This document shows positions 1 through 64,000 of a DNA stretch of 64,000 nucleotides, in pieces. The notes under the pieces are model-generated. The model was not told the DNA's origin and searched no databases. It saw only the letters and a list, made by a program, of their open reading frames with translations. This DNA comes from an uncultured Gammaproteobacteria bacterium (GTDB taxonomy: Bacteria > Patescibacteriota > Microgenomatia > Woykebacterales > RBG-16-39-9b), in the NCBI GenBank assembly GCA_964367355.1, contig CAYIWY010000001.1, positions 35,307 to 99,306 of the forward strand, given 5' to 3'. Within the stretch, counting starts at the first letter, position 1. Every line of letters starts with the position of its first letter. Made by a program: the position numbers and the translations under genes.

Positions 1-432
1 AGGTTCAGTTTAGCTGCAGGCGAGACCAAGGTGTTGATCTCTGGTCGTTACGATCGGGTTGATATCGAAGGCGATCAGGTCAAGATCCTTGATTACAAAT
101 CAACCGAGAACCGGACTACTGACGAACTTGAAAAAGCAGCCAAAGACAGCGTCCAGCTCAAAGTCTACACCCTCGCCTATTATAAAAACTACAAAATTGT
201 TCCCAGTTTTGTCGGGATCTATGATCTTGGGTCTGGTTTGGTTGGAGGCTACGACCCGAAGAAAAAAGACCTTGAAGTGACGGAGGCTAGCGTGGTTGAA
301 GTTGCCAAACAGATACGCGGCAATCTCCAAGCTGACAACTTCCCCGCCAATCCGAAATACTTCGGCCGTAACCCAGCCTGTAATTTCTGTGCATACAGCT
401 CAATTTGTCCATTTTCCCAAATCAAACGGTGA
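1..432 (+). CDS. C-terminal fragment of a PD-(D/E)XK nuclease (RecB/AddB/Cas4-like); the reading frame is open to the window edge
   Basis: Frame 1 is open from nt 1. Motifs GRYDRVD and KILDYKS resemble PD-(D/E)XK motifs II and III. A C-terminal Cys cluster (CNFCAYSSICP) is typical of the Fe-S nuclease C-terminus in AddB/Cas4. Confidence 0.5.
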   Translation, partial: RFSLAAGETKVLISGRYDRVDIEGDQVKILDYKSTENRTTDELEKAAKDSVQLKVYTLAYYKNYKIVPSFVGIYDLGSGLVGGYDPKKKDLEVTEASVVEVAKQIRGNLQADNFPANPKYFGRNPACNFCAYSSICPFSQIKR

Positions 433-456
433 AATAACTAAATACATAGCAAGAAC

Positions 457-487
457 ACTTGTAACTATAGGTTAAATGTGCTATACT
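457..487 (+). promoter_or_regulatory. sigma70-like promoter P1: TTGTAA, 17-bp spacer, extended -10 TGcTATACT
   Basis: Hexamers seen directly at 459-464 and 482-487. The 13-bp core AATGTGCTATACT is shared with P2 at 963-991. Confidence 0.45.
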
Positions 488-520
488 CTGCTTCGGATCC
501 TCGCTAGAAAGAAGGAGAAA

Positions 521-895
521 GTGAAAAGGGCACGGGATTTATTGGTGGGGTGGTTTCAGGAATTTTGGCTTGCTCGAGGGAACTACCTCGTTTCAGCCAC
601 GATTTTTGAGCTTGTTGACGGTGAAGAAAGGTATCTGGTCGACTTCTCAGAAGAACAAGTAAAATTCTTCGGAATCCATTGGATTCGATATTTTCGAATC
701 CCAGCCACAAGTGAGGAAATCAGCCAATACACCAAGAAACTCCAGTTGAAAGGTGTTCCAGTCTGGTTCCGTGAAATAAGCAGTGACGAGCTGGATAATT
801 ACATTAAGGAACTAGATCAAAATTTCTCTTGGCGAAGCACGGACAGTCGGTCATTTCGAACTCGAAAAAGATCGATCGCTCCTAGCTTTACTTAG
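521..895 (+). CDS. hypothetical protein (ORF 476-895, start moved to GTG 521)
   Basis: The ATG at 476 lies inside the -10 region of P1. GAAGGAG at 511-517 precedes the in-frame GTG at 521. No recognisable motifs. Confidence 0.35.
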   Translation: MKRARDLLVGWFQEFWLARGNYLVSATIFELVDGEERYLVDFSEEQVKFFGIHWIRYFRIPATSEEISQYTKKLQLKGVPVWFREISSDELDNYIKELDQNFSWRSTDSRSFRTRKRSIAPSFT

Positions 896-962
896 GGAAA
901 TACTCAGGCGATTATGGAAACATGGTCGCCTCTTCTTTTACTCTCAATACACCCCATAGCAC

Positions 963-991
963 TTGACAAGAGGCCTATAATGTGCTATACT
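963..991 (+). promoter_or_regulatory. sigma70-like promoter P2: TTGACA, 17-bp spacer, TGcTATACT; it faces into GC-rich island A
   Basis: Consensus -35 at 963-968 and extended -10 at 983-991. Homologous to P1, with shared blocks catagca, cacttg, ctata and aatgtgctatact. Confidence 0.5.
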
Positions 992-1132
992 AATTTACGT
1001 AAGGTTAGAAAAGAACAGAAGGAAGCGAGGGATTTTTTGGTACCTAAAACCTCAACACTATAAGACATAGTATTGAGATTCTAGAAACCACCAGAAGTGC
1101 GGTTCTCTAGCGGTTCAAGGAGGTTTGTCCCC

Positions 1133-1321
1133 GTGAAGACAGTCAATGGCGTGCGCTACCCGACCCCGAGCGCTTCGGCCCAAGCAGCATTCAGGGCTCA
1201 GGTTCGGCAATCGTCGGCGTCCACTCGGCTCCCGAATCTCGGTAGGTTCGGTCGGGTCGAGATCGTGCGCAGCGCAGAGGACATCCGGTCCCTTCGCGAC
1301 GACGGTCACCGGCACCAGTAG
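1133..1321 (+). CDS. possible small GC-rich protein (62 aa), uncertain
   Basis: Strong SD AAGGAGG lies 8 nt upstream of GTG 1133. GC3 is much higher than GC1/2, consistent with real coding in GC-rich DNA. However, random ORFs of this length are common in 65% GC sequence. Confidence 0.25.
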   Translation: MKTVNGVRYPTPSASAQAAFRAQVRQSSASTRLPNLGRFGRVEIVRSAEDIRSLRDDGHRHQ

Positions 1322-1780
1322 TTCTCACAGACACGCAGCCATGAGGGGGAGTTTGACTAGGCGAAAGCTGAAAATCAAACTCCCCCACCAGAAATAGTGG
1401 AGGTGACTTGGTACAAATTTAGCCATAACCCGAGATGGCGCAAACATAAGGGACGGCTCGGTATCAGTGCAAAATAAGCACGAAACCGTCCCCTAAATTC
1501 TAATCACTACGAACTTGGCTGGAGAGAGGTTCAAAGGGAGGTGAATATTATTTTACCCTCTTACTTTCAGCCAAATTCGTGAGGATTAGGTTCATTTCAA
1601 GAAAGGATTTCATTTTGGCCTAGTCGGCGCCCTTTGACAATTTAAAGCAATCAGGAAACCGAGCAGTCCAGCTCGTCACCCACTTTAGGTGGTAGTGAAA
1701 CACATTTTTGTGTGTAGCCAGGCAGAGAAGGACACCTTGAACTCTGCTTGAAGACAGTTTAGTAGTACGGAGGAATATCG
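1322..1780 (+). other. GC-rich, highly structured non-coding leader or candidate ncRNA upstream of the zinc-ribbon gene
   Basis: There is a perfect 12-bp inverted repeat GGGGGAGTTTGA..TCAAACTCCCCC at 1343-1384. A 7-bp stem GGGACGG..CCGTCCC sits around 1449-1496 with a nested GTGC..GCAC hairpin. An imperfect long stem GGCTGGAGAGAGG..CCTCTTACTTTCAGCC follows. No credible ORF is present. The stretch ends at the GGAGGA SD for the 1781 gene. Confidence 0.35.
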
Positions 1781-2617
1781 ATGTCACGCAAGCCCAGTAA
1801 GTCCCCGGCAAATGGAACTCCGGAAGCTGCGGATCTGTCCGCCGCCGATCCGAAGGACGGAAATGCTGACACCAGCGTCGCCGTCGCCACCCAGGACCCG
1901 CAGGCTGCGGAGGACGTCAACGCTCGCGAGTGCGAGTTCTGCGCCATGGTCATGCCAGCGGATTCCAAGGACCCGGCCTGCCCAATGTGCTTCCGGGACA
2001 ATCGGTTGTACATCATGCTCCGGTTCCTGGCGGCGAAGGGGCAGACGTACTGCAACGCCGTCCACGATGGCAAGCGCTGCGAATACGTACTGAACATGAG
2101 GTCGGACGGCAAGGACGTCTTCTGCCCCATGGACAAGGCGGATCGGGCGATCTTTGCGGCCGAGCGAAAGCTCCGCGAAGAGGCACCGACAACGGAAGCG
2201 CAGGCCAAGCTCGCTGAGGCGAAGGGCTTCTTCAACGGTGGGGACGACTGGAAAGCGCTCAAGGCGGCCAATCAGGTCTTCGATCTGCAGGCCAAACCCT
2301 TCGTCGAGGAGGGGCTTTCCAACCTGGTCGAGGCCGAACTCGGCCCGCTGGCACGTGCTGCTTACGATGAGGCTGTCAGCTTCGTCGAGCACGGCCAGTA
2401 CGTCCGCGCCAGCGAGTGCGTCGTGAGCATGAAGAACATCATGCCGCGCGAGCGCATGCTCATCGCCCATGGCGAGCGCCTGTCGAAGACCGATCAGCAG
2501 CGGCGGCAGCGGACCCACAGTCCTGACGTCGAGGACAACCTCGGCAGGATCAAGGGTTTCCAGCAGCGAGTCGCTTCTCACGCTCACGCCGGCAACGACG
2601 AGGACGGCGAAAACTAG
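1781..2617 (+). CDS. hypothetical Ala/Glu-rich protein with an N-terminal multi-Cys zinc-ribbon-like motif (CEFC..CPMC..C..C); GC-rich, likely foreign
   Basis: SD GGAGGA lies 7 nt upstream of the ATG. Cys pairs CxxC and CxxC are 12 aa apart, with three further Cys. The long antisense ORF 1784-2587 is a GC-artifact. Confidence 0.6.
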   Translation: MSRKPSKSPANGTPEAADLSAADPKDGNADTSVAVATQDPQAAEDVNARECEFCAMVMPADSKDPACPMCFRDNRLYIMLRFLAAKGQTYCNAVHDGKRCEYVLNMRSDGKDVFCPMDKADRAIFAAERKLREEAPTTEAQAKLAEAKGFFNGGDDWKALKAANQVFDLQAKPFVEEGLSNLVEAELGPLARAAYDEAVSFVEHGQYVRASECVVSMKNIMPRERMLIAHGERLSKTDQQRRQRTHSPDVEDNLGRIKGFQQRVASHAHAGNDEDGEN

Positions 2618-2752
2618 CGCACCGCAATAGCGACGCGCTCAACAACCATCCAGATTCGGATTGAAGCTGGGTGTGAAATGAAAGGTAACCTCACATGAAG
2701 TGACGTTACTTCGAACAATCTCAGCCTCGATTTATCGAGCAAATAGCTGAGA

Positions 2753-2812
2753 GGGGAGGGTTTCGAACTTGTTCATCATGAACAGGCGCGAACCCTCCCT
2801 TTCTCTTTTTTA
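2753..2812 (+). terminator. Rho-independent terminator with a nested hairpin and a T-run
   Basis: GGGGAGGGTTTCG..CGAACCCTCCC is an 11-bp stem with one bulge. It encloses an inner TGTTCATcATGAACA palindrome and is followed by TTTCTCTTTTTT. Confidence 0.7.
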
Positions 2813-2925
2813 ATCACCTTTCTTTCAGACGAAGAAAGGTTTTTTTGTTTCCAATAATAGCAAGAAACTTGACTTCGAGGCCAAATATGATATTATAGGG
2901 CAGTAGTTACCCACAAATTGGAAAA

Positions 2926-3351
2926 ATGGGTAAAGGAGTTGGGATATTGGAAGTACAGTGCGCAGCTGACATTTTGGAAACTAGAGTCAGACTTAATGGC
3001 AGTATAATCTGCGAGGCAAAAAACTCATATCTGGAAACGAAACCATTAAGAACCTGGGCACGGATGGCCTCCGACCAACATTTCCCAGAATTGGGAAATG
3101 CACTATCTGAATACTATGGATCGATATTCAGATATGTGAAAGGCGCACGTAACAAGCTTTTCACTGGGTCGCTAACTCGCAAGGAAGCGCTTTTCGGCGA
3201 GTATGGGCCTTATGGAGAAAATCATGAAGCTTTGGTTACTTTCAACCGAATGATAGATAGTTTGGTGGTGGTAACCTACCAAGATCTCTCTGCGGAAGAT
3301 TTTGACTACGTGAAAAAGATTTTACAACAAATTGGATTGAGAGAAATTTAA
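2926..3351 (+). CDS. hypothetical protein
   Basis: 141-aa ORF with host-like GC. No recognised motifs. Confidence 0.45.
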   Translation: MGKGVGILEVQCAADILETRVRLNGSIICEAKNSYLETKPLRTWARMASDQHFPELGNALSEYYGSIFRYVKGARNKLFTGSLTRKEALFGEYGPYGENHEALVTFNRMIDSLVVVTYQDLSAEDFDYVKKILQQIGLREI

Positions 3352-3400
3352 GCTCGAATTTTAGGCAGACGTTGATCTTTTTGGTCCGTCTGCTTTCTTT

Positions 3401-4291
3401 TTATAAAAATCGAGAGGGCAGCGAAATGGCCTTGGCAACCGAAGAATAATTTTTTACAAACGAGCCAACCAGAATTTTTTCTTCACCCCGAAAGCCGCGT
3501 TTAAAATGACTAAAGCCTTGCCATTTTTTGGTTTCCGGTATTCTTGGGTCAACTATTCCTTCTAGATCAAGTTCTTTTAGGTTCAGTGCTTTTGAATTAA
3601 CGATTGCTTCCCAGACCAATAAGTAAGGCGCAAAAAATTCTCGGTAATTACTTAGAGAGGCAGCGTGATAATAATAAGCAGTTTTATCGTGATGCAAGAT
3701 TAAACAGCCGGCAATATCGGTTTTATTCCACTGGGCGATCAGTATAAAAGCCCGACCTTCATTAGAAAATATTTCCCAAAGCAAACGTAAATCTTTTTCC
3801 GGAAACCAAAACTTTTGGCGTTTTGCAGTTTGCTGATAAAGTTTCACAAACCGGTTTAAGTCGTTGCTGTGGACGACCCGCACGCCGCGGCGTTGTGAAG
3901 CCCGGACACTATAGCGCGTGTCTTTTTCCATATTATTTAAAATTTCATCTTCACTTTGGCGCAAATTAATAACCATAGTTTTGGTTGGGTGAAGTGACCA
4001 GCGTTCAGACTGGAATTTATTTTTTTCCAACTCCGAAAGAATTTCTTTTTCAGACAAAAGATGATCCGGTTCAATCTTGGCGGAAAAAACCTTGCGATCT
4101 TTTGAGAGATCGTTGAGCTTATCAAAGGCAAATGGGAGCCTTATTCGAGGAGCTTTAATCAGCGTGCCAATCAGTGGCAGTTTGTGTAAGTAAATATACT
4201 GGTTTTTTGTGTTTTGGTTTAGTTTGACAATTTCCCAGCCTAACTCTTCCATAAAACTTGCCCAGTAAGGTGATTGGCGCAAATCAGTCAT
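3401..4291 (-). CDS. FemAB-family-like (GNAT-fold) peptidoglycan bridge or aminoacyl transferase, tentative
   Basis: 296 aa. C-terminal FKRGFRG-type motif and overall composition are reminiscent of FemAB/GNAT acyltransferases. Weak. Confidence 0.35.
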   Translation of the reverse strand: MTDLRQSPYWASFMEELGWEIVKLNQNTKNQYIYLHKLPLIGTLIKAPRIRLPFAFDKLNDLSKDRKVFSAKIEPDHLLSEKEILSELEKNKFQSERWSLHPTKTMVINLRQSEDEILNNMEKDTRYSVRASQRRGVRVVHSNDLNRFVKLYQQTAKRQKFWFPEKDLRLLWEIFSNEGRAFILIAQWNKTDIAGCLILHHDKTAYYYHAASLSNYREFFAPYLLVWEAIVNSKALNLKELDLEGIVDPRIPETKKWQGFSHFKRGFRGEEKILVGSFVKNYSSVAKAISLPSRFL

Positions 4292-4342
4292 ATATTTATA
4301 TTAAACTGTTTGAGGGCTATTTGGGTAGAGAAAGATCAAGTT

Positions 4343-5128
4343 TTAATTTGAAAGAAGGAAAGCTTCAGTGAAACGAGAAGTCCACCAACCAGTAGCGATG
4401 TTATCAAAACCAAGATCGATCTTGTTACCCTTAATGCTACCTCCAGTATCGCCGGCAATAGCGATCCCGTAGCCAGGTACATAAACCTTACTGCGAAGTG
4501 GGATTACTTTCGGATCCACGGCAATAACACCATAACCAGCCTTCATACCAATAGAAGTCGTATCGTTGCAACCACGACAGTTGGCATCGTAGGAGGTTGC
4601 CCAAACAGTGAGGGAAGTTTTATATTTAATTATTCCGTAAGGTGTCTCAAGAGTTTTTTCTTCAGGGTCAAGTCCAACTGCAATAATTTCCTCAATCGGT
4701 TTTTTCTCAGCAATTAAAATATTTTCCCTGGAAAACTCCTGATTTTGGTGGAAAACAATTTTTGTTTGAACAGTTTTTTCACCGCTCGTGCCTTGCTGAA
4801 TTATCTTTGTTTCACCAGGCTTCAACAGTGGATCCACGGTCGTCTTTTTTTGGAATTTAAGTTTCTGGGTGTGGGTGGTTATTTTTTCGCTAAAGAGAGA
4901 CTCTGTGTTTGGTTGCTTTGGGGAAGAAAGATTAACAATTTGAGCTCCCGGGATAAAGGCAAAGCTTAATTTTGGGAAAATTGTTTCATAAAACACGAAA
5001 ACCAAAAGCAAAAAAATAATACCTGCGGATTTGTAGGAGAGTCGGGACAGGAAGAGTGAACCAAACCCTCCAACTGTAGAGTCAACATAAGCTAGCCTGC
5101 CTGCCACAAACTGCTTAACAATATTCAT
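4343..5128 (-). CDS. cell-wall associated protein with G5-like and 3D (MltA-like) domains
   Basis: N-terminal TM segment. A middle G5-like segment reads KPGETKIIQQGTSGEKTV. The C-terminal 3D domain reads WATSYDANCRGCNDTTSIGMKAGYGVIAVDPKVIPLRSKVYVPGYGIAIAGDTGGSIKGNKIDL. Confidence 0.55.
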   Translation of the reverse strand: MNIVKQFVAGRLAYVDSTVGGFGSLFLSRLSYKSAGIIFLLLVFVFYETIFPKLSFAFIPGAQIVNLSSPKQPNTESLFSEKITTHTQKLKFQKKTTVDPLLKPGETKIIQQGTSGEKTVQTKIVFHQNQEFSRENILIAEKKPIEEIIAVGLDPEEKTLETPYGIIKYKTSLTVWATSYDANCRGCNDTTSIGMKAGYGVIAVDPKVIPLRSKVYVPGYGIAIAGDTGGSIKGNKIDLGFDNIATGWWTSRFTEAFLLSN

Positions 5129-5181
5129 CTAATAAGAAAGTTTAGTGAAATTTTTAAGAAAAGTCAAAAGATAATCTTGGC

Positions 5182-7026
5182 TTAATAACGAATGGAAATT
5201 AATAATTTTTCCGGGATATCAAGGACAAAACGGGACAGGACTCCTTCGGTACGGGTACCAAAGTAGAGTCGGCTTTGGGTATAAGTCATATAAAGTTGCT
5301 TCTCGGCGCGGGTAATACCGACATAACACAACCTGCGCTCCTCTTCGACACCAGAGGTATCGGTGAGAGATTGGCTATGGGGAAATAGACCCTCTTCCAT
5401 ACCAATCATAAAAACAATTGGAAATTCTAGCCCCTTGGCGGAATGTAAGGTCATCAAGGTAATGGCATCTTTTTTATCCTGATTTTGAACAGCTCTATTT
5501 GGCAGGTATTCTTTTTCGACCAAGGAAACGTTCTCCAAAAAATCAACAATTTCTGGGAATTCACTTGCAACTGAGCGAAGTTCTTTAACATTTTCGATTC
5601 GCCCGAGCGATTCTTCAGAGTTGTCATCAAGATAATTTAAATATTTTGTCTCAGCCAAAATTAAGTCAACAATGTCGATAGTTTTTAAACCTTCTGATTT
5701 TTGCCGAACGATTTCAAAAGAACTTTTGAAATCTAAAACCTTCTGATTGGTTTGGTCAAGTAAAGCCTTGGGACCGATGCCGCGTGGTGGTGTGTTGACG
5801 ACCCGTTTAAAACTTAAGCTATCGCTTGGATTGTTAATAAAGCGAAGATAAGCAACGATATCACGGATTTCCTTACGGTCGTAAAATCTAGTCCCCCCAA
5901 CCAAAACGTACGGCAAACCTTCACGCAACAGCGCCTCTTCCATTACCCGACTTTGGGCATTGGTTCGGTAAAGAACAGCAAAACTAGCCAAGGAAAAACC
6001 TTGGGAAGATGAAAGCAGCTTTTGGATTGTCCGGATGATAAACTCAGCTTCCTCGACTTCGTTTTTGGCCTCGTACAAAATTGTCGGAACTCCTTCATCA
6101 TTTTCCGTCCAAAGTTCAAGTATTGGATGAGAGCGGTTTTGATTGATAACATTTTGAGCCGCACCTAAAATATTTTTGGTTGAGCGGTAATTTTGGGAAA
6201 GGTTGATGGTTTCAACATCGGGAAAATCTTTGGAAAAATTAAGAATATTTTTATAGTCAGCTCCGCGCCAACCATAGATTGCTTGGGATGCATCGCCAAC
6301 CACACAAATGTTTTTGTGTTTAGAAGCGATTATTTTGGTTAATATATATTGGGCTTTGTTGGTATCTTGATATTCGTCAACCAAAACATATTTAAAACGG
6401 TTTTGGTATTTCTTCGCAACTTCTGGAAACTTTTCAAAAAGCACTACGACTTGCATCAAAAGATCGTCGAAATCCAAAGCGTGATTTTCCTTCAGTGATT
6501 CTTGGTAACGAAAATAAACTTTGGCAACAATTTCTTGAAAATAACCGCGGGCAAAGCCTTGATATTCGGTTGGTCCGATAAGTTCGTTTTTTGCCGAAGA
6601 AATCGAGTTTTTTATTGAATAAGGAGAAGTACTTTTCGGATCGAGATCAAGTTCTTTCAAAATTTCTTTGATCAAATCCAAACTGTCAGAGTCATCATAA
6701 ATAACAAACCTTGGACTGATTCCAAGATTTACTCCGTCGCTACGCAGAATACGAGCGCAGATTGAGTGGAAAGTTCCCATCCAAAGTGGCGTAGTTGAAA
6801 CTAACTTCTTTAAGCGCTCTTTCATTTCACCAGCAGCTTTGTTGGTAAATGTTACCGCTAGGATTTCTTCAGGGAGAGCTAATTTTTGTTCCAAAATGTA
6901 CGCAATCCGGTGAGTGATAACCCTGGTTTTTCCACTACCTGGACCAGAAAGAACCAAGAGCGGACCTTTTGTTTTCTTAACTGCTCTTTGTTGATCGACA
7001 TTTAATCCTTCTAAAAGTTTTTCCAT
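5182..7026 (-). CDS. uvrD: UvrD/PcrA-family ATP-dependent DNA helicase
   Basis: Walker A GPGSGKT, VLVDEYQD (motif II), and overall UvrD motifs. The likely start is MEKLLEGLN at 7026; the ORF-track start at 7107 adds 27 non-conserved residues. Confidence 0.85.
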   Translation of the reverse strand: MEKLLEGLNVDQQRAVKKTKGPLLVLSGPGSGKTRVITHRIAYILEQKLALPEEILAVTFTNKAAGEMKERLKKLVSTTPLWMGTFHSICARILRSDGVNLGISPRFVIYDDSDSLDLIKEILKELDLDPKSTSPYSIKNSISSAKNELIGPTEYQGFARGYFQEIVAKVYFRYQESLKENHALDFDDLLMQVVVLFEKFPEVAKKYQNRFKYVLVDEYQDTNKAQYILTKIIASKHKNICVVGDASQAIYGWRGADYKNILNFSKDFPDVETINLSQNYRSTKNILGAAQNVINQNRSHPILELWTENDEGVPTILYEAKNEVEEAEFIIRTIQKLLSSSQGFSLASFAVLYRTNAQSRVMEEALLREGLPYVLVGGTRFYDRKEIRDIVAYLRFINNPSDSLSFKRVVNTPPRGIGPKALLDQTNQKVLDFKSSFEIVRQKSEGLKTIDIVDLILAETKYLNYLDDNSEESLGRIENVKELRSVASEFPEIVDFLENVSLVEKEYLPNRAVQNQDKKDAITLMTLHSAKGLEFPIVFMIGMEEGLFPHSQSLTDTSGVEEERRLCYVGITRAEKQLYMTYTQSRLYFGTRTEGVLSRFVLDIPEKLLISIRY

Positions 7027-7043
7027 TTTGAAGTTATTATATT

Positions 7044-7117
7044 GCTCTTGCGATTCAAGAATCGAGCGGTATGCTCGCGAGATGATTATAGCGCTCTTGC
7101 GATACAAGAATCGAGCG
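7044..7117. promoter_or_regulatory. two 25-bp direct repeats (7044-7068 and 7093-7117), each with a palindromic core CGATTCAAGAATCG, in the divergent uvrD/trxA intergenic region; candidate operator pair
   Basis: GCTCTTGCGATTCAAGAATCGAGCG and GCTCTTGCGATACAAGAATCGAGCG differ at one position and lie 49 bp apart centre-to-centre. The palindrome arms CGATTC/GAATCG are seen directly. Confidence 0.45.
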
Positions 7118-7247
7118 ATGTAATCCTGGAGAATTATACTAGCAAGGAGTGGGTTTTGTTGAAAAGTCTTGTGTTATACTGGTAAAAGAAGTATTAATCT
7201 CTCCCCAAGTTGAGACAGTTTACCAAAAGTTATTTAAGGAGGCAGCT

Positions 7248-7517
7248 GTGGCAATAGAGTTACTAGATTTTTATGCAGATTGGTGTGGGCCCTGTAAAGT
7301 TATGGAACCAGTCATGGAAGAACTTGAAAGAGAACTGTTAGGACAGATTTCCATAAAAAAAATCGATGTTGATGTCGAAAACGAAATTGCTAGCAACTAC
7401 GGCGTGATGAGTATTCCAACCTACTTAGTTTTAAAAGATGGCCACGAAGTCGAGCGTTTTATTGGTGCTCAACCCAAAGACGAGTTGGTTAAAAAAATTC
7501 AGTCTCACCTTTCGTAA
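7248..7517 (+). CDS. trxA: thioredoxin
   Basis: WCGPCK active site. SD AAGGAGG precedes GTG 7248. The upstream part of ORF 7149-7517 lacks an RBS. Confidence 0.8.
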   Translation: MAIELLDFYADWCGPCKVMEPVMEELERELLGQISIKKIDVDVENEIASNYGVMSIPTYLVLKDGHEVERFIGAQPKDELVKKIQSHLS

Positions 7518-7545
7518 CTATCCCAAAAACTGCTAAGATAAATTC

Positions 7546-8547
7546 ATGCTTTCAGTTAAAGATTATCCAGTAGATGGAAAAAGAGTTATTGTTCGCGCTG
7601 ATTTTGACGTTCCCCTGAGGAATGGGAAAATTACTGAAAAATTGCGAATCGAAAAGTCAATTCCAACCCTAAAATATTTGCTTGAAAAAAAGTGCAAATT
7701 ATTTATCATCTCTCATCTTGGCCGACCGGAAAATAAAGATCCAAAATATAGCTTAAAAATTGTTTTACCGATTCTTGAAGAATTGCTTGGGGAAAAAATC
7801 GAATTCCAAGAAAATCTTGAGCGACAAGTTTTTGGGGAAGTTGTTTTGTTGGAAAACCTACGTTATTGGAAGGAGGAAGAAAGTAATGATCCAGCTTTTT
7901 CCAAGAAACTGGCAACTTTTGGTGAAATTTATGTCAATGAGTGTTTCTCAGTGGCCCACAGAAATCACGCGTCGGTTGCCACTTTGCCTACATTATTACC
8001 AGCCGCAGCTGGTATAGAGTTCTTCCAAGAAATAAACGAACTAGAAAAAATTTTTAAAGCAGAAAAGCACCCTTTAGTGGCAATTATTGGTGGAGCAAAA
8101 TTGGAAACAAAACTCCCAGCGATAACCAATATGGCGAAAGTCGCTGATAAAGTTTTAGTGGGTGGTAAGCTGATGTTTGAGATTGACAAAAGCACCTTAC
8201 CAAGTAACGTGGTTATCGCCGTGGATGATGTTGATCAGAAAGATATTGGTCCAGAAACTTTGAAAACTTTTGGTGCTGAAATCGCAAAAGCACAAATGAT
8301 TGTTTGGAATGGACCAATGGGAATGTTTGAAGAGGAAAAATATGAGGTAGGAACAAGAGCTCTAGCTAAATTGGTAGCTGATGCTACGGGTTACAGTATT
8401 GTAGGTGGAGGCGATACTGTTGCGGCACTGGACAAAGAAGGTTTACTTGACAAGATAGACTTTGTTTCAGTTGGTGGGGGAGCGATGTTAGAATTTTTGG
8501 AAGGGAAGAGACTGCCGGCGCTTGTTGCTTTAAATTATTATGGTTGA
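7546..8547 (+). CDS. pgk: phosphoglycerate kinase (short form)
   Basis: N-terminal RADFDVPL, then HLGRPE, GGGD..A.LD and GGGA motifs. 333 aa. Confidence 0.88.
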   Translation: MLSVKDYPVDGKRVIVRADFDVPLRNGKITEKLRIEKSIPTLKYLLEKKCKLFIISHLGRPENKDPKYSLKIVLPILEELLGEKIEFQENLERQVFGEVVLLENLRYWKEEESNDPAFSKKLATFGEIYVNECFSVAHRNHASVATLPTLLPAAAGIEFFQEINELEKIFKAEKHPLVAIIGGAKLETKLPAITNMAKVADKVLVGGKLMFEIDKSTLPSNVVIAVDDVDQKDIGPETLKTFGAEIAKAQMIVWNGPMGMFEEEKYEVGTRALAKLVADATGYSIVGGGDTVAALDKEGLLDKIDFVSVGGGAMLEFLEGKRLPALVALNYYG

Positions 8548-9112
8548 AAAGATAGAGGAATCAAGAATTAAAAAATGGAAACTTCTAAAACAAGAAGTAG
8601 CTTTTTCCAGTGATTTTATTTCAGTTTATAAAGAATCTTTAAAGAGACCGGACAACCATATTGTTGATGACTACTTTTCAGTTAAAAGGAGAGATGCGGT
8701 TTTTATAATCGCTTTAACAAAAGAGAAACAAATCCCTCTAGTTTTTCAATATAAAAATGGAGTTAAGGACCTAATCTGGGAGTTACCAGCTGGTTTTATC
8801 GATGATAATGAAGAACCACTTGTTGCTGCCAAACGCGAACTTTTGGAAGAAACTGGTTTTGAAGCTGAGAACTATCAGTATTTAGCAAGTTTTTCGCCCA
8901 ATCCAAGTCTTTCCAGTAACAAGAACCATGTGTTTTTAGCTTTTAATGCAGAGAAAGTTAGCGAACAAAAGTTAGATGATAACGAGGAGATTGAAACGAA
9001 ACTATTTTTGCTTGAAGATTTAGTTTCAGGGATTAAACAAAGAAAAAGTATTTTTGTTGATAATCAAAGTCCTTTTGGTATACTTTTAGCTGCGGAGGAA
9101 CTTAAAAAATGA
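8540..9112 (+). CDS. NUDIX hydrolase
   Basis: Nudix box GFIDDNEEPLVAAKRELLEETG (Gx5Ex7REUxEExGU). Confidence 0.75.
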   Translation: MVEKIEESRIKKWKLLKQEVAFSSDFISVYKESLKRPDNHIVDDYFSVKRRDAVFIIALTKEKQIPLVFQYKNGVKDLIWELPAGFIDDNEEPLVAAKRELLEETGFEAENYQYLASFSPNPSLSSNKNHVFLAFNAEKVSEQKLDDNEEIETKLFLLEDLVSGIKQRKSIFVDNQSPFGILLAAEELKK

Positions 9113-9819
9113 AACCAATAATTGTCGCTAACTGGAAAGCAAATAAAAATATTCAGGAAACAATCGACTTTGTTAACCTAACTAAGAGTAGTCTTGAAGA
9201 AGCAAAAAATACACAGGTGGTCCTTTGTCCGCCATTCACCTCACTATCTACATTAGCAGTTTTATTAACGGACTCTTCCGTAAAAGTCGGAGCACAAGAT
9301 GTTTCCGACCATTTAGAAGGAGCATATACAGGCGAAGTGGCCGCATCAATGTTAAGCGGATTAGTGACACACTGTATTGTGGGTCATTCTGAGAGGCGAC
9401 GTTACTACAGCGAAAAAGAAGAGCAGGTGGGTGAAAAAGTAAAAAATCTAGTTGAGCGGAATATTACACCAATACTTTGTATAAGTGACATCAACCAAAT
9501 GGATAATTATTTAGCAGCTAGTGATAGTTTTAAGCAAAACGCTAGTAAAATTGTTTTTGTTTATGAGCCACCAAGTGCAATTAGTGGTGGTGGGGACTAT
9601 CATCCGGAAAGTCCGGGAGAAGCTTCCACAAACGCCGCTAAGATTAGTGAAAAAATCGGAGCAAGTGTAGTAACCTTATATGGTGGGTCGGTTAGTGACG
9701 CTGATGTTGATCAGTTTTTAACTGAAAAAAATATCAATGGGGTTTTGGTTGGTAAGGCGAGTTTGAGTGCGAAAACATTCATCAGTTTGGTTCAGAAAGC
9801 CAATAATCTCGTGTTATAA
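9109..9819 (+). CDS. tpiA: triosephosphate isomerase
   Basis: IVANWKAN and VGHSERR motifs. Overlaps the NUDIX gene by 4 nt (operon). Confidence 0.9.
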   Translation: MKPIIVANWKANKNIQETIDFVNLTKSSLEEAKNTQVVLCPPFTSLSTLAVLLTDSSVKVGAQDVSDHLEGAYTGEVAASMLSGLVTHCIVGHSERRRYYSEKEEQVGEKVKNLVERNITPILCISDINQMDNYLAASDSFKQNASKIVFVYEPPSAISGGGDYHPESPGEASTNAAKISEKIGASVVTLYGGSVSDADVDQFLTEKNINGVLVGKASLSAKTFISLVQKANNLVL

Positions 9820-9864
9820 TTCAAGTCTTAAGTATTTAAATCCCAAGTAAAAAAAGCAATTTTT

Positions 9865-11040
9865 ATGCAGTATGTTGATTTAGGACGGTTACCACAAAGT
9901 AATAATAAGAAAAAAGCAAAAAAAAGAGTATTTAAGTTTGCTTTTCTAGCCCTGCTTTTAGGATTGGTGATTTATTCTGGTTATATACTTTATTGGCCAG
10001 TGACAGTTCTCGTAAAACAAATTTTAAAACAGCCAAGTTCTGTACTTTCATTAATCAGAAAACCAGAGGGAGAATTAAGAATAGTTGATGGACGTACTAA
10101 TTTTTTATTGGTAGGAATAGATAAACGCTCGACTATTCCGTATTCCTACAAACTTGGCAACGACACGGTCAAGAAAAACGGTTTCAATTCAGACACCATT
10201 TTAGTGGTCTCTCTTGATCAGAAAACCAAAAACGTCAGTATGGTTTCGATTCCTCGTGATCTTTGGGTAAAAACAAAAGCCAACGGGAAATTCGGAGCCT
10301 ATTCAGGAAAAATTAACTCGCTCTACTCGATTGGTGAAATGCAAAATTACCCTTCTGGAGGAGGAATGGGACTTTTGAAAAATAAAGTAGAGGAGATTAT
10401 TGGTGTTCCGATTCAGTACACCTCAAGAATCGATTTTGACGGTTTTCGAAAAGGAGTAGATATATTAGATGGTCTTGATATAGTCGTTGATAATAGTTTT
10501 GATGACTATGAGTATCCGAGAGAAGGTTTTGAGAATTCGGTTTGTAAAGACGGGACATATAATTGTCAGGTAGAACATATCCACTTTGATAAAGGACTTG
10601 TTTCAATGGATGGATCAGAGGCTCTGAAGTATGCCCGTAGTCGAAAAGGTAATAATGGGGAGGGAAGTGATTTCGCTAGATCAAAGCGTCAGCAGAAAGT
10701 TTTAGTAGCCGCCAAGGAAAAAGCGCTGAAAATTCAAAACTTCTTTGATCCAATAAAAATAAATAGCCTTTTTAAGGAATTTGGTCAATCAGTTGAAACA
10801 GATATTGATATTAGTGCAATGACTGCTCTATATAACATGTCAAAAAAGGTCAAGACCGACTCAATTAATAGTTTGGTACTGAGTAATGCAACAGATAACT
10901 ATCTTTATGTACCACCAGCGGATCAATACGGCAGCGCTTATGTGCTGCTACCTAAAGGTAATGATTGGGAAAAAATTCAACAAGCTGTCAAAGATTTGTT
11001 GGCTAATGAAACTCAAGATACCCCTGCTTCGGAAAATTAA
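9865..11040 (+). CDS. LytR-CpsA-Psr (LCP) family protein
   Basis: N-terminal TM, then LLVGIDKRS, NSDTILVVSLD and IPRDLWV motifs typical of LCP. Confidence 0.8.
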   Translation: MQYVDLGRLPQSNNKKKAKKRVFKFAFLALLLGLVIYSGYILYWPVTVLVKQILKQPSSVLSLIRKPEGELRIVDGRTNFLLVGIDKRSTIPYSYKLGNDTVKKNGFNSDTILVVSLDQKTKNVSMVSIPRDLWVKTKANGKFGAYSGKINSLYSIGEMQNYPSGGGMGLLKNKVEEIIGVPIQYTSRIDFDGFRKGVDILDGLDIVVDNSFDDYEYPREGFENSVCKDGTYNCQVEHIHFDKGLVSMDGSEALKYARSRKGNNGEGSDFARSKRQQKVLVAAKEKALKIQNFFDPIKINSLFKEFGQSVETDIDISAMTALYNMSKKVKTDSINSLVLSNATDNYLYVPPADQYGSAYVLLPKGNDWEKIQQAVKDLLANETQDTPASEN

Positions 11041-11046
11041 TTTTTT

Positions 11047-11703
11047 ATGATTTATTTACTTTATGGTCCAGACGTTGCATCTTGTAGAGCTTTCCTTTTA
11101 AATTTCAAGAAAAACTATTCAGATATCGTTGTAATTTCAGGAAAAAAACAAACTGCTGCTTCCCTTCAGCTTCCCGAGGAAGAAAATTTATTTGGGGGGA
11201 AAAAGCTATTTATTATCGAAGACTTTACTCCAAAACAAAAAGAGCCGCTTGAGGAACTAGGAAATATTGACATTCTTATCACAAGCCAAGAATTAATCAC
11301 TCCTCCAAGTTGGGTGAGTAAAAGTTGGATTTTTAAGCAAGCAGAAACACTGTCAAATTTTAAACTTGCCGATCAGATGGCTTCAGGACAGGAAAAGCAG
11401 GCCTTATTAACTCTATCAAGACTGTTGAAACAAAGAACACCTTCGGAATTGATAATCGGAAGTTTGGTAAGACAATTTCGTCTGATCAGCCTGGTATTGT
11501 CTGGAGAGACGGAAGCAGTTTCAAAAAGTCCTTTTGTGGTCAGTAAAACCAGTCAGCAAGCCAAAAGTTGGAATTTTTCAAAAGTTAAAAAAGCCCTGAT
11601 TTTGATTCTTAAAGCCGACTTTGAGATAAAAACTGGATTACTAAATCAAGAGATAGCCTTGACAATAGTAGTTAGTAAAGTAGCATCTTTAGCTCTGGAT
11701 TAA
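11047..11703 (+). CDS. possible DNA polymerase III delta subunit (HolA-like, short)
   Basis: N-terminal YLLYGPD and a C-terminal helical region resemble HolA. 218 aa, weak. Confidence 0.35.
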   Translation: MIYLLYGPDVASCRAFLLNFKKNYSDIVVISGKKQTAASLQLPEEENLFGGKKLFIIEDFTPKQKEPLEELGNIDILITSQELITPPSWVSKSWIFKQAETLSNFKLADQMASGQEKQALLTLSRLLKQRTPSELIIGSLVRQFRLISLVLSGETEAVSKSPFVVSKTSQQAKSWNFSKVKKALILILKADFEIKTGLLNQEIALTIVVSKVASLALD

Positions 11704-11888
11704 TTGCTGGGCAGAGTTTTCAAGGTCTCTAGTAGTTTAGAGTCTAGCTTTGGGTTTAATTCTTCAATCTGTTTTTGTGTTGGTGGGGGTATTTTGTCGT
11801 TAGTTAAAGTACTCACTATTTGTAGTGCCACAAAAGCGACTAGAACTACCAAGAAAATCGCTAGGATTGGAATAAAATTTTTGGTCAT
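11700..11888 (-). CDS. small membrane protein
   Basis: 62 aa with a single TM. Appears co-operonic with the two upstream genes, which it overlaps by 4 nt. Confidence 0.3.
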   Translation of the reverse strand: MTKNFIPILAIFLVVLVAFVALQIVSTLTNDKIPPPTQKQIEELNPKLDSKLLETLKTLPSN

Positions 11889-12517
11889 TGACCTGCTCCT
11901 TTTTGAACTTGGTTTGGGACCACAGTTACCGGCGACCCAAGATAATTGGTTGTTGCCTGAATCGTAAGAACCTGTTGGCTACTATCTCCCTTCATATCAA
12001 GTTGCCTTGTACTAGTTATACGGATAAAATTCTCAGCGTCTTTTAAAAATTCATTGAGAGCCATGAAGTTACCAGACAGTGAAAGTGTGTAGTCAATATT
12101 CCTGACAGAAAGTGTAGTTTCTTTGTCCGGTACAGAGACTGGCACGTCACTAAATTGAATCGATTTGATAGCAACATTATGTTTGGCGGCCAAAGTCTCT
12201 ATCGGAGTCTTAATATAATTTTTGACGTCTGAACCTGTGGGAAGTGCTTTTTCAAGAAGAGCGAGGTCACCCTTTACTTCGTCAAGGTTTTGTTCAGCTA
12301 GGTTAAGAGAATTTATTTTATCCGAGAGTTTCTTATCCACTACTTTGTTAGTCTCAATCTCTTTGTTGACACTAGCAATATGCTGGATTGCCGGGTAAAT
12401 CATAACAATTAAAACAATCAATAAGACTAGAGTTGCTGCTCCATCAAAATAATTTTTTTTCTTCGGATCAGCAGTTGCTTTATTGTAGCTAGCTAGTGTT
12501 TGCTCGTAAAATTGCAT
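11885..12517 (-). CDS. PilO-like bitopic membrane protein (pilus or secretion assembly)
   Basis: N-terminal TM, a coiled-coil (LSDKINSLNLAEQNLDEVKGDLALLEKA), then a periplasmic domain. Confidence 0.4.
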   Translation of the reverse strand: MQFYEQTLASYNKATADPKKKNYFDGAATLVLLIVLIVMIYPAIQHIASVNKEIETNKVVDKKLSDKINSLNLAEQNLDEVKGDLALLEKALPTGSDVKNYIKTPIETLAAKHNVAIKSIQFSDVPVSVPDKETTLSVRNIDYTLSLSGNFMALNEFLKDAENFIRITSTRQLDMKGDSSQQVLTIQATTNYLGSPVTVVPNQVQKGAGQ

Positions 12518-12525
12518 AAGTATTC

Positions 12526-13122
12526 CTAATTACTACTAAAACCACCCTTATTTATCGAAGTTGAAGCTGTAAATTTATAACTTCCATTTGTTTCTTTTGA
12601 AAGAGCGGTGATATCAAGATTGTTAATTTTGTTCGATGTGTTGAAAGAATTTATCATAGTTTGTAGTTGTTGTGGGTCGGGGAAATTTCCAGAAAAGGTA
12701 ATGGTTTTTCCATCACTCGTCAAGCTCGCAAGACTAAGTCCAACTGGTAAAAGACGGGCAAATTCCGAAAGGACTTTATTTTCCTCAAAGCGAATAGAAC
12801 GAATTGAAGCTACTTGATTAATCTGATTTTGGATTTTACGGAAACGATCTTCACAAAACTCCTCTGGTTTGTTTGGATCGCATTTTTGTAGTTCATCGAC
12901 AGCGGATTGTTTGTATTTGATAGAAATTTTAAGATCGTTCTTTTCTTTTGAAAGCCAGACTCCAAATAAAAATGTTCCGAGTGCAATAATTTCAGTGACA
13001 ATAATTAGATAGCGACCAACTGTTAGAACCCAATGAACAGCATTATTGGTCGAAGTAATCGGATTTTCGTTGGGGAGTAAATCAATATTTAAATCAGGCG
13101 ATTTTGGGGCAGCCTTAGGCAT
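12526..13122 (-). CDS. PilN-like bitopic membrane protein
   Basis: Short cytoplasmic N-terminus, a TM (LIIVTEIIALGTFLFGVWL), then a periplasmic domain. Confidence 0.4.
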   Translation of the reverse strand: MPKAAPKSPDLNIDLLPNENPITSTNNAVHWVLTVGRYLIIVTEIIALGTFLFGVWLSKEKNDLKISIKYKQSAVDELQKCDPNKPEEFCEDRFRKIQNQINQVASIRSIRFEENKVLSEFARLLPVGLSLASLTSDGKTITFSGNFPDPQQLQTMINSFNTSNKINNLDITALSKETNGSYKFTASTSINKGGFSSN

Positions 13123-13156
13123 TTGCTTAAAAGTATAGCATCAAAGCTAGACGTTA

Positions 13157-13456
13157 TCAACTCGATTTTTTCTTTTTTGAAACTGCTTTTTTAGCCTTTG
13201 GAGGTTTAGTAGTAGTAGAAGAAACAATGACCTTTTTTGAGAGGCGAGATTTTTTTCTGTCTGCTCGTGCTTTGGGTATCAAACCTTTCTTTGCCGCCCT
13301 ATCTAGACTACTAAAAGCCTTACTTAAATTTTCATTTGATGGGTTGGTAGTTGCAAGTTTAATTGCTTTTTTGAGCGCGCTTATTTTTGTTCGGTTGCGT
13401 AGAGTTCGAACTTTGTCCTGGCGCATTTTTTTAATAGCTGATTTAATCAAAGGCAT
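13157..13456 (-). CDS. rpsT: 30S ribosomal protein S20
   Basis: Basic 99-aa protein with N-terminal IKSAIKKMRQDKVRTLRNRTKISALKKAIK, typical of S20. Confidence 0.85.
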   Translation of the reverse strand: MPLIKSAIKKMRQDKVRTLRNRTKISALKKAIKLATTNPSNENLSKAFSSLDRAAKKGLIPKARADRKKSRLSKKVIVSSTTTKPPKAKKAVSKKKKSS

Positions 13457-13540
13457 ATGTAATAGTTTACCTTACACTGTCAACTAAGTTTAAAGTTATT
13501 GTTATCAGTTAGGCAAGTTGATATACTTTGAACTTAAGAT

Positions 13541-15235
13541 ATGGTAAATAAAATTCTCAGACAAGGTAGTTCAATTCTATTCAAACGTCAGACAAATATT
13601 CTTTCCGCAGCCTTAATTATGATGGTTTTAGTTTTAACGAGCCGTTTTTTGGGTTTGTGGAGAAACTGGTTTTTGGCACGGTACTTTGGGGCTTCGGGAA
13701 CACTAGATGCCTTTAATGTTGCTTTCGTTATCCCGGATTTGATTGCCAATGTTTTGATAACAGGCGCTTTGTCAGTGGCATTTATCCCAGTTTTCACAAC
13801 TTACATTACAAAAAAACAAAATCATGAAGCCGAGGATCTAGCGTCGACGATATTAAATTTAGTTTTATTAGTTTATTCATTTCTGGCAATAATTGTTTTT
13901 ATCTTTCCTTTGCAAATCAACAGTATGCTTGGTTTGAAGTTAAATGCACCTTTTGACCAGCAAGCAGCCAACCTTATGAGAATAATTATTTTCGGTGAGT
14001 TTTTTCTTGTAATTGGTAGTTTTCTAACCTCGGTTTTGCAAAGTTACCACCGCTTCTTAATTGCGGCTCTGGCTCCGGTTTTATACAATGCGGGAATTAT
14101 TTTTGGGATAGTTGTTTTAAGTCGCAGTTTTGGAATTTATGGAGTGGGTTTGGGAGTTGTTTTTGGATCCTTGTTTCATATGTTAATCCAATTTTTTGCA
14201 CTGAAAAGTATGGGTTTTAACTACCGCTCAATTTTAAAGCTAAAAGACCCAGATGTTATCCGAATTCTAAAACTCTCGCTGCCAAGGGCTCTTGGAGTTG
14301 GTGTGGGTCAAATTGAGGTGATGGCTAATGTTATTTTCGCTTCGTCTTTGACTATTGGTTCGATTGCAATTTTAAAATTCTCAGCCGACCTCCAAAATTT
14401 ACCAATTGGTTTGTTTGGACTTACTATTGCTACAGCTGCACTACCAACTTTTTCGGCAGAATGGTCGGCTGGAAAAATTGAAGAGTTTAAAAAAACTTTT
14501 TTAAACTCACTTTTTCAAATGCTTTATTTGGCAGTACCAGTGAGTGTTTTACTGGCGGTATTGCGTATTCCGGTGGTGCGATTGGTATTAGGATCAGGGC
14601 TTTTTGATTGGCCAGCCACTGTTGCAACAGCAACTACACTTTCTCTTTTTGCAATTGGGGTATTTGCTCAGGCGGGTTTCCTTTTAGTTACTCGCGCTTT
14701 TTATTCGATGCATGATACCGTAACTCCGTTAAGAATAGCCATTGCAAGTTTGATTGTTCATATCTCGTTGAGCTATTATTTTATTTTTATTCTGGGGAAA
14801 AACGCAGCGATCCCGGTTGCTTATTTAGGACTAGCAACGTCACTTTCGGGGATGTTTAGTTTCTTCTCACTGTTATTTTTATTAGATCGACGGTTGCACA
14901 AATTTGATCGTAAGCAGCTTTTTTACCCAATGGTAAAGATTGTTGTTCCGGCAATGATAATGGGAATATTCCTTTATGTTCCACTGCATTTGCGCTTGCC
15001 AAACGGGGAGTTTATCATCGACTATATTATTGATACCAAAAGGGCTCTTAACCTACTATTTTTAACAACTTTTGTTAGTATCTCAGGATTTGGAGTTTAT
15101 ATATTGACTACATGGTGGTTTAAATCTGAAGAGTTGTTTTCATTCATAAAAATGATACCGGATTTGAGAAAAGTAACTAAAGCATTAGAGTTGGAAGAGC
15201 CTGTTGATACCACACATAGTGCCCCGCATATTTAA
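13541..15235 (+). CDS. murJ: lipid II flippase MurJ/MviN
   Basis: 564-aa multi-TM protein with conserved RNWFLARYFGAS..LDAFNVAF N-terminal motifs of MurJ. Confidence 0.85.
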   Translation: MVNKILRQGSSILFKRQTNILSAALIMMVLVLTSRFLGLWRNWFLARYFGASGTLDAFNVAFVIPDLIANVLITGALSVAFIPVFTTYITKKQNHEAEDLASTILNLVLLVYSFLAIIVFIFPLQINSMLGLKLNAPFDQQAANLMRIIIFGEFFLVIGSFLTSVLQSYHRFLIAALAPVLYNAGIIFGIVVLSRSFGIYGVGLGVVFGSLFHMLIQFFALKSMGFNYRSILKLKDPDVIRILKLSLPRALGVGVGQIEVMANVIFASSLTIGSIAILKFSADLQNLPIGLFGLTIATAALPTFSAEWSAGKIEEFKKTFLNSLFQMLYLAVPVSVLLAVLRIPVVRLVLGSGLFDWPATVATATTLSLFAIGVFAQAGFLLVTRAFYSMHDTVTPLRIAIASLIVHISLSYYFIFILGKNAAIPVAYLGLATSLSGMFSFFSLLFLLDRRLHKFDRKQLFYPMVKIVVPAMIMGIFLYVPLHLRLPNGEFIIDYIIDTKRALNLLFLTTFVSISGFGVYILTTWWFKSEELFSFIKMIPDLRKVTKALELEEPVDTTHSAPHI

Positions 15236-15273
15236 CTTGTATTGTTTTAAGGAAAACTCAAGAAATTAAAAAT

Positions 15274-17040
15274 ATGAAAAATATACGAAATTTTGCAATT
15301 GCTGCCCATATTGATCACGGCAAATCAACTTTGGCTGATCGTATGCTAGAGATTACCGGTACAATTGAAAAATCAAAAATGAAAGATCAGCTTTTGGATC
15401 AAATGGATATTGAACGAGAGCGGGGGATCACAATAAAACTACAACCAGTCCAAATGAATTGGAAAGGCTACCAACTTAATCTCATCGATACCCCAGGGCA
15501 CGTCGATTTTAGTTATGAAGTTAGCCGCTCCCTGGCTGCTGTTGAGGGAGTACTTTTGCTAGTCGATGCAACTCAAGGAGTTCAAGCGCAAACACTAAGT
15601 AATTTTTATTTAGCCAAAAAACAAAACCTTAAAATAATTCCTGTAATCAATAAAATTGATATGCCGTCCTCAGATCCGGAAAAAGTCTCAAGTGAAATGG
15701 TAGAAATTTTAGAAGTAGAAGGCTCTTCAATAATTAAGATTTCCGCAAAGCAGGGGATTAATATTGAAAAAGTACTCGACACAATAGTTGAAAAAATCCC
15801 AGCACCTGTATCAACTCAAGAAGAAAAGCGGGCTTTAATTTTTGATTCAAGTTTTGACCCTTTCAAAGGGGTGATTGCTTATGTGCGGGTAGTTGATGGT
15901 AATTTTACAAATGGTGAGGAAATTGTTTTCTTAGGGACAAAAGGGAAGGCGACTATTGTTGAGGTTGGGGTATTGAAGCCTTCATTAACAAGAAGGTCAA
16001 TGATTGAGGAAGGGGAGATTGGTTATATCGCTACTGGTTTAAAAGATGCAACCAAGGTAAGGGTGGGGGACACAATCGGATCAGTTCTGGAGAAGACTAC
16101 CCCTCCCCTGTCGGGTTATAAAGAAGTTAAACCAATGGTTTTTGCTGGCTTTTACCCGGCGGATAATGATAGATTCCCAGCGTTAAAAGACGCTTTGGAA
16201 AAATTGAAGTTAAACGACGCCTCTTTGACATTTGAAGCTGATAGTAGTACTGCCTTAGGATTTGGCTTTCGCTGTGGTTTTTTAGGCTTACTTCATTTTG
16301 AAGTTGTCCAGGAGCGCTTGGAACGGGAATATAATTTGGACTTGGTTGCATCCAGCCCAACAGTGAAATATCAGATTGAGCTAACCAACGGACAAGTGAG
16401 TGAAATTTCCAACCCAACAAAATTTCCCGATCCGAGTGAGATAAAATCAATCAAAGAACCGATCATTACCGCCACAATTGTCTCGAGAAATGATTATCTT
16501 GGTGGGGTTTTGGAACTTTTGAACAACCGTCGGGCAACGGTTTTTGATATCCGTTATGTTGGGTCCCAAGTGGTGATTGAGTTTACCCTTCCCCTAGCCG
16601 AAGTGGTTAGTGATTTTTACGATCGGCTGAAATCTGTTTCTTCAGGTTACGCATCATTTGATTACGAACTCGCTGGTTGGGAAGAAGTTGAGGCAGTCAA
16701 AATGGATATTTTAGTTGCCAAAGACGTAGTTGACGCTCTCTCCCAAGTTGTTGTAAAGAAAAAAGCTGATGAAGTTGGTCGGAAATTAGTTGAAAAGCTG
16801 AAAGAAGTCCTTCCCCGCCAAAATTTTGAAGTTAGTATTCAAGCAGCAATTGGCGGAAAAATTATCGCCCGCGCCGATGTCCCGGCTTTTCGCAAAGATG
16901 TGACCGCCAAACTTTATGGGGGTGACGTAACTCGCAAAAATAAGCTTTTGGACAAACAAAAGAAGGGTAAGAAAAGACTAAAGCAGTTTGGAAAGGTACA
17001 GATCCCGCAGGAGGCGTTTTTATCGATCCTGAAAATTTAA
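15274..17040 (+). CDS. lepA: elongation factor 4 (LepA)
   Basis: IRNFAIAAHIDHGKSTL, DTPGHVDF and NKID G-motifs, plus the LepA C-terminal domain. Confidence 0.95.
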   Translation: MKNIRNFAIAAHIDHGKSTLADRMLEITGTIEKSKMKDQLLDQMDIERERGITIKLQPVQMNWKGYQLNLIDTPGHVDFSYEVSRSLAAVEGVLLLVDATQGVQAQTLSNFYLAKKQNLKIIPVINKIDMPSSDPEKVSSEMVEILEVEGSSIIKISAKQGINIEKVLDTIVEKIPAPVSTQEEKRALIFDSSFDPFKGVIAYVRVVDGNFTNGEEIVFLGTKGKATIVEVGVLKPSLTRRSMIEEGEIGYIATGLKDATKVRVGDTIGSVLEKTTPPLSGYKEVKPMVFAGFYPADNDRFPALKDALEKLKLNDASLTFEADSSTALGFGFRCGFLGLLHFEVVQERLEREYNLDLVASSPTVKYQIELTNGQVSEISNPTKFPDPSEIKSIKEPIITATIVSRNDYLGGVLELLNNRRATVFDIRYVGSQVVIEFTLPLAEVVSDFYDRLKSVSSGYASFDYELAGWEEVEAVKMDILVAKDVVDALSQVVVKKKADEVGRKLVEKLKEVLPRQNFEVSIQAAIGGKIIARADVPAFRKDVTAKLYGGDVTRKNKLLDKQKKGKKRLKQFGKVQIPQEAFLSILKI

Positions 17041-17042
17041 CT

Positions 17043-17888
17043 ATGAGTGACAAAAGTTCAGTTATCAATTATTACAATAAGACTCTTGCCGATTACCAAT
17101 TTGTTTATTTTCGCAATAACGATCACTCGATGCATTATGGTTATTGGGATGAAAAGGTTAAGAATTATCACCAAGCATTGGTAAGGATAAATGGAGTAAT
17201 TGCGGAAAGGTTAAAGCTCAAGAAAACAGATCTTGTTCTTGACGCTGGATGTGGTTTGGGAGAAACTTCTTTTTGGTTAGCCAACAATATTGGTTGTTTA
17301 GTCGAAGGAATTTCTATAACCAAAAGCCAAATTGTAAAAGCCAGAAAACTGGCAAAAGAAAAGGTAAAGGGAGCAAGGTTAAATTTCCGCACTCTCGATT
17401 TTACAAAAACAAACTATCCAGATAACCACTTCGACGCGGTTATTGCAATTGAAGCGATTTGCCATCTAGAAGACAAAAGCGATTTTTACCGAGAGATGTT
17501 TAGGATTTTGAAACCCAACGGACGTTTGGCCGTAGCCGAATATACCTTGAAGAAACTAAAATTAACGGTTGTGCAGCAAAAGCGAATGCGAAATTGGTTA
17601 GATGGTTGGGCAATACCAAATATTTGGACAGAAAAGCAGCATTTACAGGCACTTGAAAAAACTGGGTTTATTTCGGTTTCTTCCGAAGATTACTCTGCCA
17701 AAGTTACTAACGCAGCAAAATATCTATATTTTTCAGCCCTACTAGGTATCCCGGGTTACAAAATACGTAGTTGGTTACACCTTTTGGACAGAGAGCGGTT
17801 AAAAAACGCCCAATCTTGTAAGTACCAGTGGTTAACTAAAAAAGAAAACTTATGGGGTCACAATCTGTACTTGGCCAAAAAACCTTGA
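17043..17888 (+). CDS. class I SAM-dependent methyltransferase
   Basis: Motif I VLDAGCGLGETS. Confidence 0.7.
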   Translation: MSDKSSVINYYNKTLADYQFVYFRNNDHSMHYGYWDEKVKNYHQALVRINGVIAERLKLKKTDLVLDAGCGLGETSFWLANNIGCLVEGISITKSQIVKARKLAKEKVKGARLNFRTLDFTKTNYPDNHFDAVIAIEAICHLEDKSDFYREMFRILKPNGRLAVAEYTLKKLKLTVVQQKRMRNWLDGWAIPNIWTEKQHLQALEKTGFISVSSEDYSAKVTNAAKYLYFSALLGIPGYKIRSWLHLLDRERLKNAQSCKYQWLTKKENLWGHNLYLAKKP

Positions 17889-17900
17889 TACAATTCTGCC

Positions 17901-18221
17901 ATGAATGAAATGGTGAAAATTATTGTTACGGTTCCGGTGGCTGATGCCGAAAAGTTAAGAAACGCGATTGGTCAAACTGAGGCCGGAAAACAAGGAAATT
18001 ACGATTTTTGTAGTTTTTCCACCAAAGGAATTGGTCGGTTCCGACCACTCGATGGTGCCCACCCGACTATTGGTGAAGTTGGAAAACTAGAAGAAGTTGA
18101 GGAAGAAAGAATCGAAGTTATTTGTCCTAAAGAGAAACTTTCAGAAGTCGTTAACACTATTAAAGCCGCCCACCCTTACGAAGAGCCCGCAATTGATGTC
18201 TATCCGTTACTGAATCCTTAA
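17901..18221 (+). CDS. small PII/CutA-like fold protein (uncertain)
   Basis: 106 aa. C-terminal AHPYEEPAIDVYPL resembles the CutA HPYEVPE motif. Confidence 0.3.
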   Translation: MNEMVKIIVTVPVADAEKLRNAIGQTEAGKQGNYDFCSFSTKGIGRFRPLDGAHPTIGEVGKLEEVEEERIEVICPKEKLSEVVNTIKAAHPYEEPAIDVYPLLNP

Positions 18222-18222
18222 T

Positions 18223-18636
18223 ATGAAAAAGATTACTCCCACAAATGAAATTTACGTTGGTGCTTCCAAAGTTAAAGGTGCCGGCCGGGGTGTTTTTGCC
18301 GCAAAGCGAATACAAAAAGGCGAAATTATCGAAAGTTGCCCAGTAGTTGAAATAACTGAGAAAGAAGCTTCTCTTTTGAGAAAAACAGAACTGAAAAATT
18401 ATTATTTTCTTTGGGGCAGCGACTTAAAAAAAGTAGCATTGTGTTTGGGGTTTGGTTCAATTTATAACCATTCGTACTCACCAAACGCAACTTACAATAA
18501 ACGTACAAAGGAGAGGTTAATAGATTTTGTTGCAATAAAAGATATAAATAAGGACGAAGAAATCACCGTAAACTACAATTTTGGAAAACCAGACGATAAA
18601 AGTCCTTTATGGATAAAATCGATAAAAACACCCTAA
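18223..18636 (+). CDS. SET-domain protein (putative lysine methyltransferase)
   Basis: GRGVFAAKRIQKGEII and the NHSYSPN (NHSCxPN-like) SET motifs. Confidence 0.7.
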   Translation: MKKITPTNEIYVGASKVKGAGRGVFAAKRIQKGEIIESCPVVEITEKEASLLRKTELKNYYFLWGSDLKKVALCLGFGSIYNHSYSPNATYNKRTKERLIDFVAIKDINKDEEITVNYNFGKPDDKSPLWIKSIKTP

Positions 18637-18643
18637 AGATACT

Positions 18644-20260
18644 TTACTCAATCTTGTAGATAAAAATACTCTTCCCTGCTTTAGCGATGGGGGTATATTT
18701 ATCCACAATCCAAGAGTAGTCTTCGGATGTATCCTTGCGGGTTACTATTACCGATGTGGATAAGGCGACCCAGCCTTTGTAGTTTTTAGCTGTAGGAGTG
18801 AGCTGCATAACTGGCAATTTATAGTAATCTCTGGCAGCATAGATTCCGGAATAATTGTCGATCGCAAGCGATTTTATCTTGTTGGCTCGGACAAAATCGG
18901 CCAGGCGCTTTACATCCTGTCCCCAATCATAGTTGGCATCGTTAGCGACTTTCCAGCCGTTGTCAGTTCCTCCAACTGTAAAATTAAAATAGCTCAAGAA
19001 ATGTGGATAAGTTGTCGCGGTTGACCAGATTCTCCCACCAAAAATTGTTAAAACTAATAATGCTGACAAAGTTAAGGAGGTTTTTGGTTTGAACCTTCGA
19101 AGTATTAAATGAATTAGAGAGGCAAATCCGCCAGCTGCAAAGATAATCAAAAATGGATAGATCGGAAGAATATGACGAATTCCGATATTAAATTTGGAAA
19201 AAACTGCGGTCAGGAAAAAAAGTCCAATCGGCAAAACAGAAATTAGTAAAGCCTTTTTAGGTAGGACTATTTTTTTAAAAAAAACTAAGATTAAGGCAAT
19301 TAAAGCTCCAACTAGAGACAAAATTTGAGTTTTTGTCGCAACTAAAACTGGGAAATAGTACCAACGAGAGCCGAAATAATTGTCACCAAGGAGATAAGAT
19401 GATCTACCATCTTTCGAAACAGATAAGAAAACTCTTCCTGCGCCTTCTAAATACCTCCCAGGGAAAAATCCAGTTAATCCTCTATCTCGAAACGAAACTA
19501 AACCGTAAAAAATTGGGATTGCAAGAAAGATACTTCCAAGTAAATAAAGAATATGTTTTCGAGGACGAGTTTTTTGAGTTTGGTAAATTAATTCCATGGA
19601 AATTACTACGATTGGTAATAAATAAAGGGCTGAGAATTTGGTGAGTAGAGAGAGTATTAGTGAAAGAGTTAGGAAAATAAGTCTTTCGATACTCTGTTTC
19701 TCCGAATAAAGCCAAAGGGCAAAGATAATTAAAACAAAAAATCCAGCAGCGGGCATATCAGTATTGAACAAAGAACCGTTGGATAAAATCACACCCTCAG
19801 TGCTATAAAGAAAAACCGCTATTAGTCCGGCAAGATTGCCAAAAAGTTTCTGCGCAAAAAGAAAAATTATTAAGCCAAAAGCGGCTGTTAGAAATATCAT
19901 CAGAAGTCTTGTGTCAAACAGAATTTTATCTGGGTTGTTTGTTTGATAATTCAAAAACGCTTGTGAAGCAGAAAACATCTGGTCAATCTCTAAATTACTT
20001 CTTTGGATTTTGTAATGCGGGTCATTCAAATTAATTTTGGTTTCTTGAAACAGAAGAGGTGTTGCAGCGTACATTTTGGCAAGCAGCGGGTGTTCAATAT
20101 CGATATAATCATGGCCATATCTCAGCGCCACATATCCGGAAAGTAGGTGTGGGGGTTCATCGAAAGTGGGTGAATCGTTTCGGCTTGCAAAAAGCATTAA
20201 AATAACCATGGTGGCAAGATTTAAAATTACAAGTATTTTAATTAACGATTGTTTTGACAT
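18644..20260 (-). CDS. polytopic membrane protein, GT-C-type glycosyltransferase-like (PMT/ArnT-like)
   Basis: 538 aa with more than 10 TM. The FDEPPH motif in the first loop resembles the DE motif of GT39/GT83. Confidence 0.35.
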   Translation of the reverse strand: MSKQSLIKILVILNLATMVILMLFASRNDSPTFDEPPHLLSGYVALRYGHDYIDIEHPLLAKMYAATPLLFQETKINLNDPHYKIQRSNLEIDQMFSASQAFLNYQTNNPDKILFDTRLLMIFLTAAFGLIIFLFAQKLFGNLAGLIAVFLYSTEGVILSNGSLFNTDMPAAGFFVLIIFALWLYSEKQSIERLIFLTLSLILSLLTKFSALYLLPIVVISMELIYQTQKTRPRKHILYLLGSIFLAIPIFYGLVSFRDRGLTGFFPGRYLEGAGRVFLSVSKDGRSSYLLGDNYFGSRWYYFPVLVATKTQILSLVGALIALILVFFKKIVLPKKALLISVLPIGLFFLTAVFSKFNIGIRHILPIYPFLIIFAAGGFASLIHLILRRFKPKTSLTLSALLVLTIFGGRIWSTATTYPHFLSYFNFTVGGTDNGWKVANDANYDWGQDVKRLADFVRANKIKSLAIDNYSGIYAARDYYKLPVMQLTPTAKNYKGWVALSTSVIVTRKDTSEDYSWIVDKYTPIAKAGKSIFIYKIE

Positions 20261-20331
20261 AAAAAATTAGAATTTTGATCGACTTTCCTAGCAACAGAAA
20301 AGTTAAACAATATTATACAGGTAAGCAAATC

Positions 20332-20360
20332 TTGACAGTAGTTAGCACTCGTGCTAAATT
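20332..20360 (+). promoter_or_regulatory. hrcA promoter (TTGACA, 17-bp spacer, TAAATT) with a compact CIRCE-like palindrome TTAGCACtcGTGCTAA (20342-20357) in its spacer and -10 region
   Basis: Seen directly. The canonical CIRCE is TTAGCACTC-N9-GAGTGCTAA; here the same half-sites are separated by only 2 nt. Confidence 0.55.
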
Positions 20361-20386
20361 GTTGCTACTTCAAAAGAGGAGGTAAA

Positions 20387-21118
20387 ATGCCAGAATTGTC
20401 CGATAGACGCAAAGAACTACTGAAAATAATTATTGACGAATATATCGAAAGCGCCGAACCCGTTGGTAGCGAAACGATTGTCGAGAAGTACAATCTGGGT
20501 GTTTCTCCAGCAACGGTACGAAACGAAATGGTTGCTTTAACTAAGGAAGGGTTTTTGAAGCAACCGCACACTTCAGCCGGCCGTATCCCGACCCCAATGG
20601 GTTTGAAATTCTATATCAGCGGGTTGATGAAGGAAACCTCAATGCCAGTTCGAGACGAGGTTACGATCAAAGAATCACTTTGGGATCAGAGGTTTCAGTT
20701 TCACAAATTGCTTCGCCAAGCCGCCCGCGAACTCTCCTCCCAAACCGGAAATTTAGCCGTTGCCTACAGTGAGGATGGGGATATGTTCTATTCTGGGGCC
20801 GCCAATATTTTGGAAATGCCAGAATTTTATGATATTGATTTAACTAAAGCAGTTTTGGCAATGATTGATAGCCAAGAAACTATTTCTGAGATTTTCGATC
20901 GAGCAGTTGGTGAAGAACCAGTACACATATTGATTGGCGAAGAAATTGGTCAGGCTTATTTAGAATGTTGCGGAGTAGTTTTTGCTCCCTTTGGTTCTGG
21001 TAAAAAAAATGCTGGGGTTATTGGGGTGATTGGTCCTGCAAGAATGCATTTCAACCGAGTGATTCCGACGGTTCGTTACTTTGGTGATCTTTTAACTGAG
21101 CTCTCACGTAGTTACTAA
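20387..21118 (+). CDS. hrcA: heat-inducible transcription repressor HrcA
   Basis: N-terminal MPELSDRRKELLKIIIDEYIESAEPVGS winged-helix region. SD AGAGGAGG precedes the ATG at 20387. Confidence 0.85.
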   Translation: MPELSDRRKELLKIIIDEYIESAEPVGSETIVEKYNLGVSPATVRNEMVALTKEGFLKQPHTSAGRIPTPMGLKFYISGLMKETSMPVRDEVTIKESLWDQRFQFHKLLRQAARELSSQTGNLAVAYSEDGDMFYSGAANILEMPEFYDIDLTKAVLAMIDSQETISEIFDRAVGEEPVHILIGEEIGQAYLECCGVVFAPFGSGKKNAGVIGVIGPARMHFNRVIPTVRYFGDLLTELSRSY

Positions 21119-21188
21119 AATTCTGATTTTTGCAGGAATGTAACGACTACTAAAATTCTGATTTTTGCAGGAATGTAACGACTACTAA
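21113..21188 (+). repeat. perfect 35-bp tandem duplication (2 copies plus a 6-bp partial) spanning the hrcA stop codon
   Basis: TACTAAAATTCTGATTTTTGCAGGAATGTAACGAC occupies 21113-21147 and again 21148-21182, followed by TACTAA. Confidence 0.9.
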
Positions 21189-21192
21189 TAGA

Positions 21193-21633
21193 ATGAAAAA
21201 GACAAAAAAAGACACAGATAATAAAACAAGTGAACTCGAAAGCCAGCTCAAAAGAGCTCTTGCTGATTATGCAAATTTACAAAAAAGAACTGAGGAAGAA
21301 AAAAGAGCAGTTGTAAAATTTGGTAACGTAGTTTTGATAGCAAAGTTTTTGGATATACTAGATCACCTTGAGGAGGCACAAAAAACAATTAATTCTGAAG
21401 GTTTGGAACTGGTTATCAAAAAATTTAAAGATACCTTAGATTCTGAAGGAGTAAACGAAATTTCAACTCAAGGGGAAGTTTTTGATCCGGTCAAACATGA
21501 GGGTATTGCAACAGTCGAAGGTAAAAAGAATGGTGAAATTGCACAGGTTTTGCAAAAAGGCTACGAGCTGGATGGAAAAGTCATTAGACCAGCCAGGGTA
21601 CGAGTTACTACAGCTGCTACAGTAAAGGAATAA
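21193..21633 (+). CDS. grpE: nucleotide exchange factor GrpE (short)
   Basis: Coiled-coil N-terminus plus a C-terminal GrpE-like domain (FDP..HEG). Sits between hrcA and dnaK in conserved order. Confidence 0.8.
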   Translation: MKKTKKDTDNKTSELESQLKRALADYANLQKRTEEEKRAVVKFGNVVLIAKFLDILDHLEEAQKTINSEGLELVIKKFKDTLDSEGVNEISTQGEVFDPVKHEGIATVEGKKNGEIAQVLQKGYELDGKVIRPARVRVTTAATVKE

Positions 21634-21635
21634 TT

Positions 21636-21887
21636 ATGGTTCGGGTACTTTCTTTAATTTGGACATTAGCTCTCTCGATCGGTGTGACTTCGGTGAGTTT
21701 CTTTTATGTCCGGGATGAAATTAAGCATGGTTTTCCTTTCTCGTTTGCGAAAGATACTTTAAATGGAGATGGAACGAGTGGTTTTAACATAAATTATTGG
21801 TCAATCGGTTTTGACATTTTAGTTTGGTGGCTGCTATTTAGTTTACTTTGGATAATTATCAAAAATTATGTTTTGGAGTTGGATTAA
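21636..21887 (+). CDS. small membrane protein
   Basis: 83 aa with two TM segments. Confidence 0.35.
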   Translation: MVRVLSLIWTLALSIGVTSVSFFYVRDEIKHGFPFSFAKDTLNGDGTSGFNINYWSIGFDILVWWLLFSLLWIIIKNYVLELD

Positions 21888-21967
21888 AATATTACTAGTC
21901 TAAAATTATAACGCGCTAAAGCGCGATGTATTTTTTGACAAAAACTTATTTATAGAAGGGGTAATGT

Positions 21968-23899
21968 ATGTCAAAAATTATTGGTATTGATTTAGGAACA
22001 ACAAATAGTGCGATGGCCATTATTGAGGGTGGTCAGCCAAAAGTTATTCACAGCGCTGAAGGGGAAAACACGACTCCATCAGTCGTTGACCCGATTAAAA
22101 GAGTCGTTGGTCGCGTGGCAAAAAGACAAGCTGTTGTTAATCCAAAAACGACAATTTTTTCCGTCAAGCGTTTAATGGGTCACAAATTCAAGGATGAAAC
22201 CGTGCAACGGGATGTTAAATGGCTTCCCTATACAGTCAAGAGTGGTAAAAACGATATGGCAGTAGTTGAAGTCGAAGGTAAGGAGTTTACTCCCCAGGAA
22301 ATTTCCGCCCAAATTTTAGGAAAAATCAAAGCTGATGCCGAAAGTTATTTAGGCGAAAAAGTTACTGATGCAGTTATTACCGTGCCGGCTTACTTTGATG
22401 ATGCGCAGCGTCAAGCCACCAAACAAGCTGGAGAAATTGCCGGTCTTGACGTCAAACGAATCATCAACGAACCGACTGCGGCCGCTCTGGCTTATGGTTT
22501 GGAAAAATCCCAGGGACACACAATTGCCGTTTACGATCTTGGTGGTGGGACTTTTGACGTTTCCATTTTGGAACTTGGTGAAGGTGTTTTTGAAGTAAAA
22601 TCAACAGCTGGTGATACCCATCTTGGCGGCGATGATTTTGATCAAAAAATTATAGATTTCTTGGTTGAAGAATTTAAAAAAGAAAATAGCGTCGATCTGT
22701 CAGCTGATAAACAAGCTATGCAGAGATTGCGTGATAGTGCTGAGAAAGCCAAGATTGAGCTTTCTAGTTCTTTAGAGACGGAAATTAATATTCCTTATAT
22801 TACTGCCGATGCTTCCGGGCCAAAGCACTTACTGGTAAAACTTTCCAGGGCAAAACTTGAAAGCATTGTCACTGATTTAATCGAAAAAACTTTCACCGCG
22901 ACCAAAACTGCGATCAAGGATGCTGGAATAGATGCTTCCAAAGTTGACGAAGTTGTATTAGTTGGTGGTATGACTAGAATGCCGGCAGTGCAAGAAGCAG
23001 TCAAAAAATTCTTCGGCAAAGACCCACACAAAGGCATCAACCCAGACGAAGTGGTGGCGATTGGAGCTGGAATTCAAGGGGCAGTTTTGACTGGAGAAGT
23101 TAAAGATGTCGTCCTTTTGGACGTGACCCCACTCTCTTTGGGAGTCGAAACGCTTGGCGGTGTTAGTACAGTTTTAATTGCTAGAAATACCACAATCCCA
23201 ACAAATAAAGCTGAAACTTTTTCAACCGCTGCTGACAACCAGACTTCGGTTCAAGTTCACGTTCTACAAGGTGAAAGACCGATGGCAGCAGACAACAAAT
23301 CACTCGGACAATTTATTCTTGACGGAGTACCACCCTCCCCGCGTGGTGTACCACAGGTCGAGGTAACTTTCGATATCGATGCTAACGGTATTCTCAATGT
23401 TCACGCCAAGGAGAAAGCCTCTGGTAAAGAACAAAAAATCACCATTACCGGTTCCACTGGTCTTTCCAAAGAAGAAGCCGCCAATATGGCTGCCGAAGCG
23501 GAAAAACACGCCGAGGAAGATGCTAAGAAAAAAGAATTGATCGAAGCTCGAAATATCGCTGACAGCTTGGTTTACACAGCTGAGAAATCAATCAAAGATG
23601 CTGGCGACAAACTTAAAGAAGATGTTAAAAAAGAAGTTGAGGAAAAAGTTGCCGCTGCTAAAGAAGCCATAACTAAAGACAATGCTGACGATATCAAAAA
23701 AACAGCCGACGAACTTGGCCAAGCATTACAAAAGATTGGAAGTGCGATGTACGAGACTCCTCCAGGAGCAGATCCCGAAGGTGCCGGTGTCCAAGAAGAA
23801 ATCCCACCAACTGAAGGTGAGGAAAAAAATCCGCCAGCTGGCGGAGGAGAGGACGGAAAAACTGTTGAAGGTGAAGTGGTTGATGAAGACAAGAAGTAA
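21968..23899 (+). CDS. dnaK: chaperone DnaK (Hsp70)
   Basis: [18 protein letters not shown] and [11 protein letters not shown] motifs. 643 aa. Confidence 0.97.
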
Positions 23900-23979
23900 G
23901 TGGTGTATAATGTATAGTGTATAACGCGCTGATAATTTATTTCAGAGAAACAGGCGCGCGATATTTGTCGAGGACGAAA

Positions 23980-24258
23980 ATGAAAAGAAAACAAATATAC
24001 CTTACTGAAACCTTAGATCGAGAAATTGGAGAATTGGCGAAAAAGGAAAATAAACCACAAGCTGTGGTTATTCGTCAGCTTCTAGAAAACAGTATTCAGA
24101 AAAAATTGAGTAGTGGGGAATTCCTATTGAAGTTGGCTAAATATGCAGTTCCTGGACCAGGTGATCTGTCTACCAACCTCGATCGTTACCTCTATGGAGA
24201 TTTGTCTCCTAATTATGGCCATCTCTACCGAAAAAAGAAAAATTCTAATAGACGCTGA
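23980..24258 (+). CDS. ribbon-helix-helix (CopG/VapB-like) antitoxin
   Basis: MKRKQIYLTETLDREIGELAKKENKPQAVVIRQLLE is an RHH pattern. Overlaps the downstream PIN gene. Confidence 0.55.
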   Translation: MKRKQIYLTETLDREIGELAKKENKPQAVVIRQLLENSIQKKLSSGEFLLKLAKYAVPGPGDLSTNLDRYLYGDLSPNYGHLYRKKKNSNRR

Positions 24259-24676
24259 TGCTTTTATTGGGTTGATCTACGCAAAGGATGCAAACCATCA
24301 ATTTGCAAGTAAAATAGTTGAGTTACTAACAGATGTCCAGCTGATTACTTCAAGTCATGCTTACGGTGAGGCAATTACGATACTCAGCCAAAAAGCTGGT
24401 CGAAATGTAGCATTTAAGTTTATCTACGATATAGGTAGAAGTTCTACCCAAATTATAGATGTTGGTTTTGCCCTGCGATTGGCCGCGGAGAAAATTTTCA
24501 AACGACAAACTTCTAAGAACGTCTCTTTCACCGATTGTGTCAATATGGCGATTCTTGAAAAGTTTGGTTTAAGAGAAATTTTTAGTTTTGATTCAGACTA
24601 CAAGAAGAATGGGTTTGTACGAGTTGGTGTTGATAAAAAGCTTGAAGGGGAGGTGGTTAACGAGGAAAAGAAGTAA
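24215..24676 (+). CDS. vapC: PIN-domain toxin (VapC-like)
   Basis: ILIDADAFIGL (first acidic residue) and SFTDCVNMAIL..IFSFDSD (C-terminal acidic residues). The ORF-track start at 24143 is probably too early. Confidence 0.65.
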   Translation: MAISTEKRKILIDADAFIGLIYAKDANHQFASKIVELLTDVQLITSSHAYGEAITILSQKAGRNVAFKFIYDIGRSSTQIIDVGFALRLAAEKIFKRQTSKNVSFTDCVNMAILEKFGLREIFSFDSDYKKNGFVRVGVDKKLEGEVVNEEKK

Positions 24677-24912
24677 TGAACATTGATGTAAACAAACTAA
24701 GTGCATTTTACGTTGAGCTTTGTGAAAAGCAAAAACCAGAAAAACCTTACTATTGTGAAACACAAGAGCTTAAAGGTTTCGGAACGGTAAGCTCGGGTAC
24801 TATTGTCCATCAACAGACAACGGTTATTGTTGGCACTGTTGGAACTTCGGCCGTCACTATAAATCCTAACTTGTATTATTCCATAGGTACTATAGTAAAG
24901 AATGAGTTATGA
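24676..24912 (+). CDS. hypothetical small protein
   Basis: 78-aa ORF in an operon-like arrangement. Confidence 0.3.
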   Translation: MNIDVNKLSAFYVELCEKQKPEKPYYCETQELKGFGTVSSGTIVHQQTTVIVGTVGTSAVTINPNLYYSIGTIVKNEL

Positions 24913-25514
24913 AATATGAATTCATTGCTGTAGATATCCAGAATGAGTTTGCCACTGAGGGTGGTCTTCACTATACTCCAAAACCCTCCGTCCGCTTTCT
25001 AAATGAAAATATATTCCCGGTTTTTGAATCCAGAGGGATAAAAATAAACAACATTGTCTCTGATTACCGTCAACCCAGGCCAGGAGACTGGGGTAAAGGT
25101 TGTATTCCAGGAACTTGGGGTTATGAAACTTTGGTCCCAAAAGACTTAATAAAATCTACATGGATAAAGTGCATGAATTCCCCGATTTGGGTTCGGGAAA
25201 ATATTGGCGATCCGAACAAAGAACCAGGACTGCCTTATCAAGATCCAAAAAAATTCCAAGAATGGTTAGATAAAAATATTGGAAAACCGGATGAAGTTAT
25301 CCCAGTTTTAATGGGGTTGACTATTGATTGCTGTGTTCTCTCGACCTTGCAAGAACTGAACTGGCATGGTTATTACCCATTGATTTTAAAAGAAGCAGTT
25401 GACCATGCCACGGGAAAAATTGAAGATAGGGACAAGGTGCTTGAAACCCCAGCTTCTAATTGGGGAAAAGTTATAAGTTGGGAAGAGTTATCCAAGCAAC
25501 TAAACCGACAATGA
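24909..25514 (+). CDS. isochorismatase-family hydrolase
   Basis: N-terminal FIAVDIQNEF and a catalytic Cys context (LTIDCCV). Confidence 0.7.
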   Translation: MKYEFIAVDIQNEFATEGGLHYTPKPSVRFLNENIFPVFESRGIKINNIVSDYRQPRPGDWGKGCIPGTWGYETLVPKDLIKSTWIKCMNSPIWVRENIGDPNKEPGLPYQDPKKFQEWLDKNIGKPDEVIPVLMGLTIDCCVLSTLQELNWHGYYPLILKEAVDHATGKIEDRDKVLETPASNWGKVISWEELSKQLNRQ

Positions 25515-26068
25515 AAATCTGTGTTTTTGGAGACAGTATTACTTGGGGAGCTTTTGATCTAGAATCCGGTGGTTGGGTTGAGCGACTCAAAGTACATTTT
25601 TTTAATAACAATACCGAAACTTATATTTATAATTGTGGAGTTTCTGGGGACAAGGTAAACGACCTATTAAAAAGATTTGATACCGAAGCAGTTTCACGAA
25701 AACCGGACAAAATTATATTTTCCATTGGAATTAATGACAGTGCAAACAAAGATAACCCAGGTGGAACACCAATAGATGAATTCAAAAGTTCCTATAAAAC
25801 TCTTTTAGATAAAGCAGAAAAACTCACTAAAGATATTTTAGTAGTTGGGCTTAACAATATCGATGAGGCAAGTAACAAATTTGGTTATAGAAACGAAGAA
25901 ATTAAGAAATACAACGATGTAATCAATGAAATTTCCCAAGAAAGAAACCTCAAATTTGCGGACTGTTTTGGAATTTTGACAAAGGAAGATTTTTATACTG
26001 ATGGTGACCATCCAAATTCTAGTGGGCATCAGAAGATTTTTGAAAAAGTTTTACATATCCTCAAATAA
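25511..26068 (+). CDS. SGNH/GDSL hydrolase
   Basis: ICVFGDSITWG block I and DGDHP block V. The start overlaps the upstream stop (ATGA). Confidence 0.7.
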   Translation: MKICVFGDSITWGAFDLESGGWVERLKVHFFNNNTETYIYNCGVSGDKVNDLLKRFDTEAVSRKPDKIIFSIGINDSANKDNPGGTPIDEFKSSYKTLLDKAEKLTKDILVVGLNNIDEASNKFGYRNEEIKKYNDVINEISQERNLKFADCFGILTKEDFYTDGDHPNSSGHQKIFEKVLHILK

Positions 26069-26124
26069 ATTGACCCTAGTGGTATAATAAATTCCCATAT
26101 TTTGCGAAGGAAGGAGGTGAATAA

Positions 26125-26502
26125 ATGGTAGAGGTGCAAGTGGCAACTCCAAGTGGAGAACCGGTAGTGGAAGCCTGGTCGCACACTTCGAACGGAGACC
26201 GATTCCGGCCTTGGGTTTCGGAAGATCACTGGGTTTTTAAAGCAGGGGAAGATTGGGAGATAGTTCGTGACGAAGCTTCAGCAGTTGTATTTCGAATTCA
26301 TCCTGGGCATCATCTGATGTTCCCCGGCAGTGAGTTTGTGGCGACTACTGAGGACGGTCGAAAGATCCGCACTCGAGGTACGTTGACCACAGAAGGTGAC
26401 GAACCTGTGGATCTGGTTATGAAGGGCCACCGTATCAAGGCCTACCGTAGTCCGGACCACCGAAACTTTCCACCCCGGCCAATCGACATCGACAACTGGT
26501 AG
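26125..26502 (+). CDS. hypothetical protein, GC-rich (island B)
   Basis: Strong SD AGGAGGTG. Preceded by an extended -10 TGgTATAAT (26079-26087) and followed by a terminator. About 58% GC against a host of about 38%. Confidence 0.6.
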   Translation: MVEVQVATPSGEPVVEAWSHTSNGDRFRPWVSEDHWVFKAGEDWEIVRDEASAVVFRIHPGHHLMFPGSEFVATTEDGRKIRTRGTLTTEGDEPVDLVMKGHRIKAYRSPDHRNFPPRPIDIDNW

Positions 26503-26524
26503 CAGATAGGAAAAACCCACACAA

Positions 26525-26560
26525 GCCCCGAGGAGAAAAACTTCGGGGCCTTTTCTTTTC
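26525..26560 (+). terminator. Rho-independent terminator
   Basis: GCCCCGAGG..CTTCGGGGC followed by CTTTTCTTTT. A convergent minus-strand terminator (GGTGGATGGCAACATTCACC plus a T-run) sits at 26562-26596. Confidence 0.7.
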
Positions 26561-26600
26561 CAAAAAATAAAAGGTGAATGTTGCCATCCACCTTTTTGGG

Positions 26601-26876
26601 CTAACTTTCCACACCAACCCTTGCTAGTTCCTGATCAATTACCTCAACCACTTGCTGAATGGTATCTGGGTTTGCTTCGTCAGGAAATTCGAAATCCGGA
26701 TTATTTTTCTTTACCTCTTCTTCGAGACGGTAGAAGAAATAAGCTGTTCCGACAAACGCATCAACCAACCCAAGACTGGACACGGTGGCATTTGGCCCGA
26801 AAATTCGCTCGTTACGTTTACCTGGTTCGATTTCAAGAGCAACCCTCTTGACCAACTCGTAAGTTGTTTCAGCCAT
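26601..26876 (-). CDS. acyl-carrier-protein-like single-domain protein lacking the conserved phosphopantetheine Ser
   Basis: SLGLVDAF..RLEEEV..NPDFEFPDEANPDTIQQVVEVIDQ aligns with ACP helix II-IV (LGADSLD..EEEF..IPDE..I.TV..ID). The Ser position is Asp. Confidence 0.5.
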   Translation of the reverse strand: MAETTYELVKRVALEIEPGKRNERIFGPNATVSSLGLVDAFVGTAYFFYRLEEEVKKNNPDFEFPDEANPDTIQQVVEVIDQELARVGVES

Positions 26877-26885
26877 CCTCTTCTC

Positions 26886-27488
26886 CTATTTTCCTGTTGG
26901 CACTTTATCCAACTTTTTGTCCACCCGATCAACAACTTGTTGGATAGTGTCTATTTCCATCCAGTCATCTACATCAAGCTCGAAGTCTGGATGGTCAGTC
27001 TGGAAATCTTCTACTAATGCTTCAAAGAAGTCTATCACGCCAAGACCAAGCTTTTTGAGTGTAGATTCTGGTTTTACAGAATTCGGATCTAAGTCTTTCG
27101 TACCCCTAGTTCTCAGAAAGTTCATACGAACACGATTAAAAGTGCTGGACCAAACCCTTCTCTCCCGAGAGAACATAAGAGAAGTGTCTAGGGCTTTGAC
27201 TAAGTCCCCAACCGTTTTAAGTGCGTTATTGGGGTCGAAATCGATCGAGTTGCTGAAAAGATATTCTTCCTTCTTAAAAAGCTGCTGCAACTCTCCGAAA
27301 AAAAGAAAACCAGCCCAGAGTGGTTGTCTGGTGCTACCAAAGATATCAAGTAGCGGTGTCTCTGGATTGATACCCGTTTCGGGAATCGTGATGGCCTTTT
27401 GTTCAACGATAACTCGGAAAACCTTCTGGAAAGTCGTCTCTACTTTCTCTGTCACTTGTCTTTCTCCTTGCTGAACTCTCGAGGACAA
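26886..27488 (-). CDS. protein with two tandem ACP-like domains (paralog of the 26601-26876 gene)
   Basis: The C-terminal domain KKLGLGVIDFFEALVEDF..HPDFELDVDDWMEIDTIQQVVDRVD matches the 91-aa protein. The N-terminal half (LLDIFGS..ELQQLFKKEEYLF..IDFDPNNALKTVGDLVKAL) follows the same pattern. Confidence 0.5.
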   Translation of the reverse strand: MSSRVQQGERQVTEKVETTFQKVFRVIVEQKAITIPETGINPETPLLDIFGSTRQPLWAGFLFFGELQQLFKKEEYLFSNSIDFDPNNALKTVGDLVKALDTSLMFSRERRVWSSTFNRVRMNFLRTRGTKDLDPNSVKPESTLKKLGLGVIDFFEALVEDFQTDHPDFELDVDDWMEIDTIQQVVDRVDKKLDKVPTGK

Positions 27489-27510
27489 TATAACACAACT
27501 GAATTAATTA

Positions 27511-27550
27511 GAAAAATTAAAGGCCTTGTACAAATTTTGTACAAGGCCTT
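27511..27550. terminator. perfect palindrome AAGGCCTTGTACAAAttTTTGTACAAGGCCTT with flanking T/A runs; bidirectional terminator
   Basis: Seen directly, between the 27557-27955 and 26886-27488 genes. Confidence 0.65.
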
Positions 27551-27556
27551 TTGGGT

Positions 27557-27955
27557 TTATCCCGGGACCAATTCTTTTTCTCCGGTCAGGACTAGCTCGA
27601 CGATCTCGTGAGACTTAAGCGCATCCGAGCGTTGATTACACGCTGACTGAGCCCTTGCCTTCGCAACCTGGTCAATTTCTTCGAGGGACCAAGAAGAATC
27701 CATCTCTGTTTCAAACGAAAACTTTCTGCCGGAAACGGTTTCGACGTTAACAACGACTTTGTAATGGTGTTGAGTAACAGCCGGTTGATCCATAACTCTC
27801 CTTTCGGCAACCTCCGGTTCTAGCCGTCTTGTCCGTACCGCTGGTTCGCGGTTGTCGCAAGCAGGGCTACCCCAACCGTTGTCCTCATCTCCTTCACGAC
27901 GTGCAGGTTCTCGATTATCACAAGCGCCCCATCCCATTAGACCTCTCCTTTCCAA
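27557..27955 (-). CDS. hypothetical protein with a tandem Cys-containing repeat (GWGACDNREPA and GWGSPACDNREPA)
   Basis: The direct repeat sits in the N-terminal third. The C-terminal part appears globular. GC-rich. Confidence 0.5.
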   Translation of the reverse strand: MERRGLMGWGACDNREPARREGDEDNGWGSPACDNREPAVRTRRLEPEVAERRVMDQPAVTQHHYKVVVNVETVSGRKFSFETEMDSSWSLEEIDQVAKARAQSACNQRSDALKSHEIVELVLTGEKELVPG

Positions 27956-28068
27956 TTTCTGCTTGGATTGTAAAGCAAAAAGCTATTTTTGACAAGCAAG
28001 ATTATAATTGTAATTGGTTATAGGTCTTCCTATAATTTATCCAAGGTTGGTTTTGAAAGGAGAGAAAA

Positions 28069-28338
28069 GTGGTAGATGAAAAAGCACCTCTAGACCTGGG
28101 TCGTTTGACCAAAATGGCGGAAGATCTGGCAGAAGAGCTTAATGTTGCGGCCGCAAAGTCTACCGATGCAGAGACTAAACTCAGAGCTGGAAGAGCGGAA
28201 ATTTTTTCAAGAGTTTTGATCCTGACTTTGCAAAAAGACGAAAGAGAGGCAGCTCGTTACGCCGCTGGTTTCGTTGGAGACACCTTGAACAATGTTCTTG
28301 GCGTCTTTGGATTCGAAATAAAGCGAAAGGACAAGTAG
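28069..28338 (+). CDS. hypothetical protein
   Basis: GTG start with SD AAAGGAGAG. 89 aa. Divergent from the 27955 gene. Confidence 0.45.
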   Translation: MVDEKAPLDLGRLTKMAEDLAEELNVAAAKSTDAETKLRAGRAEIFSRVLILTLQKDEREAARYAAGFVGDTLNNVLGVFGFEIKRKDK

Positions 28339-28346
28339 TCATCGTT

Positions 28347-28374
28347 AAACCCCGGAAAATTTTTCGGGGTTTTC
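28347..28374 (+). terminator. Rho-independent terminator
   Basis: AAACCCCGGAAAATTTTTCGGGGTTTT. Confidence 0.7.
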
Positions 28375-28396
28375 ACTTTTCTGTTACTATATTGAA

Positions 28397-28978
28397 GTGA
28401 TAAAAGCAATTATTTTTGATTTCTTTGGGGTGATTTGCCCGGATCTTTATTGGGGATGGTTGAGAAAACAAATTCCGGATCTTGAAAACCAGAGAGGCTA
28501 TTTTCAGGAACTTTCCGACCAGTTTGATTTGGGAAAACTCTCCACAACAGCGCTTATCAGAATTCTTTCCGAAAAAACTTCTGTTAAAGAAGAAAAGGTT
28601 ATTCCTTTTATCGAACAATCGGTTCAGATCGACACTGAAGTAGTCGAAGTAATTAAGTCGTTAAAAAGAAACTACAAAATCGGTTTATTGTCCAATTCTA
28701 ATACTGAATTTATTGAAGGTATTTTGAAAGATCATAATTTGAACGACCTTTTTGACTCGATTGTTATTTCCCAGAAGGTTGGTTTTATAAAACCCCAAAG
28801 AGAAATTTTCGAAATAGCACTTAAAGAACTAAATGTCGAAGCAAGTGAGGTTTTGTTCGTCGATGATCGCGAGAGTAACACTTCGGCCGGCGAAAAACTT
28901 GGTATCAGAGGAATTCTTTATCGAGGTGCCAATACTTTAAAAGAAGAATTAAAACATCAAGAAATCTTAGTTAATTAA
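28397..28978 (+). CDS. HAD-superfamily hydrolase
   Basis: IIFDFFGV (motif I region), LLSNSN (motif II) and FVDDRESN (motif IV). Confidence 0.7.
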   Translation: MIKAIIFDFFGVICPDLYWGWLRKQIPDLENQRGYFQELSDQFDLGKLSTTALIRILSEKTSVKEEKVIPFIEQSVQIDTEVVEVIKSLKRNYKIGLLSNSNTEFIEGILKDHNLNDLFDSIVISQKVGFIKPQREIFEIALKELNVEASEVLFVDDRESNTSAGEKLGIRGILYRGANTLKEELKHQEILVN

Positions 28979-29182
28979 GGCCATCAGTTGAAATATAAAA
29001 TGAAAACCCTTGGAAAACAAAAAGTTCAAAAGTTGTCTACGAAAATTAAATTTTAATTCCAATCTTTTGAGATGAAGTTTATTTTACAGTAAATACTCAG
29101 TTTTGATAGCTACATACAGAAAAAGCTAGACTTTTTTTGGATTTTGTTGTCTAATAGGATTCTATAGGAGGGTCTCTTTACT

Positions 29183-29434
29183 ATGTTTAAACGCTTAAGT
29201 GTCACCACTGCTTTATATTTTGCCTTAGTTTTCTTTGTTGCATCAAGCAGATCATCCCATGCTTACCTGGATCCCGGAAGTGGAAGTTTTGCTTTGCAAT
29301 TTCTACTTGCTGGAGGTTTAGGAGCATTATTCTTTGTTCGCTCTTACTTTTCAAAAGTAAAGAATTTCTTTTTTAGTATTTTTGCCAAGAAAAAAACGGA
29401 CACTGCCCCTACCAAGGGGAAGAATGGCAAGTAG
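29183..29434 (+). CDS. small secreted or membrane protein
   Basis: Signal/TM-like N-terminus and a second hydrophobic segment. Confidence 0.3.
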   Translation: MFKRLSVTTALYFALVFFVASSRSSHAYLDPGSGSFALQFLLAGGLGALFFVRSYFSKVKNFFFSIFAKKKTDTAPTKGKNGK

Positions 29435-30800
29435 ACACCCGGCCTCTTTTCGTGATCCAAGTGGTTTTATATTTCACTCCAAGATTGGACTACTTCGCCA
29501 AATAAACGCTTCTTACCAGAAAAACTACGAAAAACTTATTAGTAGTGGTTTATTCCAAAAATTAGTTACAGAAGGTTTGTTGGTGGATCACAAAGAAGTT
29601 GATCTCAAGCAGTTCTCCCAAAGTAGTGAAGCTTACAAAATTATCCAGCCACAAAAAATTGATTTTATTTCGTATCTCTATGAGTGGAGTTTTGGGCAGT
29701 TGCAAGATGCAGCTCTTCTGACCCTAAAAATCCAAAAAATCGCTTTGGAATTTGGAATGAGTTTAAAAGATGCTAGTGCTTACAACATTCAATTTTTTCA
29801 AGGCAAGCCGATTCTTATCGACACCCTGTCTTTTGAAATTCACAAAACTGATCAACCTTGGGTGGCTTATCGTCAGTTTTGTCAACATTTTTTGGCCCCA
29901 CTGGTTTTAATGTCTTATCTTGACCCGAGACTTTTAAGATTAAATCAGCTTTTTATTGACGGAATACCGTTAGATTTGGCAGCCAAACTTTTGCCTTTTA
30001 AATCAAAACTCAATTTCAATTTATTTCTACACTTACATTTACACGCCTCAAGTCAGAAAAAACATTCCGTCAAAAACAGAAAAATCATAAGAAAAGCTAG
30101 TTTTAGCATGAATTCTTTTATGGGTTTGATCACAAGTTTGGAAAGTAGCATCAAAGGCTTGAAATGGCAACCAAAAGGAACAGAATGGGCGGATTATTAT
30201 GAAGCTAACAATAATTATGAAAAAGCATTGAGTCAAAAAGAAAAGCTGGTTGATGAGTTTTTGAAAGTAGCCAAACCGACTTCAGTCTGGGATTTGGGAG
30301 CTAACACTGGACTTTTTAGCAGATTATCAGCTGACAAAAAAATTTCAACAATATCATTTGATATCGATTTAGAGGCAGTTGAGCTAAATTACAAAGCCGT
30401 TAAGGAACAAGAAGAAAAATTTTTACTGCCGCTTTTTTTGGATTTGACCAACCCTCCTCCAGCCATTGGTTGGAAAAATCAAGAAAGAGAGTCGCTAGTT
30501 GAGCGTGGGCCAGTCGATACAGTCCTTGCTTTAGCTTTGGTTCACCATCTAGTGATCTCAAACAACTTGCCTCTTGAAGAACTGCGTGATTTTTTTGCCA
30601 GTATTTGTTCAAAATTAATTATCGAATTTGTTCCCAAGAGTGATTCACAAGTTAAAAAACTTCTTTCAACCAGAGAGGATATTTTTCAGAATTACGAGCA
30701 AAAAAGTTTTGAAAATATTTTCCGCGAAAAATTCAAAATAGCTAAATCTAGATTAATCCCGAAAACAAAAAGAACACTTTATTTGATGATAAAAATTTAA
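29424..30800 (+). CDS. FkbM-family-like methyltransferase
   Basis: VWDLGANTGLFS is a DxGANxGxxS motif. SD AAGGGGA precedes the ATG at 29424. Confidence 0.5.
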   Translation: MASRHPASFRDPSGFIFHSKIGLLRQINASYQKNYEKLISSGLFQKLVTEGLLVDHKEVDLKQFSQSSEAYKIIQPQKIDFISYLYEWSFGQLQDAALLTLKIQKIALEFGMSLKDASAYNIQFFQGKPILIDTLSFEIHKTDQPWVAYRQFCQHFLAPLVLMSYLDPRLLRLNQLFIDGIPLDLAAKLLPFKSKLNFNLFLHLHLHASSQKKHSVKNRKIIRKASFSMNSFMGLITSLESSIKGLKWQPKGTEWADYYEANNNYEKALSQKEKLVDEFLKVAKPTSVWDLGANTGLFSRLSADKKISTISFDIDLEAVELNYKAVKEQEEKFLLPLFLDLTNPPPAIGWKNQERESLVERGPVDTVLALALVHHLVISNNLPLEELRDFFASICSKLIIEFVPKSDSQVKKLLSTREDIFQNYEQKSFENIFREKFKIAKSRLIPKTKRTLYLMIKI

Positions 30801-30887
30801 CTTTTTAAAAGTTAGTCAGGGAATTTCTCAAATGAACCTCCGAGGGTTAAAACCATTGGTTTCATCTGAGAAGCTTCGTTTTTGATG

Positions 30888-30929
30888 ACAAAAATAAAAA
30901 AGGGTGATAAGGAGAAATTCCCCATCACC
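30888..30929 (-). terminator. Rho-independent terminator for acpP
   Basis: GGGTGATAAGGAGAAATTCCCCATCACCC hairpin with a minus-strand T-run. Confidence 0.6.
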
Positions 30930-30938
30930 CCTACGAGA

Positions 30939-31202
30939 TTACCCATCCTTTATCCCGATTCCTTTTAGATAATCGATCGCGTCCTGAACAGTGAAGATCC
31001 TTTCAGCAGCCTCAATTGCGATTTCAAAGGTCTTTCCGTCTTGGAGAGGGAACTCTTCTTCCACTGTCATTATGAGTTCAACCAGGTCAAGACTATCGGC
31101 GTTGAGGTCGTCAACGAATGATGCGCTGGGAACAACTTGGTCTTCTTCAACTCCAAGTTGGTCGACAACGATCTTGCGAACCCTTTCGAAAACTGTTGCC
31201 AT
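30939..31202 (-). CDS. acpP: acyl carrier protein
   Basis: [19 protein letters not shown] with the canonical DSL Ser. 87 aa. Confidence 0.85.
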
Positions 31203-31378
31203 AAATCTCTCCTAACTAAGTGGCTCTTTTCTTGGTTTGAATTTTAACACACCTAGCAAAATTTGATAACCTGTAGTAAAGGGCTGGCAATAAAAGATGT
31301 TTTCTGCTAGAATTGTCTACTAACTATGGCTAAAAAAGACTTAGATTTTCTTAAAGCGCAAGATTTTGGAGGAACGTA

Positions 31379-31516
31379 GTGACGAAAAAAGATTATCATG
31401 AGGTTTTAGGCGTTGCAAAAAGCGCCTCGGACGAAGAAATAGACTGCTCGTATTCTGTGCCTTTGATGATTACATCAAAGCCGAATACTGTGCATTCTGC
31501 AAACACTTTGTGTTAG
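31379..31516 (+). pseudogene. truncated DnaJ J-domain remnant (45 aa) immediately upstream of dnaJ
   Basis: SD GGAGGA then GTG. MTKKDYHEVLGVAKSASDEEI matches the J-domain N-terminal consensus ([26 protein letters not shown]). The frame then diverges and stops before the HPD motif. Confidence 0.45.
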
Positions 31517-31528
31517 TAAAAAAAGCTT

Positions 31529-32623
31529 ATGAATAAAAGAGATTACTATGAAATTCTAAAAATTTCAAAAAATGCTTCTTCCGAGGAGATTAAGAAAGCG
31601 TACCGTAATTCAGCACGGAAGCATCATCCTGATGTGGATAAAACTTCCGGTGCGGAAGAGCGTTTTAAAGAAATTAACGAGGCTTATCAAGTACTTTCGG
31701 ATCCACAGAAAAAATCAGCTTACGATCAGTTTGGGCATAGTGCATTTTCTGGCGGTGGGGCTCCAGCTGGAAATGGTGGCTATTCTTACGGCGGGCAAGG
31801 TGTAAATGTTGATTTTGATTTTAGTAACTTCCGTGATCCGTTTGAAATTTTTAATGAGTTTTTTGGTGGGGCTTCTCCGTTTGGTGGCAGCACTCGTCGG
31901 GGTGGGCCAAAACGAGGGGAAGATCTTCATTACGAGATAACTATCCCCTTTGAGCAAGCTGCCTTTGGTGTTGAGAAAAAAATTGAAATACCACGCTATG
32001 AAACTTGTAGCGACTGTTCCGGTTCTGGTGCCGAGAGAGGTTCAAAAAAGACTACTTGTAGTACTTGTGCTGGTCACGGCCAAGTTCAGCAGGCAACCAA
32101 TTCAATTCTCGGACAAATTTTAACCAACCGTATTTGTCCTTCTTGTCACGGGGAGGGTGAAGTAGTTGAAAAGAAATGTCCAAAATGTAAGGGGAGTGGG
32201 CGAGTTAAAAACGTCAAGGAAACTGAAATCAAAATTCCAGCTGGAGTTGATGATGGCGATACCGTTCGTTTTGCCAATCTTGGTCAGGCTGGAGAAAAAT
32301 CCGGAAGTTATGGTGATCTTTATATAACAATTAGAGTTGCAGGGCATCGGGATTTTAAGCGAGCCGGTTACAATATTTATCTCGAACAATCAATTTCTTT
32401 TACTCAGGCAGCATTAGGCGATACAATCGAGGTTCCAACGTTAGATGGAACTGTTAAGTTAAAAATCCCTGAGGGGATTCAGTCCGGAACCGATATAAGA
32501 ATAAAAGAAAAAGGAATTAAACATGGAAATAATCGCGGCGACCAGTTTGTCAGAGTAAAAATAATTACCCCAACCAAACTATCCGGGAAACAAAAAGACC
32601 TTTTGAAAGAATTCGAAAGCTAA
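31529..32623 (+). CDS. dnaJ: chaperone DnaJ
   Basis: J-domain with HPD, a G/F-rich region, four CxxCxGxG zinc-finger repeats, and a C-terminal domain. Confidence 0.95.
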   Translation: [364 protein letters not shown]

Positions 32624-32646
32624 TTTATTGGAAGTTAGATAAAGAT

Positions 32647-32688
32647 AGGCAGGCCGTATCGAGAAGATCGATAGAGGGCCTGCTTTTG
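32647..32688 (+). terminator. Rho-independent terminator after dnaJ
   Basis: AGGCAGGCC..GGCCTGCTT followed by TTTG. Confidence 0.6.
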
Positions 32689-32917
32689 ATTGGGACAGGA
32701 ACAGATGGGGTCGTCCAGTTAGGGGCGATCTGTTACTGTCTCGTTGATCGAACGGAGACTAGTTTTCAGTTAGATCAATTTTGGTCGCAGCGCTGGTGGT
32801 TGGTGTGAGTCCAGATATCTTCGGATTTCCGGCAAACCAAGCACCAGCGCCGCTTCTATAAGAGAGCAACATCTGCCCCCGAATAGCTGAAGCAAGAAAA
32901 ACTTGCGGATCTCTCTT

Positions 32918-32992
32918 TGGAGCGGAAGACAGGATTCGAACCTGTGACTTGCTGTTTACGAAACAGCTGCTCTACCACTGAGCTACTTCCGC
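32918..32992 (-). tRNA. tRNA-Thr (anticodon CGU), CCA encoded
   Basis: Reverse complement GCGGAAGTAGCTCAGTGGTAGAGCAGCTGTTTCGTAAACAGCAAGTCACAGGTTCGAATCCTGTCTTCCGCTCCA folds as a cloverleaf with anticodon loop TTCGTAA. Confidence 0.85.
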
Positions 32993-32994
32993 GT

Positions 32995-33070
32995 TGGCGA
33001 CTACGGAGGGATTCGAACCCACGATCCTACGCTGTCAACGTAGTGCTTTAAACCACTGAGCTACGTAGCC
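32995..33070 (-). tRNA. tRNA-Val (anticodon GAC), CCA encoded
   Basis: Reverse complement GGCTACGTAGCTCAGTGG..CTACGTTGACAGCGTAG..GGTTCGAATCCC..CGTAGTCGCCA. The anticodon stem CTACG/CGTAG is perfect, with loop TTGACAG. Confidence 0.85.
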
Positions 33071-33100
33071 TTTACTCCGAAAATTCGGAGGAATCTCTTT

Positions 33101-33176
33101 TGGTGGGGCAGACAGGAGTCGAACCTATAACCTCTTGCACGCAGTGCAATTGCTCTCCCAATTGAGCTACCACCCC
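33101..33176 (-). tRNA. tRNA, probably Ala (anticodon UGC); loop parse ambiguous
   Basis: Reverse complement GGGGTGGTAGCTCAATTGGGAGAGCAATTGCACTGCGTGCAAGAGGTTATAGGTTCGACTCCTGTCTGCCCCACCA. Cloverleaf with T-loop TTCGACT. The anticodon loop ACTGCGT gives UGC but carries C33 and a G3-C70 pair, so the identity is uncertain. Confidence 0.65.
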
Positions 33177-33196
33177 GACCTCTTCACAATCGCAGA

Positions 33197-33261
33197 TTTT
33201 ATTGCTTGCTTGAAGTCTTGTCAAGATAGTCTTGACCAAGAAACCTTTTGGTGGTATAGTG
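33197..33261. promoter_or_regulatory. bidirectional promoter built on a near-perfect palindrome TTGTCAAGAtagTCTTGACca
   Basis: Minus strand: TTGACA, 17 bp, TAAAAT (33225 down to 33197), driving the tRNA operon. Plus strand: TTGACC (33233-33238), 17 bp, TATAGT (33256-33261). Confidence 0.55.
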
Positions 33262-33279
33262 CAAGAAAGTTTAATTAGA
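33218..33279 (+). repeat. 62-bp direct repeat copy A (promoter/operator segment); copy B is at 33905-33966
   Basis: CTTGTCAAGATAGTCTTGACCAAGAAACCTTTTGGTGGTATAGTGCAAGAAAGTTTAATTAG is about 87% identical to copy B. Confidence 0.85.
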
Positions 33280-33283
33280 TGGT

Positions 33284-33321
33284 TTTTAAAAAAAGACGGG
33301 TCTACTTAGTAAAACCCGTCT
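33284..33321 (-). terminator. Rho-independent terminator of the 33329-33784 gene
   Basis: GACGGGT..ACCCGTC hairpin followed by a T-run on the minus strand (plus-strand AAAAAAA at 33289-33295). Confidence 0.65.
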
Positions 33322-33328
33322 CGTGTGT

Positions 33329-33784
33329 TCAGCCACCACCGCGCTCAGATAGCTCAGCAGCAATTCTCTCCAACCTCTCTTGCTCCGGACACTCATGAAG
33401 CAAATATGCGATTCGAAGAACCCGCTCGGCTTCAATTTCGTCGCAGAGAAATTCAGCAAACAGGCATCCTAGAGGAGGCATCCTTTCGAATAGATGAGAA
33501 TCTGCAGCGAAGTACACCACTGCAATTTCCAGATCTTCAGCAGTTCTTAACCATCCTGAAAGAAGCCTTTTGATCTCGGTTCGATCAAGTTCAAGAATTC
33601 TCTTTAGGACGGTTTGTGACTCTTCCGGTAACTCACCTTCGACCATAAGCTCTAATTGCTCATAATCGAAAAGAGTGCCAATAAGACCACTCATCTGTGT
33701 TTGGTGAACAGTAAGTTTGTATCCCAGAACCCGGCTTTTCTTAAATTCGTTCTCGGCTAAAATTCTATCCTTTATACCGGGCAT
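33329..33784 (-). CDS. hypothetical protein, GC-rich (island C), lodged between duplicated promoter copies
   Basis: 151-aa ORF with higher GC than its flanks. Carries its own terminator. No recognisable motifs. Confidence 0.5.
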   Translation of the reverse strand: MPGIKDRILAENEFKKSRVLGYKLTVHQTQMSGLIGTLFDYEQLELMVEGELPEESQTVLKRILELDRTEIKRLLSGWLRTAEDLEIAVVYFAADSHLFERMPPLGCLFAEFLCDEIEAERVLRIAYLLHECPEQERLERIAAELSERGGG

Positions 33785-33904
33785 AGATCTCCTCCTTACT
33801 TAAGAACCTAAGTAAAGTAATTTTAACAGAGCATAAGGTAAAGTCAATACTATGGGGCTAAAATATATTGAAAATAGGTAAGGTGTGGTGATTCTAGCGA
33901 GCTA

Positions 33905-33966
33905 CTTGTCAAGATAGTCTTGACCAAAAAACCTCTTGGTGGTATATTGCAGCTAAAGTTAATTAG
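33905..33966 (+). repeat. 62-bp direct repeat copy B, containing the nusA promoter TTGACC, 17 bp, TATATT (33920-33948)
   Basis: CTTGTCAAGATAGTCTTGACCAAAAAACCTCTTGGTGGTATATTGCAGCTAAAGTTAATTAG. It is followed by two hairpin plus T-run elements (GTGGGAATAAAATCCCAC-TTTTTT; CTTTGCgaaGCAAAG-TATACTTTTTT) in the nusA leader. Confidence 0.8.
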
Positions 33967-34083
33967 CTTGGATTATTAAGTGGGAATAAAATCCCACTTT
34001 TTTGATTCAGATCAAAAAAGCAGTCTTTGCGAAGCAAAGTATACTTTTTTGATTCCAAAGTTTATTTTTAGGAGGAATTTTAA

Positions 34084-35169
34084 ATGGCTTTAAGAACAGA
34101 ATTTGCAGCAGCATTAAATCAAGCAGCGGCCGAGCGTGGAGTTGAGGCCGCCGAAGTAATCGAAATTATTAAAGAAGCAATCAAAGCAGCTTACCGCAAA
34201 GATTACGGTGGGGAGCTCGAAGAACTTGAAGTTGAGCTTGATACCGAACAAGGTGGTGTCAAAGTTTCCAGAAATGGTGAGGATGTTACACCCGATGGTT
34301 TTGGACGAATTGCCGCCCAAACTGCCAAGCAGGTTCTATTGCAAAGAATTCGCGAAGCAGAAAAAGGTGCGATTCTAACTGAGTATGAGAAAAAAGTCGG
34401 AACAATTGTAAATGGAATGATCCAGAGACTAGAAGGTCCGAATGTGGTTGTTGATATTGGTAAAGCAGAAGGGATTATGCCGACTTCTGAAAAAATCCCA
34501 GGTGAGGATTTGCGCTTAAACCAAAGAGTTAAATTTTATATTGTCGGGATAAAAGAATCACAGCGCGGTCAAGACATAATTGTTTCCCGGGCTCACAAAG
34601 GCCTAGTTGAAGGTTTATTTAAACTTGAGGTTCCGGAAATCGGCTCAGGAATGGTGGAAATAAAAGGTATCGCCCGGGAAGCCGGAAGCCGCAGCAAAGT
34701 TGCTGTTTCTTCCCGTCAAGCTGGAGTCGATCCAGTGGGAAGTTGTGTTGGTCAAAAAGGGGTCAGAGTCCAAGCAGTAATTGCTGAACTTGGTAATGAG
34801 AAAATCGATATTATTCAATTCAGTGATGATCCAGCAAAATTTATTGCCACATCTCTTTCCCCGGCTCAAGTTGGTAAAGTTGCTCTCAATGAAGAAGAAA
34901 AAACAGCTCATGTTGAGGTTCCTGAGGATCAACTGTCGTTGGCGATTGGAAAAGATGGTCAAAATGTTCGACTAGCTGCAAAGTTAACTGGTTGGAGAAT
35001 TGATATTAAAGGAGCTGAAGGTTTGGGAAGTTTGAGGGATGAACCTGAGAAAGTAACAAAAAAAGTAGCGGTAAAGGAAAAGAAAACTAAAAAAGTAGTT
35101 GTAAAGAAAAAAACAACTAAGAAAACTATTAAAACCAAGAAAAAGAAATCTGCAGAAAAAGAAGATTAA
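34084..35169 (+). CDS. nusA: transcription termination/antitermination factor NusA
   Basis: S1 and KH domains and a Lys-rich C-terminal tail. Conserved nusA-infB order. Confidence 0.95.
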   Translation: MALRTEFAAALNQAAAERGVEAAEVIEIIKEAIKAAYRKDYGGELEELEVELDTEQGGVKVSRNGEDVTPDGFGRIAAQTAKQVLLQRIREAEKGAILTEYEKKVGTIVNGMIQRLEGPNVVVDIGKAEGIMPTSEKIPGEDLRLNQRVKFYIVGIKESQRGQDIIVSRAHKGLVEGLFKLEVPEIGSGMVEIKGIAREAGSRSKVAVSSRQAGVDPVGSCVGQKGVRVQAVIAELGNEKIDIIQFSDDPAKFIATSLSPAQVGKVALNEEEKTAHVEVPEDQLSLAIGKDGQNVRLAAKLTGWRIDIKGAEGLGSLRDEPEKVTKKVAVKEKKTKKVVVKKKTTKKTIKTKKKKSAEKED

Positions 35170-35196
35170 TAACCAATTTATTCTTGTGGAAAGATT

Positions 35197-36669
35197 TTGG
35201 CAGTGGAACACAAAATTAAAGATACAAAAGCAAATAGCCTTAAGCGAGCTCCAGTGGTTACGATCATGGGGCATGTTGATCATGGAAAAACAACCCTCCT
35301 AGATTACATCCGCAAAACCAAAGTTGCGCAGCGTGAACATGGTGGAATTACCCAACATATCAGTTCCTATCAAGTCGAAAGCGACGGTCAGAAAATAACC
35401 TTTATTGATACTCCAGGCCACGAGGCATTTTCAGCCATGAGGTCAAGAGGAGCTAATGTGACCGATATTGCCATATTGGTTGTTGCAGCTGATGACGGTG
35501 TGATGCCCCAAACCAAAGAATCAATCAGCCATATTAAAGCTGCGAAAACTCCAATGATTGTGGCAATAAATAAAATGGACTTACCCGGCGCAAATGTTGA
35601 CCGAGTTAAGAAAGGTTTAGCTGACAACAGCGTTTTAGTTGAAGGTTACGGGGGAGATGTAGTGGTTGTACCGGTTTCAGCAAAAACTGGTTCTGGAGTT
35701 GATGATTTGTTGGAAATGATAAAACTAGTTGCGGAGATTGCTGAGCTTAAAGATGAAAGCAAAAAGCCGTTTGAAGCAGTGGTGATCGAATCTTCCCTTG
35801 ATAAATTTAGAGGTCCAGTAGCAACTATTTTAGTTAAAAAAGGCAGTGTTAAAATTGGTGATTTTGTTAAAACCCCAACTATAAGTGGGAAAGTTAAAGC
35901 TTTGATTGCTAGTAGTGGTGAGCAAGTTAAAGAAGGCACAGTTTCGATGCCGGTTCAGATCTTGGGTTTGGAAAAAGTACCAGCGGTTGGGGATATTTTA
36001 AACCTTGGAGGTAAATCAGAGATTATTTTTCAGGAAAAAGAAATTACTAGAAAAACCGCTTTAGAAAAACTCGCAGAGCCAAAAACTACGGAAATTAATT
36101 TGGTCATTAAAGCCGATGTTGCTGGCTCACTCGAAGCAATTAGCGCAGCATTAGAAGCTTTGGGGGATAGTGAGCACAAAATTAATATAATCCAAAAGGA
36201 AACCGGGGAAGTGAGTGAATCAGATGTTCTACTAGCAGCTGCGACCAAAGCAATAATTATTGGCTTTAATGTCAAAGTTTCCAAAGCAGCTGAAAAACTT
36301 TCTGATGAAGAGAAAGTGATGATTAGAACTTTCAATATTATTTACCAACTTCTTGACGAACTCAAAGAGGGTTTGGAAATGTTGGTTAATGCTAAAAAAG
36401 AGCAGGTACTTGGAAAAGGAAATGTTATCCAAGTTTTTGATACTAGTTATGGTCGAGTGGCGGGTACAAAAGTTACTGAAGGTCGATTAAATAAAGGTGA
36501 TCGTATTAATCTGTATCGAGATGAGGAACAAATTATCTCAGCAAAAATAAAAACGATCAGGCATCTTCAAGAAGAAGTTAACACGGCCAAAGAGGGTTTG
36601 GAATGTGGGGTTTTGCTTGAAGGAAAAGCCGAGGTTGCAGTCGGTGATATAATTGTAGCGATCGCTTAG
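35197..36669 (+). CDS. infB: translation initiation factor IF-2 (short N-terminus)
   Basis: [20 protein letters not shown] and NKMD G-motifs. Confidence 0.95.
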
Positions 36670-36705
36670 ATCTATGGGTCTAAATGGTTTAAATTAATTA
36701 AGTTT

Positions 36706-37530
36706 ATGCAAGTTAACGTTATAAGTTACTCGTTAAAAGAATTGTTTGAAAAAGCCAAGAATGTTTTGGTTGTTCTGGGAAGTGATGTTAACGAAGACAG
36801 TGGGTCATTGGCTGCGAGTTTGGTCGAAATTTTTTCAGGGTATAGCAAGAATGTTGAGCTTTTGACAAGAGAGGAAATACCCTTGGCTGCTCGCCCGTTA
36901 GTTAAAAGTGAGCAGGTCAAAACCAAAGTTGAGCCAAAAAGTTTAGTTATTAGTTTTGACTGGACCAAAACAGCGCTTGATAAGGTAAGTTATAATCTCG
37001 AAGGCGATAAGTTCAACTTAATAATTCGATCAAAATCAGGAAAACTAGATGCAAAAGATGCTAGCTTTTCTTATAAAGGCAGTGATTGGGATTTAATCGT
37101 AACGGTTGGAATAAAGGACATTAGCGAGTTGGTAAATTTAGGATTTGAGCAAGATAATTTCAATCGTAGTGCCAGTATTAATTTTGATAAAAGTGAAGCC
37201 AACACAAATTTTGCCAAGCTAAATATTGTCAATCCGGAAGCCGAAAGTCTTTGCGGTCTGGCTGTAAGTACCTTTAAAGACTCAGGTATTAAATTACCAA
37301 CCCGGGCGGCGGAAACTATGCTTTTCGGAATTAGGGCTGCAACAAACAACTTTACTTCAGTTTCTGACCCGCAGATTTTTGAAGCAGCTGCTTACTGCAA
37401 GCGTTCAATGATACCGGGGATGGTTACTGAAAACATTGAAATAAAGACTGAAAAAAACGAAAATCAAGAAAAAGACACCCCGGAAGCTTGGCTGTCACCA
37501 AAAATTTTCCGAAGTAACCGAGTGTCCTAA
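36706..37530 (+). CDS. degenerate DHH/NrnA-like protein in the rbfA/nrnA position (uncertain)
   Basis: The position after infB and VVLGSDVNEDSGSLAAS resemble DHH motif I/II, but the catalytic His and Asp residues are not conserved. Confidence 0.3.
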   Translation: MQVNVISYSLKELFEKAKNVLVVLGSDVNEDSGSLAASLVEIFSGYSKNVELLTREEIPLAARPLVKSEQVKTKVEPKSLVISFDWTKTALDKVSYNLEGDKFNLIIRSKSGKLDAKDASFSYKGSDWDLIVTVGIKDISELVNLGFEQDNFNRSASINFDKSEANTNFAKLNIVNPEAESLCGLAVSTFKDSGIKLPTRAAETMLFGIRAATNNFTSVSDPQIFEAAAYCKRSMIPGMVTENIEIKTEKNENQEKDTPEAWLSPKIFRSNRVS

Positions 37531-37592
37531 ATTAATACCGGTTGCCAATTGAACCTAAAACCTGCTATAATCCCGTTAGGGGAAATATCGCA

Positions 37593-37619
37593 CTTGTTTC
37601 GCAGAAGCGATATAATTAA
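37593..37619 (+). promoter_or_regulatory. conserved 26-bp motif CTTGTtTCGCAGAAGCGATATAATTAA upstream of rpsO; second copy at 42991-43017 upstream of ftsK
   Basis: Contains a -10 TATAAT and a short palindrome (T)TCGCagaaGCGA(TA). Both copies seen directly. Confidence 0.5.
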
Positions 37620-37658
37620 ATTGAGAAGAAATCTGCCAACTGAAAAAGTATTAAATAT

Positions 37659-37928
37659 ATGTCATTAGTAAAAGAGGATAAGCAAAAAATATTGGTTGAC
37701 TTTGCGCAGCACGATGGGGATACTGGTTCACCAGAAGTGCAGATTGCTTTGTTGACCGAAAGAATCAAAAGGCTAACAGAACATCTTAAAGCACATAAGC
37801 AAGATGTTCACTCTCGTCGTGGTTTGCTGCAAATGGTAAACAAACGTCGCCGAATCTTGCTCTATCTAACCAGAAAAGACCCAGACCGTTACAAACAAAT
37901 TGTAGAAAAACTTGGTCTGAGCAAGTAA
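37659..37928 (+). CDS. rpsO: 30S ribosomal protein S15
   Basis: 89 aa with HxxDxxSxxxQ-like [32 protein letters not shown]. Confidence 0.95.
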
Positions 37929-38058
37929 ATTATTACGTAAATTAAAAATTAAAGGAGTAAACAGGTAAGTTCTAGTAGCCGATGTAACCAAGAAAGCTTC
38001 TAGCTTTGAATTTTTTTTGGTCACGTTGGTTTCTAGATTTCCCCTAAAACAAAAATAA

Positions 38059-40152
38059 ATGACAAGAGAACAAAAAAATGCCCAAACCCCTATTAAAAAG
38101 GCCATAAATTGGGGTGGCCGTGAACTTAGTTTTGAAACTGGTCGAGTTGAGACTCAAGCTGACGCTACTATTTTAGCTCAGTACGGTGAAACTGTGATTT
38201 TGGCTACAGTTGGACATGCAATCGCTAGCGAAGACCTCGGTTATTTCCCTCTTTCTGTCGAATTTGAGGAAAAAATGTATGCTGCTGGAAGAATTTCTGG
38301 CTCTAGGTTTATTAAACGCGATGGCCGACCAACCGAATCAGCGATATTAGCCGGTCGTTTGATTGATCGTTCAATTCGTCCCCTTTTCCCTAAAGATTAT
38401 TTTAACCAAGTTCAAGTAATTGTCACTGTACTTTCCTATGACACTGAAAATGATCCGGATAACTTGGGTTTAATTGCGGCCAGTATGGCACTGCATGCTT
38501 CAAGTGTACCGTGGAATGGGCCAGTGGCTTCGGCTCAAGTTGGTTTAATAAACGGTGAATTTATTCTCAACCCAACAAAAACTCAGTTAGAGGAAACAGA
38601 ACTAGAAATTTTGGTAACTTTCAATAAAGACAAAACTGTCATGATCGAAGCTGAAGCCAAAGAAGTTCCCGAAAAAATTGTTAAAGAAGCAATCGATTTT
38701 GCTAGGAAATCAGTTGAGCCAGTCTTTAAGTTAATTGAAGACATGTACAAAGAAATGGGTAAGCCTAATCATGATTATGTGGCCAAAGAAATTAACCAAG
38801 ACATTAAAAAAGAAATCGTTGAACACGTTAAAGAAAACTTCAAAGAAGCTCTTTTCAATCCAGAAAGAGCCGCTCGTGAAACTGCTGCTAAGGAATTGAA
38901 AGAAAAAATTTATGTCGATTACGAAGGTAAGCTTTCCAAAGATATTATGGGTGAAATATTTGAAGAAACTGTCAAAAAAATGGTTCGAAAAGCCATTATT
39001 GATGACGGAAAGCGACCGGATGGACGAAAAACAGATGAAGTAAGAAAGATTGATATTGAAGTTGGGTTACTACCAAGAACTCACGGGTCAGCACTTTTCA
39101 AACGAGGGGAAACTCATGTTTTGACAACTGCTACTTTGGGTTCAACTTCCCTTGAACAACTAATCGACACAATGGAAGGTGAGGATACAAAAAGATTTAT
39201 GCATCATTACTACTTCCCACCGTATTCAACCGGGGAGGTTCGTCGAATGGGAATGGCGGGAAGACGTGAAATTGGTCATGGAGCACTCGCTGAAAAAGCA
39301 CTAGTAAATGTAATACCACCGACTGATAAGTTCCCTTACACAGTTCGACTTGTTTCTGAATGTTTAAGTTCCTCAGGTTCAACTTCAATGGCATCAACTT
39401 GTGGTTCAACTTTGGCTTTGATGGACGCTGGAGTTCCAATTACAGCCCCAGTTTCTGGAATTGCTATGGGACTTGTAACCGAAGGTGCTAAATTCAAAGT
39501 GTTGACCGATATCCAAGCCCTTGAAGATTTCTATGGCGATATGGATTTCAAAATTGCCGGGACAGAAAAAGGAATTACTGCAATCCAACTTGATGTTAAA
39601 ATCGATGGTTTATCAGCGGAAATTATCGATCAAACATTTAAAGATGGTAAGGTTGCCCGAGATTATATTCTCGACAAAATGTTAGCAACTATACCTAAGG
39701 TTCGGGAAGATATGTCAAAATACGCACCAAGAGTGAGTGTCATGCATATTTCCCCAAAGAAAATTGGAGCAGTTATTGGAACTGGTGGAAAGACAATTAA
39801 TAAAATTATTGAAGATACTGGGGTTGAAATTGATATTGATGACGACGGAACGGTGATGATTTCTGGGACGGACCCTGTTGGTGCAGAGAAAGCAATGGAA
39901 ATTATTGAAGGTTTGACTCACGAGGTTAAACCAGGGGAAGAGTATATGAGTACGGTTAAAAAGATTATGCCGTTTGGAGCTTTTGTCGAAATTTTGCCTG
40001 GGGTTGAAGGTTTGGTACACATCTCAAGTATTGCTAAGTATCGGGTCGAAGATATCAATAAAGAAGTAAAACTGGGTGATAAATTCAAAGTTACTGTCAA
40101 AGAAATTGACGACAAAGGTCGGGTAAATTTAATCCGTAAGTTTGAAGATTAA
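38059..40152 (+). CDS. pnp: polyribonucleotide nucleotidyltransferase (PNPase)
   Basis: Two RNase PH domains, KH (GKTINKI) and a C-terminal S1 domain. 697 aa. Confidence 0.97.
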   Translation: MTREQKNAQTPIKKAINWGGRELSFETGRVETQADATILAQYGETVILATVGHAIASEDLGYFPLSVEFEEKMYAAGRISGSRFIKRDGRPTESAILAGRLIDRSIRPLFPKDYFNQVQVIVTVLSYDTENDPDNLGLIAASMALHASSVPWNGPVASAQVGLINGEFILNPTKTQLEETELEILVTFNKDKTVMIEAEAKEVPEKIVKEAIDFARKSVEPVFKLIEDMYKEMGKPNHDYVAKEINQDIKKEIVEHVKENFKEALFNPERAARETAAKELKEKIYVDYEGKLSKDIMGEIFEETVKKMVRKAIIDDGKRPDGRKTDEVRKIDIEVGLLPRTHGSALFKRGETHVLTTATLGSTSLEQLIDTMEGEDTKRFMHHYYFPPYSTGEVRRMGMAGRREIGHGALAEKALVNVIPPTDKFPYTVRLVSECLSSSGSTSMASTCGSTLALMDAGVPITAPVSGIAMGLVTEGAKFKVLTDIQALEDFYGDMDFKIAGTEKGITAIQLDVKIDGLSAEIIDQTFKDGKVARDYILDKMLATIPKVREDMSKYAPRVSVMHISPKKIGAVIGTGGKTINKIIEDTGVEIDIDDDGTVMISGTDPVGAEKAMEIIEGLTHEVKPGEEYMSTVKKIMPFGAFVEILPGVEGLVHISSIAKYRVEDINKEVKLGDKFKVTVKEIDDKGRVNLIRKFED

Positions 40153-40171
40153 AAATTAAGAAGCTATCGAA

Positions 40172-40798
40172 ATGGATAACAAGGCTTTACTTGAGGGTTT
40201 AGCTCTGAAAATCCGAACTTGTAATTTGTGTCCTTTGTATAAAGGTACAACTAACGCCGTACCAGGTGAGGGTGATCCAAACGCAAAGTTATTTTTTATC
40301 GGCGAAGGTCCGGGTTATTACGAAGATCAGTCTGGCCGACCATTTGTTGGTCGGGCTGGGAAATTACTGGAGCAAACACTAAACAAAGTTGGGTTAAAAC
40401 GAGAAGAGGTTTTTATTGGTAATGTCGTTAAGCACCGACCAGTGGAGAACCGTGATCCATTGCCAGCAGAAATACTAGCTTGTAAAGGTTGGTTGGAGCA
40501 ACAATTGGCAATTATTAGACCAAAAGTAGTCGTAACGTTAGGAAGATTTTCAATGGCCCATTTTTTAAAGAACGTAACGATTTCCCAAGTCCATGGTCAA
40601 CCACGAAAGGTTGCTGACTATATTGTCCTTCCGATGTATCACCCAGCCGCAGCTTTAAGAGGAAATACTATGCTAGCTGCTTTCGAAACTGACTTTTTAA
40701 AAAACAAAGAATTATTAGACAATCCCGAAGCTTTTTTAGAAAAATTTTCAGATTCAGAAAAGGAAGATTCTTCAGATCAAGTTAAACTTTTTAATTAA
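40172..40798 (+). CDS. uracil-DNA glycosylase, family 4
   Basis: Fe-S Cys (CNLCPL), GEGPG and HPAAALR-like (HPAAALR) motifs. Confidence 0.85.
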   Translation: MDNKALLEGLALKIRTCNLCPLYKGTTNAVPGEGDPNAKLFFIGEGPGYYEDQSGRPFVGRAGKLLEQTLNKVGLKREEVFIGNVVKHRPVENRDPLPAEILACKGWLEQQLAIIRPKVVVTLGRFSMAHFLKNVTISQVHGQPRKVADYIVLPMYHPAAALRGNTMLAAFETDFLKNKELLDNPEAFLEKFSDSEKEDSSDQVKLFN

Positions 40799-40801
40799 AA
40801 T

Positions 40802-42496
40802 ATGAACAACACATTTAAAGAAATTAAACAAAATCAAAAACCAACTAAAGTCCTTAAGTTTATTCCTTTGGGTGGTAACGGTCAGGTTACTAAGAATATG
40901 TTCGTCTACGAATACGGGGACGACATAGTTTTAGTTGATTGTGGTATGGGTTTTCCTAGTGAGCAGCTTTACGGAGTAGACATGGTTATCCCTGATATTT
41001 CTTATTTGAGAGATAAACAAACAAAAATTCGTGGGCTTTTAATTACTCATGGTCATGAAGATCACATTGGCGCAATCCCATATTTGATTGATAAACTCTC
41101 GACAACTGTATACGCAACCAGGTTAACAGTTGGTTTAATTAAAAATAAATTAAAAGAAGCCAATAAATTAAATACCACTAAAGTTGTTCAAATTAACCCA
41201 GGAGAACAATTTAACCTGGGGGCTTTTCGAGTTGAAGCGTTTCGAGTGAGCCACTCGATCCCAGATTCGGTTGGTTATGCTTTGACAACCCCACTTGGGA
41301 CAACGATTCACACCGGGGATTATAAATTTGATTGGACCCCACTGGATGGCAAAACCACTGATGTTGACCTCTTGACCGAGTATGGCCGTAAGGGCGTGTT
41401 AGCCTTGATGAGTGACTGTCTTAGATCCGAAAAACCCGGAAATACACTTTCCGAAGCGGCTATTCAAGTTAAATTTGAAGAAGTAATGGCCCACGTTTCC
41501 GGGCGTGTACTCATAACCACTTTTGCCTCCAATATCTCCCGGGTTCAGCAAGCGATCAATGCTTCGTTGAAATTTAATCGCAAAGTTTGTGTGGTTGGTC
41601 GGTCAATGGAAAACAACCTATTAACCGCCCAAAATTTAGGTTATATCTCAATACCCAAGGATCTGTTAATTAAACAAGATCAGATTGAAAAGACTAATGA
41701 TAAAAATCTGACACTGATTGTTGCCGGAAGCCAAGGTCAGCCAGGAAGTGCTTTGAATCGAATCGCCAACGGTGACCATCGTTTTATTTTTATTAAACCA
41801 GGGGACGAAGTTGTTTTTTCCGCTGACCCGATTCCGGGTAATCAAGACGCTGTTTACGAAATGATCGACAGTCTTTCCCGACTGGGAGCGAATGTAAAAT
41901 ATTCCGATATAACCTCTGACTTCCATGTTTCCGGTCACGCTGCTCAAGATGAATTGATTTTGATGCTCTCAATCACTAAACCGAAATATGTGGTGCCGAT
42001 TTCGGCAATGCACCGGATGATGAAACAATACGGAATGCTGGCGGAAAGTACCGGTGTGCCCAAAGCAAATATCTTTATTGTTGATGAAGCCGGGATTATT
42101 GAATTTGACGAACATGGCGCCAGGATAAAAGGCGAAATTCATACGGAAAATATTTTTGTTGATGGTATTGGGGTTGGCGATGTTGGGGAAATAGTTTTGC
42201 GGGACCGAAAAGTTTTAGCGGAGGAAGGCATCGTCGTGGTTATTTTAACAATTGATAAAGCCCACAACGAAATTATTGGCGAGCCTGACATTGTTTCTAG
42301 GGGCTTTGTTTATATGAAGGAATCGGAACCTTTGATTAAACAAGCAACGGAAGTAATTAAAAAATCCCTCAATGGCGATAAAAAAATCAAGAATTGGATG
42401 GCCGTGCGGGAAAAAGTTACCATGGATTTGGAACGTTTCCTCTACCAAAAAACCCAACGCAAGCCGATGGTTGTGCCGGTTATAGTGGGAGTATAA
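40802..42496 (+). CDS. rnj: ribonuclease J
   Basis: Metallo-beta-lactamase HGHEDHIGA, beta-CASP and a C-terminal domain. Confidence 0.9.
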   Translation: MNNTFKEIKQNQKPTKVLKFIPLGGNGQVTKNMFVYEYGDDIVLVDCGMGFPSEQLYGVDMVIPDISYLRDKQTKIRGLLITHGHEDHIGAIPYLIDKLSTTVYATRLTVGLIKNKLKEANKLNTTKVVQINPGEQFNLGAFRVEAFRVSHSIPDSVGYALTTPLGTTIHTGDYKFDWTPLDGKTTDVDLLTEYGRKGVLALMSDCLRSEKPGNTLSEAAIQVKFEEVMAHVSGRVLITTFASNISRVQQAINASLKFNRKVCVVGRSMENNLLTAQNLGYISIPKDLLIKQDQIEKTNDKNLTLIVAGSQGQPGSALNRIANGDHRFIFIKPGDEVVFSADPIPGNQDAVYEMIDSLSRLGANVKYSDITSDFHVSGHAAQDELILMLSITKPKYVVPISAMHRMMKQYGMLAESTGVPKANIFIVDEAGIIEFDEHGARIKGEIHTENIFVDGIGVGDVGEIVLRDRKVLAEEGIVVVILTIDKAHNEIIGEPDIVSRGFVYMKESEPLIKQATEVIKKSLNGDKKIKNWMAVREKVTMDLERFLYQKTQRKPMVVPVIVGV

Positions 42497-42504
42497 TTAC
42501 AGTA

Positions 42505-42852
42505 ATGCGTCGATTATTATTAAGTAGGCAGTTTTCTTGGAACACTTCTAGTTTAATAGTAGGAGCAATTTTCACACTAATTTTCGGAGTTGGTTTGATT
42601 TTATCCATTTTTATAGCGAATAAAAATGGTACCGGTTTTGACGCACTCGGTTATTTTCTAGCTGGTCTTGTATGGAGTGCTGTATTGTCATTTACATCAT
42701 GCTCTTTACTAGGTTATAGATTGAATAGAGATAGAAACCTAAAAGGAATAGTATTTAATCTAGTACTTAGTTGGTTACTCATGCTAGTCGGGGGAACTAT
42801 TGGATTTTTTCTGATACTATTTATTTACCCAATAGTACGCGACGTTTTCTAA
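42505..42852 (+). CDS. small polytopic membrane protein
   Basis: Four predicted TM segments. The start was moved from 42394 because that stretch overlaps the end of rnj. Confidence 0.4.
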   Translation: MRRLLLSRQFSWNTSSLIVGAIFTLIFGVGLILSIFIANKNGTGFDALGYFLAGLVWSAVLSFTSCSLLGYRLNRDRNLKGIVFNLVLSWLLMLVGGTIGFFLILFIYPIVRDVF

Positions 42853-42990
42853 TCCCATAGTTTGACAAGTCCTGAATTTTCTGTTACTCTTTTTTAACCT
42901 GCCGAACTCTAAGACCCAAGGTCGCAGAGCACTTCAGTGATCTATTAAAAAAACTTCGGCCGAGATATAAGCACTCGATAAGATCTCGCG

Positions 42991-43017
42991 CTTGTATCGC
43001 AGAAGCGATATAATTAA
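42991..43017 (+). promoter_or_regulatory. second copy of the conserved motif CTTGTATCGCAGAAGCGATATAATTAA, upstream of ftsK
   Basis: Contains a perfect hairpin TATCGCagaaGCGATA plus TATAAT. Confidence 0.5.
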
Positions 43018-43021
43018 CTCA

Positions 43022-45121
43022 ATGCGGCACCGACAAAAATCGTTCCGAAGTCCAATTAAGATCAAACTTAAAAAGAAAACCCTGCAAACTATTGCTGGTT
43101 TAGCATGTATTGGTTTTGCCGGCATCTCACTTTTAGCTTTTTTTGGTGCTGATACTGGATTTGCGGCAGTTTTAAAGCAAAAAGAATTTGAATATTTTGG
43201 TTGGGGTTCAATTTTTCTACCCCTTGCTTCTGCACTTTTGGGAATAGTTTTTCTAAAAATTGGTTTACCCTTCAATAGTTCCAACACTGCTTTTGGTTTT
43301 TCAATTTTTCTAGTTTCGATAATTGCTTTCACTGCGACTTTTTTACCAGAACAATCAGGGATAATTGGTTCGTCAATTGCCAATGCAATTAGTAGTTTGG
43401 TCACTAGAGTCGGAGCAGCCTTTCTATTATTTATACTTTCTTTAATCGCCTTGGTTGTAACTCTAAATACTTCACTGGAAACTGCTTTTGGTGCACTCGG
43501 AAAAGGTGCCAGCCTTTCACTGGGAGCAGCAAAAACCCTCGCGGGTAAAGGCAAAAAAGAAGAAGACCAAAAAGACCTACCGTTTGCCACCCGAGGTATG
43601 AAAGTTAATGAGCACAAAAAACTTGAAGAAGTTCCAGCCTTAAGTACAGCGGTTGTCAGTAATCTACCAGGAGATTCTCAAGTTTGGGAATACCCCCCAC
43701 TTGATTTGTTAACGGATAGTTTAGGGGCAAAAGCCGAACGAGGGGATTTGAAACATAACGCTTCAGTTATTGAAAAAACGCTAGAAAGTTTTGGGATTCA
43801 GGCTCGAGTGGTGGAAGTTAATATGGGTCCGGCCATCACCCAATACGCAATTGAAATTGCCCTGGGGACTAAATTAACTAAAATAACCTCACTTGCCAAC
43901 GATATCGCATTAGGATTGGCGGCTCCAACTGGAACCGTTCGTATTGAAGCCCCCATTCCAGGGAAATCACTAGTTGGAATTGAAGTACCAAATATTACTC
44001 CCGAAGTAGTACCACTGAAAACAGTTTTGTCATCTGGAAATATGCAAAAAGCCACTTCCAGACTTTCACTAGCGCTTGGACTGGATGTGTCTGGTACCCC
44101 GCTAGTAGCTGATCTAGCCAAAATGCCTCACGTATTGATTGCCGGAAGTACTGGAAGTGGTAAAAGTGTCGCGATCAATGCCTTTATTTGTAACTTATTG
44201 TTTCGTGCTAACCCTTCGGAAGTAAAGATGATTTTAGTTGACCCGAAGATTGTCGAGCTCTCTGGTTGGAATGGGATTCCTCATCTTTTGACACCAGTGA
44301 TTACAGAACCGGAAAAAGTTCTCTCAGCTCTCAAATGGGCAACTGGAGAGATGGAACGACGCTACAAAGCTTTTGCTGAGATTGGGGCCCGAAATATTGA
44401 CCAGTACAACGAAATGAGTGGATTTCAGGCCCTCCCTTACATTGTAATTATTATTGACGAATTAGCTGACCTTATGCTTTTTGCGCCAGTGGAGGTTGAA
44501 GATGCGATTACCAGGCTTGCTCAGATGTCGCGGGCAACTGGTATTCATATGATTTTGGCCACGCAAAGACCAAGTGTCGATGTTATTACCGGATTGATCA
44601 AAGCCAACATTCCAACTCGATTGGCTTTCAACGTTGCTTCCCAAGTTGATAGCCGAGTAATTATTGACCAACCCGGAGCCGAAAAACTACTTGGTCGAGG
44701 AGATATGCTTTATGTTCCACCGGACGCATCCAAGGCAGCTCGTATCCAGGGAGTTTTTGTTTCCGAACCGGAAATTAATAAACTTAAAGAATTTCTTAAG
44801 AAAAGTGGAGTTGAGCCACAATATACCGCTGAAGTTACCCAGATGCCGATCAATAAAATCTCTGGCCGTGCTGGAACCGATAGTGGCAACCGAGACGCTC
44901 TTTTTGAGGACGCAGTTCAAATAATTTGTCAATTTGACCGTGCTAGCGCTTCACTACTACAGAGAAAACTTAGTATTGGTTATGCTCGTGCTGCTAGGTT
45001 ATTAGACGAACTTGAAGCGTCTGGAGTTGTCGGTGGCGCCGATGGTTCCAAACCGAGAGATGTTTTGGTAAAAGACCCTTCAAGAGTTTTAGGTGGGGGT
45101 GAAGATACAGGCGAGGGTTAA
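43022..45121 (+). CDS. ftsK: DNA translocase FtsK/SpoIIIE
   Basis: N-terminal TM segments, Walker A GSTGSGKS, and Walker B plus a C-terminal gamma winged-helix domain. The start was moved to the ATG at 43022 after the promoter motif. Confidence 0.9.
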   Translation: MRHRQKSFRSPIKIKLKKKTLQTIAGLACIGFAGISLLAFFGADTGFAAVLKQKEFEYFGWGSIFLPLASALLGIVFLKIGLPFNSSNTAFGFSIFLVSIIAFTATFLPEQSGIIGSSIANAISSLVTRVGAAFLLFILSLIALVVTLNTSLETAFGALGKGASLSLGAAKTLAGKGKKEEDQKDLPFATRGMKVNEHKKLEEVPALSTAVVSNLPGDSQVWEYPPLDLLTDSLGAKAERGDLKHNASVIEKTLESFGIQARVVEVNMGPAITQYAIEIALGTKLTKITSLANDIALGLAAPTGTVRIEAPIPGKSLVGIEVPNITPEVVPLKTVLSSGNMQKATSRLSLALGLDVSGTPLVADLAKMPHVLIAGSTGSGKSVAINAFICNLLFRANPSEVKMILVDPKIVELSGWNGIPHLLTPVITEPEKVLSALKWATGEMERRYKAFAEIGARNIDQYNEMSGFQALPYIVIIIDELADLMLFAPVEVEDAITRLAQMSRATGIHMILATQRPSVDVITGLIKANIPTRLAFNVASQVDSRVIIDQPGAEKLLGRGDMLYVPPDASKAARIQGVFVSEPEINKLKEFLKKSGVEPQYTAEVTQMPINKISGRAGTDSGNRDALFEDAVQIICQFDRASASLLQRKLSIGYARAARLLDELEASGVVGGADGSKPRDVLVKDPSRVLGGGEDTGEG

Positions 45122-45164
45122 TAAAAACTTGCACAAAGCAGTCCTTTGAGTCTAAAATCCCATT

Positions 45165-46133
45165 GTGAAAACTGTTGGACAAATTTTAAAAGAAGAACGA
45201 ACTAAAAAAAATTTTACTCTCGATGAAGTCGAACGAGCGACAAAAATTCGCAAAAAAATTCTAGTCTCGTTGGAGGAGGGTGATTGGAAAAGCTTACCTT
45301 CAACCACTTTTGTTAAGGGTTTGATAAAAAATTACGGCCGATTTTTGGGTTTAGATCACAACGAACTAATTGCCTTTTTCCGACGGGAGTTTGATGAGAA
45401 AAAACAGGTTAGAAAACCTTTTGATATTAGTAATGTAAAAAATAAAGGATTTCGCCTGACACCACAATTTGTTACAGTCAGCGCAATTGGTTTGGCTGTC
45501 TTGATCGTCGTTGGTTACTTGTTTGTTCAATACCAAAGCTTCACTGGCCCCCCACTTTTAGAAATAACTGAACCGCAAAACAATATTAAAGTAAATAGTT
45601 CAGAAGTTAATCTAGTTGGTAAGACTTGGGAAGACGCAGTTTTGAAAGTTAATGGTGAAAAAGTTTCTCTATCTCCTGGAGGAGCATTTTCAGTAGCAGT
45701 TGGTTTAAATCAAGGTGTCAATGTGATCACTGTGACGGCAATAAATCGTTTTGGCAAAATTGCTACGGCAAAGCGAACAGTTGTAGTCGAAATAGTTAAA
45801 AAAGTAGAGACTGACGTTTCGCAAACTGGTGTGAGCATTTTAGTAAAAATAAATCCTGATTCAACCAATATTTTAGTTGAAGCAGACGGGACAAAAATAT
45901 TTGAAGGTGTTTTAGTTGCTGGTACAGAAAAAACCTTCAGCGCAAAAGATCGGATTAGGATTCTTTCTAAAAACGCCGGCTCGACGAAAGTAGTTTACAA
46001 TGGTGTTGAAGAAGTACTTGGTAAGGTCAGCGAAGAAGCTGAAAAAGTTTACCAGAAGGAGTTCCCAACCCTAGTTCTTATAGAGCCACTTGCCCAAAGA
46101 GCAACGGTATGGTATCTTTTCAGCAATTGTTAG
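45165..46133 (+). CDS. rodZ: RodZ-like cytoskeleton protein (XRE-HTH plus TM)
   Basis: GTG start. N-terminal HTH MKTVGQILKEERTKKNFTLDEVERATKI, a TM around residue 110, then a periplasmic domain. Confidence 0.55.
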   Translation: MKTVGQILKEERTKKNFTLDEVERATKIRKKILVSLEEGDWKSLPSTTFVKGLIKNYGRFLGLDHNELIAFFRREFDEKKQVRKPFDISNVKNKGFRLTPQFVTVSAIGLAVLIVVGYLFVQYQSFTGPPLLEITEPQNNIKVNSSEVNLVGKTWEDAVLKVNGEKVSLSPGGAFSVAVGLNQGVNVITVTAINRFGKIATAKRTVVVEIVKKVETDVSQTGVSILVKINPDSTNILVEADGTKIFEGVLVAGTEKTFSAKDRIRILSKNAGSTKVVYNGVEEVLGKVSEEAEKVYQKEFPTLVLIEPLAQRATVWYLFSNC

Positions 46134-46147
46134 GGGAAAATAAACCA

Positions 46148-46438
46148 ATGGATACTGCCACCTTTTTTACCATCGTCACGATTTTAATTGCCCTGATTTT
46201 GTCAGCAGTTGGCGCTTATCTGGTTTTAGTCCTCCACGAAGCTCGTACATCACTTAAAAGATTAAATCGCATTTTGACCCGAGCAGATAAATTAGCTGAA
46301 TTTGTTGATGATAAAATCGCCCGACCCAGCGCAAATTTCGCCTCAATATTTGGATTATTGAATGAAGGTTTACAGTTTTTTAAAGACCTAAAAAGAACAG
46401 TTAGAAAAACTACGGATGAGGAAACAAGAAATGAGTGA
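46148..46438 (+). CDS. small membrane protein
   Basis: Single TM followed by a coiled region. Confidence 0.35.
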   Translation: MDTATFFTIVTILIALILSAVGAYLVLVLHEARTSLKRLNRILTRADKLAEFVDDKIARPSANFASIFGLLNEGLQFFKDLKRTVRKTTDEETRNE

Positions 46439-46634
46439 TCACAACGATACTGGTTTTCACAAAGGTTTATTTTACGGGGTTTTACTTGGGGTCGGTTTAA
46501 TTTGGTTTTTAGGAACAAAAGAAGGAAAGAAAATCAAAGAAGAAGTTCTTTCTAAGGGTGAGGATTTGTTAACCCAAGCTTCAGAAACCATTGAGGCAAC
46601 ACTGGAAGAAATCCCAGAAAAGTCCCAAGAATAA
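46416..46634 (+). CDS. small membrane protein
   Basis: 72 aa with TM FHKGLFYGVLLGVGLIWFL. Confidence 0.4.
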   Translation: MRKQEMSDHNDTGFHKGLFYGVLLGVGLIWFLGTKEGKKIKEEVLSKGEDLLTQASETIEATLEEIPEKSQE

Positions 46635-46700
46635 TTAAAAAATCAGTTTCTTTTCGAGTTCCAGGATAGATCGCTTCGCGTTCTGATTCTTCGTTAGTTT

Positions 46701-47000
46701 TTAAAATACTAGTTTTTTCTCAATCTCAGAAATAAAATCTGGGTAGTAGTGGGAAATTACAGTGATATCAAATTCTTGAAGAATATTTTCCTTCGGTTCT
46801 CTCTCAAGCAGAAATTCAAAGGACTTTTCAACGACTTTTTCAGGATCAAGACTAGCTCCTATACGAGTTACAAAATCCTTGTCCATAGTTACAGTGTATT
46901 CACCTTGCGAGTTTTCATCAGTTACAGTTACTGAAAAATGCCAACCCATATTCGTGGCCCTAGTTTTAATTTTTATATCCATTCTTTTATATGATAACAA
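46701..47000 (-). CDS. hypothetical protein
   Basis: 99-aa ORF with host-like composition. Confidence 0.4.
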   Translation of the reverse strand: MLSYKRMDIKIKTRATNMGWHFSVTVTDENSQGEYTVTMDKDFVTRIGASLDPEKVVEKSFEFLLEREPKENILQEFDITVISHYYPDFISEIEKKLVF

Positions 47001-47048
47001 AAATTTACTTGATTGAGAAACTTATTACTGATATTCTTGACCACAGAG

Positions 47049-48875
47049 ATGACTGCAAAAGAACTACGAGAAAAATATTTAAGATTCTTCGAGAGCAAAG
47101 GGCATAAAGTTATCCCTTCAGCTACTCTTGTTCCGGAACATGATCCAACGGTACTTTTTACCACCGCCGGAATGCACCCGTTGATCCCATACTTAATTGG
47201 ACAAGAACATCCTCAAGGTAAACGTTTGACCAATGTTCAAAAATGCCTGCGGACTGACGATATCGATGATGTTGGCGACAACTGGCACAATACTTTTTTT
47301 GAAATGCTGGGCAACTGGTCACTTGGTGATTTAGATTCCAAAGGGAGCGCAGGCACTGTAGGTGGCTACGGAAAAAAAGAAGCAATAATCTGGTCCTACG
47401 AATTTTTAATCAACGAGCTGCAGCTAGATCCAAATAGAATTTCCGTGACTGTTTTTGGCGGTGATCCGGAAATACCTGGTATTTTGGAAGACACTGAATC
47501 AGTCGAAATTTGGAAAGAGTTAGGCATTCCTGAGGAGCGTATATTCCGCCTTGGAAAAACAGACAATTGGTGGGGGCCAGTAGGGGAAACCGGACCTTGT
47601 GGACCGGATACTGAAATGTTCTATGACACAGGCAAAGGGGATCACGGTAAAGTTTGCCGACCCGGGGAGGCTTGTGGGAAATACACGGAAATTTGGAACG
47701 ATGTTTTCATGGAATACAACCGTACCAAAGATGGAAAATATGAGACGTCAAAACAAAAAAATGTTGATACAGGGATGGGATTAGAACGAACAATTGCCCT
47801 TTTGCAAGGTCGAGAAAATATTTACGAAACAGAGCTTTTTTCACCAGTACTGCAGCTGATTAAAGATTTAGCAACTGACTACAAAGAAACATCCGCAAGA
47901 ATAGTTGCTGACCACTTGCGATCAGCCACCTTCTTATTGTCCGATAAAATTATTCCGGCAAACGTTGAACGTGGTTATGTTCTGCGCAGATTAATCCGAC
48001 GAGCTATTCGCCACGCCCGCTTGTTGGGAATTAATGGCAGTTTTGCTGCCAAAATAGCTGAAAAATTTATTGAAATTTATAAAGATGAGTATTCTGAACT
48101 TGTCGATAATGCTGAATTAATTTTCCGGGAACTAAACATTGAAGAAGAGAAATTTCAGAAAGCTTTGGCTTCAGGTCTTCGTGAATTTGAAAAATTCGGT
48201 GAGAAATTAACCGGTAAGGATGTTTTCTATCTTTATGAATCCTTTGGTTTTCCACCAGAGTTAACCTACGAACTCGCCAGTGAAAAAGGCATAAAAGTTA
48301 ACCATGATGAGTTTGAAGTAGAACTTGTTCGGCATCAAGAAACTTCCAAAGCTGGTAGTGAGAAAAAATTTGCTGGGGGACTTGCTGATCATACGGAAAT
48401 TACCGTCCGTGGCCATACTGCTACCCATCTGCTTCACCAGGCCTTGAGAGATGTTTTAGGTGGTTCGGTCCACCAAACTGGGTCTAATATTACTCCCGAG
48501 CGAATTCGCTTTGACTTTTCTTACGGTGAAAAAATGACAGAGGAACAAATAAAAAAAGTTGAAACAATCGTAAATTCAAAAATTCAAGCAGATTTGCAGG
48601 TCAAAAAAGAACTCCTGTCCCAAGACGAAGCCGATAAAAAAGGAGCTATTGGTTTATTTAAAGAAAAATACGGCGACAAGGTGTCAATTTATGAAATCGG
48701 TCCTTCGACCCATTCGACGGACTCAGGGCAAGCAAACTCAGGACGAGGTTACTCTGTTGAATATTGTGGTGGCCCGCATGTGGAACATACCTCTGAGGTT
48801 GGAAGGTTCAAGATAATAAAAGAAGAGTCAGTTTCCGCTGGTCAAAGACGAATCAAAGCAGTTTTAAATCCCTAG
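47049..48875 (+). CDS. alaS: alanine--tRNA ligase (C-terminally truncated form)
   Basis: Class II motifs, and the editing-domain HTATHLLHQAL and CGGPHV zinc motif. The C-Ala domain is absent. The start was moved to MTAKELREKY. Confidence 0.9.
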   Translation: MTAKELREKYLRFFESKGHKVIPSATLVPEHDPTVLFTTAGMHPLIPYLIGQEHPQGKRLTNVQKCLRTDDIDDVGDNWHNTFFEMLGNWSLGDLDSKGSAGTVGGYGKKEAIIWSYEFLINELQLDPNRISVTVFGGDPEIPGILEDTESVEIWKELGIPEERIFRLGKTDNWWGPVGETGPCGPDTEMFYDTGKGDHGKVCRPGEACGKYTEIWNDVFMEYNRTKDGKYETSKQKNVDTGMGLERTIALLQGRENIYETELFSPVLQLIKDLATDYKETSARIVADHLRSATFLLSDKIIPANVERGYVLRRLIRRAIRHARLLGINGSFAAKIAEKFIEIYKDEYSELVDNAELIFRELNIEEEKFQKALASGLREFEKFGEKLTGKDVFYLYESFGFPPELTYELASEKGIKVNHDEFEVELVRHQETSKAGSEKKFAGGLADHTEITVRGHTATHLLHQALRDVLGGSVHQTGSNITPERIRFDFSYGEKMTEEQIKKVETIVNSKIQADLQVKKELLSQDEADKKGAIGLFKEKYGDKVSIYEIGPSTHSTDSGQANSGRGYSVEYCGGPHVEHTSEVGRFKIIKEESVSAGQRRIKAVLNP

Positions 48876-48928
48876 AGGACTTAGGTAAAAACAATTTAAA
48901 TCCAAATTCTTTCCCAATAGACACACAC

Positions 48929-48958
48929 TTGACAGAAACTATAGGACTGTAGTATATT
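48929..48958 (+). promoter_or_regulatory. AT-rich sigma70-like promoter TTGACA, 18 bp, TATATT, facing GC-rich island D
   Basis: Seen directly. The GC jump begins at about 48966. Confidence 0.5.
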
Positions 48959-49005
48959 GTTGCGCGCCAGCCTATAATCCATTTCGATAAAGAAAGGAAC
49001 TGCCC

Positions 49006-49788
49006 ATGGTTACTGCCACAGCCGCAAAGAACGGCGCATCTGCCGAACCTGTGACATCGCGCCGCGACACTCGCGCCAGCAAGGTTTCGGCGGTCAAGAC
49101 AGAGCAATCGTCCAAGTCCAACACGGGTTGGATGCACGTCAGGATTCACTGTGTCGGGCGCACCCCCCTGCTGATGGATCCCATGACTGATGGGACCATC
49201 GAGGAGCTGGAAACTGGGGTTCGCAAGCCGATCAACAAGCAACTGACGCGTTACCAGGTCTGCGAACCCAAAGTCATGCACAATGCTGCTGGCTTGATCG
49301 CGGTCCCCATCGACAACTTCTTCGCCTGCACTGTCGAGGCCGGCCGGAGAATCCCGTTTCAGAAGATGAGCAAGATGAGTACGGCTACCAGCACGACTTT
49401 GCCGGAGTACTTCCGCTTCATCTCGGAGGATCTGGTACTACTCGACAATAAGGGTAAGCCACTGCCGGACTGGGACGGGAAGTCGAAGAACGGCAGCTGG
49501 AGCGTCGATGTGCGCCGTGGTTGTCTCAAGGATGGCACGGCTGTGCCGATCCGGCGGCCGAAGTTCGACCACTGGGAATTCGATGTCGAGTTCGAGTATG
49601 ACATGGGAGTCATCTCGGACCAGAAGCTTCTCGATCTGATCAAGATCGCCGGCACGACCATGGGGCTGTGCAGCTTCCGGCCGAACAAGAAGGGTCGCTT
49701 TGGCACCTTTGCGATGACGCGCTGGGAAGAGATCGCTCGCCGTGAACAGGATACCGAGGTTGAGATAGTCAGGTTGAAGGCCGCGTAA
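49006..49788 (+). CDS. hypothetical protein (island D gene 1), GC-rich; possible glycine-rich loop near the C-terminus
   Basis: SD AAAGGAA. 260 aa. Low-complexity N-terminus. C-terminal GTTMGLCSFRPNKKGRFGTF is loosely reminiscent of a RAMP/Cas6 G-rich loop; this is speculative. Confidence 0.55.
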   Translation: MVTATAAKNGASAEPVTSRRDTRASKVSAVKTEQSSKSNTGWMHVRIHCVGRTPLLMDPMTDGTIEELETGVRKPINKQLTRYQVCEPKVMHNAAGLIAVPIDNFFACTVEAGRRIPFQKMSKMSTATSTTLPEYFRFISEDLVLLDNKGKPLPDWDGKSKNGSWSVDVRRGCLKDGTAVPIRRPKFDHWEFDVEFEYDMGVISDQKLLDLIKIAGTTMGLCSFRPNKKGRFGTFAMTRWEEIARREQDTEVEIVRLKAA

Positions 49789-49847
49789 CAACAAAGGGTG
49801 ACGTACAGTACGTTTCGTTAGGTTGGCACAACTGCACTGTCGTCATT

Positions 49848-49899
49848 TGCACTACAGGGTGGGGAACTAGGAGTCAACTTCTTTTTCCCCACCAAAACT
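49848..49899 (+). terminator. hairpin GGGTGGGGAA..TTCCCCACC plus T-run after gene 1; its 5' arm resembles the array-unit head
   Basis: CAGGGTGGGG is shared with unit R10. Followed by AAAACTCTTTTTTGG. Confidence 0.5.
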
Positions 49900-50042
49900 C
49901 TTTTTTGGTGGTTTGGTATCGGAATAAATTTCGTTACTAGAGCATCAAAACAAATACTTGGAGAAGATCAATCCAGAGTTGGGCCAAGCATTGTGGACAT
50001 ACCTGCCCTTTCGTCTACTGCTGCCCACTCCGCTGCGTCATG

Positions 50043-51304
50043 GGGCTGGATCCGATTATCGCAAGACGATCGGATCTGCCGACACTAACTACCTCGGCGT
50101 TGATGAGTGCGTTTCACTGACGTGAACTGCTTTGCACTTTAATGCGCTCGAGTTAAGTAGAGGGCTGGGGATCCGGAGAGAAATCAAAGGATCTCTGCCA
50201 ACCTTTTGTTTTCAAGTAGCCTGGGGCGGACTTCATAACAGTGGAGTTTCCTGGGGTCACCTGCAGGGCTGGGTTCCGAGAGGAAACAATCGGAACCTGC
50301 CACCTTGTTGACGGACTAAGCTGACGTTCAGTGTCGAACCGTTCGGTTCAGCACGCTCACGTGCGTCAGGTTTTAGTGGGGTGCAGGGCTGGGGGTTTCC
50401 TTGGGAAACTAGGGAAACCTCTGCCAACCAATGTTCGGTGCGCAGTTACCTCTCGTATTGATCGCCTTCCTGCTGTTGGCTACTCTGTCGTTTGGTGACC
50501 TGCTGTAATCTGAAGGGCTGGGTCCGTTTACAGAAATGTATCGGACTTGCCAAATTTGTGGTCTAGGGTGCGGTTTGGTTAACTCCACTAGCGTGCGGAA
50601 AACTGGCCTACACCTAACTGACGTCAGGGGCTGAGGACCCGGAGAGAAATCAAAGGGTCTTTGCCAACAAACTCAATTCGTTCCCCTGCTGTGAAGATGG
50701 CTTAACTTCAGTTAAGTTCTCCTTACTTACGTGGGGTATCGTGGAGTATGGGGCTGGGGATTTGCTCTGGAGAAATCTATTCAAGTCCCTGCCAACAACT
50801 TAAGTTGAACTTAGCTGCAGCTGACTTCTGTTCGCTGGGCTATTGTTACGTGCAGGGCTGGGTCCGTTTACAGAAATGTATCGGACCTGCCAAACCAATT
50901 TTGATGAATTGATTCTGAAAACATAAATTTCAAAACCAGCTCATCAGGGTTTTGAGAGAGTTATCAAGTGCGCTAGACCACTGTTCCCTAAAGCACCCAA
51001 GGGTTCAGCCCACTTTCGTGGTCTTCGCAATGGTACTGGGCTGGGGACCCGGAGAGAAATCAAAGGGTCTCTGCCAAAACGCTTTCAACTTAGGTACTGT
51101 ACCCCGTTCTTCGGTAAACAGTCCTGTCGCATTGTTTAGGGCTGGGGAGTTGGTTAACTTTGGTTTTCTAACTCCCTGCCAACCGAATTAGATTTTCGAG
51201 GGGTAGTGTTGTGTATGGCAGCGTCATGCTCCGTCTGCTTCAGTACACCAGGTTGCCCCATAGTTCAGGACTGCCCCCGATGTTTCGAAAGAATTATCGG
51301 GGGT
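50043..51304 (+). repeat. array I of structured repeat units with the pattern CAGGGCTGGG, variable hairpin, CTGCCAAC (11 units)
   Basis: Units: 50043-50083, 50162-50202, 50266-50304, 50386-50428, 50515-50554, 50628-50668, 50751-50796, 50855-50894, 51038-51080, 51138-51182, plus a degenerate unit at 51261-51304. Stems of 5-7 bp covary (GATCC/GGATC against GACCC/GGGTC; GTCCG/CGGAC; GGATCTG/CAGATCC; GGTTTCC/GGAAACC). Loops usually contain AGAAAT. Inter-unit segments are unique and 60-184 bp long. There is no ORF. Confidence 0.85.
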
Positions 51305-51365
51305 GTCATTTTTCAATATTTACCTAAAAAATTCTGTCCCATTTTGTAACAAGGCACTTTAACAA

Positions 51366-53213
51366 GTGACAAATAGTAAAGGAGAGGGGACAACAGTGCC
51401 TTCATCGCAACATCGTGGTAGGCCTTCTTTCGAGGAGCTTACCTCCGCCTGGCCAAGGCGGCGACTTGGACCCATGTGGTCCGAACAAGAAGAAGCCTTT
51501 GAGGTCATTGCCAAACATGGCAGTTGTACCTTGGAGGTACCGACTGGTATGGGCAAAACCGCTATCGGTTACACGACGCTCAAGGCGTTGGGCAACCGTG
51601 GTGAAGGCCCACTTTTCTACATCGTGCCGACCAAAACTTTGGTTGGACAGGTAGCTGAGATGTTTCCAGACGTCACTCCGGCCTATGGTCGGAATGAGTT
51701 TGATTGTCTCTACTACGACGAGCCGTACAAAGCGGACGAAGTCCCTTGCCTGCTATTGCAGGACTGTGTCCATCGGGTCGATCAAGAGACTGGCCGGACT
51801 GCTGGTCGAGGAGCAGAACGTTGCCCCTACTACCACGCCAAGTACCAAGCCAAACGCGATCCGAGTCGGATCGTAGTCTGCTCGATGTCGTTTTACCTTT
51901 TCACCCAGCTTTTCTCCAAGGAGTTTGAGAATCCAGCTGGTTTGGTGATCGACGAAGTTCAGCAGATGCCAGATGTGGTCCGTAATGCTCTGTCTTTTGA
52001 CATCACGGACTATCAGTTGCAACGGGCGATCAACCTACTGTCAACCACAGCTGCGGATGAAGCTGCTGGTCTCGAGATCTTTCTCGATACTATGTTGCGG
52101 ATCATTCGACTCAAGCCTTCGAAGGTGCCGGTAATGCTCGAAGATGTCGAGTTGCAGGAACTGCTGTTGGTCTTGCGAGATATTGACCGCGATGGTCTGC
52201 GTCGCAAGATCGCCGAGGGTATCCGCTCGGGCGACATTGATGTCGTCAAAGAGCGAGAAGTCCTGACCAAAGTTGAGCGACTGGTCTATGACCTGTACCG
52301 TTACGTGCGAGCGTTTGAATTTTCGCTCAGCAACGAAACACAACGGCCACTCAACTACACCTACGCAGTTTGGGACAAAGAACCAGCTGAGGGCAAAAAG
52401 GTCCACAACAAGCTGACCGTCAAGTCCTACTACGTCGCGCCGGTGATCAAGAAACTGCTGTCAGCCAATCTGACAGTGAGTTTGGGAGCGACTATCGGCG
52501 ACCCGAACGTGTTTGGTTACGAGTCAGGGATCGATCCGAGGCGAACGCCGATGTTCACTTTTGACTCGAGTTTTCCGGTCGGCAACACCCGGATCTACGT
52601 TCCGTCGGACTCCTTTAGCTTGGCGGAAAAAGAGGTCAAAAATCGTGGTAAAGCCACAATGGTCCGTCGGATGGTTCGCTCGGCCAAAACCTTCAACCAA
52701 AAAGGTGAGCGCGTGTTGTGCTTGGTCGTCTCTGACACCGAGCGGCAGCGCTTTATTCGGATGGCCACTGAAGACGATGTCAACTTCATCACTTACGGTG
52801 ATGGCGTGACCGCGCGCGAAGCTGCGGACCGCTTCCGTGCCGGAGAGGGTAAAGTCCTGCTTGGGACAGACGCCCAGTACGGCCAGGGTGTTGACCTGCC
52901 AGACGGTATCTGTCGGGTGATCTTCTACCTGCGACCCGGTTATCCGCGACCAGATGATCCTCAGACCCAGTTTGAGGAAAAGCGTTTTCGCTCACAGAAG
53001 TGGGCAATCTGGCAGTGGCGACTGATCATGAAGGCGATGCAGGTGCGCGGTCGTAACATCCGTGGTCCGGAAGACAGGGGAGTGACGATTTTCTTCGACA
53101 GCCGTTTCCGGCGTTTCCTTTTCGGAGGGATGCCCAAGTGGCTCCAGCCGTCATATCGTGGAGATCTGACACTGCAAGAGTGCATTGAGGACGCGCTCAA
53201 GGTGTTGAAGTAG
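51366..53213 (+). CDS. Rad3/XPD/DinG-family SF2 helicase with an Fe-S domain (island D gene 2)
   Basis: Walker A TGMGKT. Four Cys lie between motifs I and II (CLYY, PCLLL, DCVHR, ERCPYY). Motif II is VIDEVQQM (a DEAH-like DEVQ). The C-terminal LLGTDAQYGQGVDLPDG and QVRGRNIRGPEDRGVTIFFDSR match DinG motifs V/VI. An alternative start GTG 51396 has SD AAGGAGAGGGG. Confidence 0.8.
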   Translation: MTNSKGEGTTVPSSQHRGRPSFEELTSAWPRRRLGPMWSEQEEAFEVIAKHGSCTLEVPTGMGKTAIGYTTLKALGNRGEGPLFYIVPTKTLVGQVAEMFPDVTPAYGRNEFDCLYYDEPYKADEVPCLLLQDCVHRVDQETGRTAGRGAERCPYYHAKYQAKRDPSRIVVCSMSFYLFTQLFSKEFENPAGLVIDEVQQMPDVVRNALSFDITDYQLQRAINLLSTTAADEAAGLEIFLDTMLRIIRLKPSKVPVMLEDVELQELLLVLRDIDRDGLRRKIAEGIRSGDIDVVKEREVLTKVERLVYDLYRYVRAFEFSLSNETQRPLNYTYAVWDKEPAEGKKVHNKLTVKSYYVAPVIKKLLSANLTVSLGATIGDPNVFGYESGIDPRRTPMFTFDSSFPVGNTRIYVPSDSFSLAEKEVKNRGKATMVRRMVRSAKTFNQKGERVLCLVVSDTERQRFIRMATEDDVNFITYGDGVTAREAADRFRAGEGKVLLGTDAQYGQGVDLPDGICRVIFYLRPGYPRPDDPQTQFEEKRFRSQKWAIWQWRLIMKAMQVRGRNIRGPEDRGVTIFFDSRFRRFLFGGMPKWLQPSYRGDLTLQECIEDALKVLK

Positions 53214-53287
53214 AGAGTCAACCTGTGGCCTAGTCAAGTTAACCGAGCTGTTCTGTGGTGACTTGATGTCGGCTATTCAATTGCACA

Positions 53288-53882
53288 GGGTGGGGATCTG
53301 CTCTGGAGAAATCTATCCAGATCCCTGCCATTTTCTTTTTTCAACGAGTGCAGTTAGGCAGACAATGTCATTGTCCTGTTTACCTAACTGGTGTTCGCTG
53401 CAGGGCTGCCTCGATAAAACCGAAAGGATTTATCGGGGCGCCATTCTTTTGATAGTTTAATTTTGGAAATATTTTCAAAACTAGCCTATCAAAGAAAAAC
53501 GATATGGTATTCTTTTGTCGACGCGGCGGTCTTCAGTTCGCTAGCCCATGCTGCCGTTCGGTAGAGTCGGGAACGCTAGAGAGTACTGAACCGCAGTATG
53601 GGGCTGGGAACCTGCTCTGAGTAATCATCAGGTTCCTGCCAACGTTCACTTTCGTGCGGTTCAACAGCGTAGGGACTCGCCAACTGTGGTAAAGTTCTCT
53701 ATTGTAGTGTTAACCGCGCTGGTCTAAAGGGCTGGGGATCTGCTCTGGAGAAATCTATCCAGATCCCTGCCAATTTCACAAACTGACTCAAGCAGGGCCA
53801 TGTCCACAGGAGTTAGGTGGCCTGCGCTTTTGTCTAGTTTAGGGCTGGGTCCGATTTCAGAAATGTTTTCGGACCTGCCAAC
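53288..53882 (+). repeat. array II of the same structured repeat units downstream of the helicase (5 units)
   Basis: Units: 53288-53331 (ends CTGCCAT), a degenerate unit at 53403-53444 (similar to 51261-51304), 53601-53643, 53729-53774, 53842-53882. Units 50751-50796, 53288-53331 and 53729-53774 form one family. Units 50515-50554, 50855-50894 and 53842-53882 form another. Confidence 0.85.
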
Positions 53883-54067
53883 TCAATTTCGGCGGGATTC
53901 AAGTTTTTATTAACTTGGTCCCGCTTTTTCTTTTACCAAATTTTGTTTCGAGATTGAAAATGGTATTATAATAAGAGACGATCTGCCAAGATACCGCGTT
54001 AAATGTAATTTAGATAAATTAAGAACTATTTTATGCGCGCGATATTTCGTCATCTAAAACTGCCAAA

Positions 54068-55030
54068 ATGAAATTTATTCCAAATATTATTCCCAAAAGA
54101 GATAAAAAACATTCCCGCTTTGTCGTTTTGGATATTGGTTTGGGAAGAGTCAATATTGCCATTTTTGATACCACGCCCGAAGGTCCGAAGTTTGTTGGAG
54201 TTGGTAGACGCAGCTTTGGAGCAGCCGATACGATTTTAGACGCTACCTTGGAAGCCACTGACGCTCTGGGAGCAATCGTTGACGAGCTGCCTTCAGCTGC
54301 AATCGTTGGGGTAAGTGGCGGAAAACTCGATACAATTTCCACAATCGCAAAATACACCCGCGAAAAACCAAAACAAGCAATCGATAAAAATGAAGCCTCG
54401 TCAGTCCTAGAAAAAGTTTCTGCAGAAGAAAAAGAAAATCTCAAAATATTTTTTTCAACAATAACTAGTGCAAACATCGACGGAGCAAAACTTACAAACC
54501 CAATCGGGGTTAAGGGGGAAAAAGCAGAGGTAAATTGTTTTATTGCCTTTAAACCAGAAGAAGAGCTGAAGATTTATGACCAAATTATCGATGAGCTAGA
54601 ACTGAAACCAGAAAAAATTATCCCAACTTCATTTGCTGTAACCCAAATGGTAAGTAAAGATTTGACCGGAAATACTCTGCTACTTAGAATTGGCCAAACA
54701 AAAACAGAAGCAGCTCAAGTACACAGAGGAAATTTAATTAAAGTAACAAACATTGACCTTGGGGCGGAACAGCTTGATTATTACCCATTTGCTTTGGAAG
54801 CATTGTTGGAAAAACAAAACCCCGAGGAAAGAACTAGCCTTATTTGGCTTTATGCTGACAGCGACGAGGTTAATTTAGTTGATATTGAAGAAAAACTAGC
54901 AAGTGTGGATTGGAAAAAGAAATTTGATTTTAAAGAAGAAATTAAGATAGAAAGAGCTTCAGGAGAAAATAATTTTGGTCAATCGGATATGGGTTTACTT
55001 GCCCTTTCTTTACAGGAGATTTTTAACTGA
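54068..55030 (+). CDS. actin-like ATPase, FtsA/PilM family
   Basis: The N-terminal phosphate-1-like motif VVLDIGLGRVNIAIFD fits the ASKHA fold. Confidence 0.4.
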   Translation: MKFIPNIIPKRDKKHSRFVVLDIGLGRVNIAIFDTTPEGPKFVGVGRRSFGAADTILDATLEATDALGAIVDELPSAAIVGVSGGKLDTISTIAKYTREKPKQAIDKNEASSVLEKVSAEEKENLKIFFSTITSANIDGAKLTNPIGVKGEKAEVNCFIAFKPEEELKIYDQIIDELELKPEKIIPTSFAVTQMVSKDLTGNTLLLRIGQTKTEAAQVHRGNLIKVTNIDLGAEQLDYYPFALEALLEKQNPEERTSLIWLYADSDEVNLVDIEEKLASVDWKKKFDFKEEIKIERASGENNFGQSDMGLLALSLQEIFN

Positions 55031-56517
55031 TGCGTCAACTCGAGATCGATTCACAAACCAATCTTTCACATATTCTTTCAGAACTTAAAACCACTGATGA
55101 AAATGGGCTGGAATTAAATGTTGTTCCAAATGAAACTACTGTACTGGACAATCCAATTCATAGATTAATTATTGAAAAAGCCGCTAAAGATTTTAACAAA
55201 GAAGTTGTTTTTCCAGCTTCTCCAATTGAAGACGCTCCGGAGGTGGAAAGTGACGATTTGGGTTTTGTCGAAGGTGAGGATATCGTTGCTAAAACCCCGA
55301 TAGAAGAAGTCCACAAAATGATTCAGCCGGCAGCAGTTATTTCTAAAGAAGTACTTGCCAAAAAGAAAAAGTTTACTCTACCGAAATTCCTCAAAAATAA
55401 ATTAGTCTTACTTGGTATCGGGGTATTTGTCTTAATAATTGCGTTCGGTCTTGGAATTTATTTTTTACCCTTCGCCAAAATAGAATTAGTACTAAGCAGT
55501 GAAACAAAAGACTCACAAATAACTTTGACTGGAGATACGACGCAAAAAGAAGTCGATATTAAAAATAAAGTCGTTCCCATGAAAGCAATTGAAGTTTCTA
55601 AAGAAGGCGATGATGAGCAAACAACAACCGGCAAGAAAACAGTTGGCACTGTAGCTAAAGGCAGAGTTACTATCACAAACAGAAGTGTAGAAAAAACTTT
55701 TATTGCCGGAACAATCTTAACCCCAGTTGCTACTAGTAGTGCTACCTTTAAGTTGGATAATGACGTGACTATTCCGGCTTCGCAATGGCCTCTAGGTTCG
55801 GACGGGACAATTGGTGTTAATGTTACCGCAACTGCAGCAGGAACAGCAGGAAATTTGGCTGCAAACACCTCATTCAAAGTTGGAAGTGCCTCGACCATAG
55901 AAATTTCTGCGAAAAACGACCTAGCTTTATCTGGAGGATCTTCCAAACAGGTAACGGTTGCTTCTGCTGATGACCGGGAAGTTTTAAAGAAGCAGATCGT
56001 CGATAAGCTAACAGCCGATGCCAAGAAAGATACGGAGAAAAAAACTAAGGATTCAATTGTGCCCGACGAGGGCTCGATTGTCGAAGTCGTCAAAGAGGAA
56101 TATGAGCCAAAAGATATAAATGCCGAAGCAGAAAAACTCAAAGCAACAATTTCGATAAAAGTTAAAACCTTTGTCTTTGATAGAAATGATTTAACAAAAG
56201 TCTTTGTGGAATCGTTGGAAAAATCGGCGAAAGGCTTTAGTGTTGATAAGGAAGTTTCCAAAATAACCCTGCAGCAAACTGAAAAAACTTCCGAAACAGT
56301 TGCAAAATTTATCGGTAAAATTAAAGCAGTTTTGCATCCTGAAATTAATAAAAAAGAGATAACTCGGCAAACAACCGGCAAGAGTTTGAACGACGTTGAT
56401 TCGTATTTAGACTCGTCCGGTAATATAAGCAGTTACAAAGTAACTACCTTTCCGGGATTTTTTAAGTTTATGCCGTTTAACCAAAGTAAGATTGAAGTAA
56501 GGCTGAAAAACGACTAG
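55030..56517 (+). CDS. hypothetical bitopic membrane protein with a Thr/Val-rich extracellular domain
   Basis: TM around residues 120-145 (LVLLGIGVFVLIIAFGLGIYFLPF). Translationally coupled to the upstream gene (ATGA overlap). Confidence 0.4.
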   Translation: MRQLEIDSQTNLSHILSELKTTDENGLELNVVPNETTVLDNPIHRLIIEKAAKDFNKEVVFPASPIEDAPEVESDDLGFVEGEDIVAKTPIEEVHKMIQPAAVISKEVLAKKKKFTLPKFLKNKLVLLGIGVFVLIIAFGLGIYFLPFAKIELVLSSETKDSQITLTGDTTQKEVDIKNKVVPMKAIEVSKEGDDEQTTTGKKTVGTVAKGRVTITNRSVEKTFIAGTILTPVATSSATFKLDNDVTIPASQWPLGSDGTIGVNVTATAAGTAGNLAANTSFKVGSASTIEISAKNDLALSGGSSKQVTVASADDREVLKKQIVDKLTADAKKDTEKKTKDSIVPDEGSIVEVVKEEYEPKDINAEAEKLKATISIKVKTFVFDRNDLTKVFVESLEKSAKGFSVDKEVSKITLQQTEKTSETVAKFIGKIKAVLHPEINKKEITRQTTGKSLNDVDSYLDSSGNISSYKVTTFPGFFKFMPFNQSKIEVRLKND

Positions 56518-56540
56518 TTTAGAAAAATCAAAAAATTATT

Positions 56541-57599
56541 GTGGAAACAAATTGGATCAAAAAAAAGAAAATTTTTTCTAAACGTTGGTTTCTTACAATA
56601 GCAGTTTTTCTTCTTCTGACCATCCCACTTGTTACAATTACCTTCTGGGTAAACTGGGCAACGGCAGCCCCAGAAAATAGCGGCAAAGAAAAGATTTTTG
56701 TTATTAAGGAAAACGAATCAATTATTAGTATTGCTAAAAGATTAAAAGCAGAAGGTTTAATACGGGACGAGACTGTTTTTAGAATTTATACAAGAATAAA
56801 CTGCAAAGGTATTGATTTTAAGAATTTGGCAACATTATTTAAAAAATACCCGCCCAAGGATTGTCTAAGCGGTAATATCCAAGCTGGAAGTTTCAAGCTT
56901 TCTCCAGCCCTGAGTTTAGCTACTCTTTCTTTAAAACTAACCAGCGGTAAGATTGATAGCTGGATAAAAATTGTTGAGGGTTTGAGAAACGAAGAAATTG
57001 CACAAAAGCTAGAAAAGCAATTCCCGATAAAAAAAGATGATTTTCTAAAGATTGCAGAAATTGGCTACATGTTTCCGGATACTTATCTTTTTAAAGTTAA
57101 TTCAACTGCCGCAGAAGTCGTGGAAAAAATGAGACAAACTTTCGATTTACGATTTGAGGAGAGTTTGCAGGAGAAAGTAAAAGCTCAAGGACTTACAGTT
57201 AACGAAGCGGTAATTTTAGCATCAATTATTGAAAGAGAATCTAGGGATACAGATGAGCGGCCGATTATTGCCGGAATTTTATTAAAAAGACTGTTCGAAG
57301 GTTGGAGACTAGAAGTTGATGCGACGATTCAATACGCTCTTGGTTATGATCAAGACAACAAAACTTGGTGGAAAAAAAGTTTAACAATCGAGGATTTGGC
57401 AATTGATAGTCCATACAACAGCCGTAAATTTGCCGGTTTACCACCAACTCCAATTGCTAATCCAGGACTTTCATCCCTTAAGGCTGTTGCCCAACCAGTG
57501 GAATCTAGTTATTACTTTTATCTACACGACAGTAAAGGCGAAATACATTTTGCTAAAACCCTGAATGAACACAACAGCAATAAAGTAAAATACTTGTAG
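56541..57599 (+). CDS. mltG: endolytic murein transglycosylase MltG (YceG-like)
   Basis: N-terminal TM, LysM-like segment and the YceG domain with the conserved E residue (SIIERES). Confidence 0.75.
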   Translation: METNWIKKKKIFSKRWFLTIAVFLLLTIPLVTITFWVNWATAAPENSGKEKIFVIKENESIISIAKRLKAEGLIRDETVFRIYTRINCKGIDFKNLATLFKKYPPKDCLSGNIQAGSFKLSPALSLATLSLKLTSGKIDSWIKIVEGLRNEEIAQKLEKQFPIKKDDFLKIAEIGYMFPDTYLFKVNSTAAEVVEKMRQTFDLRFEESLQEKVKAQGLTVNEAVILASIIERESRDTDERPIIAGILLKRLFEGWRLEVDATIQYALGYDQDNKTWWKKSLTIEDLAIDSPYNSRKFAGLPPTPIANPGLSSLKAVAQPVESSYYFYLHDSKGEIHFAKTLNEHNSNKVKYL

Positions 57600-57614
57600 C
57601 TAAAATGATAGGTC

Positions 57615-57643
57615 TTGACAGAATAATAATGTTTGGGTATTAT
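57615..57643 (+). promoter_or_regulatory. rpoBC promoter TTGACA, 17 bp, TATTAT
   Basis: Seen directly, about 135 nt upstream of the rpoB ATG. Confidence 0.5.
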
Positions 57644-57777
57644 AGGGTTATAACTGAATATTTTTGTGGCGTACAACCGTACGGGTACGTCTTTGTTGGT
57701 TGGAAATAAACTGCCGAATATTTTTTAATAACACTTGTATCATTACGATACCAAGGAGCTAAAGGGTAACATTATAG

Positions 57778-61167
<3,390 letters not shown>

Positions 61168-61248
61168 CCATGAACGAAATATCAACCAAGAAGAAGTTTT
61201 TGACAAATTTTGAATTTATTAATATTACGGTAGATATTTCATAAAACC

Positions 61249-64000
61249 ATGAATGAAATTAAAGATTTTAAAGCACTAAGAATAGTTTTAGCCTCAAACG
61301 AGGATGTTATGAGCTGGTCTCATGGTGAAATTACCAAACCTGAGACTATTAATTACCGAACTTTTAAACCAGAAAAGGACGGTCTTTTTGATGAAAAAAT
61401 CTTTGGGCCAACTAAGGATTGGGAATGTTATTGTGGTAAGTACAAGAGAATTCGTTATCGAGGTGTTATTTGTGATAAGTGTGGTGTTGAGGTAACTCAG
61501 AGCAAAGTTCGACGCGAGCGAATGGGTCATATTAAATTGTCTGCTCCTGTAGCCCACGTCTGGTTCTTTAAAGGTACTCCGAGTAAACTTTCTCAGCTTT
61601 TGGATCTTTCCCCAAGAAGTTTGGATGCCGTTATATATTTTGCAGAATACTTGATCATTAATGTAAATGAAGATAAGCAAAAAGAAGCAATCGAGAAACT
61701 TGAGAAGCAATTAGACGAAAAGAAAGCTGAAATCCGCACAATCTTCGTTGACAGAATCAAAGAGTCAGAAGTTTCCTACAAAAACGATATTAAAAAAGTT
61801 GATGTTAAGAATAAGGAACAAAAAGAATTAATTACTTCTGAAATTGAACTAAAAAGCAAAGCTAAAACTGCGAGTTTACGGGATGAGGAAGTTGCGGAAA
61901 TCACTCGGCTTGAGAACATTTTTAAAACAATTATCGAGAAAGTAAAAACTTTGCGAAAACTCTCCCTTCTTTCAGAAGAAGATTACTATCGTTTTCTTGA
62001 GTACGGGATTGATGGTGTAGCCAAAATCGGTATGGGTGCGGAAGCAATAATGGAAGTTCTCAAGGACTTGGATTTGGCAAAACTAGCCCAAGAATTACGT
62101 GCCGAAGTACAGTCAACCTCAGGACAAAAACTACTTAAAGCAACCAAAAGACTGAGAGTGGTTGAGAGTTTGCGAGGTGCTGGCATTGATATTAGTTGGA
62201 TGGTATTGGGTGTACTGCCAGTAATTCCTCCAGATCTTCGTCCAATGGTCCAGCTTTCAGGAGGGCGTTTTGCAACTTCTGATTTAAACGATCTTTACCG
62301 CCGAGTGATTAACCGAAACAATCGACTTAGACGATTAACTGATCTTGGAGCCCCAGAAATAATCTTAAGAAACGAAAAAAGAATGCTTCAAGAATCTGTC
62401 GACGCTTTAATTGATTCAACCCAAAGACCAAGTTCAAGGGCCACAGTTACTAAACAACTTCGCTCTTTGTCAGATATGTTGAAAGGTAAGCAAGGAAGAT
62501 TCCGTCAAAACTTACTTGGTAAACGAGTTGATTATTCTGGACGTTCTGTAATTATCGTTGCGCCTGATATCAAACTTAATGAATGTCGGTTGCCAAAAGA
62601 AATGGCTTTGGAATTATTTAAACCATACGTTCTTCGAGAACTTATCGAACAAGGACACGCTCCAAATGTAAAAAGTGCGAAGCATGTATTTGAAAAACGT
62701 GGGGTAGAAGTTTGGGATATCTTAGAAGCAATTACCAAAAACCACCCAGTTTTGTTGAACCGAGCACCAACCCTTCACCGACTTGGAATTCAAGCCTTCT
62801 TCCCGATTTTAACTGAAGGCTCGGCTATTGGTATTCATCCTTCTGTCTGTGCTGGTTATGGTGCTGACTTTGATGGTGACCAAATGGCTATTCACGTCCC
62901 ACTTTCTAAAATGGCTCAAGAAGAAGCCATCAACTTAATGATGACCACAAACAACTTACTTCGTCCAAGTGACGGTGAGCCGATTATGACACCTAAGCAC
63001 GATGTTTTTCTTGGTTGTTATTACCTAACACAAATGAAAGAGGAGGATGAAGCTAAAAGAACTTACTCCGAAGGAGATGCAATTTTGGCTTTGCAAAGTG
63101 GAGCTATTAACATTCATGAACCGATAAATATTATTTTTCAAGGTGAAAAGATAAAAACAACTGTTGGTCGTTTGACGTTTAACCAAATTTTGCCGTTAGA
63201 TATGCGTTATTTAAACCAAGTTATTAAAGGCGGAAAATTAAAGGAATTAATTTTAAGCTGTTTGAGCAAATACGGCAAAGATCGAACAGTTGAATTAATT
63301 GATGATTTAAAGAGACTCGGGTTTCAATACTCAACCAAATCTGGAGTTTCCATATCAATTAGCGATGCTGTTATTTCACCAGAGAAGAAAAAAATGATTG
63401 CGGTAGCAGATTTAAAAGTTGAGGAAATTGATAAAAATTACCGCAAAGGACTGATTACTGAATCTGAAAAACTTCGTTTAACTGAAGAAATTTGGGCGGC
63501 TTTGACAAACGAAATTGACGAAGTGACTTGGAAGAATCTCCCTAAAGAAAATTCTTTACATATTTTGCTTGATTCCGGTGCTCGTGGGTCACGTGACCAA
63601 ATTAAACAGCTAGCTGGTATGAGAGGTTTAGTTGTAGATCCAATGGGCCGAATTATTGAGTTGCCAACAAAAACTAACTATCGAGAGGGTTTAGGAGTTT
63701 ATGAGTACTTTACATCTACTCGTGGTGCTAGGAAAGGGTTGGTTGATAAGGCTTTGAAGACGGCTGATGCAGGACATTTGACCAGAAGATTGGTCGATGT
63801 GACTCATGATGTAATTACTAGGGAAGAAGATTGTCATACACAAGAAGGAATTGTTTTTACTAATAACGGTAATTCAAAGAAATTTGCTAATCGGTTACTT
63901 GGAAGAGTTGTTGCAAGCGATATAAAAGAAGAAAACAAAACTGTGATTAAAGCTGGTGAGTTGATTACAGAAGTGGTTTTGTCAAATGTGGATCCCGAAA
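61249..64000 (+). CDS. rpoC: DNA-directed RNA polymerase subunit beta' (N-terminal part, runs off the window)
   Basis: Zinc-binding CYCGKYKRIRYRGVICDKCGVEV, NADFDGDQM catalytic motif. No stop before 64000. Confidence 0.95.
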   Translation, partial: MNEIKDFKALRIVLASNEDVMSWSHGEITKPETINYRTFKPEKDGLFDEKIFGPTKDWECYCGKYKRIRYRGVICDKCGVEVTQSKVRRERMGHIKLSAPVAHVWFFKGTPSKLSQLLDLSPRSLDAVIYFAEYLIINVNEDKQKEAIEKLEKQLDEKKAEIRTIFVDRIKESEVSYKNDIKKVDVKNKEQKELITSEIELKSKAKTASLRDEEVAEITRLENIFKTIIEKVKTLRKLSLLSEEDYYRFLEYGIDGVAKIGMGAEAIMEVLKDLDLAKLAQELRAEVQSTSGQKLLKATKRLRVVESLRGAGIDISWMVLGVLPVIPPDLRPMVQLSGGRFATSDLNDLYRRVINRNNRLRRLTDLGAPEIILRNEKRMLQESVDALIDSTQRPSSRATVTKQLRSLSDMLKGKQGRFRQNLLGKRVDYSGRSVIIVAPDIKLNECRLPKEMALELFKPYVLRELIEQGHAPNVKSAKHVFEKRGVEVWDILEAITKNHPVLLNRAPTLHRLGIQAFFPILTEGSAIGIHPSVCAGYGADFDGDQMAIHVPLSKMAQEEAINLMMTTNNLLRPSDGEPIMTPKHDVFLGCYYLTQMKEEDEAKRTYSEGDAILALQSGAINIHEPINIIFQGEKIKTTVGRLTFNQILPLDMRYLNQVIKGGKLKELILSCLSKYGKDRTVELIDDLKRLGFQYSTKSGVSISISDAVISPEKKKMIAVADLKVEEIDKNYRKGLITESEKLRLTEEIWAALTNEIDEVTWKNLPKENSLHILLDSGARGSRDQIKQLAGMRGLVVDPMGRIIELPTKTNYREGLGVYEYFTSTRGARKGLVDKALKTADAGHLTRRLVDVTHDVITREEDCHTQEGIVFTNNGNSKKFANRLLGRVVASDIKEENKTVIKAGELITEVVLSNVDPE

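Follow-up and report, generated by a model that had tools for sequence, protein, structure and literature searches.

What are the GC-rich segments that interrupt a low-GC genome of an ultra-small Patescibacteria (CPR) bacterium from Hainich groundwater, and how did they arrive there? The window, that is, the whole stretch of 64,000 nucleotides that was analysed, lies within the ENA contig Hain_H52_01um_R1_16 (186,945 bp) of a metagenome assembly. An earlier note had singled out four segments at roughly 50–65% GC, each behind an AT-rich -35/-10 promoter and differing from one another in composition, and had explained them by mosaic horizontal acquisition or by a chimeric assembly. Outside the four segments the window has 39.0% GC. 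Relative to background windows of the same size, island 1 (1097–2820) reaches 56.8% GC (z = 9.6, local peaks 0.62–0.66) and island 4 (48960–53900) 52.3% (z = 12), in line with that description, whereas island 2 (26100–28375), at 45.8% (z = 4.3), deviates mildly and island 3 (33284–33904), at 42.5% (z = 1.2), is indistinguishable from background. As for promoters, islands 1 and 4 are each preceded by one with 11 of 12 consensus matches. No canonical -35/-10 precedes the first ORF of island 2, where only a TGnTATAAT extended -10 was seen by eye at 26080–26088, and island 3 has a minus-strand gene whose own promoter is at 33847–33820. The plus-strand promoter noted earlier for island 3 (33232–33260) is a duplicate of the nusA promoter.

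The proposed compositional difference among the islands proved only partly true. Island 1 is like island 4 in the tetranucleotide usage of its coding parts (r = 0.53–0.64), and both are unlike the host (r = -0.32 to 0.06); islands 2 and 3 are host-like (r = 0.73 and r = 0.54, respectively). As the note had stated for the islands, their ORFs contain no Pfam match to an integrase or transposase, and neither does the remaining window. The segments do not fit a classical integrative genomic island, which would have an integrase or recombinase, a tRNA-adjacent insertion and flanking direct repeats: no integrase is present in any island, and tRNA adjacency and 62-bp direct repeats accompany only island 3, which is compositionally not anomalous. 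With a composition near that of the host, islands 2 and 3 are small accessory insertions of an ordinary kind. Two of the five ORFs of island 2 have a common ACP-like C-terminal motif, and island 3 is bounded by the direct repeats (33217–33278 and 33905–33966, 87% identical), which duplicate the nusA promoter.

Island 4 (about 48929–53928) is very probably a chromosomally fixed VIPR (Viral Interference Programmable Repeat) system in this Patescibacteria (CPR) host, an assignment that draws on homology, fold, repeat code, tail structure, synteny, presence or absence in relatives and assembly integrity. VIPR, first described in 2026, recognises DNA by means of guide RNAs with a minimal set of components and may be older than CRISPR (bioRxiv 2026). 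It combines a vipr gene, a vap gene and vrRNAs of ~100 nt that carry 9–16 YNNGG repeats, or the variants NNNGG, YNNNG and NNNNG, and a conserved 3' tail; 25.5% of cases are chromosomal (10.64898/2026.04.26.720920). In its gene content, island 4 comprises vipr and one candidate vap gene with neither a CRISPR array nor cas adaptation genes (Table 1), and searches of the window gave no match to cas, integrase or transposase genes. The 17 vrRNA genes form about five predicted transcription units around vipr and the helicase gene.

Table 1. Features of the four islands, in window coordinates.
Feature	Position	Strand	Basis or remark
Island 1 promoter, TTGACA-17-TATACT, TG-extended	963..991	+	11/12 matches
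Island 1 62-aa GC-rich ORF	1133..1321	+	GTG start after AGGAGG ribosome-binding site
Island 1 278-aa orphan protein	1781..2617	+	GC 63%, GC3 0.81
Island 2, five small orphan ORFs	26125..28338	mixed	own promoter or terminator each; GC 43–53%
Island 2 ORF	26125–26502	+	
Island 2 ORF	26601–26876	-	
Island 2 ORF	26886–27488	-	
Island 2 ORF	27557–27955	-	
Island 2 ORF	28069–28338	+	
Island 3, 688-bp insertion with one orphan gene (151 aa)	33217..33966; gene 33329–33784	gene -	
vipr promoter, TTGACA-18-TATATT	48929..48958	+	consensus scan, 11/12 matches
vipr, 260-aa Vipr RAMP protein	49006..49788	+	profile against SUSP1 Vipr structure, phrog_4652, AF2 fold
vrRNA 0, 10 pentamers + tail hairpin GGUGGGG...CCCCACC	49808..49892	+	pentamer parse
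Terminator-like site after vrRNA 0	49889–49911	+	
AT-rich leader, putative promoter of first vrRNA array	49912..49968	+	GC drop + recurring motif
vrRNA 1, 15 pentamers + tail hairpin 50044–50081	49969..50081	+	
vrRNA 2, 15 pentamers + tail 50163–50200	50088..50200	+	
vrRNA 3, 12 pentamers + tail 50267–50302	50207..50302	+	
vrRNA 4, repeat tract with internal phase slips + tail 50387–50426	50306..50426	+	
vrRNA 5, 16 pentamers + tail 50516–50552	50436..50552	+	
vrRNA 6, 15 pentamers + tail 50629–50666	50554..50666	+	
vrRNA 7, 15 pentamers + tail 50752–50794	50677..50794	+	
vrRNA 8, 11 pentamers + tail 50856–50892	50801..50892	+	
vrRNA 9, 15 pentamers + tail 51039–51076	50964..51076	+	AT-rich leader upstream, 50896–50960
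vrRNA 10, 11 pentamers + tail 51140–51181	51085..51181	+	
vrRNA 11, variant tail GACUGCCCCCGAU...AUCGGGGGUGUCA then T-run	51190..51312	+	pentamer score 19/24
vap candidate, 605-aa XPD/Rad3/DinG-family SF2 helicase	51396..53213	+	Pfam, profile search, synteny
vrRNA 12, 14 pentamers + tail 53289–53330	53219..53330	+	
vrRNA 13, variant tail GGCUGCCUCGAU...AUCGGGGCGCCA then T-run	53340..53447	+	terminator type
vrRNA 14, 16 pentamers + tail 53602–53641	53522..53641	+	AT-rich leader upstream, 53447–53510
vrRNA 15, 17 pentamers + tail 53730–53772	53645..53772	+	
vrRNA 16, 12 pentamers + tail 53843–53880	53783..53880	+	
Terminator hairpin GGCGGGAUUCAAG...CUUGGUCCCGC then T-run, closing island 4	53890..53928	+	sequence comparison

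The vipr gene (GC3 = 0.755) encodes a protein with no match in Pfam, NCBIfam or PADLOC; it matches phrog_4652, as do 92 of 92 family members, and the family (3270 proteins at E<=1e-3) is mainly phage-borne. A profile built from 92 sequences matched PDB chain 36pp_D, 'SUSP1 Vipr protein' (E 2.9e-12), and brought the two G-loops into alignment (SFRPNKKGRFGTF in the window, DWRP--RFGRF in SUSP1). The AF2 model (pLDDT 90.3) has Csm3/Cas7 as its best PDB folds (E 6e-7), with 6ifn_F and 7uzw_B as the best Foldseek hits (E about 1e-6, probability 1.0), and its best matches in BFVD are viral RAMP-like proteins. The core spans residues ~42–246, and the N-terminal ~40 residues are basic and of low confidence. 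Among the 92 homologues R184 and G233 are invariant, and R225, P226, G230, F232 and F235 nearly so. Alignment and modelled fold together indicate a RAMP homologue related to the characterised Vipr proteins. Vipr has the fold and the G-rich loop of Class 1 Cas7 backbone proteins (Csm3/Cmr4), but sequence identity to them is 9–14%, it is a single RRM without further elaborations or partner Cas subunits, and its periodicity is 5 nt rather than 6 nt. In the SUSP1 structure D177 reads G1 and W178 stacks on G2 (10.64898/2026.04.26.720927); the window protein carries S and F at these positions, which fits the relaxed G1 position of its repeat.

The vrRNA genes consist of 17 tracts of 10–17 in-phase pentamers, two of them with phase slips. 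Position 1 of the pentamer is T in 76%, positions 2–4 are mixed and position 5 is G or C in 95%, which reads as Y-N-N-(r)-S and represents a YNNNG-like variant of the VIPR repeat. All 116 plus-strand positions of the window that score at least 18/24 for the period-5 pattern (mean 8.3, sd 2.4) fall inside island 4, and the T autocorrelation peaks at lags 5 and 10 that mark the arrays are absent from the helicase coding sequence. Each tract is capped by a conserved structured 3' tail, here a simple hairpin with the consensus GGC-U-GGG... ...CC-UGCC-AAC, an invariant GGC/GCC base and a bulged U. Of all cells in an alignment of 31 tail copies, taken from three loci, 97.6% are paired; 65 cells show double changes compared with 16 in shuffles (0 of 500 shuffles reach this value), every slid register pairs much worse, and compensatory changes occur in 7 of the 11 tail pairs. 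Since the units abut directly and the window contains no hammerhead ribozyme at E<=1, their processing would have to rely on something else. The motif ATAAATTTC..A.CAGC.CATCA recurs in the leaders at 49924, 50923 and 53473 (families D12 and D13); the first leader may act as a promoter, the consensus scan having given no call there. The variant tail of vrRNA 11, followed by its T-run, would double as a terminator directly upstream of the helicase gene.

The helicase gene, which has an alternative GTG start at 51366, matches Helicase_C_2, DEAD, ResIII and DEAD_2 in Pfam, phrog_2488 (1.8e-38) and, over its full length, the PADLOC model typeIV_DinG PDLC01439 (E 3e-44), two other Csf4 models matching weakly (5e-6 and 1e-4). 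When a four-sequence profile was compared with the PDB, XPD ranked first (E 3e-17), followed by archaeal XPD, CHL1, FANCJ and, after these, DinG of E. coli; among the chains at E<=1e-3 none bore the name CasDinG. The link to type IV CasDinG comes from one PADLOC model, the closest solved structure being XPD. Residues C104, C118, C124 and C143 are invariant in the alignment and lie at the position of the Fe-S domain, which suggests that this domain is intact. In CasDinG the Fe-S domain is only vestigial.

The vipr gene, vrRNAs and helicase gene occur together in four loci, namely the window, the diverged strain L016, the more distant relative L018 and the locus L101, the helicase being syntenic with vipr in the latter three. 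In the window, vipr and the helicase gene are the only protein genes between alaS and the next host gene. In L016 and L018 the homologous island occupies the same site downstream of alaS. The other relatives examined have no island there and pass directly from alaS to the next host gene; these are L019, L080 and four Patescibacteria further removed, of which two carry the label Woykebacteria. Against L016 the flanks are 93–100% identical and the island 45–70%, with sharp edges; at the protein level identity is 53% for Vipr, 69% for the helicase and 98% for flanking proteins. The vipr promoter and 5'UTR retain 84% identity over 48928–49027, and the downstream coding sequence falls to about 50–68%. 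Some guide units are 80–92% conserved between the strains (vrRNA 16 is 92% identical to the last unit of L016, and vrRNA 4 about 86% identical to one unit), others are unalignable, and island 4 diverges far faster than its flanks. In L018 the island ends in a near-identical terminator hairpin. The part of the earlier claim that finds support is horizontal acquisition of island 4, on account of its presence or absence at the alaS-downstream site and the mainly phage-borne family. The locus would have been gained by an ancestor of the sub-lineage, most likely from a higher-GC phage or other mobile element, and would now evolve in arms-race style, with fast protein divergence and guide units gained and lost.

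Island 1 stands apart as a GC-rich orphan locus that evolves fast. Its 62-aa ORF (GC by codon position 0.66/0.54/0.75), with a terminator-like hairpin downstream at about 1340–1390, yielded no homologues and no Pfam match. The 278-aa protein has a basic disordered N-terminus and a Cys-rich segment resembling a zinc ribbon; its C-terminal half is helical and its tail acidic. It has no match in Pfam, PHROG, PADLOC, NCBIfam or PDB, and the sole homologue in the databases is a copy of it, full of errors, that stems from the same population. The sister genomes L105 and L107, whose housekeeping proteins are about 20% diverged, keep GC-rich counterparts at the same position (GC3 0.82–0.88) that are 21–23% identical to the 278-aa protein. 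Because an equally GC-rich, barely alignable counterpart occupies the same site in the sisters, island 1 is no one-off recent import.

The closest known relative of island 4 is the VIPR type II exemplar of Escherichia phage SUSP1 (10.64898/2026.04.26.720920, 10.64898/2026.04.26.720927). Both have one small RAMP protein, built on an RRM core and equipped with a G-loop, and one accessory gene. In both, the guide RNAs of ~100 nt consist of tandem pentanucleotide repeats that end in a conserved 3' structure, vrRNA genes lie between the protein genes as well as downstream of them, and there is no CRISPR array or cas1/cas2. They differ in the repeat (T-N-N-(r)-S versus YNNGG, with G-loop D177 and W178 replaced by S and F), in the tail (a plain hairpin with a bulge, whose base is conserved and whose upper stem covaries, versus a pseudoknot), in the number of vrRNAs (17 versus 4), in the accessory gene (an XPD-like Fe-S helicase versus a DNA-binding protein) and in location (a bacterial chromosome between housekeeping genes of a CPR host versus a phage). 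Vap genes are helicases or nucleases in VIPR types III–V, of which III and V are the nuclease types (10.64898/2026.04.26.720920); as the window is helicase-only, type IV VIPR would be the best fit, going by vap gene content alone. Arrays interspersed with ribozymes are described for type I and type V loci (10.64898/2026.04.26.720920). Locus L101 (JGI Ga0209542_10011793) carries such an array with the same gene pair (vipr 35%, helicase 46% identity) and a similar tail hairpin base (GCUGGGG...CCCCGC), but there a hammerhead type III ribozyme comes after every vrRNA (three copies with E from 8.6e-6 to 6e-3), a feature that the window lacks.

The Cas7-like fold of the 260-aa protein, the typeIV_DinG model as the best defence-database match of the helicase, and a layout of interspaced hairpins that recalls repeat–spacer arrays could also be read as a degenerate or minimal type IV-like CRISPR-Cas system, with hairpins as repeats, 60–90-nt stretches as spacers, the small protein as Cas7/Csf2 and the helicase as CasDinG. 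However, the supposed spacers are themselves period-5 repeats whose register is fixed relative to the hairpin, the supposed repeats differ by compensatory stem changes and are not homogenised, gene searches of the window revealed no cas1/cas2, Csf1, Csf3 or Cas6, the sequence homology of the 260-aa protein is to Vipr, and the helicase has its nearest match in XPD and retains four invariant cysteines of the Fe-S type, all of which makes this reading very improbable. A type IV CRISPR array with Csf1/Csf2/Csf3 (Cas6) was considered and rejected, as the hairpins covary, the tracts are period-5 and Csf and Cas6 genes were not found. The VIPR system of island 4 does resemble type IV-A CRISPR-Cas (Csf1-Csf2-Csf3-Cas6 plus CasDinG) in joining an RNA-guided RAMP filament to a DinG/XPD-family 5'-3' helicase with no nuclease, and it probably acts on mobile elements through interference without cleavage. 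It differs in having no CRISPR array, adaptation genes, Cas5, Cas6 or large subunit, in the gapped pentamer code of its guide, and in a helicase that retains Fe-S cysteines and is nearer to XPD in profile searches.

With regard to the origin of the islands, the metagenomic source of the window and the abrupt composition change at island edges would fit GC-rich fragments of other organisms misjoined into a low-GC contig. Yet Logan assemblies, built independently for at least five other runs, reproduce three of the junctions with 100% identity, namely the two of island 1 and the left one of island 4. Two indel-rich ENA contigs of low coverage (~1x) span island 4 from 48981 past the right junction, the homologous islands of L016 and L018 lie between the same host genes, and L105 and L107 also have a GC-rich gene at the island 1 site. 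Because independent assemblies give the junctions base for base, a chimeric assembly is effectively refuted, its probability being negligible. Unrelated recent imports from several high-GC donors, that is, generic genomic islands whose composition mirrors the donors, would accord with a GC3 of 0.62–0.81 (versus 0.29–0.34 in the host), a classic foreign-gene signature, with the relatives that have no island 4, and with the 55% GC contig that bears the vipr–helicase pair of L101. Against this scenario, islands 2 and 3 depart little or not at all from the composition of the host, island 1 is like island 4 in the composition of its coding parts, island 1 keeps its position, architecture and high GC3 in L105 and L107, where FemAB is 83% and 78% identical to that of the window, and the right-end terminator of island 4 is common to L018, where AlaRS is 75% identical. 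Four independent imports from multiple donors are therefore unsupported, and we consider them improbable. The conservation in L105, L107 and L018 together with the composition indicates that the islands have resided there for long or that alleles were replaced repeatedly at fixed positions. A higher-GC donor alone does not account for a GC3 still at 0.6–0.8 in long-diverged lineages.

If the arrays of this VIPR system are expressed and assembled with Vipr into RNPs, each pentamer would, by analogy with SUSP1, be bound by one Vipr protomer, with the conserved S-T bases sequestered and the variable dinucleotides thereby exposed; the filament would then read dsDNA by a gapped code of two paired bases and one skipped, producing an R-loop triplex. 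The 5'-3' XPD-like helicase could then be loaded onto the displaced strand, and through it simple binding and silencing would become an active disruption of how a competing phage or mobile element replicates or is transcribed. Targets were sought with the NN-skip code, using a pairing rule for the Y-N-N-N-S repeat that was assumed and borrowed from the GGY/NN type, and extensions in the window, 1.35 Mb of related loci and IMG/VR were at chance level only, which weighs neither for nor against this mode of recognition. There is a small but appreciable chance that the locus represents a host-domesticated VIPR subtype working like a nuclease-free type IV CRISPR, in which the R-loop of a RAMP filament loads a 5'-3' Fe-S helicase and 17-guide arrays turn over between strains; this may imply an undescribed guide diversification or cassette exchange, and the same process, which keeps GC3 at 0.6–0.9 against a genomic GC of 39%, may extend to the orphan gene of island 1.

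The window offers a well-resolved natural VIPR example, with 17 guide genes and plain-hairpin tails without a ribozyme, a relaxed T-N-N-N-S repeat and, matching it, exchanges at those G-loop positions by which the conserved bases are read, an XPD-like Fe-S helicase partner, and fixation between housekeeping genes of an ultra-small CPR bacterium. A 92%-identical strain and more distant relatives provide a rare view of VIPR locus evolution, in which proteins diverge fast, guides come and go and flanks are frozen. The very high GC3 that persists at two fast-evolving loci across long-diverged lineages is worth following up. The identity of island 4 as an RNA-guided VIPR system with 17 guide-RNA genes had been missed by the earlier note. 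For genome scanning, a GC-rich island in a low-GC genome can conceal structured guide-RNA arrays, and period-5 composition with a recurring hairpin is a cheap detector of them.

Four segments of the window, islands 1 to 4, had been described in an earlier note as GC-rich islands of differing composition, each preceded by a promoter and none carrying an integrase or transposase. A 500-bp composition profile of the window revealed strong GC excursions at 1001–2800 (0.53–0.63) and 49001–54000 (0.47–0.58) over a background of about 0.35–0.43. When each segment was compared with same-size windows from the remaining sequence (39.0% GC), islands 1 and 4 proved real and strong, island 2 was mild, and island 3 was indistinguishable from background. 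GC3 by gene gave the same picture, with values of 0.81 in island 1 (278-aa ORF), 0.755 and 0.62 in island 4 (260-aa gene and helicase gene, respectively), 0.40–0.51 for the ORFs in islands 2 and 3, and 0.29–0.34 for the host genes alaS, rpoB, ftsK and pnp. By tetranucleotide composition, islands 1 and 4 were alike in their coding parts (r = 0.53–0.64) and unlike the host, and islands 2 and 3 were host-like. Near-consensus promoters precede islands 1 and 4, the case for a promoter being weaker at islands 2 and 3, and no integrase or transposase is present. The earlier description is borne out in part. Reading the whole as a horizontal mosaic was only partly right; the main content is a predicted VIPR (Viral Interference Programmable Repeat) system in island 4.

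Coordinates and properties of the features in the window
Feature	Position	GC (%)	z	Remarks
Island 1	1097–2820	56.8	9.6	
Island 2	26100–28375	45.8	4.3	
Island 3	33284–33904	42.5	1.2	
Island 4	48960–53900	52.3	12	
Island 1 promoter	963–991			TTGACA-17-TATACT, near-consensus
62-aa GC-rich ORF, island 1	1133–1321			driven by promoter 963–991; followed by a hairpin
278-aa ORF, island 1	1781–2617			separated from the hairpin by ~380 nt of unassigned sequence; own terminator
Accessory genes around island 2	23917–31500			~7.6 kb
Island 2 ORF	26601–26876			minus strand
Island 2 ORF	26886–27488			minus strand
Island 3 direct repeats	33217–33278, 33905–33966			62 bp, 87% identical
Island 4 promoter	48929–48958			TTGACA-18-TATATT, near-consensus
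First gene, island 4	49006–49788			260 aa
Tail	49858–49892			directly after the 260-aa gene
Variant tail	51269–51307			doubles as terminator
Second gene, island 4	51396–53213			605 aa
Variant tail	53404–53443			doubles as terminator
Host gene 3' of island 4	54068–55030			320 aa
Host gene 3' of island 4	55030–56517			495 aa

The earlier note had also considered a chimeric assembly. An exact-protein look-up placed the window within ENA contig Hain_H52_01um_R1_16 (186,945 bp, coverage 10.5), from the 0.1-µm fraction of Hainich groundwater. The junctions between host genes and GC-rich genes recur, at 100% identity over 2–14 kb, in Logan contigs that were built independently from several further runs, and two low-coverage, indel-rich ENA contigs extend from 48981 to past 59900, across island 4 and over its right junction. 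This rules out a chimeric assembly. The Logan contigs end at 50543, where a 44-bp repeat recurs, so that their stop marks a repeat break and not a composition break. Outside the islands, the window is core chromosome (murJ, lepA, hrcA-grpE-dnaK, dnaJ, three tRNAs, nusA, infB, pnp, RNase J, ftsK, alaS and rpoB). Judged by AlaRS, the closest species-level relatives are Patescibacteria MAGs (75% identity), followed by Candidatus Woykebacteria (59–61%). The two host genes 3' of island 4 are syntenic and conserved across the Patescibacteria relatives; the 320-aa product has no Pfam match and gave no match in a genome-contig scan, and the 495-aa product shows a marginal Baseplate_J-like match (E 1e-4).

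Island 4 contains only two protein genes between the end of alaS (48875) and the next host gene, surrounded by about 2.2 kb of non-coding DNA. This DNA harbours a family of 36–43-nt plus-strand hairpins (GGC-U-GGG[stem-loop-stem]CC-UGCC-AAC) that recur every 100–130 nt and whose stems vary in sequence between copies and retain pairing. When 31 copies, drawn from the window and from two related loci, were aligned, standard pairs occupied 97.6% of cells and compensatory changes were found in 7 of the 11 hairpin pairs, with 65 double-change cells against 16 expected. None of 500 shuffles reached the observed covariation, and all slid registers were far worse.

The 60–90 nt 5' of each hairpin form a run of pentamers in register with the hairpin, in which position 1 is T (76%) or C (15%), position 5 is G or C (95%) and positions 2–4 are mixed; this tract is not a free "spacer". 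Within the arrays, T autocorrelation has peaks at lags 5 and 10, a signal absent from the helicase coding sequence. Period-5 scores of at least 18 out of 24 occurred at 116 plus-strand positions in the 64-kb window (mean 8.3, sd 2.4), and all 116 lie inside island 4. Including variant tails and the post-gene unit, 17 repeat-plus-tail units were counted. AT-rich segments sharing a common motif, at 49924, 50923 and 53473, and the T-run terminators point to roughly five transcription units. On the minus strand, the stretches 5020–5050 and 46390–46420, outside any island and with no adjoining VIPR-type hairpin, score 18–19 out of 24 for period-5 T/S and probably reflect coding-sequence periodicity or chance.

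The 260-aa protein has no Pfam, NCBIfam or PADLOC match, and a word-indexed search returned only three near homologues. A three-sequence profile recovered 3270 relatives at E<=1e-3 among 1.84 billion representatives, and all 92 sampled family members matched phrog_4652. The profile built from these 92 sequences had a single match among solved structures, 36pp_D 'SUSP1 Vipr protein' (E 2.9e-12), in an alignment that crosses the C-terminal G-rich loop. With the 92-sequence alignment as input, AlphaFold gave a model with a pLDDT of 90.3, whose best PDB matches are Csm3/Cas7 backbone subunits (E about 1e-6, probability 1.0) and whose best viral-model matches include a protein annotated as a Cas-associated RAMP. 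The 605-aa protein is an SF2 helicase of the XPD/Rad3/DinG family. Its top defence-database match is one typeIV_DinG model (E 3e-44) and its top PHROG match a phage DNA helicase; a four-sequence profile searched against solved structures found human and archaeal XPD first (E 3e-17 to 2e-14), with E. coli DinG at 5e-10. Four cysteines, C104, C118, C124 and C143, are invariant and fall in the part of the protein that in XPD holds the Fe-S cluster.

Several other identities were considered for island 4 and rejected. The ends of its repeats do not fit the RYYYAAC/GTTRRRY of integron attC sites, ARAGORN found no tRNA-like array there, and the island encodes neither the Nop-domain protein of TIGR-Tas nor the reverse transcriptase of a retron or DGR. 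Searches of the window against Rfam, at gathering and E-value thresholds, returned only the three tRNAs and chance miRNA matches in islands 1 and 4, and a hammerhead ribozyme search of the window found none.

VIPR systems are defined by one small RAMP homologue (Vipr), usually one accessory gene (vap), and guide RNAs of about 100 nt (vrRNAs) consisting of 9–16 YNNGG repeats and then an invariant structured tail; the variant repeats NNNGG, YNNNG and NNNNG are given in the Methods of the same study (10.64898/2026.04.26.720920). Helicase or nuclease vap genes occur in types III–V, and a quarter of the loci are chromosomal (10.64898/2026.04.26.720920). In the system of the Escherichia phage SUSP1, each repeat is bound by one Vipr protomer, which sequesters GGY; base pairing with DNA is through the NN dinucleotides, every third base being skipped, and the resulting R-loop triplex silences transcription (10.64898/2026.04.26.720920; 10.64898/2026.04.26.720927); residue D177 of Vipr reads G1 and W178 stacks on G2 (10.64898/2026.04.26.720927). 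Island 4 displays all the sequence-level defining features of this class and, read at that level, is a VIPR system. It adds a member, variant in some features, to a class of systems known only since 2026. D177 and W178 of SUSP1 Vipr align to S223 and F224 in the window protein, and in the window repeats G1 is replaced by a weak purine preference and G2 by G or C. The relaxation of these two RNA positions in step with the two substitutions fits especially well. vrRNAs are absent from Rfam 15.

Searches for guide targets yielded no signal. Within the window (eleven read-position/skip-length combinations) and in 1.35 Mb of related loci (six combinations), the observed maxima equalled those of shuffled controls. 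Of three scans of IMG/VR, one produced nine 16-base seed matches, whose extension was at chance level.

Comparison with other loci bears on the history of island 4. In L016, an ENA contig from another sample, the flanks share 92% nucleotide identity with the window and the island occupies the same site; two flanking proteins are 98% identical, whereas Vipr and the helicase are only 53% and 69% identical. A sliding comparison gave 93–100% identity outside the island and 45–70% inside, with sharp edges, and a few vrRNA units are kept at 78–92%, the remainder being unalignable. L018, whose AlaRS is 75% identical, carries a minimal island at the same site (vipr 31%, helicase 59%), with a single vrRNA that has the same tail as in the window, and this island closes with the same terminator as island 4. 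In L019, L080 and four more distant Patescibacteria (two labelled Woykebacteria), alaS is followed directly by the next host gene, with no island. The same vipr-helicase pair is found in L101, a JGI contig of 55% GC, which contains three type III hammerhead ribozymes (6741–6795, 7021–7073 and 9127–9181; E 8.6e-6 to 6e-3), the first two directly 3' of vrRNA tails; L101 is thus of a ribozyme-processed array type, in contrast to the window system, which lacks hammerheads and whose vrRNA units abut one another. By comparison with L016, L018, L101 and the island-free relatives, island 4 is an accessory, anciently acquired and fast-evolving locus whose guide repertoire turns over. A blastn search of island 4 against phage and plasmid collections gave no match.

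In L016, the vipr-plus-array segment is inverted relative to the helicase, as compared with the window, owing to an inverted duplication of about 130 bp (4970–5100 and 6868–6997) that includes a vrRNA tail. The segment may be truly invertible, or the arrangement may be a fold-back artefact of assembly at the end of the contig. A short ENA contig, L100, encodes at 1157–1879 a Vipr homologue (37% identical) with a GC3 of 0.76 against 0.49 in the neighbouring gene, and GC-rich vipr genes amid lower-GC surroundings may be recurrent.

For the two proteins of island 1, no family, PDB chain or homologue was found beyond the same population. Two sister genomes, L105 and L107, located through the adjacent FemAB gene (83% and 78% identical), carry at the same position genes of 378 and 366 aa with 64–65% GC and GC3 of 0.82–0.88. 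Their products share with the 278-aa protein a disordered basic N-terminus that begins M-x-R/K-K-P, then a Cys-rich segment, a helical region and finally an acidic tail, yet are only 21–23% identical to it, as against 75% and 52% for the neighbouring 141-aa gene. Because such divergent GC-rich counterparts occupy the same site, island 1 is a conserved-position, hyperdivergent and persistently GC-rich locus. Islands 1 and 4 have kept a high GC3 in lineages whose divergence leaves ample time for synonymous sites to reach equilibrium. Either alleles may have been replaced repeatedly out of a GC-rich mobile gene pool, or selection or mutational bias may favour GC. Neither the period-5 signal nor VIPR-like hairpins were found in islands 1–3. 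The UvrD-PDDEXK helicase-nuclease adjoining island 1 has 1341 aa and Hint/intein-splicing matches in L105 (6620–10645), compared with 982 aa in the window strain and L107, and thus appears to contain an intein in one lineage only.

Islands 2 and 3 are compositionally unremarkable. Island 2, within the accessory-gene stretch that parts hrcA-grpE-dnaK from dnaJ, comprises five small orphan ORFs that all have a promoter or terminator of their own; the stretch also encodes an RHH protein, an isochorismatase-like protein, a GDSL lipase, a HAD hydrolase and a 472-aa orphan. Two adjacent minus-strand ORFs of island 2 have a common C-terminal motif, …D-T-I-Q-Q-V-V…, and the product of the longer one has a weak, below-cutoff acyl-carrier-protein-like NCBIfam match (E 1.2e-5), the usual DSL serine apparently missing; the two products may be small ACP-like paralogues. 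Island 3 is a 688-bp insertion adjoining the tRNA-Thr/Val/Ala cluster, with one orphan gene on the minus strand, and the direct repeats that bracket it duplicate the nusA promoter (TTGACC-17-TATAGT and TATATT).

Follow-up and report, generated by a model that had tools for sequence, protein, structure and literature searches.

The 459-nt spacer at positions 1322–1780 of the window (the whole 64,000-nucleotide stretch of DNA analysed here) is a real, conserved folded RNA and not an artefact, and it falls outside the catalogued RNA families. The evidence supports a structured, functional RNA. Probably, it is a new cis-acting post-transcriptional control region, which we infer to dock ribosomes and to gate a ribosome-binding site (RBS). 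The host is an ultra-small, low-GC CPR (Saccharimonadales-like) bacterium from groundwater.

The spacer separates two open reading frames on the + strand, in the order promoter, 62-aa ORF, spacer, 278-aa zinc-ribbon ORF, and terminators at about 2749–2848. The features outside the spacer are the following:

963–991, + strand: sigma-70 promoter TTGACA-17-TGcTATACT (11/12 match, TG-extended), the sole strong + strand promoter ahead of the operon
1025–1089, + strand: conserved 5' module, composed of GCGAGGGAUUUUUUGG, then an extended hairpin, then GAGAUUCUAG
1051–1061/1067–1077, + strand: inner stem of the 5' module hairpin, CUCAACACUAU/AUAGUAUUGAG
1133–1321, + strand: small GC-rich ORF of 62 aa from GTG 1133 (Shine-Dalgarno (SD) sequence AAGGAGG at 1117–1123; frame open from 1097; GC3 0.75)
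1781–2617, + strand: zinc-ribbon and helical-bundle protein of 278 aa (GC3 0.81; very rare family)
2618–2848, + strand: conserved 3' UTR with two intrinsic terminators (hairpin at about 2749–2806 with a U-run; 2816–2840 with a U-run)

The same promoter was found in the homologous loci of lineages L015, L013, and L019, and inspection of the sequence shows it in L018 as well. Inside the spacer, neither a promoter nor a terminator was detected on the + strand in the window or in the homologous loci. Since one conserved sigma-70 promoter lies ahead of both ORFs and the terminators follow the second, the spacer is probably an intercistronic leader within a bicistronic mRNA and not a strict 5' UTR. 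The earlier note on this DNA had placed a leader ahead of the zinc-ribbon gene; the spacer does adjoin this gene, but a 62-aa coding ORF lies upstream on the same transcript. The 5' module hairpin recurs with differing sequences in L013, L018, and L016, and precedes an internal ORF in L019. In the 3' region, positions 2670–2944 of the window share 87% identity with L019.

A recent horizontal island or an assembly chimera is ruled out, since the operon sits at one chromosomal position in all seven lineages and recurs there in about a dozen assemblies made independently for the window strain. The metagenome scan for relatives was run with a protein sub-alignment. The annotated neighbours include an AddB-like helicase-nuclease, FemAB, 3D/G5, UvrD, and two domain-less hypotheticals.

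Judging from the comparison with L015, in which 32 of 57 amino acids are identical, 21 codon differences are synonymous, and third-position changes dominate, the 62-aa ORF codes for a protein. The two flanking ORFs change fast and have a GC content of 63–65% and a GC3 of 0.75–0.81, against about 40% GC for the genome as a whole. The spacer, at 45.5% GC (40.8% for the window), is the GC-poor middle of island A, so that the earlier description of a GC-rich leader does not hold. The genomes range from 38 to 44% GC with GC3 near 0.37, and the ORFs of this vertically syntenic operon hold GC3 near 0.8. This foreign codon usage (GC3 0.75–0.81) persists across lineages whose proteins share only about 30% identity.

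The search for known RNA families covered RNase P, SRP, tmRNA, 6S, riboswitches, r-protein leaders, and OLE/GOLLD/ROOL/HEARO/raiA. Rfam 15 at the gathering score returned three tRNAs only for the whole window; with E-values up to 10, the region 900–3000 gave sub-threshold miRNA and sRNA noise only. The leaders of five homologous loci had no Rfam match, island B gave nothing relevant, and ARAGORN reported no tRNA or tmRNA. In the earlier note, no match to RNase P, SRP, tmRNA, 6S, or B12 motifs had been recognised by eye. The spacer is organised from 5' to 3' as follows:

1345–1386, + strand: hairpin 1, with a purine-rich base stem (12 bp in the window), A-rich internal loop, 3-bp tip, and GAAA tetraloop
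1387–1497, + strand: clade-specific block of three hairpins, common only to the window and L015
within 1387–1497, + strand: CCAC/GUGG hairpin with a second GGAGGUGA (1399–1406)
1422–1439, + strand: GCCAU/AUGGC hairpin
1450–1492, + strand: GGGACGG/CCGUCCC hairpin and nested stem
1499–1590, + strand: P1, a long irregular hairpin present in all seven lineages, its tip carrying the SD mimic GGGAGGUGAA (GGAGGUGA at 1537–1544)
1591–1656, + strand: variable linker with weak small hairpins, the least conserved part, differing in length among lineages
1660–1675, + strand: P2, CGAGC-AGUCCA-GCUCG, the first hairpin of the region 1657–1761
1676–1698, + strand: P3, with the loop UUUAG
1699–1715, + strand: P4
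1719–1750, + strand: P5, followed by a conserved GUUUAG; one position changes from A-U to G-C between clades
1762–1787, + strand: P6, the RBS hairpin, with 5' arm GUAGUA, SD GGAGG (1769–1773) in the loop, and 3' arm (A)UGUCAC, which is the start codon region

All three stems picked out earlier were recovered: the perfect 12-bp stem (GGGGGAGTTTGA/TCAAACTCCCCC at 1345–1356/1375–1386), the 7-bp stem with a nested hairpin (GGGACGG/CCGTCCC at 1450–1456/1486–1492, with nested GTGC/GCAC), and the long imperfect stem, which spans 1499–1590. The hairpin with the 12-bp stem folds at -26 kcal/mol (z = -6.3), and a 474-nt stretch folds better than 100 of 100 shuffles (z = -5.1). Hairpins of the same design as hairpin 1 stand behind ORF stops in L015 and, in two copies, in L019 (tips AGC-GCAA-GCU and GAGU-GAAA-ACUC), and L013 and L016 have an analogous design. 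Placed after each upstream ORF, hairpin 1 may serve as a 3' stability or insulation element. The clade-specific block is absent from L019, L013, L018, and L016; because the L015 copy, its sole sharer, is nearly identical, positions 1387–1497 have no covariation support. The order of hairpins P2–P5 is the same in five lineages.

The spacer is more strongly conserved than the neighbouring genes. The leader has an identity of 0.88 with L015 and, in its core, of 0.89 with L019, compared with 0.76–0.79 for the AddB and FemAB genes and 0.67 for the two GC-rich ORFs. The consensus folding energies of -78.5 and -120.4 kcal/mol contrast with means after column shuffling of -30.5 and -39.5 (z = -10.9 and -17.7), and 98–100% of alignment cells are paired versus 34–47% with partners slid; the scored sequences were also those from which the structures had been derived. 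Double compensatory pairs number 6 and 5, and the variable pairs are mostly kept (in one clade, 22 kept against 5 broken; in the other, 26 against 0). The covariation analysis proposed in the earlier note thus finds the structures conserved with compensatory changes in homologous loci. Since only seven lineages in three clades could be compared, covariation statistics are weak, and since MAFFT does not align hairpin arms between clades, cross-clade covariation rests on helix-by-helix comparison with no column-wise statistic.

In the helices, pairing survives substitution through compensatory and G-U-compatible changes, on the + strand only. Namely, consensus energies are -120 versus -69 and -78.5 versus -62 for the + and - strands, respectively, and the + strand carries 26–28 pairs with G-U. 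A minus-strand RNA or a DNA palindrome was rejected on this asymmetry in energy and G-U pairing. Coding within the spacer is excluded by several 1-nt indels among close relatives; no conserved ORF was found in it on either strand. What emerges is a chain of RNA hairpins that appears to be under RNA-level selection on the + strand.

P1 is the sole element universal to the seven lineages. It forms a stalk of 90–115 nt with about 30–40 paired positions in every lineage, and the stem sequences differ. Its tip carries GGAGGUGA exactly in 7 of 7 lineages and AAGGAGGUGA in four; the latter is perfectly complementary to the canonical 3' end of bacterial 16S rRNA, from which the host's own end may differ. 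This SD mimic stands 105–240 nt upstream of the start codon, and no AUG, GUG, or UUG occurs 4–12 nt downstream of it. Two of the three occurrences of the GGAGGUGA octamer in the 64 kb are in the leader. We propose that the P1 stalk would dock 30S subunits, either as a standby site or by stabilising a long, processed transcript in the manner of STAB-SD. Folding predictions for the window clade place most of the mimic in a pairing with an ACCCUC downstream, so docking there would need opening of the tip. For a comparison of 30S binding, CCUCCUGA is the intended substitute for GGAGGUGA at the P1 tip.

At the other end of the spacer, a strong SD had been noted before the zinc-ribbon ORF, and GGAGG indeed lies at 1769–1773, 7 nt ahead of ATG 1781. 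Hairpin P6 pairs the zinc-ribbon start codon in four of the five lineages compared, with this real SD in the loop. Its arms covary: GUGCCA/UGGCAC (L013, L018), GUGGCAU/AUGCCAC (L019), and GUGGUG/UGCCAC (L015). In the window, P6 contains an A.C mismatch and is predicted not to be stable. Hairpins P2–P6 may gate initiation of the zinc-ribbon gene, possibly via alternative pairings or a bound protein, for which the zinc-ribbon protein itself would be a candidate. The earlier note had left the choice between a riboswitch-like cis-regulator and an independent ncRNA. The upstream promoter and P6 favour the cis-regulator, and an independent ncRNA is unlikely unless it is processed from the mRNA.

An RBS hairpin is a typical target of autoregulation, in which the zinc-ribbon or the small upstream protein would bind the hairpins and repress its own translation, as in ribosomal-protein leaders. 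This is an unlikely alternative, and it overlaps with the docking and gating region favoured here instead of excluding it. The protein encoded by ORF 1781–2617 has, as described earlier, 278 aa and a CxxC-x12-CxxC motif, with four further cysteines (eight in total) and not three. Its two Cys clusters and helical bundle, and the strongly basic tail in homologs, would suit such a role. Leader and protein are always found together, and this includes L019, whose protein has a replaced middle part. Against autoregulation, no recognisable RNA-binding domain was found by Pfam, PDB fold search, NCBIfam, or PHROGs, and adjacency is the sole tie between protein and RNA. The family is represented by 7 relatives among 1.84 billion representatives. 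The AF2 model (pLDDT 74) has no fold match in the PDB by Foldseek (best E 1.1), and the protein matches no Pfam, NCBIfam, PHROG, or PADLOC profile.

The P2–P5 region contains four mutually complementary segments (CGAGCAG / CCCUGCUCG / GAGCAGGG / CCCUGCUCG), which permit alternative pairing. It could in principle be a ligand aptamer that switches between pairings and so opens or closes the RBS, and CCGAGCAG, UUUAG, and GUUUAGUG are conserved across clades, although in few sequences. The two exclusive folds (1:4/2:3 versus 1:2/3:4) are clear in the L013 clade only, and the window clade lends the alternative fold little support. Furthermore, there is no Rfam aptamer match, the downstream gene is neither metabolic nor a transporter, and extensive parts of the spacer are present in some lineages and absent from others. 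With no ligand logic and no known aptamer, the riboswitch label is unproven, and we regard this reading as improbable.

The ORFs between the conserved modules are swapped for non-homologous ORFs in different lineages. On a speculative reading, to which we give as little weight as to the riboswitch, the operon is a dedicated expression platform of this CPR clade: one promoter, conserved low-GC RNA modules, and interchangeable foreign-codon ORFs slotted between them. Its modules would be the 5' hairpin, the post-ORF GNRA-tipped hairpin, the stalk with a perfect 10-nt anti-SD complement, and the RBS gate. These would recruit ribosomes and protect a transcript that the machinery of the cell would express poorly without them. 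As cargo, the fast-evolving GC-rich ORFs would encode factors for host interaction, perhaps adapted to a high-GC (actinobacterial) partner.

A stable ncRNA processed out of the operon, such as an RNA that binds ribosomes or serves as a sponge in trans via the SD mimic, is slightly less probable still. P1 is a long duplex with few interruptions, such as RNase III cuts, the mimic is maximally complementary to the (canonical) anti-SD, and the spacer is better conserved than the ORFs. Such an RNA would, however, have no promoter or terminator of its own, and the number and order of modules vary by lineage, which fits cis modules better than a discrete RNA. Least probable of all are DNA-level attC-like recombination sites that exchange variable GC-rich ORF cassettes: non-homologous ORFs do replace one another between conserved modules and a hairpin follows each ORF stop, but the pairing is strand-asymmetric with many G-U, needless for a DNA palindrome, no integrase or recombinase domain occurs in the neighbouring genes scanned or with precomputed Pfam hits, no R''/R' cores were seen by eye, and the RBS hairpin and SD mimic are left unexplained.

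Several other origins were considered. For the island A proteins, PADLOC gave no match to a defence system and PHROGs no phage match; tblastn and blastn searches against 50,697 phage genomes were likewise negative. A 17-nt leader motif had 50 matches in IMG/VR, approximately the number expected by chance according to our estimate, and none of the 50 carried the other leader motifs. DGR-type diversification was rejected, as no template/variable repeat pair was found and the neighbouring genes that were examined showed no reverse-transcriptase domain.

CPR/Patescibacteria account for much of bacterial diversity, and to our knowledge almost no regulatory RNAs have been described in them. The locus yields a conserved structured mRNA element of 290–460 nt with an unusually explicit signal for ribosome binding, namely a perfect SD mimic that is displayed on a stalk and lacks a start codon. 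It also poses a compositional puzzle, as the high-GC3 ORFs are exchanged from lineage to lineage, with the intervening RNA conserved. Further such loci could be found with a covariance model of P1 and P2–P6. If the platform reading is true, this would be a new class of ribosome-docking RNA.

Among known systems, integron attC arrays resemble the operon in having a fixed promoter platform and variable, compositionally foreign ORFs, each followed by an imperfect palindrome; they differ from it in that the operon shows RNA-like pairing, no integrase in the neighbours, no attC core motifs by eye, and only 2–3 ORFs. The early mRNAs of phage T7 contain intercistronic RNase III hairpins. These are likewise long and irregular, and in both cases hairpins stand directly after ORF stops; P1, with its roughly 30–40 paired positions, offers the extended intercistronic duplex (about 20 bp or more) that characterises RNase III processing sites. 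However, the spacer has no phage relationship, its apical SD mimic has no T7 counterpart, and cleavage of P1 is putative. Standby sites and translational-operator leaders, such as the ribosomal-protein operon leaders in Rfam, share with the spacer a structured mRNA before the gene and a helix at the start codon and SD. Compared to these leaders, the spacer lacks an Rfam leader match, is much larger (a core of about 290 nt, 459 nt in total), and is modular.

STAB-SD of Bacillus thuringiensis cry3Aa is an SD-like sequence far upstream of the gene that was proposed to bind 30S subunits and protect the mRNA (Agaisse and Lereclus, 1996; PMC12970973). Its sequence hallmark, a complement of the 16S 3' end remote from the start codon, is present at the P1 tip. 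In both cases, the SD-like sequence is remote from the start (105–240 nt in the spacer), does not serve initiation, and lies on a long primary transcript. The mimic in the spacer differs in being longer (8–11 nt of complementarity), placed at the tip of a 90–115-nt hairpin, intercistronic, partly self-paired in the window clade, and located in a CPR bacterium, with stabilisation here only putative. If the docking or stabilising function is true, the STAB-SD/standby principle would extend to a new phylum and to intercistronic positions.

The 62-aa ORF and the zinc-ribbon ORF of island A share one promoter, are followed by terminators, and have no promoter or terminator detectable on the + strand between the promoter at 963-991 and the zinc-ribbon gene. 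The following elements were identified in this region of the window:

963-991, + strand: strong promoter (TTGACA-17-TGcTATACT), upstream of island A
1133-1321, + strand: 62-aa ORF (GTG start, AAGGAGG ahead), between promoter and spacer
1345-1386, + strand: hairpin 1, just 3' of the ORF stop
1387-1497: block common to the window and locus L015
1499-1590, + strand: P1, an irregular hairpin
1657-1787, + strand: hairpins P2-P6
1769-1773, + strand: Shine-Dalgarno (SD) sequence GGAGG, 7 nt ahead of the ATG at 1781
1781-2617, + strand: zinc-ribbon ORF (278 aa, CxxC-x12-CxxC)
~2749-2811 and 2816-2848, + strand: two intrinsic terminators

Given this layout, the '460-nt leader' of the earlier note is the spacer between the cistrons of one bicistronic mRNA; the structured stretch ahead of the zinc-ribbon gene was correctly recognized, but it is preceded by another cistron. 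The 62-aa ORF is truly coding: it shares 32 of 57 aligned residues with its counterpart in L015, 21 codon differences are synonymous, and most changes fall at third positions. The 13-nt sequence AATGTGCTATACT, the extended -10 region, is exactly repeated at 475-487 and 979-991, that is, in the promoters of an upstream hypothetical gene and of the island operon. In locus L019, an insertion in the linker (4352-4385) generates TTGACA-17-TATAAA shortly ahead of P2. This may be an internal promoter of that lineage only; our promoter scan rule (T at -10 position 6) passes it over.

The stems described previously are present, namely the perfect 12-bp stem (1345-1356/1375-1386; hairpin energy -26 kcal/mol, z = -6.3), the second stem (GGGACGG/CCGTCCC, 1450-1456/1486-1492) with its nested GTGC/GCAC hairpin, and the long imperfect stem, which corresponds to P1. 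The 474-nt fold has an energy of -152 kcal/mol (z = -5.1 versus dinucleotide shuffles). The SD and the 278-aa protein were also confirmed, although this protein carries four cysteines, not three, beyond CxxC-x12-CxxC. The observation was essentially right, apart from the label 'GC-rich': with 45.5% GC, the spacer is the GC-poor portion of island A, in which GC content is ~65% (1100-1340), ~45% (1340-1780), and ~65% (1780-2640). The genome is GC-poor: the window averages 40.8% GC, and most of its 1-kb bins fall at 35-42%. GC3 values are 0.81 in the zinc-ribbon ORF and 0.75 in the small ORF, as compared to 0.30-0.46 in six typical window genes, and the GC3 peak bears out the + frame. In all seven lineages available, ORFs of the homologous loci have ~50-70% GC and spacers ~40-55%; the host background, which three of the loci are long enough to reveal, is 44-47%. 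Operon ORFs of the window, L013, L015, L016, L018, and L019 hold GC3 at ~0.75-0.81 (genome GC3 ~0.37), and this persists across lineages with protein identity of only ~30-45%. Selection on mRNA, repeated transfer, and biased conversion are candidate causes.

Another GC-rich island (island B, 48,930-53,900; 50-60% GC) has a promoter-like site (48929-48958) and a 260-aa ORF (49006-49788; GC3 0.76), which matches only a PHROG of unknown function. These are followed by ~1.45 kb (49,800-51,365) devoid of ORFs of 80 aa or more and by a 615-aa helicase (51366-53213), which matches the PADLOC profile 'typeIV_DinG, CAS-IV-A associated' at near full length (E = 3e-44). The motif GCAGGGCTGGG recurs in the 3' flank and in the stretch without ORFs, at irregular spacing of 120-390 nt and including two 65-nt units with 83% identity. 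This is not a canonical CRISPR array. Island B has no Rfam match and lacks the RNA motifs of island A.

The zinc-ribbon family is very rare, with 7 matches in 1.84 billion representatives, two of them being halves of a single frameshifted gene. The seven distinct lineages are those of the window (L001-L008, same strain; ERZ1292616 and others), L015 (GCA_964364815.1), L019 (SRR28401833), L013 = L017 (GCA_001816725.1), L014/L018, L011/L016, and L012. Contigs with the same genes originate from Hainich groundwater (ERZ1292616, 187-kb contig), and the nearest relatives with names carry the labels Candidatus Saccharimonadales and Candidatus Woykebacteria, both members of the CPR/Patescibacteria. Every family member with context occupies the same slot: AddB-like helicase-nuclease, small hypothetical gene, island operon, hypothetical gene of ~135-170 aa, and FemAB on the opposite strand. 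Since slot and compositional pattern recur across lineages, a recent insertion or an assembly chimera is ruled out; the island is a syntenic feature that keeps its anomalous composition at protein identities of only ~30-45%. The helicase-nuclease of L019 (1-2911) contains an intein (Pfam Hint/Intein_splicing), which is absent from the window strain. In a related Saccharimonadales MAG (L009, 10994-11779, - strand), FemAB is directly adjoined by a different GC-rich (~60%) ORF of 261 aa, which encodes double zinc-ribbon domains (Pfam DZR, Zn_Ribbon_1) and shows no resemblance in sequence to the zinc-ribbon protein of the window. The contig stops 16 nt upstream of this ORF, and any leader would lie beyond the contig end. 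The zinc-ribbon protein of the window has no match in Pfam, NCBIfam, PHROGs, or PADLOC. Its AlphaFold model (pLDDT 74) combines a helical bundle with small zinc-ribbon strands and a disordered N-terminus; a Foldseek search of the PDB gave no match. No similarity was detected at protein or DNA level in 50,697 phage genomes.

The spacer is the most conserved of the segments compared. Identity between the window and L015 is 0.88 in the spacer versus 0.67 in the small ORF, 0.67 in the zinc-ribbon ORF, and 0.76 at the end of AddB; identity to L019 is 0.89 in the core spacer versus 0.78 in FemAB and 0.77 in the downstream hypothetical gene. The 3' UTR shares 87% identity with that of L019. Close relatives differ by several 1-nt indels in the spacer, which excludes hidden coding there. 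The promoter, RNA modules, and 3' UTR are conserved, while the GC-rich ORFs vary.

The helices are kept in homologous loci with compensatory changes. RNAalifold structures, derived from the same two or three sequences per clade that were scored, comprise 88 pairs in the window clade (window, L015, L019) and 101 in the L013/L018 clade, with 98.1% and 100% of cells paired, as compared to 34-46% and 35-47% after sliding partners by 1-3 columns. Six pairs are changed on both sides in the window clade, where observed pairing, double-change count, and covariation score all exceeded those of 500 shuffles; the L013/L018 clade has five such pairs and keeps 26 of 26 variable pairs. Consensus folding yields -78.5 and -120.4 kcal/mol versus column-shuffled means of -30.5 (z = -10.9) and -39.5 (z = -17.7), respectively. 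The reverse complements fold far worse (-62 and -69 kcal/mol), and 26-28 pairs of the + strand include G-U, where the opposite strand would have A.C. The object under selection is therefore an RNA read from the + strand; the spacer is a conserved multi-hairpin region inside the operon transcript.

Hairpin 1, the 12-bp stem, is a module that recurs directly behind ORF stops. Its base stem is rich in purines and leads through an A-rich internal loop to a tip of 3-4 bp, which ends in a GNRA tetraloop. Among the copies in the window, in L015, and at two sites of L019, the tips read GGC-GAAA-GCU, AGC-GCAA-GCU (twice), and GAGU-GAAA-ACUC; L013 and L016 have hairpins of analogous design. The block with the second stem is almost identical in L015, the only locus sharing it, and is thus conserved but uninformative for covariation. 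First ORFs vary by lineage and are non-homologous between clades: 62-65 aa in the window and L015, 47-66 aa in L013, 24 aa (CxxC..CxC) in L018, and 145-156 aa in L016. L019 has a different first ORF (122 aa), homologous to that of L016. Next in order are hairpin 1; the 5' hairpin module with GAGAUUCUAG, located ahead of the first ORF in the window; an additional GC-rich ORF of 40 aa; a further hairpin 1; the core leader; and a protein of 378 aa, which has only its N- and C-termini in common with the zinc-ribbon family.

P1 (90-115 nt) is present in all seven lineages. Its arms are unrelated between clades (CUAAUC..UUGGCUG.., UUGGUAGCUAGGGA..GCUCGGGG.., CAGGGA..GCUCAGGAA..), and the helix beside the tip changes from G-C to C-G and from A-U to G-C, a reading by alignment rather than a statistic. 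The tip carries GGAGGUGA in each of the seven lineages, reading AAGGAGGUGA in four and AAGGAGGUGAU in L018. This sequence is perfectly complementary to the canonical 3' end of 16S rRNA; the host 16S rRNA gene lies outside the window. No AUG, GUG, or UUG occurs within 4-12 nt after this SD mimic in any lineage. For the window clade, folding predicts partial pairing of the mimic with a downstream ACCCUC. Two of the three copies of the octamer GGAGGUGA in the 64-kb window are in the spacer, at 1399 and 1537. The former stands 4 nt ahead of a four-codon mini-ORF (UUG GUA CAA AUU UAG; whole arrangement 1399-1422), an arrangement also present in L015 (UUG GUA AGA AUU UAG); in these two near-identical sequences, it may represent a leader peptide or a coincidence.

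P2-P6 form in the same order in all five long-spacer lineages. P2 is CGAGC-AGYCCW-GCUCG, P3 has a UUUAG loop, P4 is fully covarying (ACACA/UGUGU versus CCCGAC/GUCGG), and P5 changes from GGCAGAG/CUCUGCU to AGCAGGG/CCCUGCU, A-U becoming G-C. P6 holds the real SD in its loop, and its 5' arm pairs with the start codon and next codons: GUGCCA/UGGCAC in L013 and L018, GUGGCAU/AUGCCAC in L019, where a C-G to G-C swap is tied to an Ala-to-Pro codon change, GUGGUG/UGCCAC in L015, and GUAGUA/UGUCAC in the window, where P6 has one A.C mismatch and is not predicted to be stable. Four mutually complementary segments also permit a nested alternative fold in the L013 clade, a fold that is poorly supported for the window clade.

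Demonstrated features of the spacer are a start-less SD mimic, displayed on a stalk in all seven lineages, and a helix that takes in the downstream start codon. By analogy, the P1 stalk would dock 30S subunits, as a standby site or a stabiliser of the SD-like type (STAB-SD). For cry3Aa, processing of a long primary transcript gives a stable mRNA, and an SD-like sequence far from the start protects this mRNA (PMC12970973). P2-P6 may gate initiation, and hairpin 1 may protect or insulate the upstream cistron. One rival explanation is autoregulation by the zinc-ribbon protein; others would be a riboswitch, a trans-acting RNA processed from the transcript, or recombination sites acting at the DNA level.

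The earlier note had proposed a riboswitch-like cis-regulator or an independent ncRNA. A cis-acting structured RNA is supported; a riboswitch and an independent ncRNA are not. In line with the failure to match known RNA motifs by eye, Rfam 15 revealed only three tRNAs in the whole 64 kb at gathering score, only sub-threshold noise in 900-3000 at E up to 10, and no match in leaders of five homologous loci; ARAGORN identified no tRNA or tmRNA. DNA-level recombination sites are disfavoured because of the strand asymmetry of pairing and the lack of a recombinase domain in the neighbouring genes examined.

The spacer as a cis-acting RNA is narrowly distributed, in seven lineages, with an unusual design and an odd genomic context. 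No described family matches it; its proposed mechanism would place it closest to STAB-SD/standby elements and translational-operator leaders.

Follow-up and report, generated by a model that had tools for sequence, protein, structure and literature searches.

Acyl carrier protein-like domains lacking the phosphopantetheine-attachment serine in a two-gene operon of an uncultured groundwater bacterium

We describe two adjacent paralogous genes, here designated B and C, whose products comprise three domains related to acyl carrier proteins (ACPs), all of them lacking the canonical serine to which the phosphopantetheine arm is attached. They lie in a 64,000-nt stretch of DNA (hereafter, the window; contig CAYIWY010000001.1) from the 0.1-μm fraction of Hainich groundwater, where Patescibacteria dominate the community (PMC8672522). 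The contig measures 187 kb, and its groundwater source, low GC and gene content suggest a Patescibacteria/CPR origin. Both genes are maintained by purifying selection within a very small family, and their products may act by docking to other proteins.

Organization of the B-C operon

The window contains a minus-strand operon in which B is followed by C (Table 1), and we recovered both reading frames exactly where a first-pass annotation, made from the sequence alone, had placed them. Translation of B most likely begins at the GTG at 27455, yielding a protein of 189 aa, rather than at the TTG at 27488, because an AAGGAG precedes the GTG by 7 nt, the surrounding sequence shows 100% conservation in the related locus L008, and gene callers selected this start on other contigs. 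Approximately 60 nt around this GTG show almost no change across two other contigs. Translation of C would start from an ATG with a GGAG located 9 nt upstream, which overlaps the stop codon of B.

Alignment showed that the leader preceding B is near-identical in the window, L008 and L012. It includes an extended −10-like element that we read as a putative promoter, one that a consensus promoter scan did not list. Immediately upstream, gene A ends in a predicted intrinsic terminator; the corresponding stem in L008 has another sequence and compensatory changes that preserve its pairing, indicating that the hairpin is a real structure. As this hairpin closes gene A, B and C would form a separate transcription unit, and a second terminator-like hairpin follows right after C. 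A search of Rfam over 25.5-29 kb returned nothing credible, and a match to the trpB motif in this interval (E=0.3) was taken as chance.

Table 1. Coordinates of the B-C operon and of neighbouring features in the window
Feature	Coordinates	Strand	Description
Gene D	26125..26502	+	125 aa; convergent with C; common to L009
Terminator-like hairpin	26569..26596	-	Right after gene C; terminator scan
B-C operon	26601-27455	-	Two genes, B then C, spaced 9 nt
Gene C	26601..26876	-	91 aa; one Ser-less ACP-like domain; pI 4.35
Gene B, open reading frame	26886-27488	-	200 aa when counted from the TTG at 27488
B C-terminal domain	26886..27161	-	Residues 99-189 plus stop; C-type ACP-like
B N-terminal domain	27162..27455	-	Residues 1-98 of 189 aa; divergent ACP-like
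Putative B-C promoter and 5' leader	27456..27518	-	Extended -10-like TGtTATATT; AAGGAG, 7 nt, GTG
Predicted intrinsic-terminator hairpin ending gene A	27519..27551	-	Terminator scan: 15 pairs and T-run
Gene A	27557..27937	-	126 aa; three invariant Cys (alignment)
Gene E	28069..28338	+	89 aa; helical; co-inherited with A-B in L008 and L012
Canonical acpP	30939..31202	-	87 aa; DSL serine present; 3.5 kb from B-C

The three domains are related to one another and to acyl carrier proteins

The product of C and the C-terminal domain of B share 40% identity (BLASTP E=3e-10), including the near-identical C-terminal ends that the first-pass annotation had correctly quoted. Similarity of C to the N-terminal domain of B is weak in pairwise comparison (E=0.006), and a profile of three B N-terminal domains matched a profile of seven C-type domains over 84 columns (hhalign, 95.4%, E=1.7e-8). 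Together, these pairwise and profile matches indicate that B and C contain three related domains. B and C of the window share the motif DTIQQVV unchanged, even though five of its seven codons differ synonymously between the two genes, which argues for selection on the peptide and not for gene conversion; a recent conversion event between the two genes was thus ruled out.

In a comparison of the C-type profile with all PDB sequences, ACPs took all of the top 32 places (best E=3.9e-6), and their alignments covered the full length from helix I to helix IV; we found no other helical family. The best PDB match was mitochondrial SDAP1 (30 bits), and E. coli AcpP scored about 1e-2. The same profile matched a small AcpP alignment with hhalign (92.4%, E=5e-7). 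B matched the NCBIfam ACP model NF002150 with 25.4 bits (E=1.2e-5; cut-off, 66 bits), and sub-threshold NCBIfam ACP matches were also obtained for the family members P0002, P0003, P0005 and P0006, with scores of 13-24 bits for members other than B. Neither B nor C matched any Pfam family, including PP-binding PF00550, even at E<=10.

The AlphaFold model of C has a pLDDT of 83, and there is good support for a four-helix ACP fold in both C and the C-terminal domain of B. The N-terminal domain of B aligned with AcpP at only 26.7% in hhalign, its profile found no match in the PDB, and its model has a pLDDT of about 41-59; an ACP fold is probable here solely by virtue of homology to the C-type domains. 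In the low-confidence model of B, a single long helix connects the two domains and includes an invariant RERR motif, part of the basic F-x-RERR linker that directly precedes the C-terminal domain.

Several features are kept throughout the family: T-x-F-E-R-V in helix I, an acidic stretch in the latter half of helix II (LEE[ED]F) followed by a D-x-P-D-F-E-F loop, and T-I/V-Q-Q at the start of helix IV. Both proteins are acidic, B having a pI of 4.89 (Table 1 for C). Conversely, the first half of helix II, which is acidic in AcpP, has lost its acidic residues and is aromatic and hydrophobic. The N-terminal domains of B additionally contain the invariant motifs ETTFQKVFR, DIFGST-x-QP-x-WAGF-x-FF and LKTVGDLV.

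The phosphopantetheine-attachment serine is absent

AcpS attaches 4'-phosphopantetheine at a serine located at the N-terminus of ACP helix II, and in HMMER, hhalign and MAFFT alignments this residue (AcpP Ser36) corresponds to F41 of C. Across the seven C-type domains, the Ser36 column contains F, I, F, L, M, M or a gap, and it lies in an indel of 0-5 residues just before an invariant Gly. The gap belongs to the C-terminal domain of B from the window, for which pairwise phmmer aligns a V instead. For the N-terminal domain of B, the aligned residue is R43 with hhalign or L46 with MAFFT; considering all three N-terminal domains, the corresponding residues are R/P/T or L/M, respectively. In consequence, HMMER, hhalign or MAFFT placed a Ser at the attachment column in none of the ten family domains, and the Asp-Ser-Leu motif occurs in no domain of B or C. 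The absence of the canonical DSL serine noted in the first-pass annotation was thus reproduced for all three domains, although the residues in this column are mostly hydrophobic instead of the D or V given there; the V agrees with the phmmer alignment of the C-terminal domain of B.

Within DIFGST-x-QP, the N-terminal domains of B do contain an invariant Ser41-Thr42 pair, which precedes the aligned site by one to five residues, and it is for this domain that the claim of no modifiable serine is therefore least secure. No AcpS-like open reading frame was found in the window with AcpS query sequences, which is a weak test.

Because the attachment serine is missing and curated thresholds are not reached, and because of the lack of a synthase context, labelling B and C as acyl carrier proteins is not warranted.

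Conservation, selection and distribution

The reading frames of B and C are intact in every good-quality contig, and their dN/dS values are well below 1 (0.13 for B and 0.36 for C), indicating that they are functional genes; values for neighbouring genes were 0.25-0.28 for A, 0.19 for E, 0.14 for the HAD gene and 0.12 for the GDSL gene. The low dN/dS, together with Shine-Dalgarno sequences on both genes, the conserved leader and the flanking terminators, shows that B and C are real, expressed-looking genes under purifying selection. C is the fastest-evolving gene of the locus, with 52% identity between the window and L009, as compared with 73-86% for its neighbours. Orthologs of B are 58-61% identical and retain long invariant motifs, their N-terminal domain being the most conserved part.

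The family comprises about seven distinct proteins among 1.84 billion cluster representatives. A word-indexed search of 5.8 billion clusters retrieved three relatives of B, and with C as query only C itself. An exhaustive HMMER profile search of the 1.84 billion representatives produced six matches (P0003, P0005-7, P0008 and P0009), with P0005-7 being single-domain proteins; P0008 and P0009, long proteins with no significant Pfam domain, were treated as spurious. The alignment of B found nothing among GTDB species representatives and, among JGI metagenomes, a single additional contig, which likewise comes from the Hainich site. Scans of IMG/VR for B and for A did not reveal any relatives. The family is thus small and confined to one small uncultured clade.

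The operon is part of a hypervariable island

The island containing B and C is located between dnaK-grpE-hrcA and acpP-dnaJ, and comparison of sister genomes with at least 90% DnaK identity shows the dnaK-dnaJ interval to be hypervariable. One sister genome (L095/96) has neither the island nor acpP, and another (L097/98) contains acpP and no island. Conserved GDSL and HAD genes flank the interval and are also found in the island-free L095/L096; in the window and in L009, the island abuts the GDSL/SGNH lipase-like gene. A PIN toxin-antitoxin pair lies 2 kb from the locus. The island shows a GC3 of 0.41-0.51, versus 0.26-0.38, although this cannot be taken as proof of foreign origin, given that acpP has the same GC3.

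Gene order is shuffled among loci: E-A-B-C-D in the window, E-A-B-x-C in L008, C-A-D in L009, A-C in L010 and E-A-B... in L012/13, with L001 containing B alone, in another setting that has neither A nor a GDSL gene. Despite this shuffling, five of the six informative loci have A immediately beside a gene of the ACP-like family. The N-terminal arm of A carries the motif GWG(SP)ACDNREPA, which in the window occurs as two copies that differ synonymously and has the consensus GSPAC[DS]NR[ED]PA in the A family; its C-terminal part is a small, conserved, alpha/beta-looking domain (VET..FSFETEM..W.L.EI). With six members in the database of 5.8 billion clusters, the A family is about as rare as the ACP-like family, and A has no matches in the PDB or Pfam.

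It is uncertain whether E and D belong to the system. There was no informative match in the PDB or NCBIfam for A, D or E; a match of E to 7rdr, a designed repeat protein ('circular tendon repeat'), was regarded as one of low complexity. As the first-pass annotation had stated, there is no synthase nearby: Pfam annotation of approximately 10 kb on each side did not identify enzymes for fatty-acid, polyketide, NRPS or lipid-A synthesis, and synthase domains were likewise absent from ten further open reading frames of the window and from related loci.

Canonical acpP and the origin of B and C

The window also encodes a canonical AcpP, with scores of 87.8 bits for TIGR00517 and E=7e-9 for PF00550. 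This protein is 74-81% identical to AcpPs from Chloroflexota/Dehalococcoidia MAGs, the group to which all of its best 80 GTDB matches belong; the AcpP encoded by sister genome L097 shares only 64% identity with it. The canonical acpP itself looks accessory and possibly laterally acquired. It contains an insertion of five to six residues after helix II (KDGxxLEI), which is shared with B and C and is absent from the AcpPs of E. coli and B. subtilis. Likewise, insertion-type AcpPs scored 21-29 bits against the family profile, versus 13-19 bits for those of E. coli and B. subtilis. The shared insertion and the higher scores of insertion-type AcpPs suggest that a duplication of the local, possibly laterally acquired acpP gave rise to B and C. 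This does not amount to proof, because the profile scores have no clear preference for the local AcpP and because the best PDB match of the family is SDAP1.

Proposed function and alternatives

We give about an even chance to the reading that B and C are cofactor-free ACP derivatives that act by protein-protein docking, a mechanism that we infer from the features described above. The first-pass annotation had already suggested that they might work as protein-protein adaptors, and this is, in our view, the most plausible reading. The domains would descend from an ACP of the AcpP type, the likely source being a loop-extended, Chloroflexota-like acpP. During divergence, the serine of helix II would have been lost from all three domains, and its segment would have turned hydrophobic and aromatic and become variable in length; as a result of the serine loss, B and C would not carry acyl thioesters in the canonical manner. 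The kept scaffold, the acidity and the motifs LEE[ED]F, DxPDFEF and TI/VQQ are part of the partner-docking face of ACPs, and with this face partly kept, binding free of a prosthetic group, as an adaptor, a decoy or a regulatory subunit, appears most likely. The classical client interface of ACPs is only half preserved, in that the acidic residues which normally make the contacts are missing from the N-terminal half of helix II. The best candidate for a partner would be the co-inherited, Cys-containing A and, in second place, a client of the resident AcpP. A is not an obligatory partner, since B occurs without it in L001, and shared descent within a tiny clade could suffice to explain the co-occurrence of A with B and C.

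Alternatively, B could be a cryptic carrier, with Ser41 or Thr42 of its N-terminal domain serving as a shifted attachment site and with C and the C-terminal domain of B as helper domains. Both residues are invariant in the three B orthologs, inside a near-invariant block of 17 residues at the junction between the loop and helix II, in the most conserved part of the protein, and hhalign places them at −2 and −1 relative to the AcpP serine. However, the position aligned with the serine is itself R/P/T or L/M, depending on the method, and the DIFGST motif is out of the Asp-Ser-Leu context that is recognised by AcpS-type enzymes in AcpS and Sfp substrates. Moreover, the model, of low confidence in this region, would start helix II at P45, leaving S41 in the preceding loop; C-type domains have no conserved Ser/Thr at that place, and no PPTase, synthase or ligase was found nearby, by a weak test in the case of the AcpS queries. 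We therefore deem a cryptic carrier unlikely. In ACP folds, acyl chains are sequestered within the protein core, and the pocket of B and C might instead hold free fatty acids or other lipids without a thioester, allowing an ultra-small, probably lipid-scavenging bacterium to handle lipids derived from its host. The unusually aromatic and hydrophobic helix II of the family and the proximity of the GDSL/SGNH lipase-like gene in the window and L009 would fit such a binder. Nevertheless, this adjacency is no evidence of function, because the GDSL and HAD flanks also exist in the island-free sister genome L095/L096, B of L001 is found without a GDSL gene, and Phe/Tyr at pocket positions of helix II would more probably fill a cavity than open one, so that we regard non-covalent lipid binding as improbable.

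A role in a conflict system, as immunity protein, antitoxin, anti-phage factor or phage-derived moron, with A, D or E as the toxin, seems to us doubtful. It would agree with the accessory, compositionally distinct (GC3) and hypervariable nature of the island, with the faster evolution of C relative to its neighbours and with the surrounding small uncharacterised proteins and nearby PIN toxin-antitoxin pair, but there is no toxin domain nearby and tests with PADLOC, PHROGs, BFVD and IMG/VR were negative. In particular, PADLOC detected nothing for B or C, and neither a match to immunity or defence families nor a recognisable adjacent toxin was found, so the toxin-immunity role mentioned in the first-pass annotation gained no support. 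Its other suggestion, a phage origin, fared no better: similarity to phage ACPs (PHROG 5934; carrier domain-containing proteins of BFVD), which are also small stand-alone ACP folds outside synthase clusters, was marginal (PHROG E=0.017 over 28 residues; BFVD E>=0.1, with nothing at E<=1e-3 in the BFVD fold search), and IMG/VR holds no relatives. The loss of the catalytic serine, the tiny family and the fast divergence would also be expected of decaying acpP duplicates or spurious open reading frames, an explanation that is strongly disfavoured and hardly credible in the face of intact frames, dN/dS well below 1, long invariant motifs in orthologs that are only 58-61% identical, conserved Shine-Dalgarno sequences, leader and terminators, and a confident model of C. 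It is also very improbable, in our estimation, that B and C form with A a carrier system without prosthetic group, to which a Cys of the A arm supplies the thiol in trans. The invariant Cys on the flexible, repeat-bearing arm of A would then be a 'swinging arm' replacing the CoA-derived cofactor, which would suit an organism with minimal cofactor biosynthesis. In a less radical variant, B and C would serve as ACP decoys and regulate the client proteins of the laterally acquired AcpP.

Comparison with known carrier proteins

The phosphopantetheine arm is what defines a carrier protein, and stand-alone bacterial ACP folds kept under purifying selection without the attachment serine have hardly been described; a full-text literature search found no stand-alone Ser-less ACP family of this type. 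If docking without a cofactor is true, a central metabolic shuttle would have been turned into a pure protein-interaction domain, and this in a genome-reduced groundwater bacterium, although the practical reach is limited to about seven members in one small uncultured clade.

B and C are homologous to AcpP (PF00550; TIGR00517 / PRK00982) and share its fold, but differ from it in the missing attachment serine, DSL motif and synthase context, in an aromatic instead of acidic first half of helix II, and in scoring below every curated threshold. Organellar structural ACPs (complex I SDAP/NDUFAB1, the Ycf2-FtsHi ACP, mt-SAF32 and ATPTT11) resemble B and C only in the idea of a binding module. These proteins generally keep the serine and bind LYR-type partners through the acyl-phosphopantetheine arm, whereas B and C are bacterial and Ser-less, with no LYR-type partner evident. 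Finally, B is similar to the tandem ACPs of PKS, PUFA and prodiginine synthases (for instance, the mupirocin didomain 2l22 and the PigH doublet 5y08) only in its domain arrangement. Those doublets have a phosphopantetheinylated serine per domain and an associated synthase, B having neither, and, unlike in the synthase doublets, the two domains of B are highly diverged from each other.

Variable gene content and a possible mosaic history between dnaK and dnaJ

We compared synonymous divergence between the window and L009, a related locus on another contig. Values were 0.24 for A, 0.59 and 0.83 for the flanking genes GDSL and HAD, 1.1 for C, which encodes a Ser-less ACP-like protein, and 2.1 for the small gene D, while acpP was saturated. 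Because synonymous divergence thus varies approximately tenfold among neighbouring genes of a single genome pair, these sequence comparisons suggest that the island has a mosaic history with internal recombination.

Comparison of the window with the sister genomes lacking the island (L095/L096 and L097/L098) and with the related loci L001 and L009 showed that the dnaK-dnaJ interval (window ~23900-31500) is a hypervariable hotspot of gene content across closely related genomes. The small unknown genes found there differ between genomes, and the occupants include a PIN toxin-antitoxin pair, GDSL, HAD, NUDIX and cupin genes and a sulfatase-like gene, with acpP either present or absent. In the window, the overlapping pair that includes the PIN-domain gene looks like a VapBC-type toxin-antitoxin module.

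Features in the window and at related loci
Feature	Location	Strand	Remarks
Overlapping pair: 92-113-aa ORF, then PIN-domain protein	window 23917-24676	+	directly after dnaK
Gene A	window 27557-27937	-	small protein; three invariant cysteines
Canonical acpP	window 30939-31202	-	compared with L015-L094 and L097
Three clustered tRNA genes	window 32921-33176	-	downstream of dnaJ
DEAD_2/Helicase_C_2 helicase	window 51366-53213		in high-GC patch 49000-54000
495-aa ORF	window 55030-56517	+	weak Baseplate_J-like match, E=1e-4
Unknown 139-160-aa protein, with island	L008 1615-2034; L009 5086-5517; L010 1022-1504	-	

Canonical acpP

All of the best 80 GTDB matches to the window AcpP were from Chloroflexota/Dehalococcoidia (74-81% identity). 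Conversely, it shares only 64% identity with the AcpP of the sister genome L097, although their DnaK proteins are at least 90% identical, and acpP is absent from another sister genome (L095/L096). The GC3 of the gene is 0.47, compared with 0.26-0.38 for flanking genes. Canonical acpP therefore looks like an accessory gene, and was possibly acquired laterally.

Small proteins of the island

Gene A is rare, with six relatives among 5.8 billion clusters, and family and structure searches returned no match. Its N-terminal peptide motif, GWG(SP)ACDNREPA, occurs in two copies both in the window and in L009; the duplicated copies show synonymous codon differences, indicating that the motif is translated and under selection. 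The 139-160-aa protein is absent from the window. Two of its three copies start with M(A/P)TGYTG and all three end in a REFF..L..F-type sequence; tblastn detected similarity only between the L009 and L010 copies.

Other regions of the window

Two more patches, at 1000-3000 and 49000-54000, have a high GC content (0.49-0.55, compared with ~0.38). Neither contains rRNA, and their ORFs at 1781-2617 and 49006-49788 had no Pfam match. Large ORFs (57778-61167, 1129 aa) neighbour the ORF with the Baseplate_J-like match, which may belong to the remnant of a prophage or of a contractile-injection system.

Follow-up and report, generated by a model that had tools for sequence, protein, structure and literature searches.

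A 62-nt repeat between tRNA genes and nusA in a Levybacteria genome: a probable control-region duplication around a horizontally exchanged single-gene cassette

The DNA analysed here (the window, 64 kb in full) is part of a 187-kb Hainich groundwater contig, and NusA comparisons place its organism among the Levybacteria of the candidate phyla radiation (CPR). From left to right the locus comprises dnaJ, a spacer, a tRNA operon, a first copy of a repeat (copy A), a terminator, a gene for a 151-residue protein (ORF151), approximately 120 nt of upstream DNA, a second copy of the repeat (copy B), a leader, nusA and infB. The tRNA genes were called by ARAGORN and matched the Rfam tRNA model at 51-76 bits, and all three encode CCA. 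The dnaJ-tRNA spacer matches no known RNA family in Rfam. Promoters were called by consensus scan and are predictions, as are the terminators and the antisense transcription discussed below. L-numbers denote fetched loci with which the window was compared. The features are as follows.

31529-32623, plus strand: dnaJ, the leftmost gene of the locus
Between dnaJ and the tRNA genes: GC-rich spacer, 290 nt
32918-33176, minus strand: tRNA operon with tRNA-Thr-CGT (32918-32992), tRNA-Val-GAC (32995-33070) and tRNA-Ala-TGC (33101-33176)
33224-33196, minus strand: predicted promoter of the tRNA operon, TTGACA-17-TAAAAT, 11/12 consensus matches
33217-33278: repeat copy A (repeat search), with a palindrome, a core promoter of nusA type and the opening ~18 nt of a nusA-type leader, ending GTTTAATTAG
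33232-33260, plus strand: predicted orphan promoter of nusA type within copy A, TTGACC-17-TATAGT with a TG extension (promoter scan)
33285-33925, minus strand: low-divergence cassette (sliding identity, pS), made up of ORF151 with its own terminator and promoter, ~90 nt of non-coding upstream DNA, and the palindrome together with the nusA -35
33322-33293, minus strand: predicted intrinsic terminator of ORF151, an 11-bp stem then a T-run (scan), kept in L062-L065 and L067
33329-33784, minus strand: ORF151, 151 aa, an all-helical orphan protein (ORF call, alignment, AlphaFold2 mean pLDDT 73)
33847-33820, minus strand: predicted promoter of ORF151 itself, TTGACT-16-TAAAAT with a TG extension (promoter scan)
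33905-33966: repeat copy B (repeat search), with the genuine nusA promoter, the start of the leader and a left arm that is a relic
33920-33948, plus strand: predicted nusA-infB promoter, TTGACC-17-TATATT with a TG extension (promoter scan)
33978-34055, plus strand: nusA leader (fold z = -4.1), with hairpin 1, AAGUGGGAAUAAAAUCCCACUU, plus U6 at 33978-34005, an alternative hairpin at 33994-34023, and hairpin 3 at 34025-34039 followed by a U-run
34084-36669, plus strand: nusA (34084-35169) and infB (35197-36669), assigned by Pfam

Copies A and B form a direct repeat of 62 nt with 54/62 identical positions (87%), the only long repeat pair that the repeat search found in the region. A first-pass annotation of this DNA had described two promoter segments, about 87% identical, flanking a gene. 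That description holds, as do its coordinates for copy B; its copy A, placed at 33218-33279, lay one base too far to the right. Seven of seven contigs, assembled independently from Hainich groundwater and other runs, carry both copies and are 99.9-100% identical to the window. These contigs were chosen by identical NusA and represent the same strain, and since all seven carry both copies the duplication is genuine and an assembly artefact can be discarded as its source. Both copies are also present in L069, whose divergence within tRNA-Val we attributed to a probable assembly chimera at the T-loop, where coverage is 1. A metagenome scan for further cassette loci returned the same strain alone.

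The consensus scan gave six promoter-like matches in the scanned stretch, compared with about two in shuffles, and four good sites fall at the locus. Three of the promoters there carry a TG-extended -10, namely both TTGACC plus-strand sites and that of ORF151. The tRNA-operon promoter takes its -35 from the left arm of the palindrome in copy A, has its -10 outside the repeat and ends 19 nt before tRNA-Ala. A homologous promoter (cacaat.gcagattttat..-17-ttgtcaa) precedes the tRNA genes of L001 and L063. Copy A had been read at first pass as bidirectional, with TTGACA-17-TAAAAT driving the tRNA operon on the minus strand and TTGACC-17-TATAGT on the plus strand, and the promoter scan agrees: the locus has the two opposite-strand -35/-10 pairs of a predicted divergent sigma-70 arrangement, with 17-nt spacers that fall within the usual 16-18 nt and with 11/12 and 10/12 consensus matches; tRNA-Ala follows one, and the nusA leader follows the other at copy B. 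The same annotation took copy B for the nusA promoter, and this too is borne out, as the -35, TG extension and -10 hold a fixed position before the conserved leader hairpin in about ten relatives (L001, L002 and L061-L068). The promoter of ORF151 lies ~30 nt before its Shine-Dalgarno sequence, and every homologue locus that was read keeps it, even L066, which is 53% identical and has an unrelated context. We also considered the left arm of copy B as a promoter for ORF151 and rejected it, because a -10 is missing at a distance of 16-18 nt, where the sequence reads ACCACA, and because the gene has its own conserved promoter.

The plus-strand promoter of copy A points antisense into ORF151. Given that it is near consensus in this strain and that no plus-strand terminator is predicted between it and position 33978, transcripts from it would be antisense to ORF151 and would continue into the nusA leader. 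In L063 the -35 of this promoter now reads TTAACC, and in L065 it reads TTGATC, with a -10 of TAGATT; this decay argues that such antisense output is not a conserved function.

Both copies contain the palindrome TTGTCAAGA-tag-TCTTGACCA, whose arms are complementary at 8/9 positions. As a pattern for genome scanning it can be written GTCAAGAnnnTCTTGAC. It consists of two opposite -35 hexamers 7 bp apart plus three further complementary bases per arm, and a palindrome arises automatically from TTGACA and TTGACC pointing away from one another. The window thus resembles other back-to-back sigma-70 promoters in having two near-consensus promoters on opposite strands with -35 hexamers 7 bp apart; it differs in that the whole unit occurs twice, with one promoter per copy having a gene to serve. 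A search of the 64 kb allowing up to 3 mismatches returned the two copies and one 3-mismatch match at 59962 (0.27 expected by chance). The palindrome was found neither elsewhere in the window nor in 66 other fetched loci (~500 kb), the nusA promoters of L001, L002 and L003 lack it, and among 71 fetched loci its core adjoins ORF151 homologues only.

The two arms have fared differently at the different copies. The right arm GTCTTGACC, which holds the nusA -35, does not vary among single copies and copy B. At these sites the left arm has drifted, to TTGTCGTGA in L061, CTTTTGAGA in L064, TTGTTGAGA in L068 and TGGTCAAGA in L062, and its decay in L061, L064 and L068 proceeds at the same rate as that of neighbouring non-coding DNA. 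Copy A of L063 keeps the left arm, the tRNA -35, and its right arm has decayed, as has the right arm of copy A in L065. Decay of the unused arm beside an invariant used arm fits two independent -35 boxes and not a dimer-binding operator, and we therefore read the palindrome most simply as two promoters back to back rather than as the binding site of a regulator.

The palindrome had been proposed in the first-pass annotation as an operator coupling the tRNA genes to nusA-infB, a claim that the decay of unused arms and the lack of other sites in the 64 kb and the 66 other loci speak against. In its explicit form, TTGTCAAGA-tag-TCTTGACC would be bound by a dimeric regulator with joint control of the tRNA operon and nusA-infB, and would have been duplicated with the promoter. 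Arms of 9 nt that extend three complementary bases beyond each hexamer are what such a site would display, as are a perfect GGTCAAGAtagTCTTGACC in L062, a position overlapping two -35 boxes that is classical for a repressor, and conservation of the palindrome in L062, L063, L065 and L067. We nonetheless regard an operator as very improbable: beyond the arm decay, the want of a third site in the DNA searched and the nusA promoters that do without the palindrome, the site has no regulator gene next to it, a DNA-binding domain is not recognisable in ORF151, and the conserved leader terminator is already a known route of nusA control.

The leader occupies 117 nt between copy B and nusA. The stem of hairpin 1 (33978-33999), reading GUGGGaauaaaaUCCCAC followed by U6, lies between the promoter at 33920-33948 and the nusA ATG at 34084. 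A GGG...CCC hairpin with a U-run is kept in L001, L002, L061-L065, L067 and L068. NusA is subject to autoregulation in E. coli. We consider it most likely that nusA expression in the present organism is tuned by the leader terminator hairpin or hairpins, in an autoregulation of NusA type, and not by a palindrome-bound protein. A comparable element is the rimP-leader, an attenuator of rimP-nusA-infB operons with a GGGc...gCCC terminator stem and a U stretch (Naville and Gautheret 2010, PMC2965389), for which the authors proposed NusA as effector (PMC2965389). The two have in common a short GGG...CCC terminator hairpin and U-run in the 5' leader of nusA-infB, conserved in relatives; in contrast to the rimP-leader (PMC2965389), there is no rimP gene here, the stem is GGGa...uCCC and the c/g pair of the motif is not kept. 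As the leader has no match in Rfam, even at E <= 10 on 151 nt, we do not claim membership of that family. A link between tRNA genes and the control region of nusA-infB is also seen in the metY-nusA-infB operon of E. coli, in which a co-transcribed tRNA gene precedes nusA along with several promoters and terminators (PMC6511841); in the window, unlike in E. coli, the tRNA genes are divergent from nusA.

ORF151 is a real, cytoplasmic, helical protein of an orphan family that is under purifying selection, with dN/dS values of 0.13-0.30. Variable sites are distributed 37/27/76 over the three codon positions. All nine proteins of the close alignment end in ERGGG, as do P0010, P0011 and P0013 among the five more distant homologues that were retrieved, whereas P0014 and P0016 lack it; H97, C114, H130 and C132 do not vary within the close set. 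Searches of Pfam, NCBIfam, PHROG and PADLOC gave no match. Eight close homologues were found among 5.8 billion proteins; by exhaustive HMMER search the family amounts to 9 clusters in 1.84 billion representatives, and by profile search to 12 proteins in 5.8 billion. A phage origin was considered and set aside, as there were no matches in viral contigs or phage genomes. The contexts of the distant homologues L066, L070 and L071 were uninformative. As to function, a protein-binding accessory factor is a guess that we make with low confidence.

Earlier labelled a GC-rich gene with its own terminator, ORF151 does have the terminator (33322-33293, with its T-run) and is not markedly GC-rich. Its GC content of 45.2%, against 40.8% for the window, falls only at the 85th percentile of same-size windows, which rules out a strongly GC-rich island. 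Its GC3 is 0.39, compared with 0.28-0.30 in its neighbours, and the truly GC-rich ORFs of the window (54-63% GC) lie elsewhere.

The history of ORF151 and its surroundings is distinct from that of the flanks. The cassette, ~630-640 bp long, is 86-90% identical between genomes whose nusA, dnaJ and infB genes have saturated synonymous sites. In comparisons of the window with L061, L062, L064 and L065, the pS of ORF151 is 0.25-0.42 (dS 0.3-0.6), and for the same genome pairs that of nusA, dnaJ and infB is ~0.70, which is saturated (dS ~2 or undefined). Sliding identity is 85-95% from ~33290 to ~33920, non-coding DNA included, and about 60-80% outside; the edges of the block are sharp at about 33290 and 33920, with identity falling to 60-70% in the 17-nt promoter spacer and to ~75-80% in nusA. 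Moreover, relatives rank by ORF151 identity as L062 > L064 > L065 > L061, the reverse of their rank by nusA. We interpret a cassette this similar between genomes with saturated core genes as having a separate, horizontally exchanged history: its pattern of divergence indicates that it is a unit passed among Levybacteria lineages much later than the divergence of their core genes. The first-pass term island is apt in this sense, with GC content (45% against 41%) as a weak sign of it. Dual coding was entertained as the cause of the low dS and dismissed, since variation by codon position is normal; such coding-like variation makes synonymous constraint from an overlapping function look unlikely. 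An 80-codon antisense frame is open in 6/7 ORF151 sequences, as expected at such low divergence.

Integrative elements carry attL and attR direct repeats that rebuild their target, for instance on insertion in the 3' ends of tRNA genes. The window resembles an att-flanked island in that its direct repeats enclose an accessory gene of separate history, that they double a functional element and so leave the genes on either side in working order, and that an empty site exists in a relative. It is unlike such islands in having no integrase, a one-gene insert of ~630 bp, a promoter as target and, in relatives, mostly a single repeat. ORF151 is the only gene of the cassette and matches no family, and no recombinase, terminal inverted repeats or circular form of the cassette was found.

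Relatives for comparison were mostly available as metagenomic contigs of 1-4 kb, and the locus is mosaic among them. The closest NusA in a species-representative genome collection (85% identity) is that of L001, which has dnaJ, four minus-strand tRNA genes of a different set, the homologous tRNA promoter, one nusA promoter with its leader, and nusA, with no ORF151. L001 thus provides the empty site that the first-pass annotation called for, with tRNA genes, one promoter region and nusA, but it has 33 extra nt between the -35 boxes, so that the tight palindrome is seen at no empty site. Eight non-identical relatives carry the cassette (L061-L068). L061, with the closest NusA among them (94%), and L062 (88%) have dnaJ, ORF151, one promoter and nusA, and in L061 dnaJ directly abuts ORF151; L064, L065 (NusA 92.5%), L067 and L068 have other left neighbours, then ORF151, one intact promoter and nusA. 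A single intact promoter without tRNA genes, and ORF151 divergent from nusA, is therefore the arrangement in six of the eight (L061, L062, L064, L065, L067 and L068). L063, whose ORF151 is 97% identical, has the duplicated layout of the window with one odd tRNA gene, and its leader differs from that of the window despite a cassette that is 94-97% identical. The window, L063 and L069 have a direct repeat on each side of the insert; the left one is decayed in L065, and there is none in L061, L062, L064, L067 and L068. A duplicated arrangement without ORF151, which would have pointed to a duplication preceding any insertion, was not found among the relatives.

The repeat copies themselves indicate the age of the duplication. 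Copy A is intact in L063, L069 and L072-L078 and decayed in L065, where its remnant adjoins the terminator and aligns locally with a score of 19, compared with a maximum of 15 in 500 shuffles. This decayed copy implies a duplication older than lineages in which the synonymous sites of nusA are saturated. In their right 24 nt the two copies are distinct alleles (TATAGT GCAAGAAAGTTTAATTAG in copy A, TATATT GCAGCTAAAGTTAATTAG in copy B); the A-type is shared with the decayed copy A of L065 and the B-type with L067 and L061, and since each is found in other lineages the alleles are old. As judged from these comparisons, the duplication is old and not a recent insertion particular to the window genome. 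The copy A spacer of L063 is identical to the copy B spacer of the window, so that the left 38 nt were identical at the split of window and L063, which suggests that this part of the copies was homogenised later. The simple reading at first pass, an insertion that duplicated the promoter, is thus upheld with respect to the empty site in L001 and the separate history of the insert; it fails as a recent event, since the arrangement is shared with relatives.

Taking these observations together, we favour, with moderate confidence, the view that the 62-bp repeat is a duplicated tRNA/nusA control region around an old, horizontally exchanged cassette, with nusA probably tuned through its leader. In the original state, the leftward tRNA-operon promoter and the rightward nusA-infB promoter would have formed a back-to-back pair, with 7 bp separating the -35 hexamers. 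A cassette in circular form, bearing a promoter copy, may then have integrated into the resident promoter, at a site like that of L001, by a single reciprocal (Campbell-type) recombination, and the product would be the order tRNA genes, copy A, terminator, ORF151, copy B, nusA. Each copy would afterwards have kept the half that it needed, the left arm of copy A as the tRNA -35 and the right arm of copy B as the nusA -35, leaving the nusA-type promoter of copy A an orphan and the left arm of copy B a relic; the left 38 nt of the repeat would have been homogenised later still.

The single-promoter layout without tRNA genes in six of eight cassette relatives counts against this insertion with duplication, because a duplicated ancestral state requires several independent losses of copy A and the tRNA genes. 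That requirement keeps alive an unlikely but serious alternative, in which a divergent ORF151-nusA pair with one promoter was resident first and the tRNA and non-coding RNA module is the newcomer. A leftward unit of structured RNA, tRNA genes and a -10 would have joined a copied 62-bp piece of the nusA control region 3' of ORF151 through TTGTCAA microhomology, gaining a -35. TTGTCAA marks the exact left edge of the repeat and serves as the tRNA -35 in L001, and copies A and B share a lineage-specific spacer that is not seen in the orthologues of L061, L062, L064, L067 and L068. The six relatives without tRNA genes include the two closest by NusA (L061 and L065), five of them lack copy A and L065 has the decayed copy only; tRNA content also varies, from three genes in the window to the one odd gene in L063 and the four different ones in L001. 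Geometry speaks for the cassette as the arriving piece: a single recombination inserts only what lies between the direct repeats, which is ORF151, and excludes the tRNA module. Furthermore, L065 has its decayed copy A without a tRNA gene, the tRNA genes of L001 adjoin nusA without a cassette, and the anomalously low divergence is in the cassette and not on the tRNA side.

That the cassette always sits at the same target, with a younger history incongruent with its flanks and with discrete edges in at least four promoter-spacer contexts and five left-neighbour contexts, could also be expected of a non-autonomous, site-specific mobile element. Its attachment site would be the palindrome at the nusA -35, for example the 7-nt inverted arms TTGTCAA/TTGACCA around a 7-nt core, and the 62-bp repeats would be attL and attR. 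We judge this improbable, as the left repeat is missing in most copies, there is no recombinase in or near the cassette and no terminal inverted repeats, the family numbers only 12 members in 5.8 billion proteins with no viral matches, and the 53% homologue in L066 lies in an unrelated context without the palindrome. A bolder version is a long shot: the cassette would be a new minimal non-autonomous mobile unit that homes to the nusA -35 via the palindrome and spreads among Levybacteria, with ORF151, a helical orphan protein with its ERGGG end and a His/Cys cluster, acting on the transcription machinery or being conjugated via its glycine tail. If true, this would explain why the cassette is always divergent from nusA.

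On the favoured reading, duplication of the control region around an exchanged cassette, the locus is an ordinary rearrangement with one odd feature, and it combines known elements: divergent promoters, plus a small island flanked by direct repeats. It is a cautionary case, since a striking palindrome at a duplicated promoter can be explained by two divergent -35 boxes. It would also be a clean natural example of a duplicated bidirectional promoter that has sub-functionalised, each copy losing its unused half. Notable too is a single orphan gene with ~five-fold lower synonymous divergence than the essential genes flanking it and a reversed identity ranking. This low divergence points, by a mechanism not evident from sequence, to gene-sized horizontal exchange among diverged Levybacteria. 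ORF151, at first taken for an inserted gene rich in GC, has long adjoined nusA in these uncultured CPR bacteria of groundwater.

The window has an overall GC content of 41%, and three of its ORFs are genuinely GC-rich against this value:

1781-2617, GC-rich ORF, 63% GC
26125-26502, GC-rich ORF, 53% GC
27557-27955, GC-rich ORF, 51% GC

As foreign-DNA candidates they rank above ORF151, the 151-aa orphan gene that lies divergent from nusA. Elsewhere, a repeat search identified several repeat families with units of 45-65 nt at 50157-53881, which share the pattern GGGCTGGGGAxC...GAAATC...CTGCCAA and surround the GC-rich ORFs 49006-49788 (58% GC) and 51366-53213 (54% GC). The same type of search recovered a perfect duplication upstream of dnaK, located between an ORF that ends at 21118 and one that starts at 21193:

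21113-21182, tandem duplication, two copies of the 35-nt unit TACTAAAATTCTGATTTTTGCAGGAATGTAACGAC

Alignment of ORF151 with its homologues (P0001-P0013) drew attention to the end of the protein:

33329-33343, minus strand, ORF151 C-terminal E-R-G-G-G

This C-terminus is kept in all nine close ORF151 sequences (9/9) and in three of the five distant homologues retrieved, which are about 35% identical. An HECPE motif is also conserved, and there is a His/Cys quartet as well. The terminal glycine run is reminiscent of conjugated or processed tails; no partner enzyme for it was seen.

Relatives of the window carry a further small gene in this neighbourhood. At L001, a related locus that lacks ORF151, it is situated between dnaJ and the tRNAs:

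L001 2760-3065, minus strand, small gene

A homologue (79 aa as called) is found at the ORF151-bearing locus L068 immediately downstream of ORF151, where the ORF151 terminator is absent. The homology between the L001 and L068 genes was assessed by eye, and the product carries the motif ...QDDGDI...GGGG.SPNT....

The tRNA set at the dnaJ-nusA site varies among close relatives (L001 3379-3749, L063 854-929, window 32918-32992). One L001 tRNA contains an insert of ~37 nt, giving a length of 110 nt and an Rfam score of 51 bits. The L001 'Pro-GGG' tRNA matches the Thr-CGT tRNA of the window in all arms but the anticodon arm, and has A at position 33. L063, which carries ORF151, has one tRNA ('Ser-AGA'), with C at this position.

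The entire nusA leader (33974-34085) gave a weak Rfam match to the Streptococcus sRNA SSRC34_1, below threshold (26.7 bits versus a gathering score of 64; E = 0.035 on 151 nt). The SSRC34_1 family may itself be a nusA or rimP operon leader.

On the other side of the tRNAs lies a non-coding region that separates the dnaJ stop from tRNA-Thr:

32630-32917, minus strand, dnaJ-tRNA spacer, 288 nt, 48% GC

The minus-strand RNA of this spacer folds at -106 kcal/mol (z = -7.7 versus shuffles), and a comparison with Rfam returned 0 family matches. Its core is almost the same in L063, and the left end of L065, also an ORF151-bearing locus, seems to hold a piece of it. The segment at 32645-32690 may be merely the dnaJ terminator; the spacer as such may be a structured non-coding RNA that is co-transcribed with the tRNAs.
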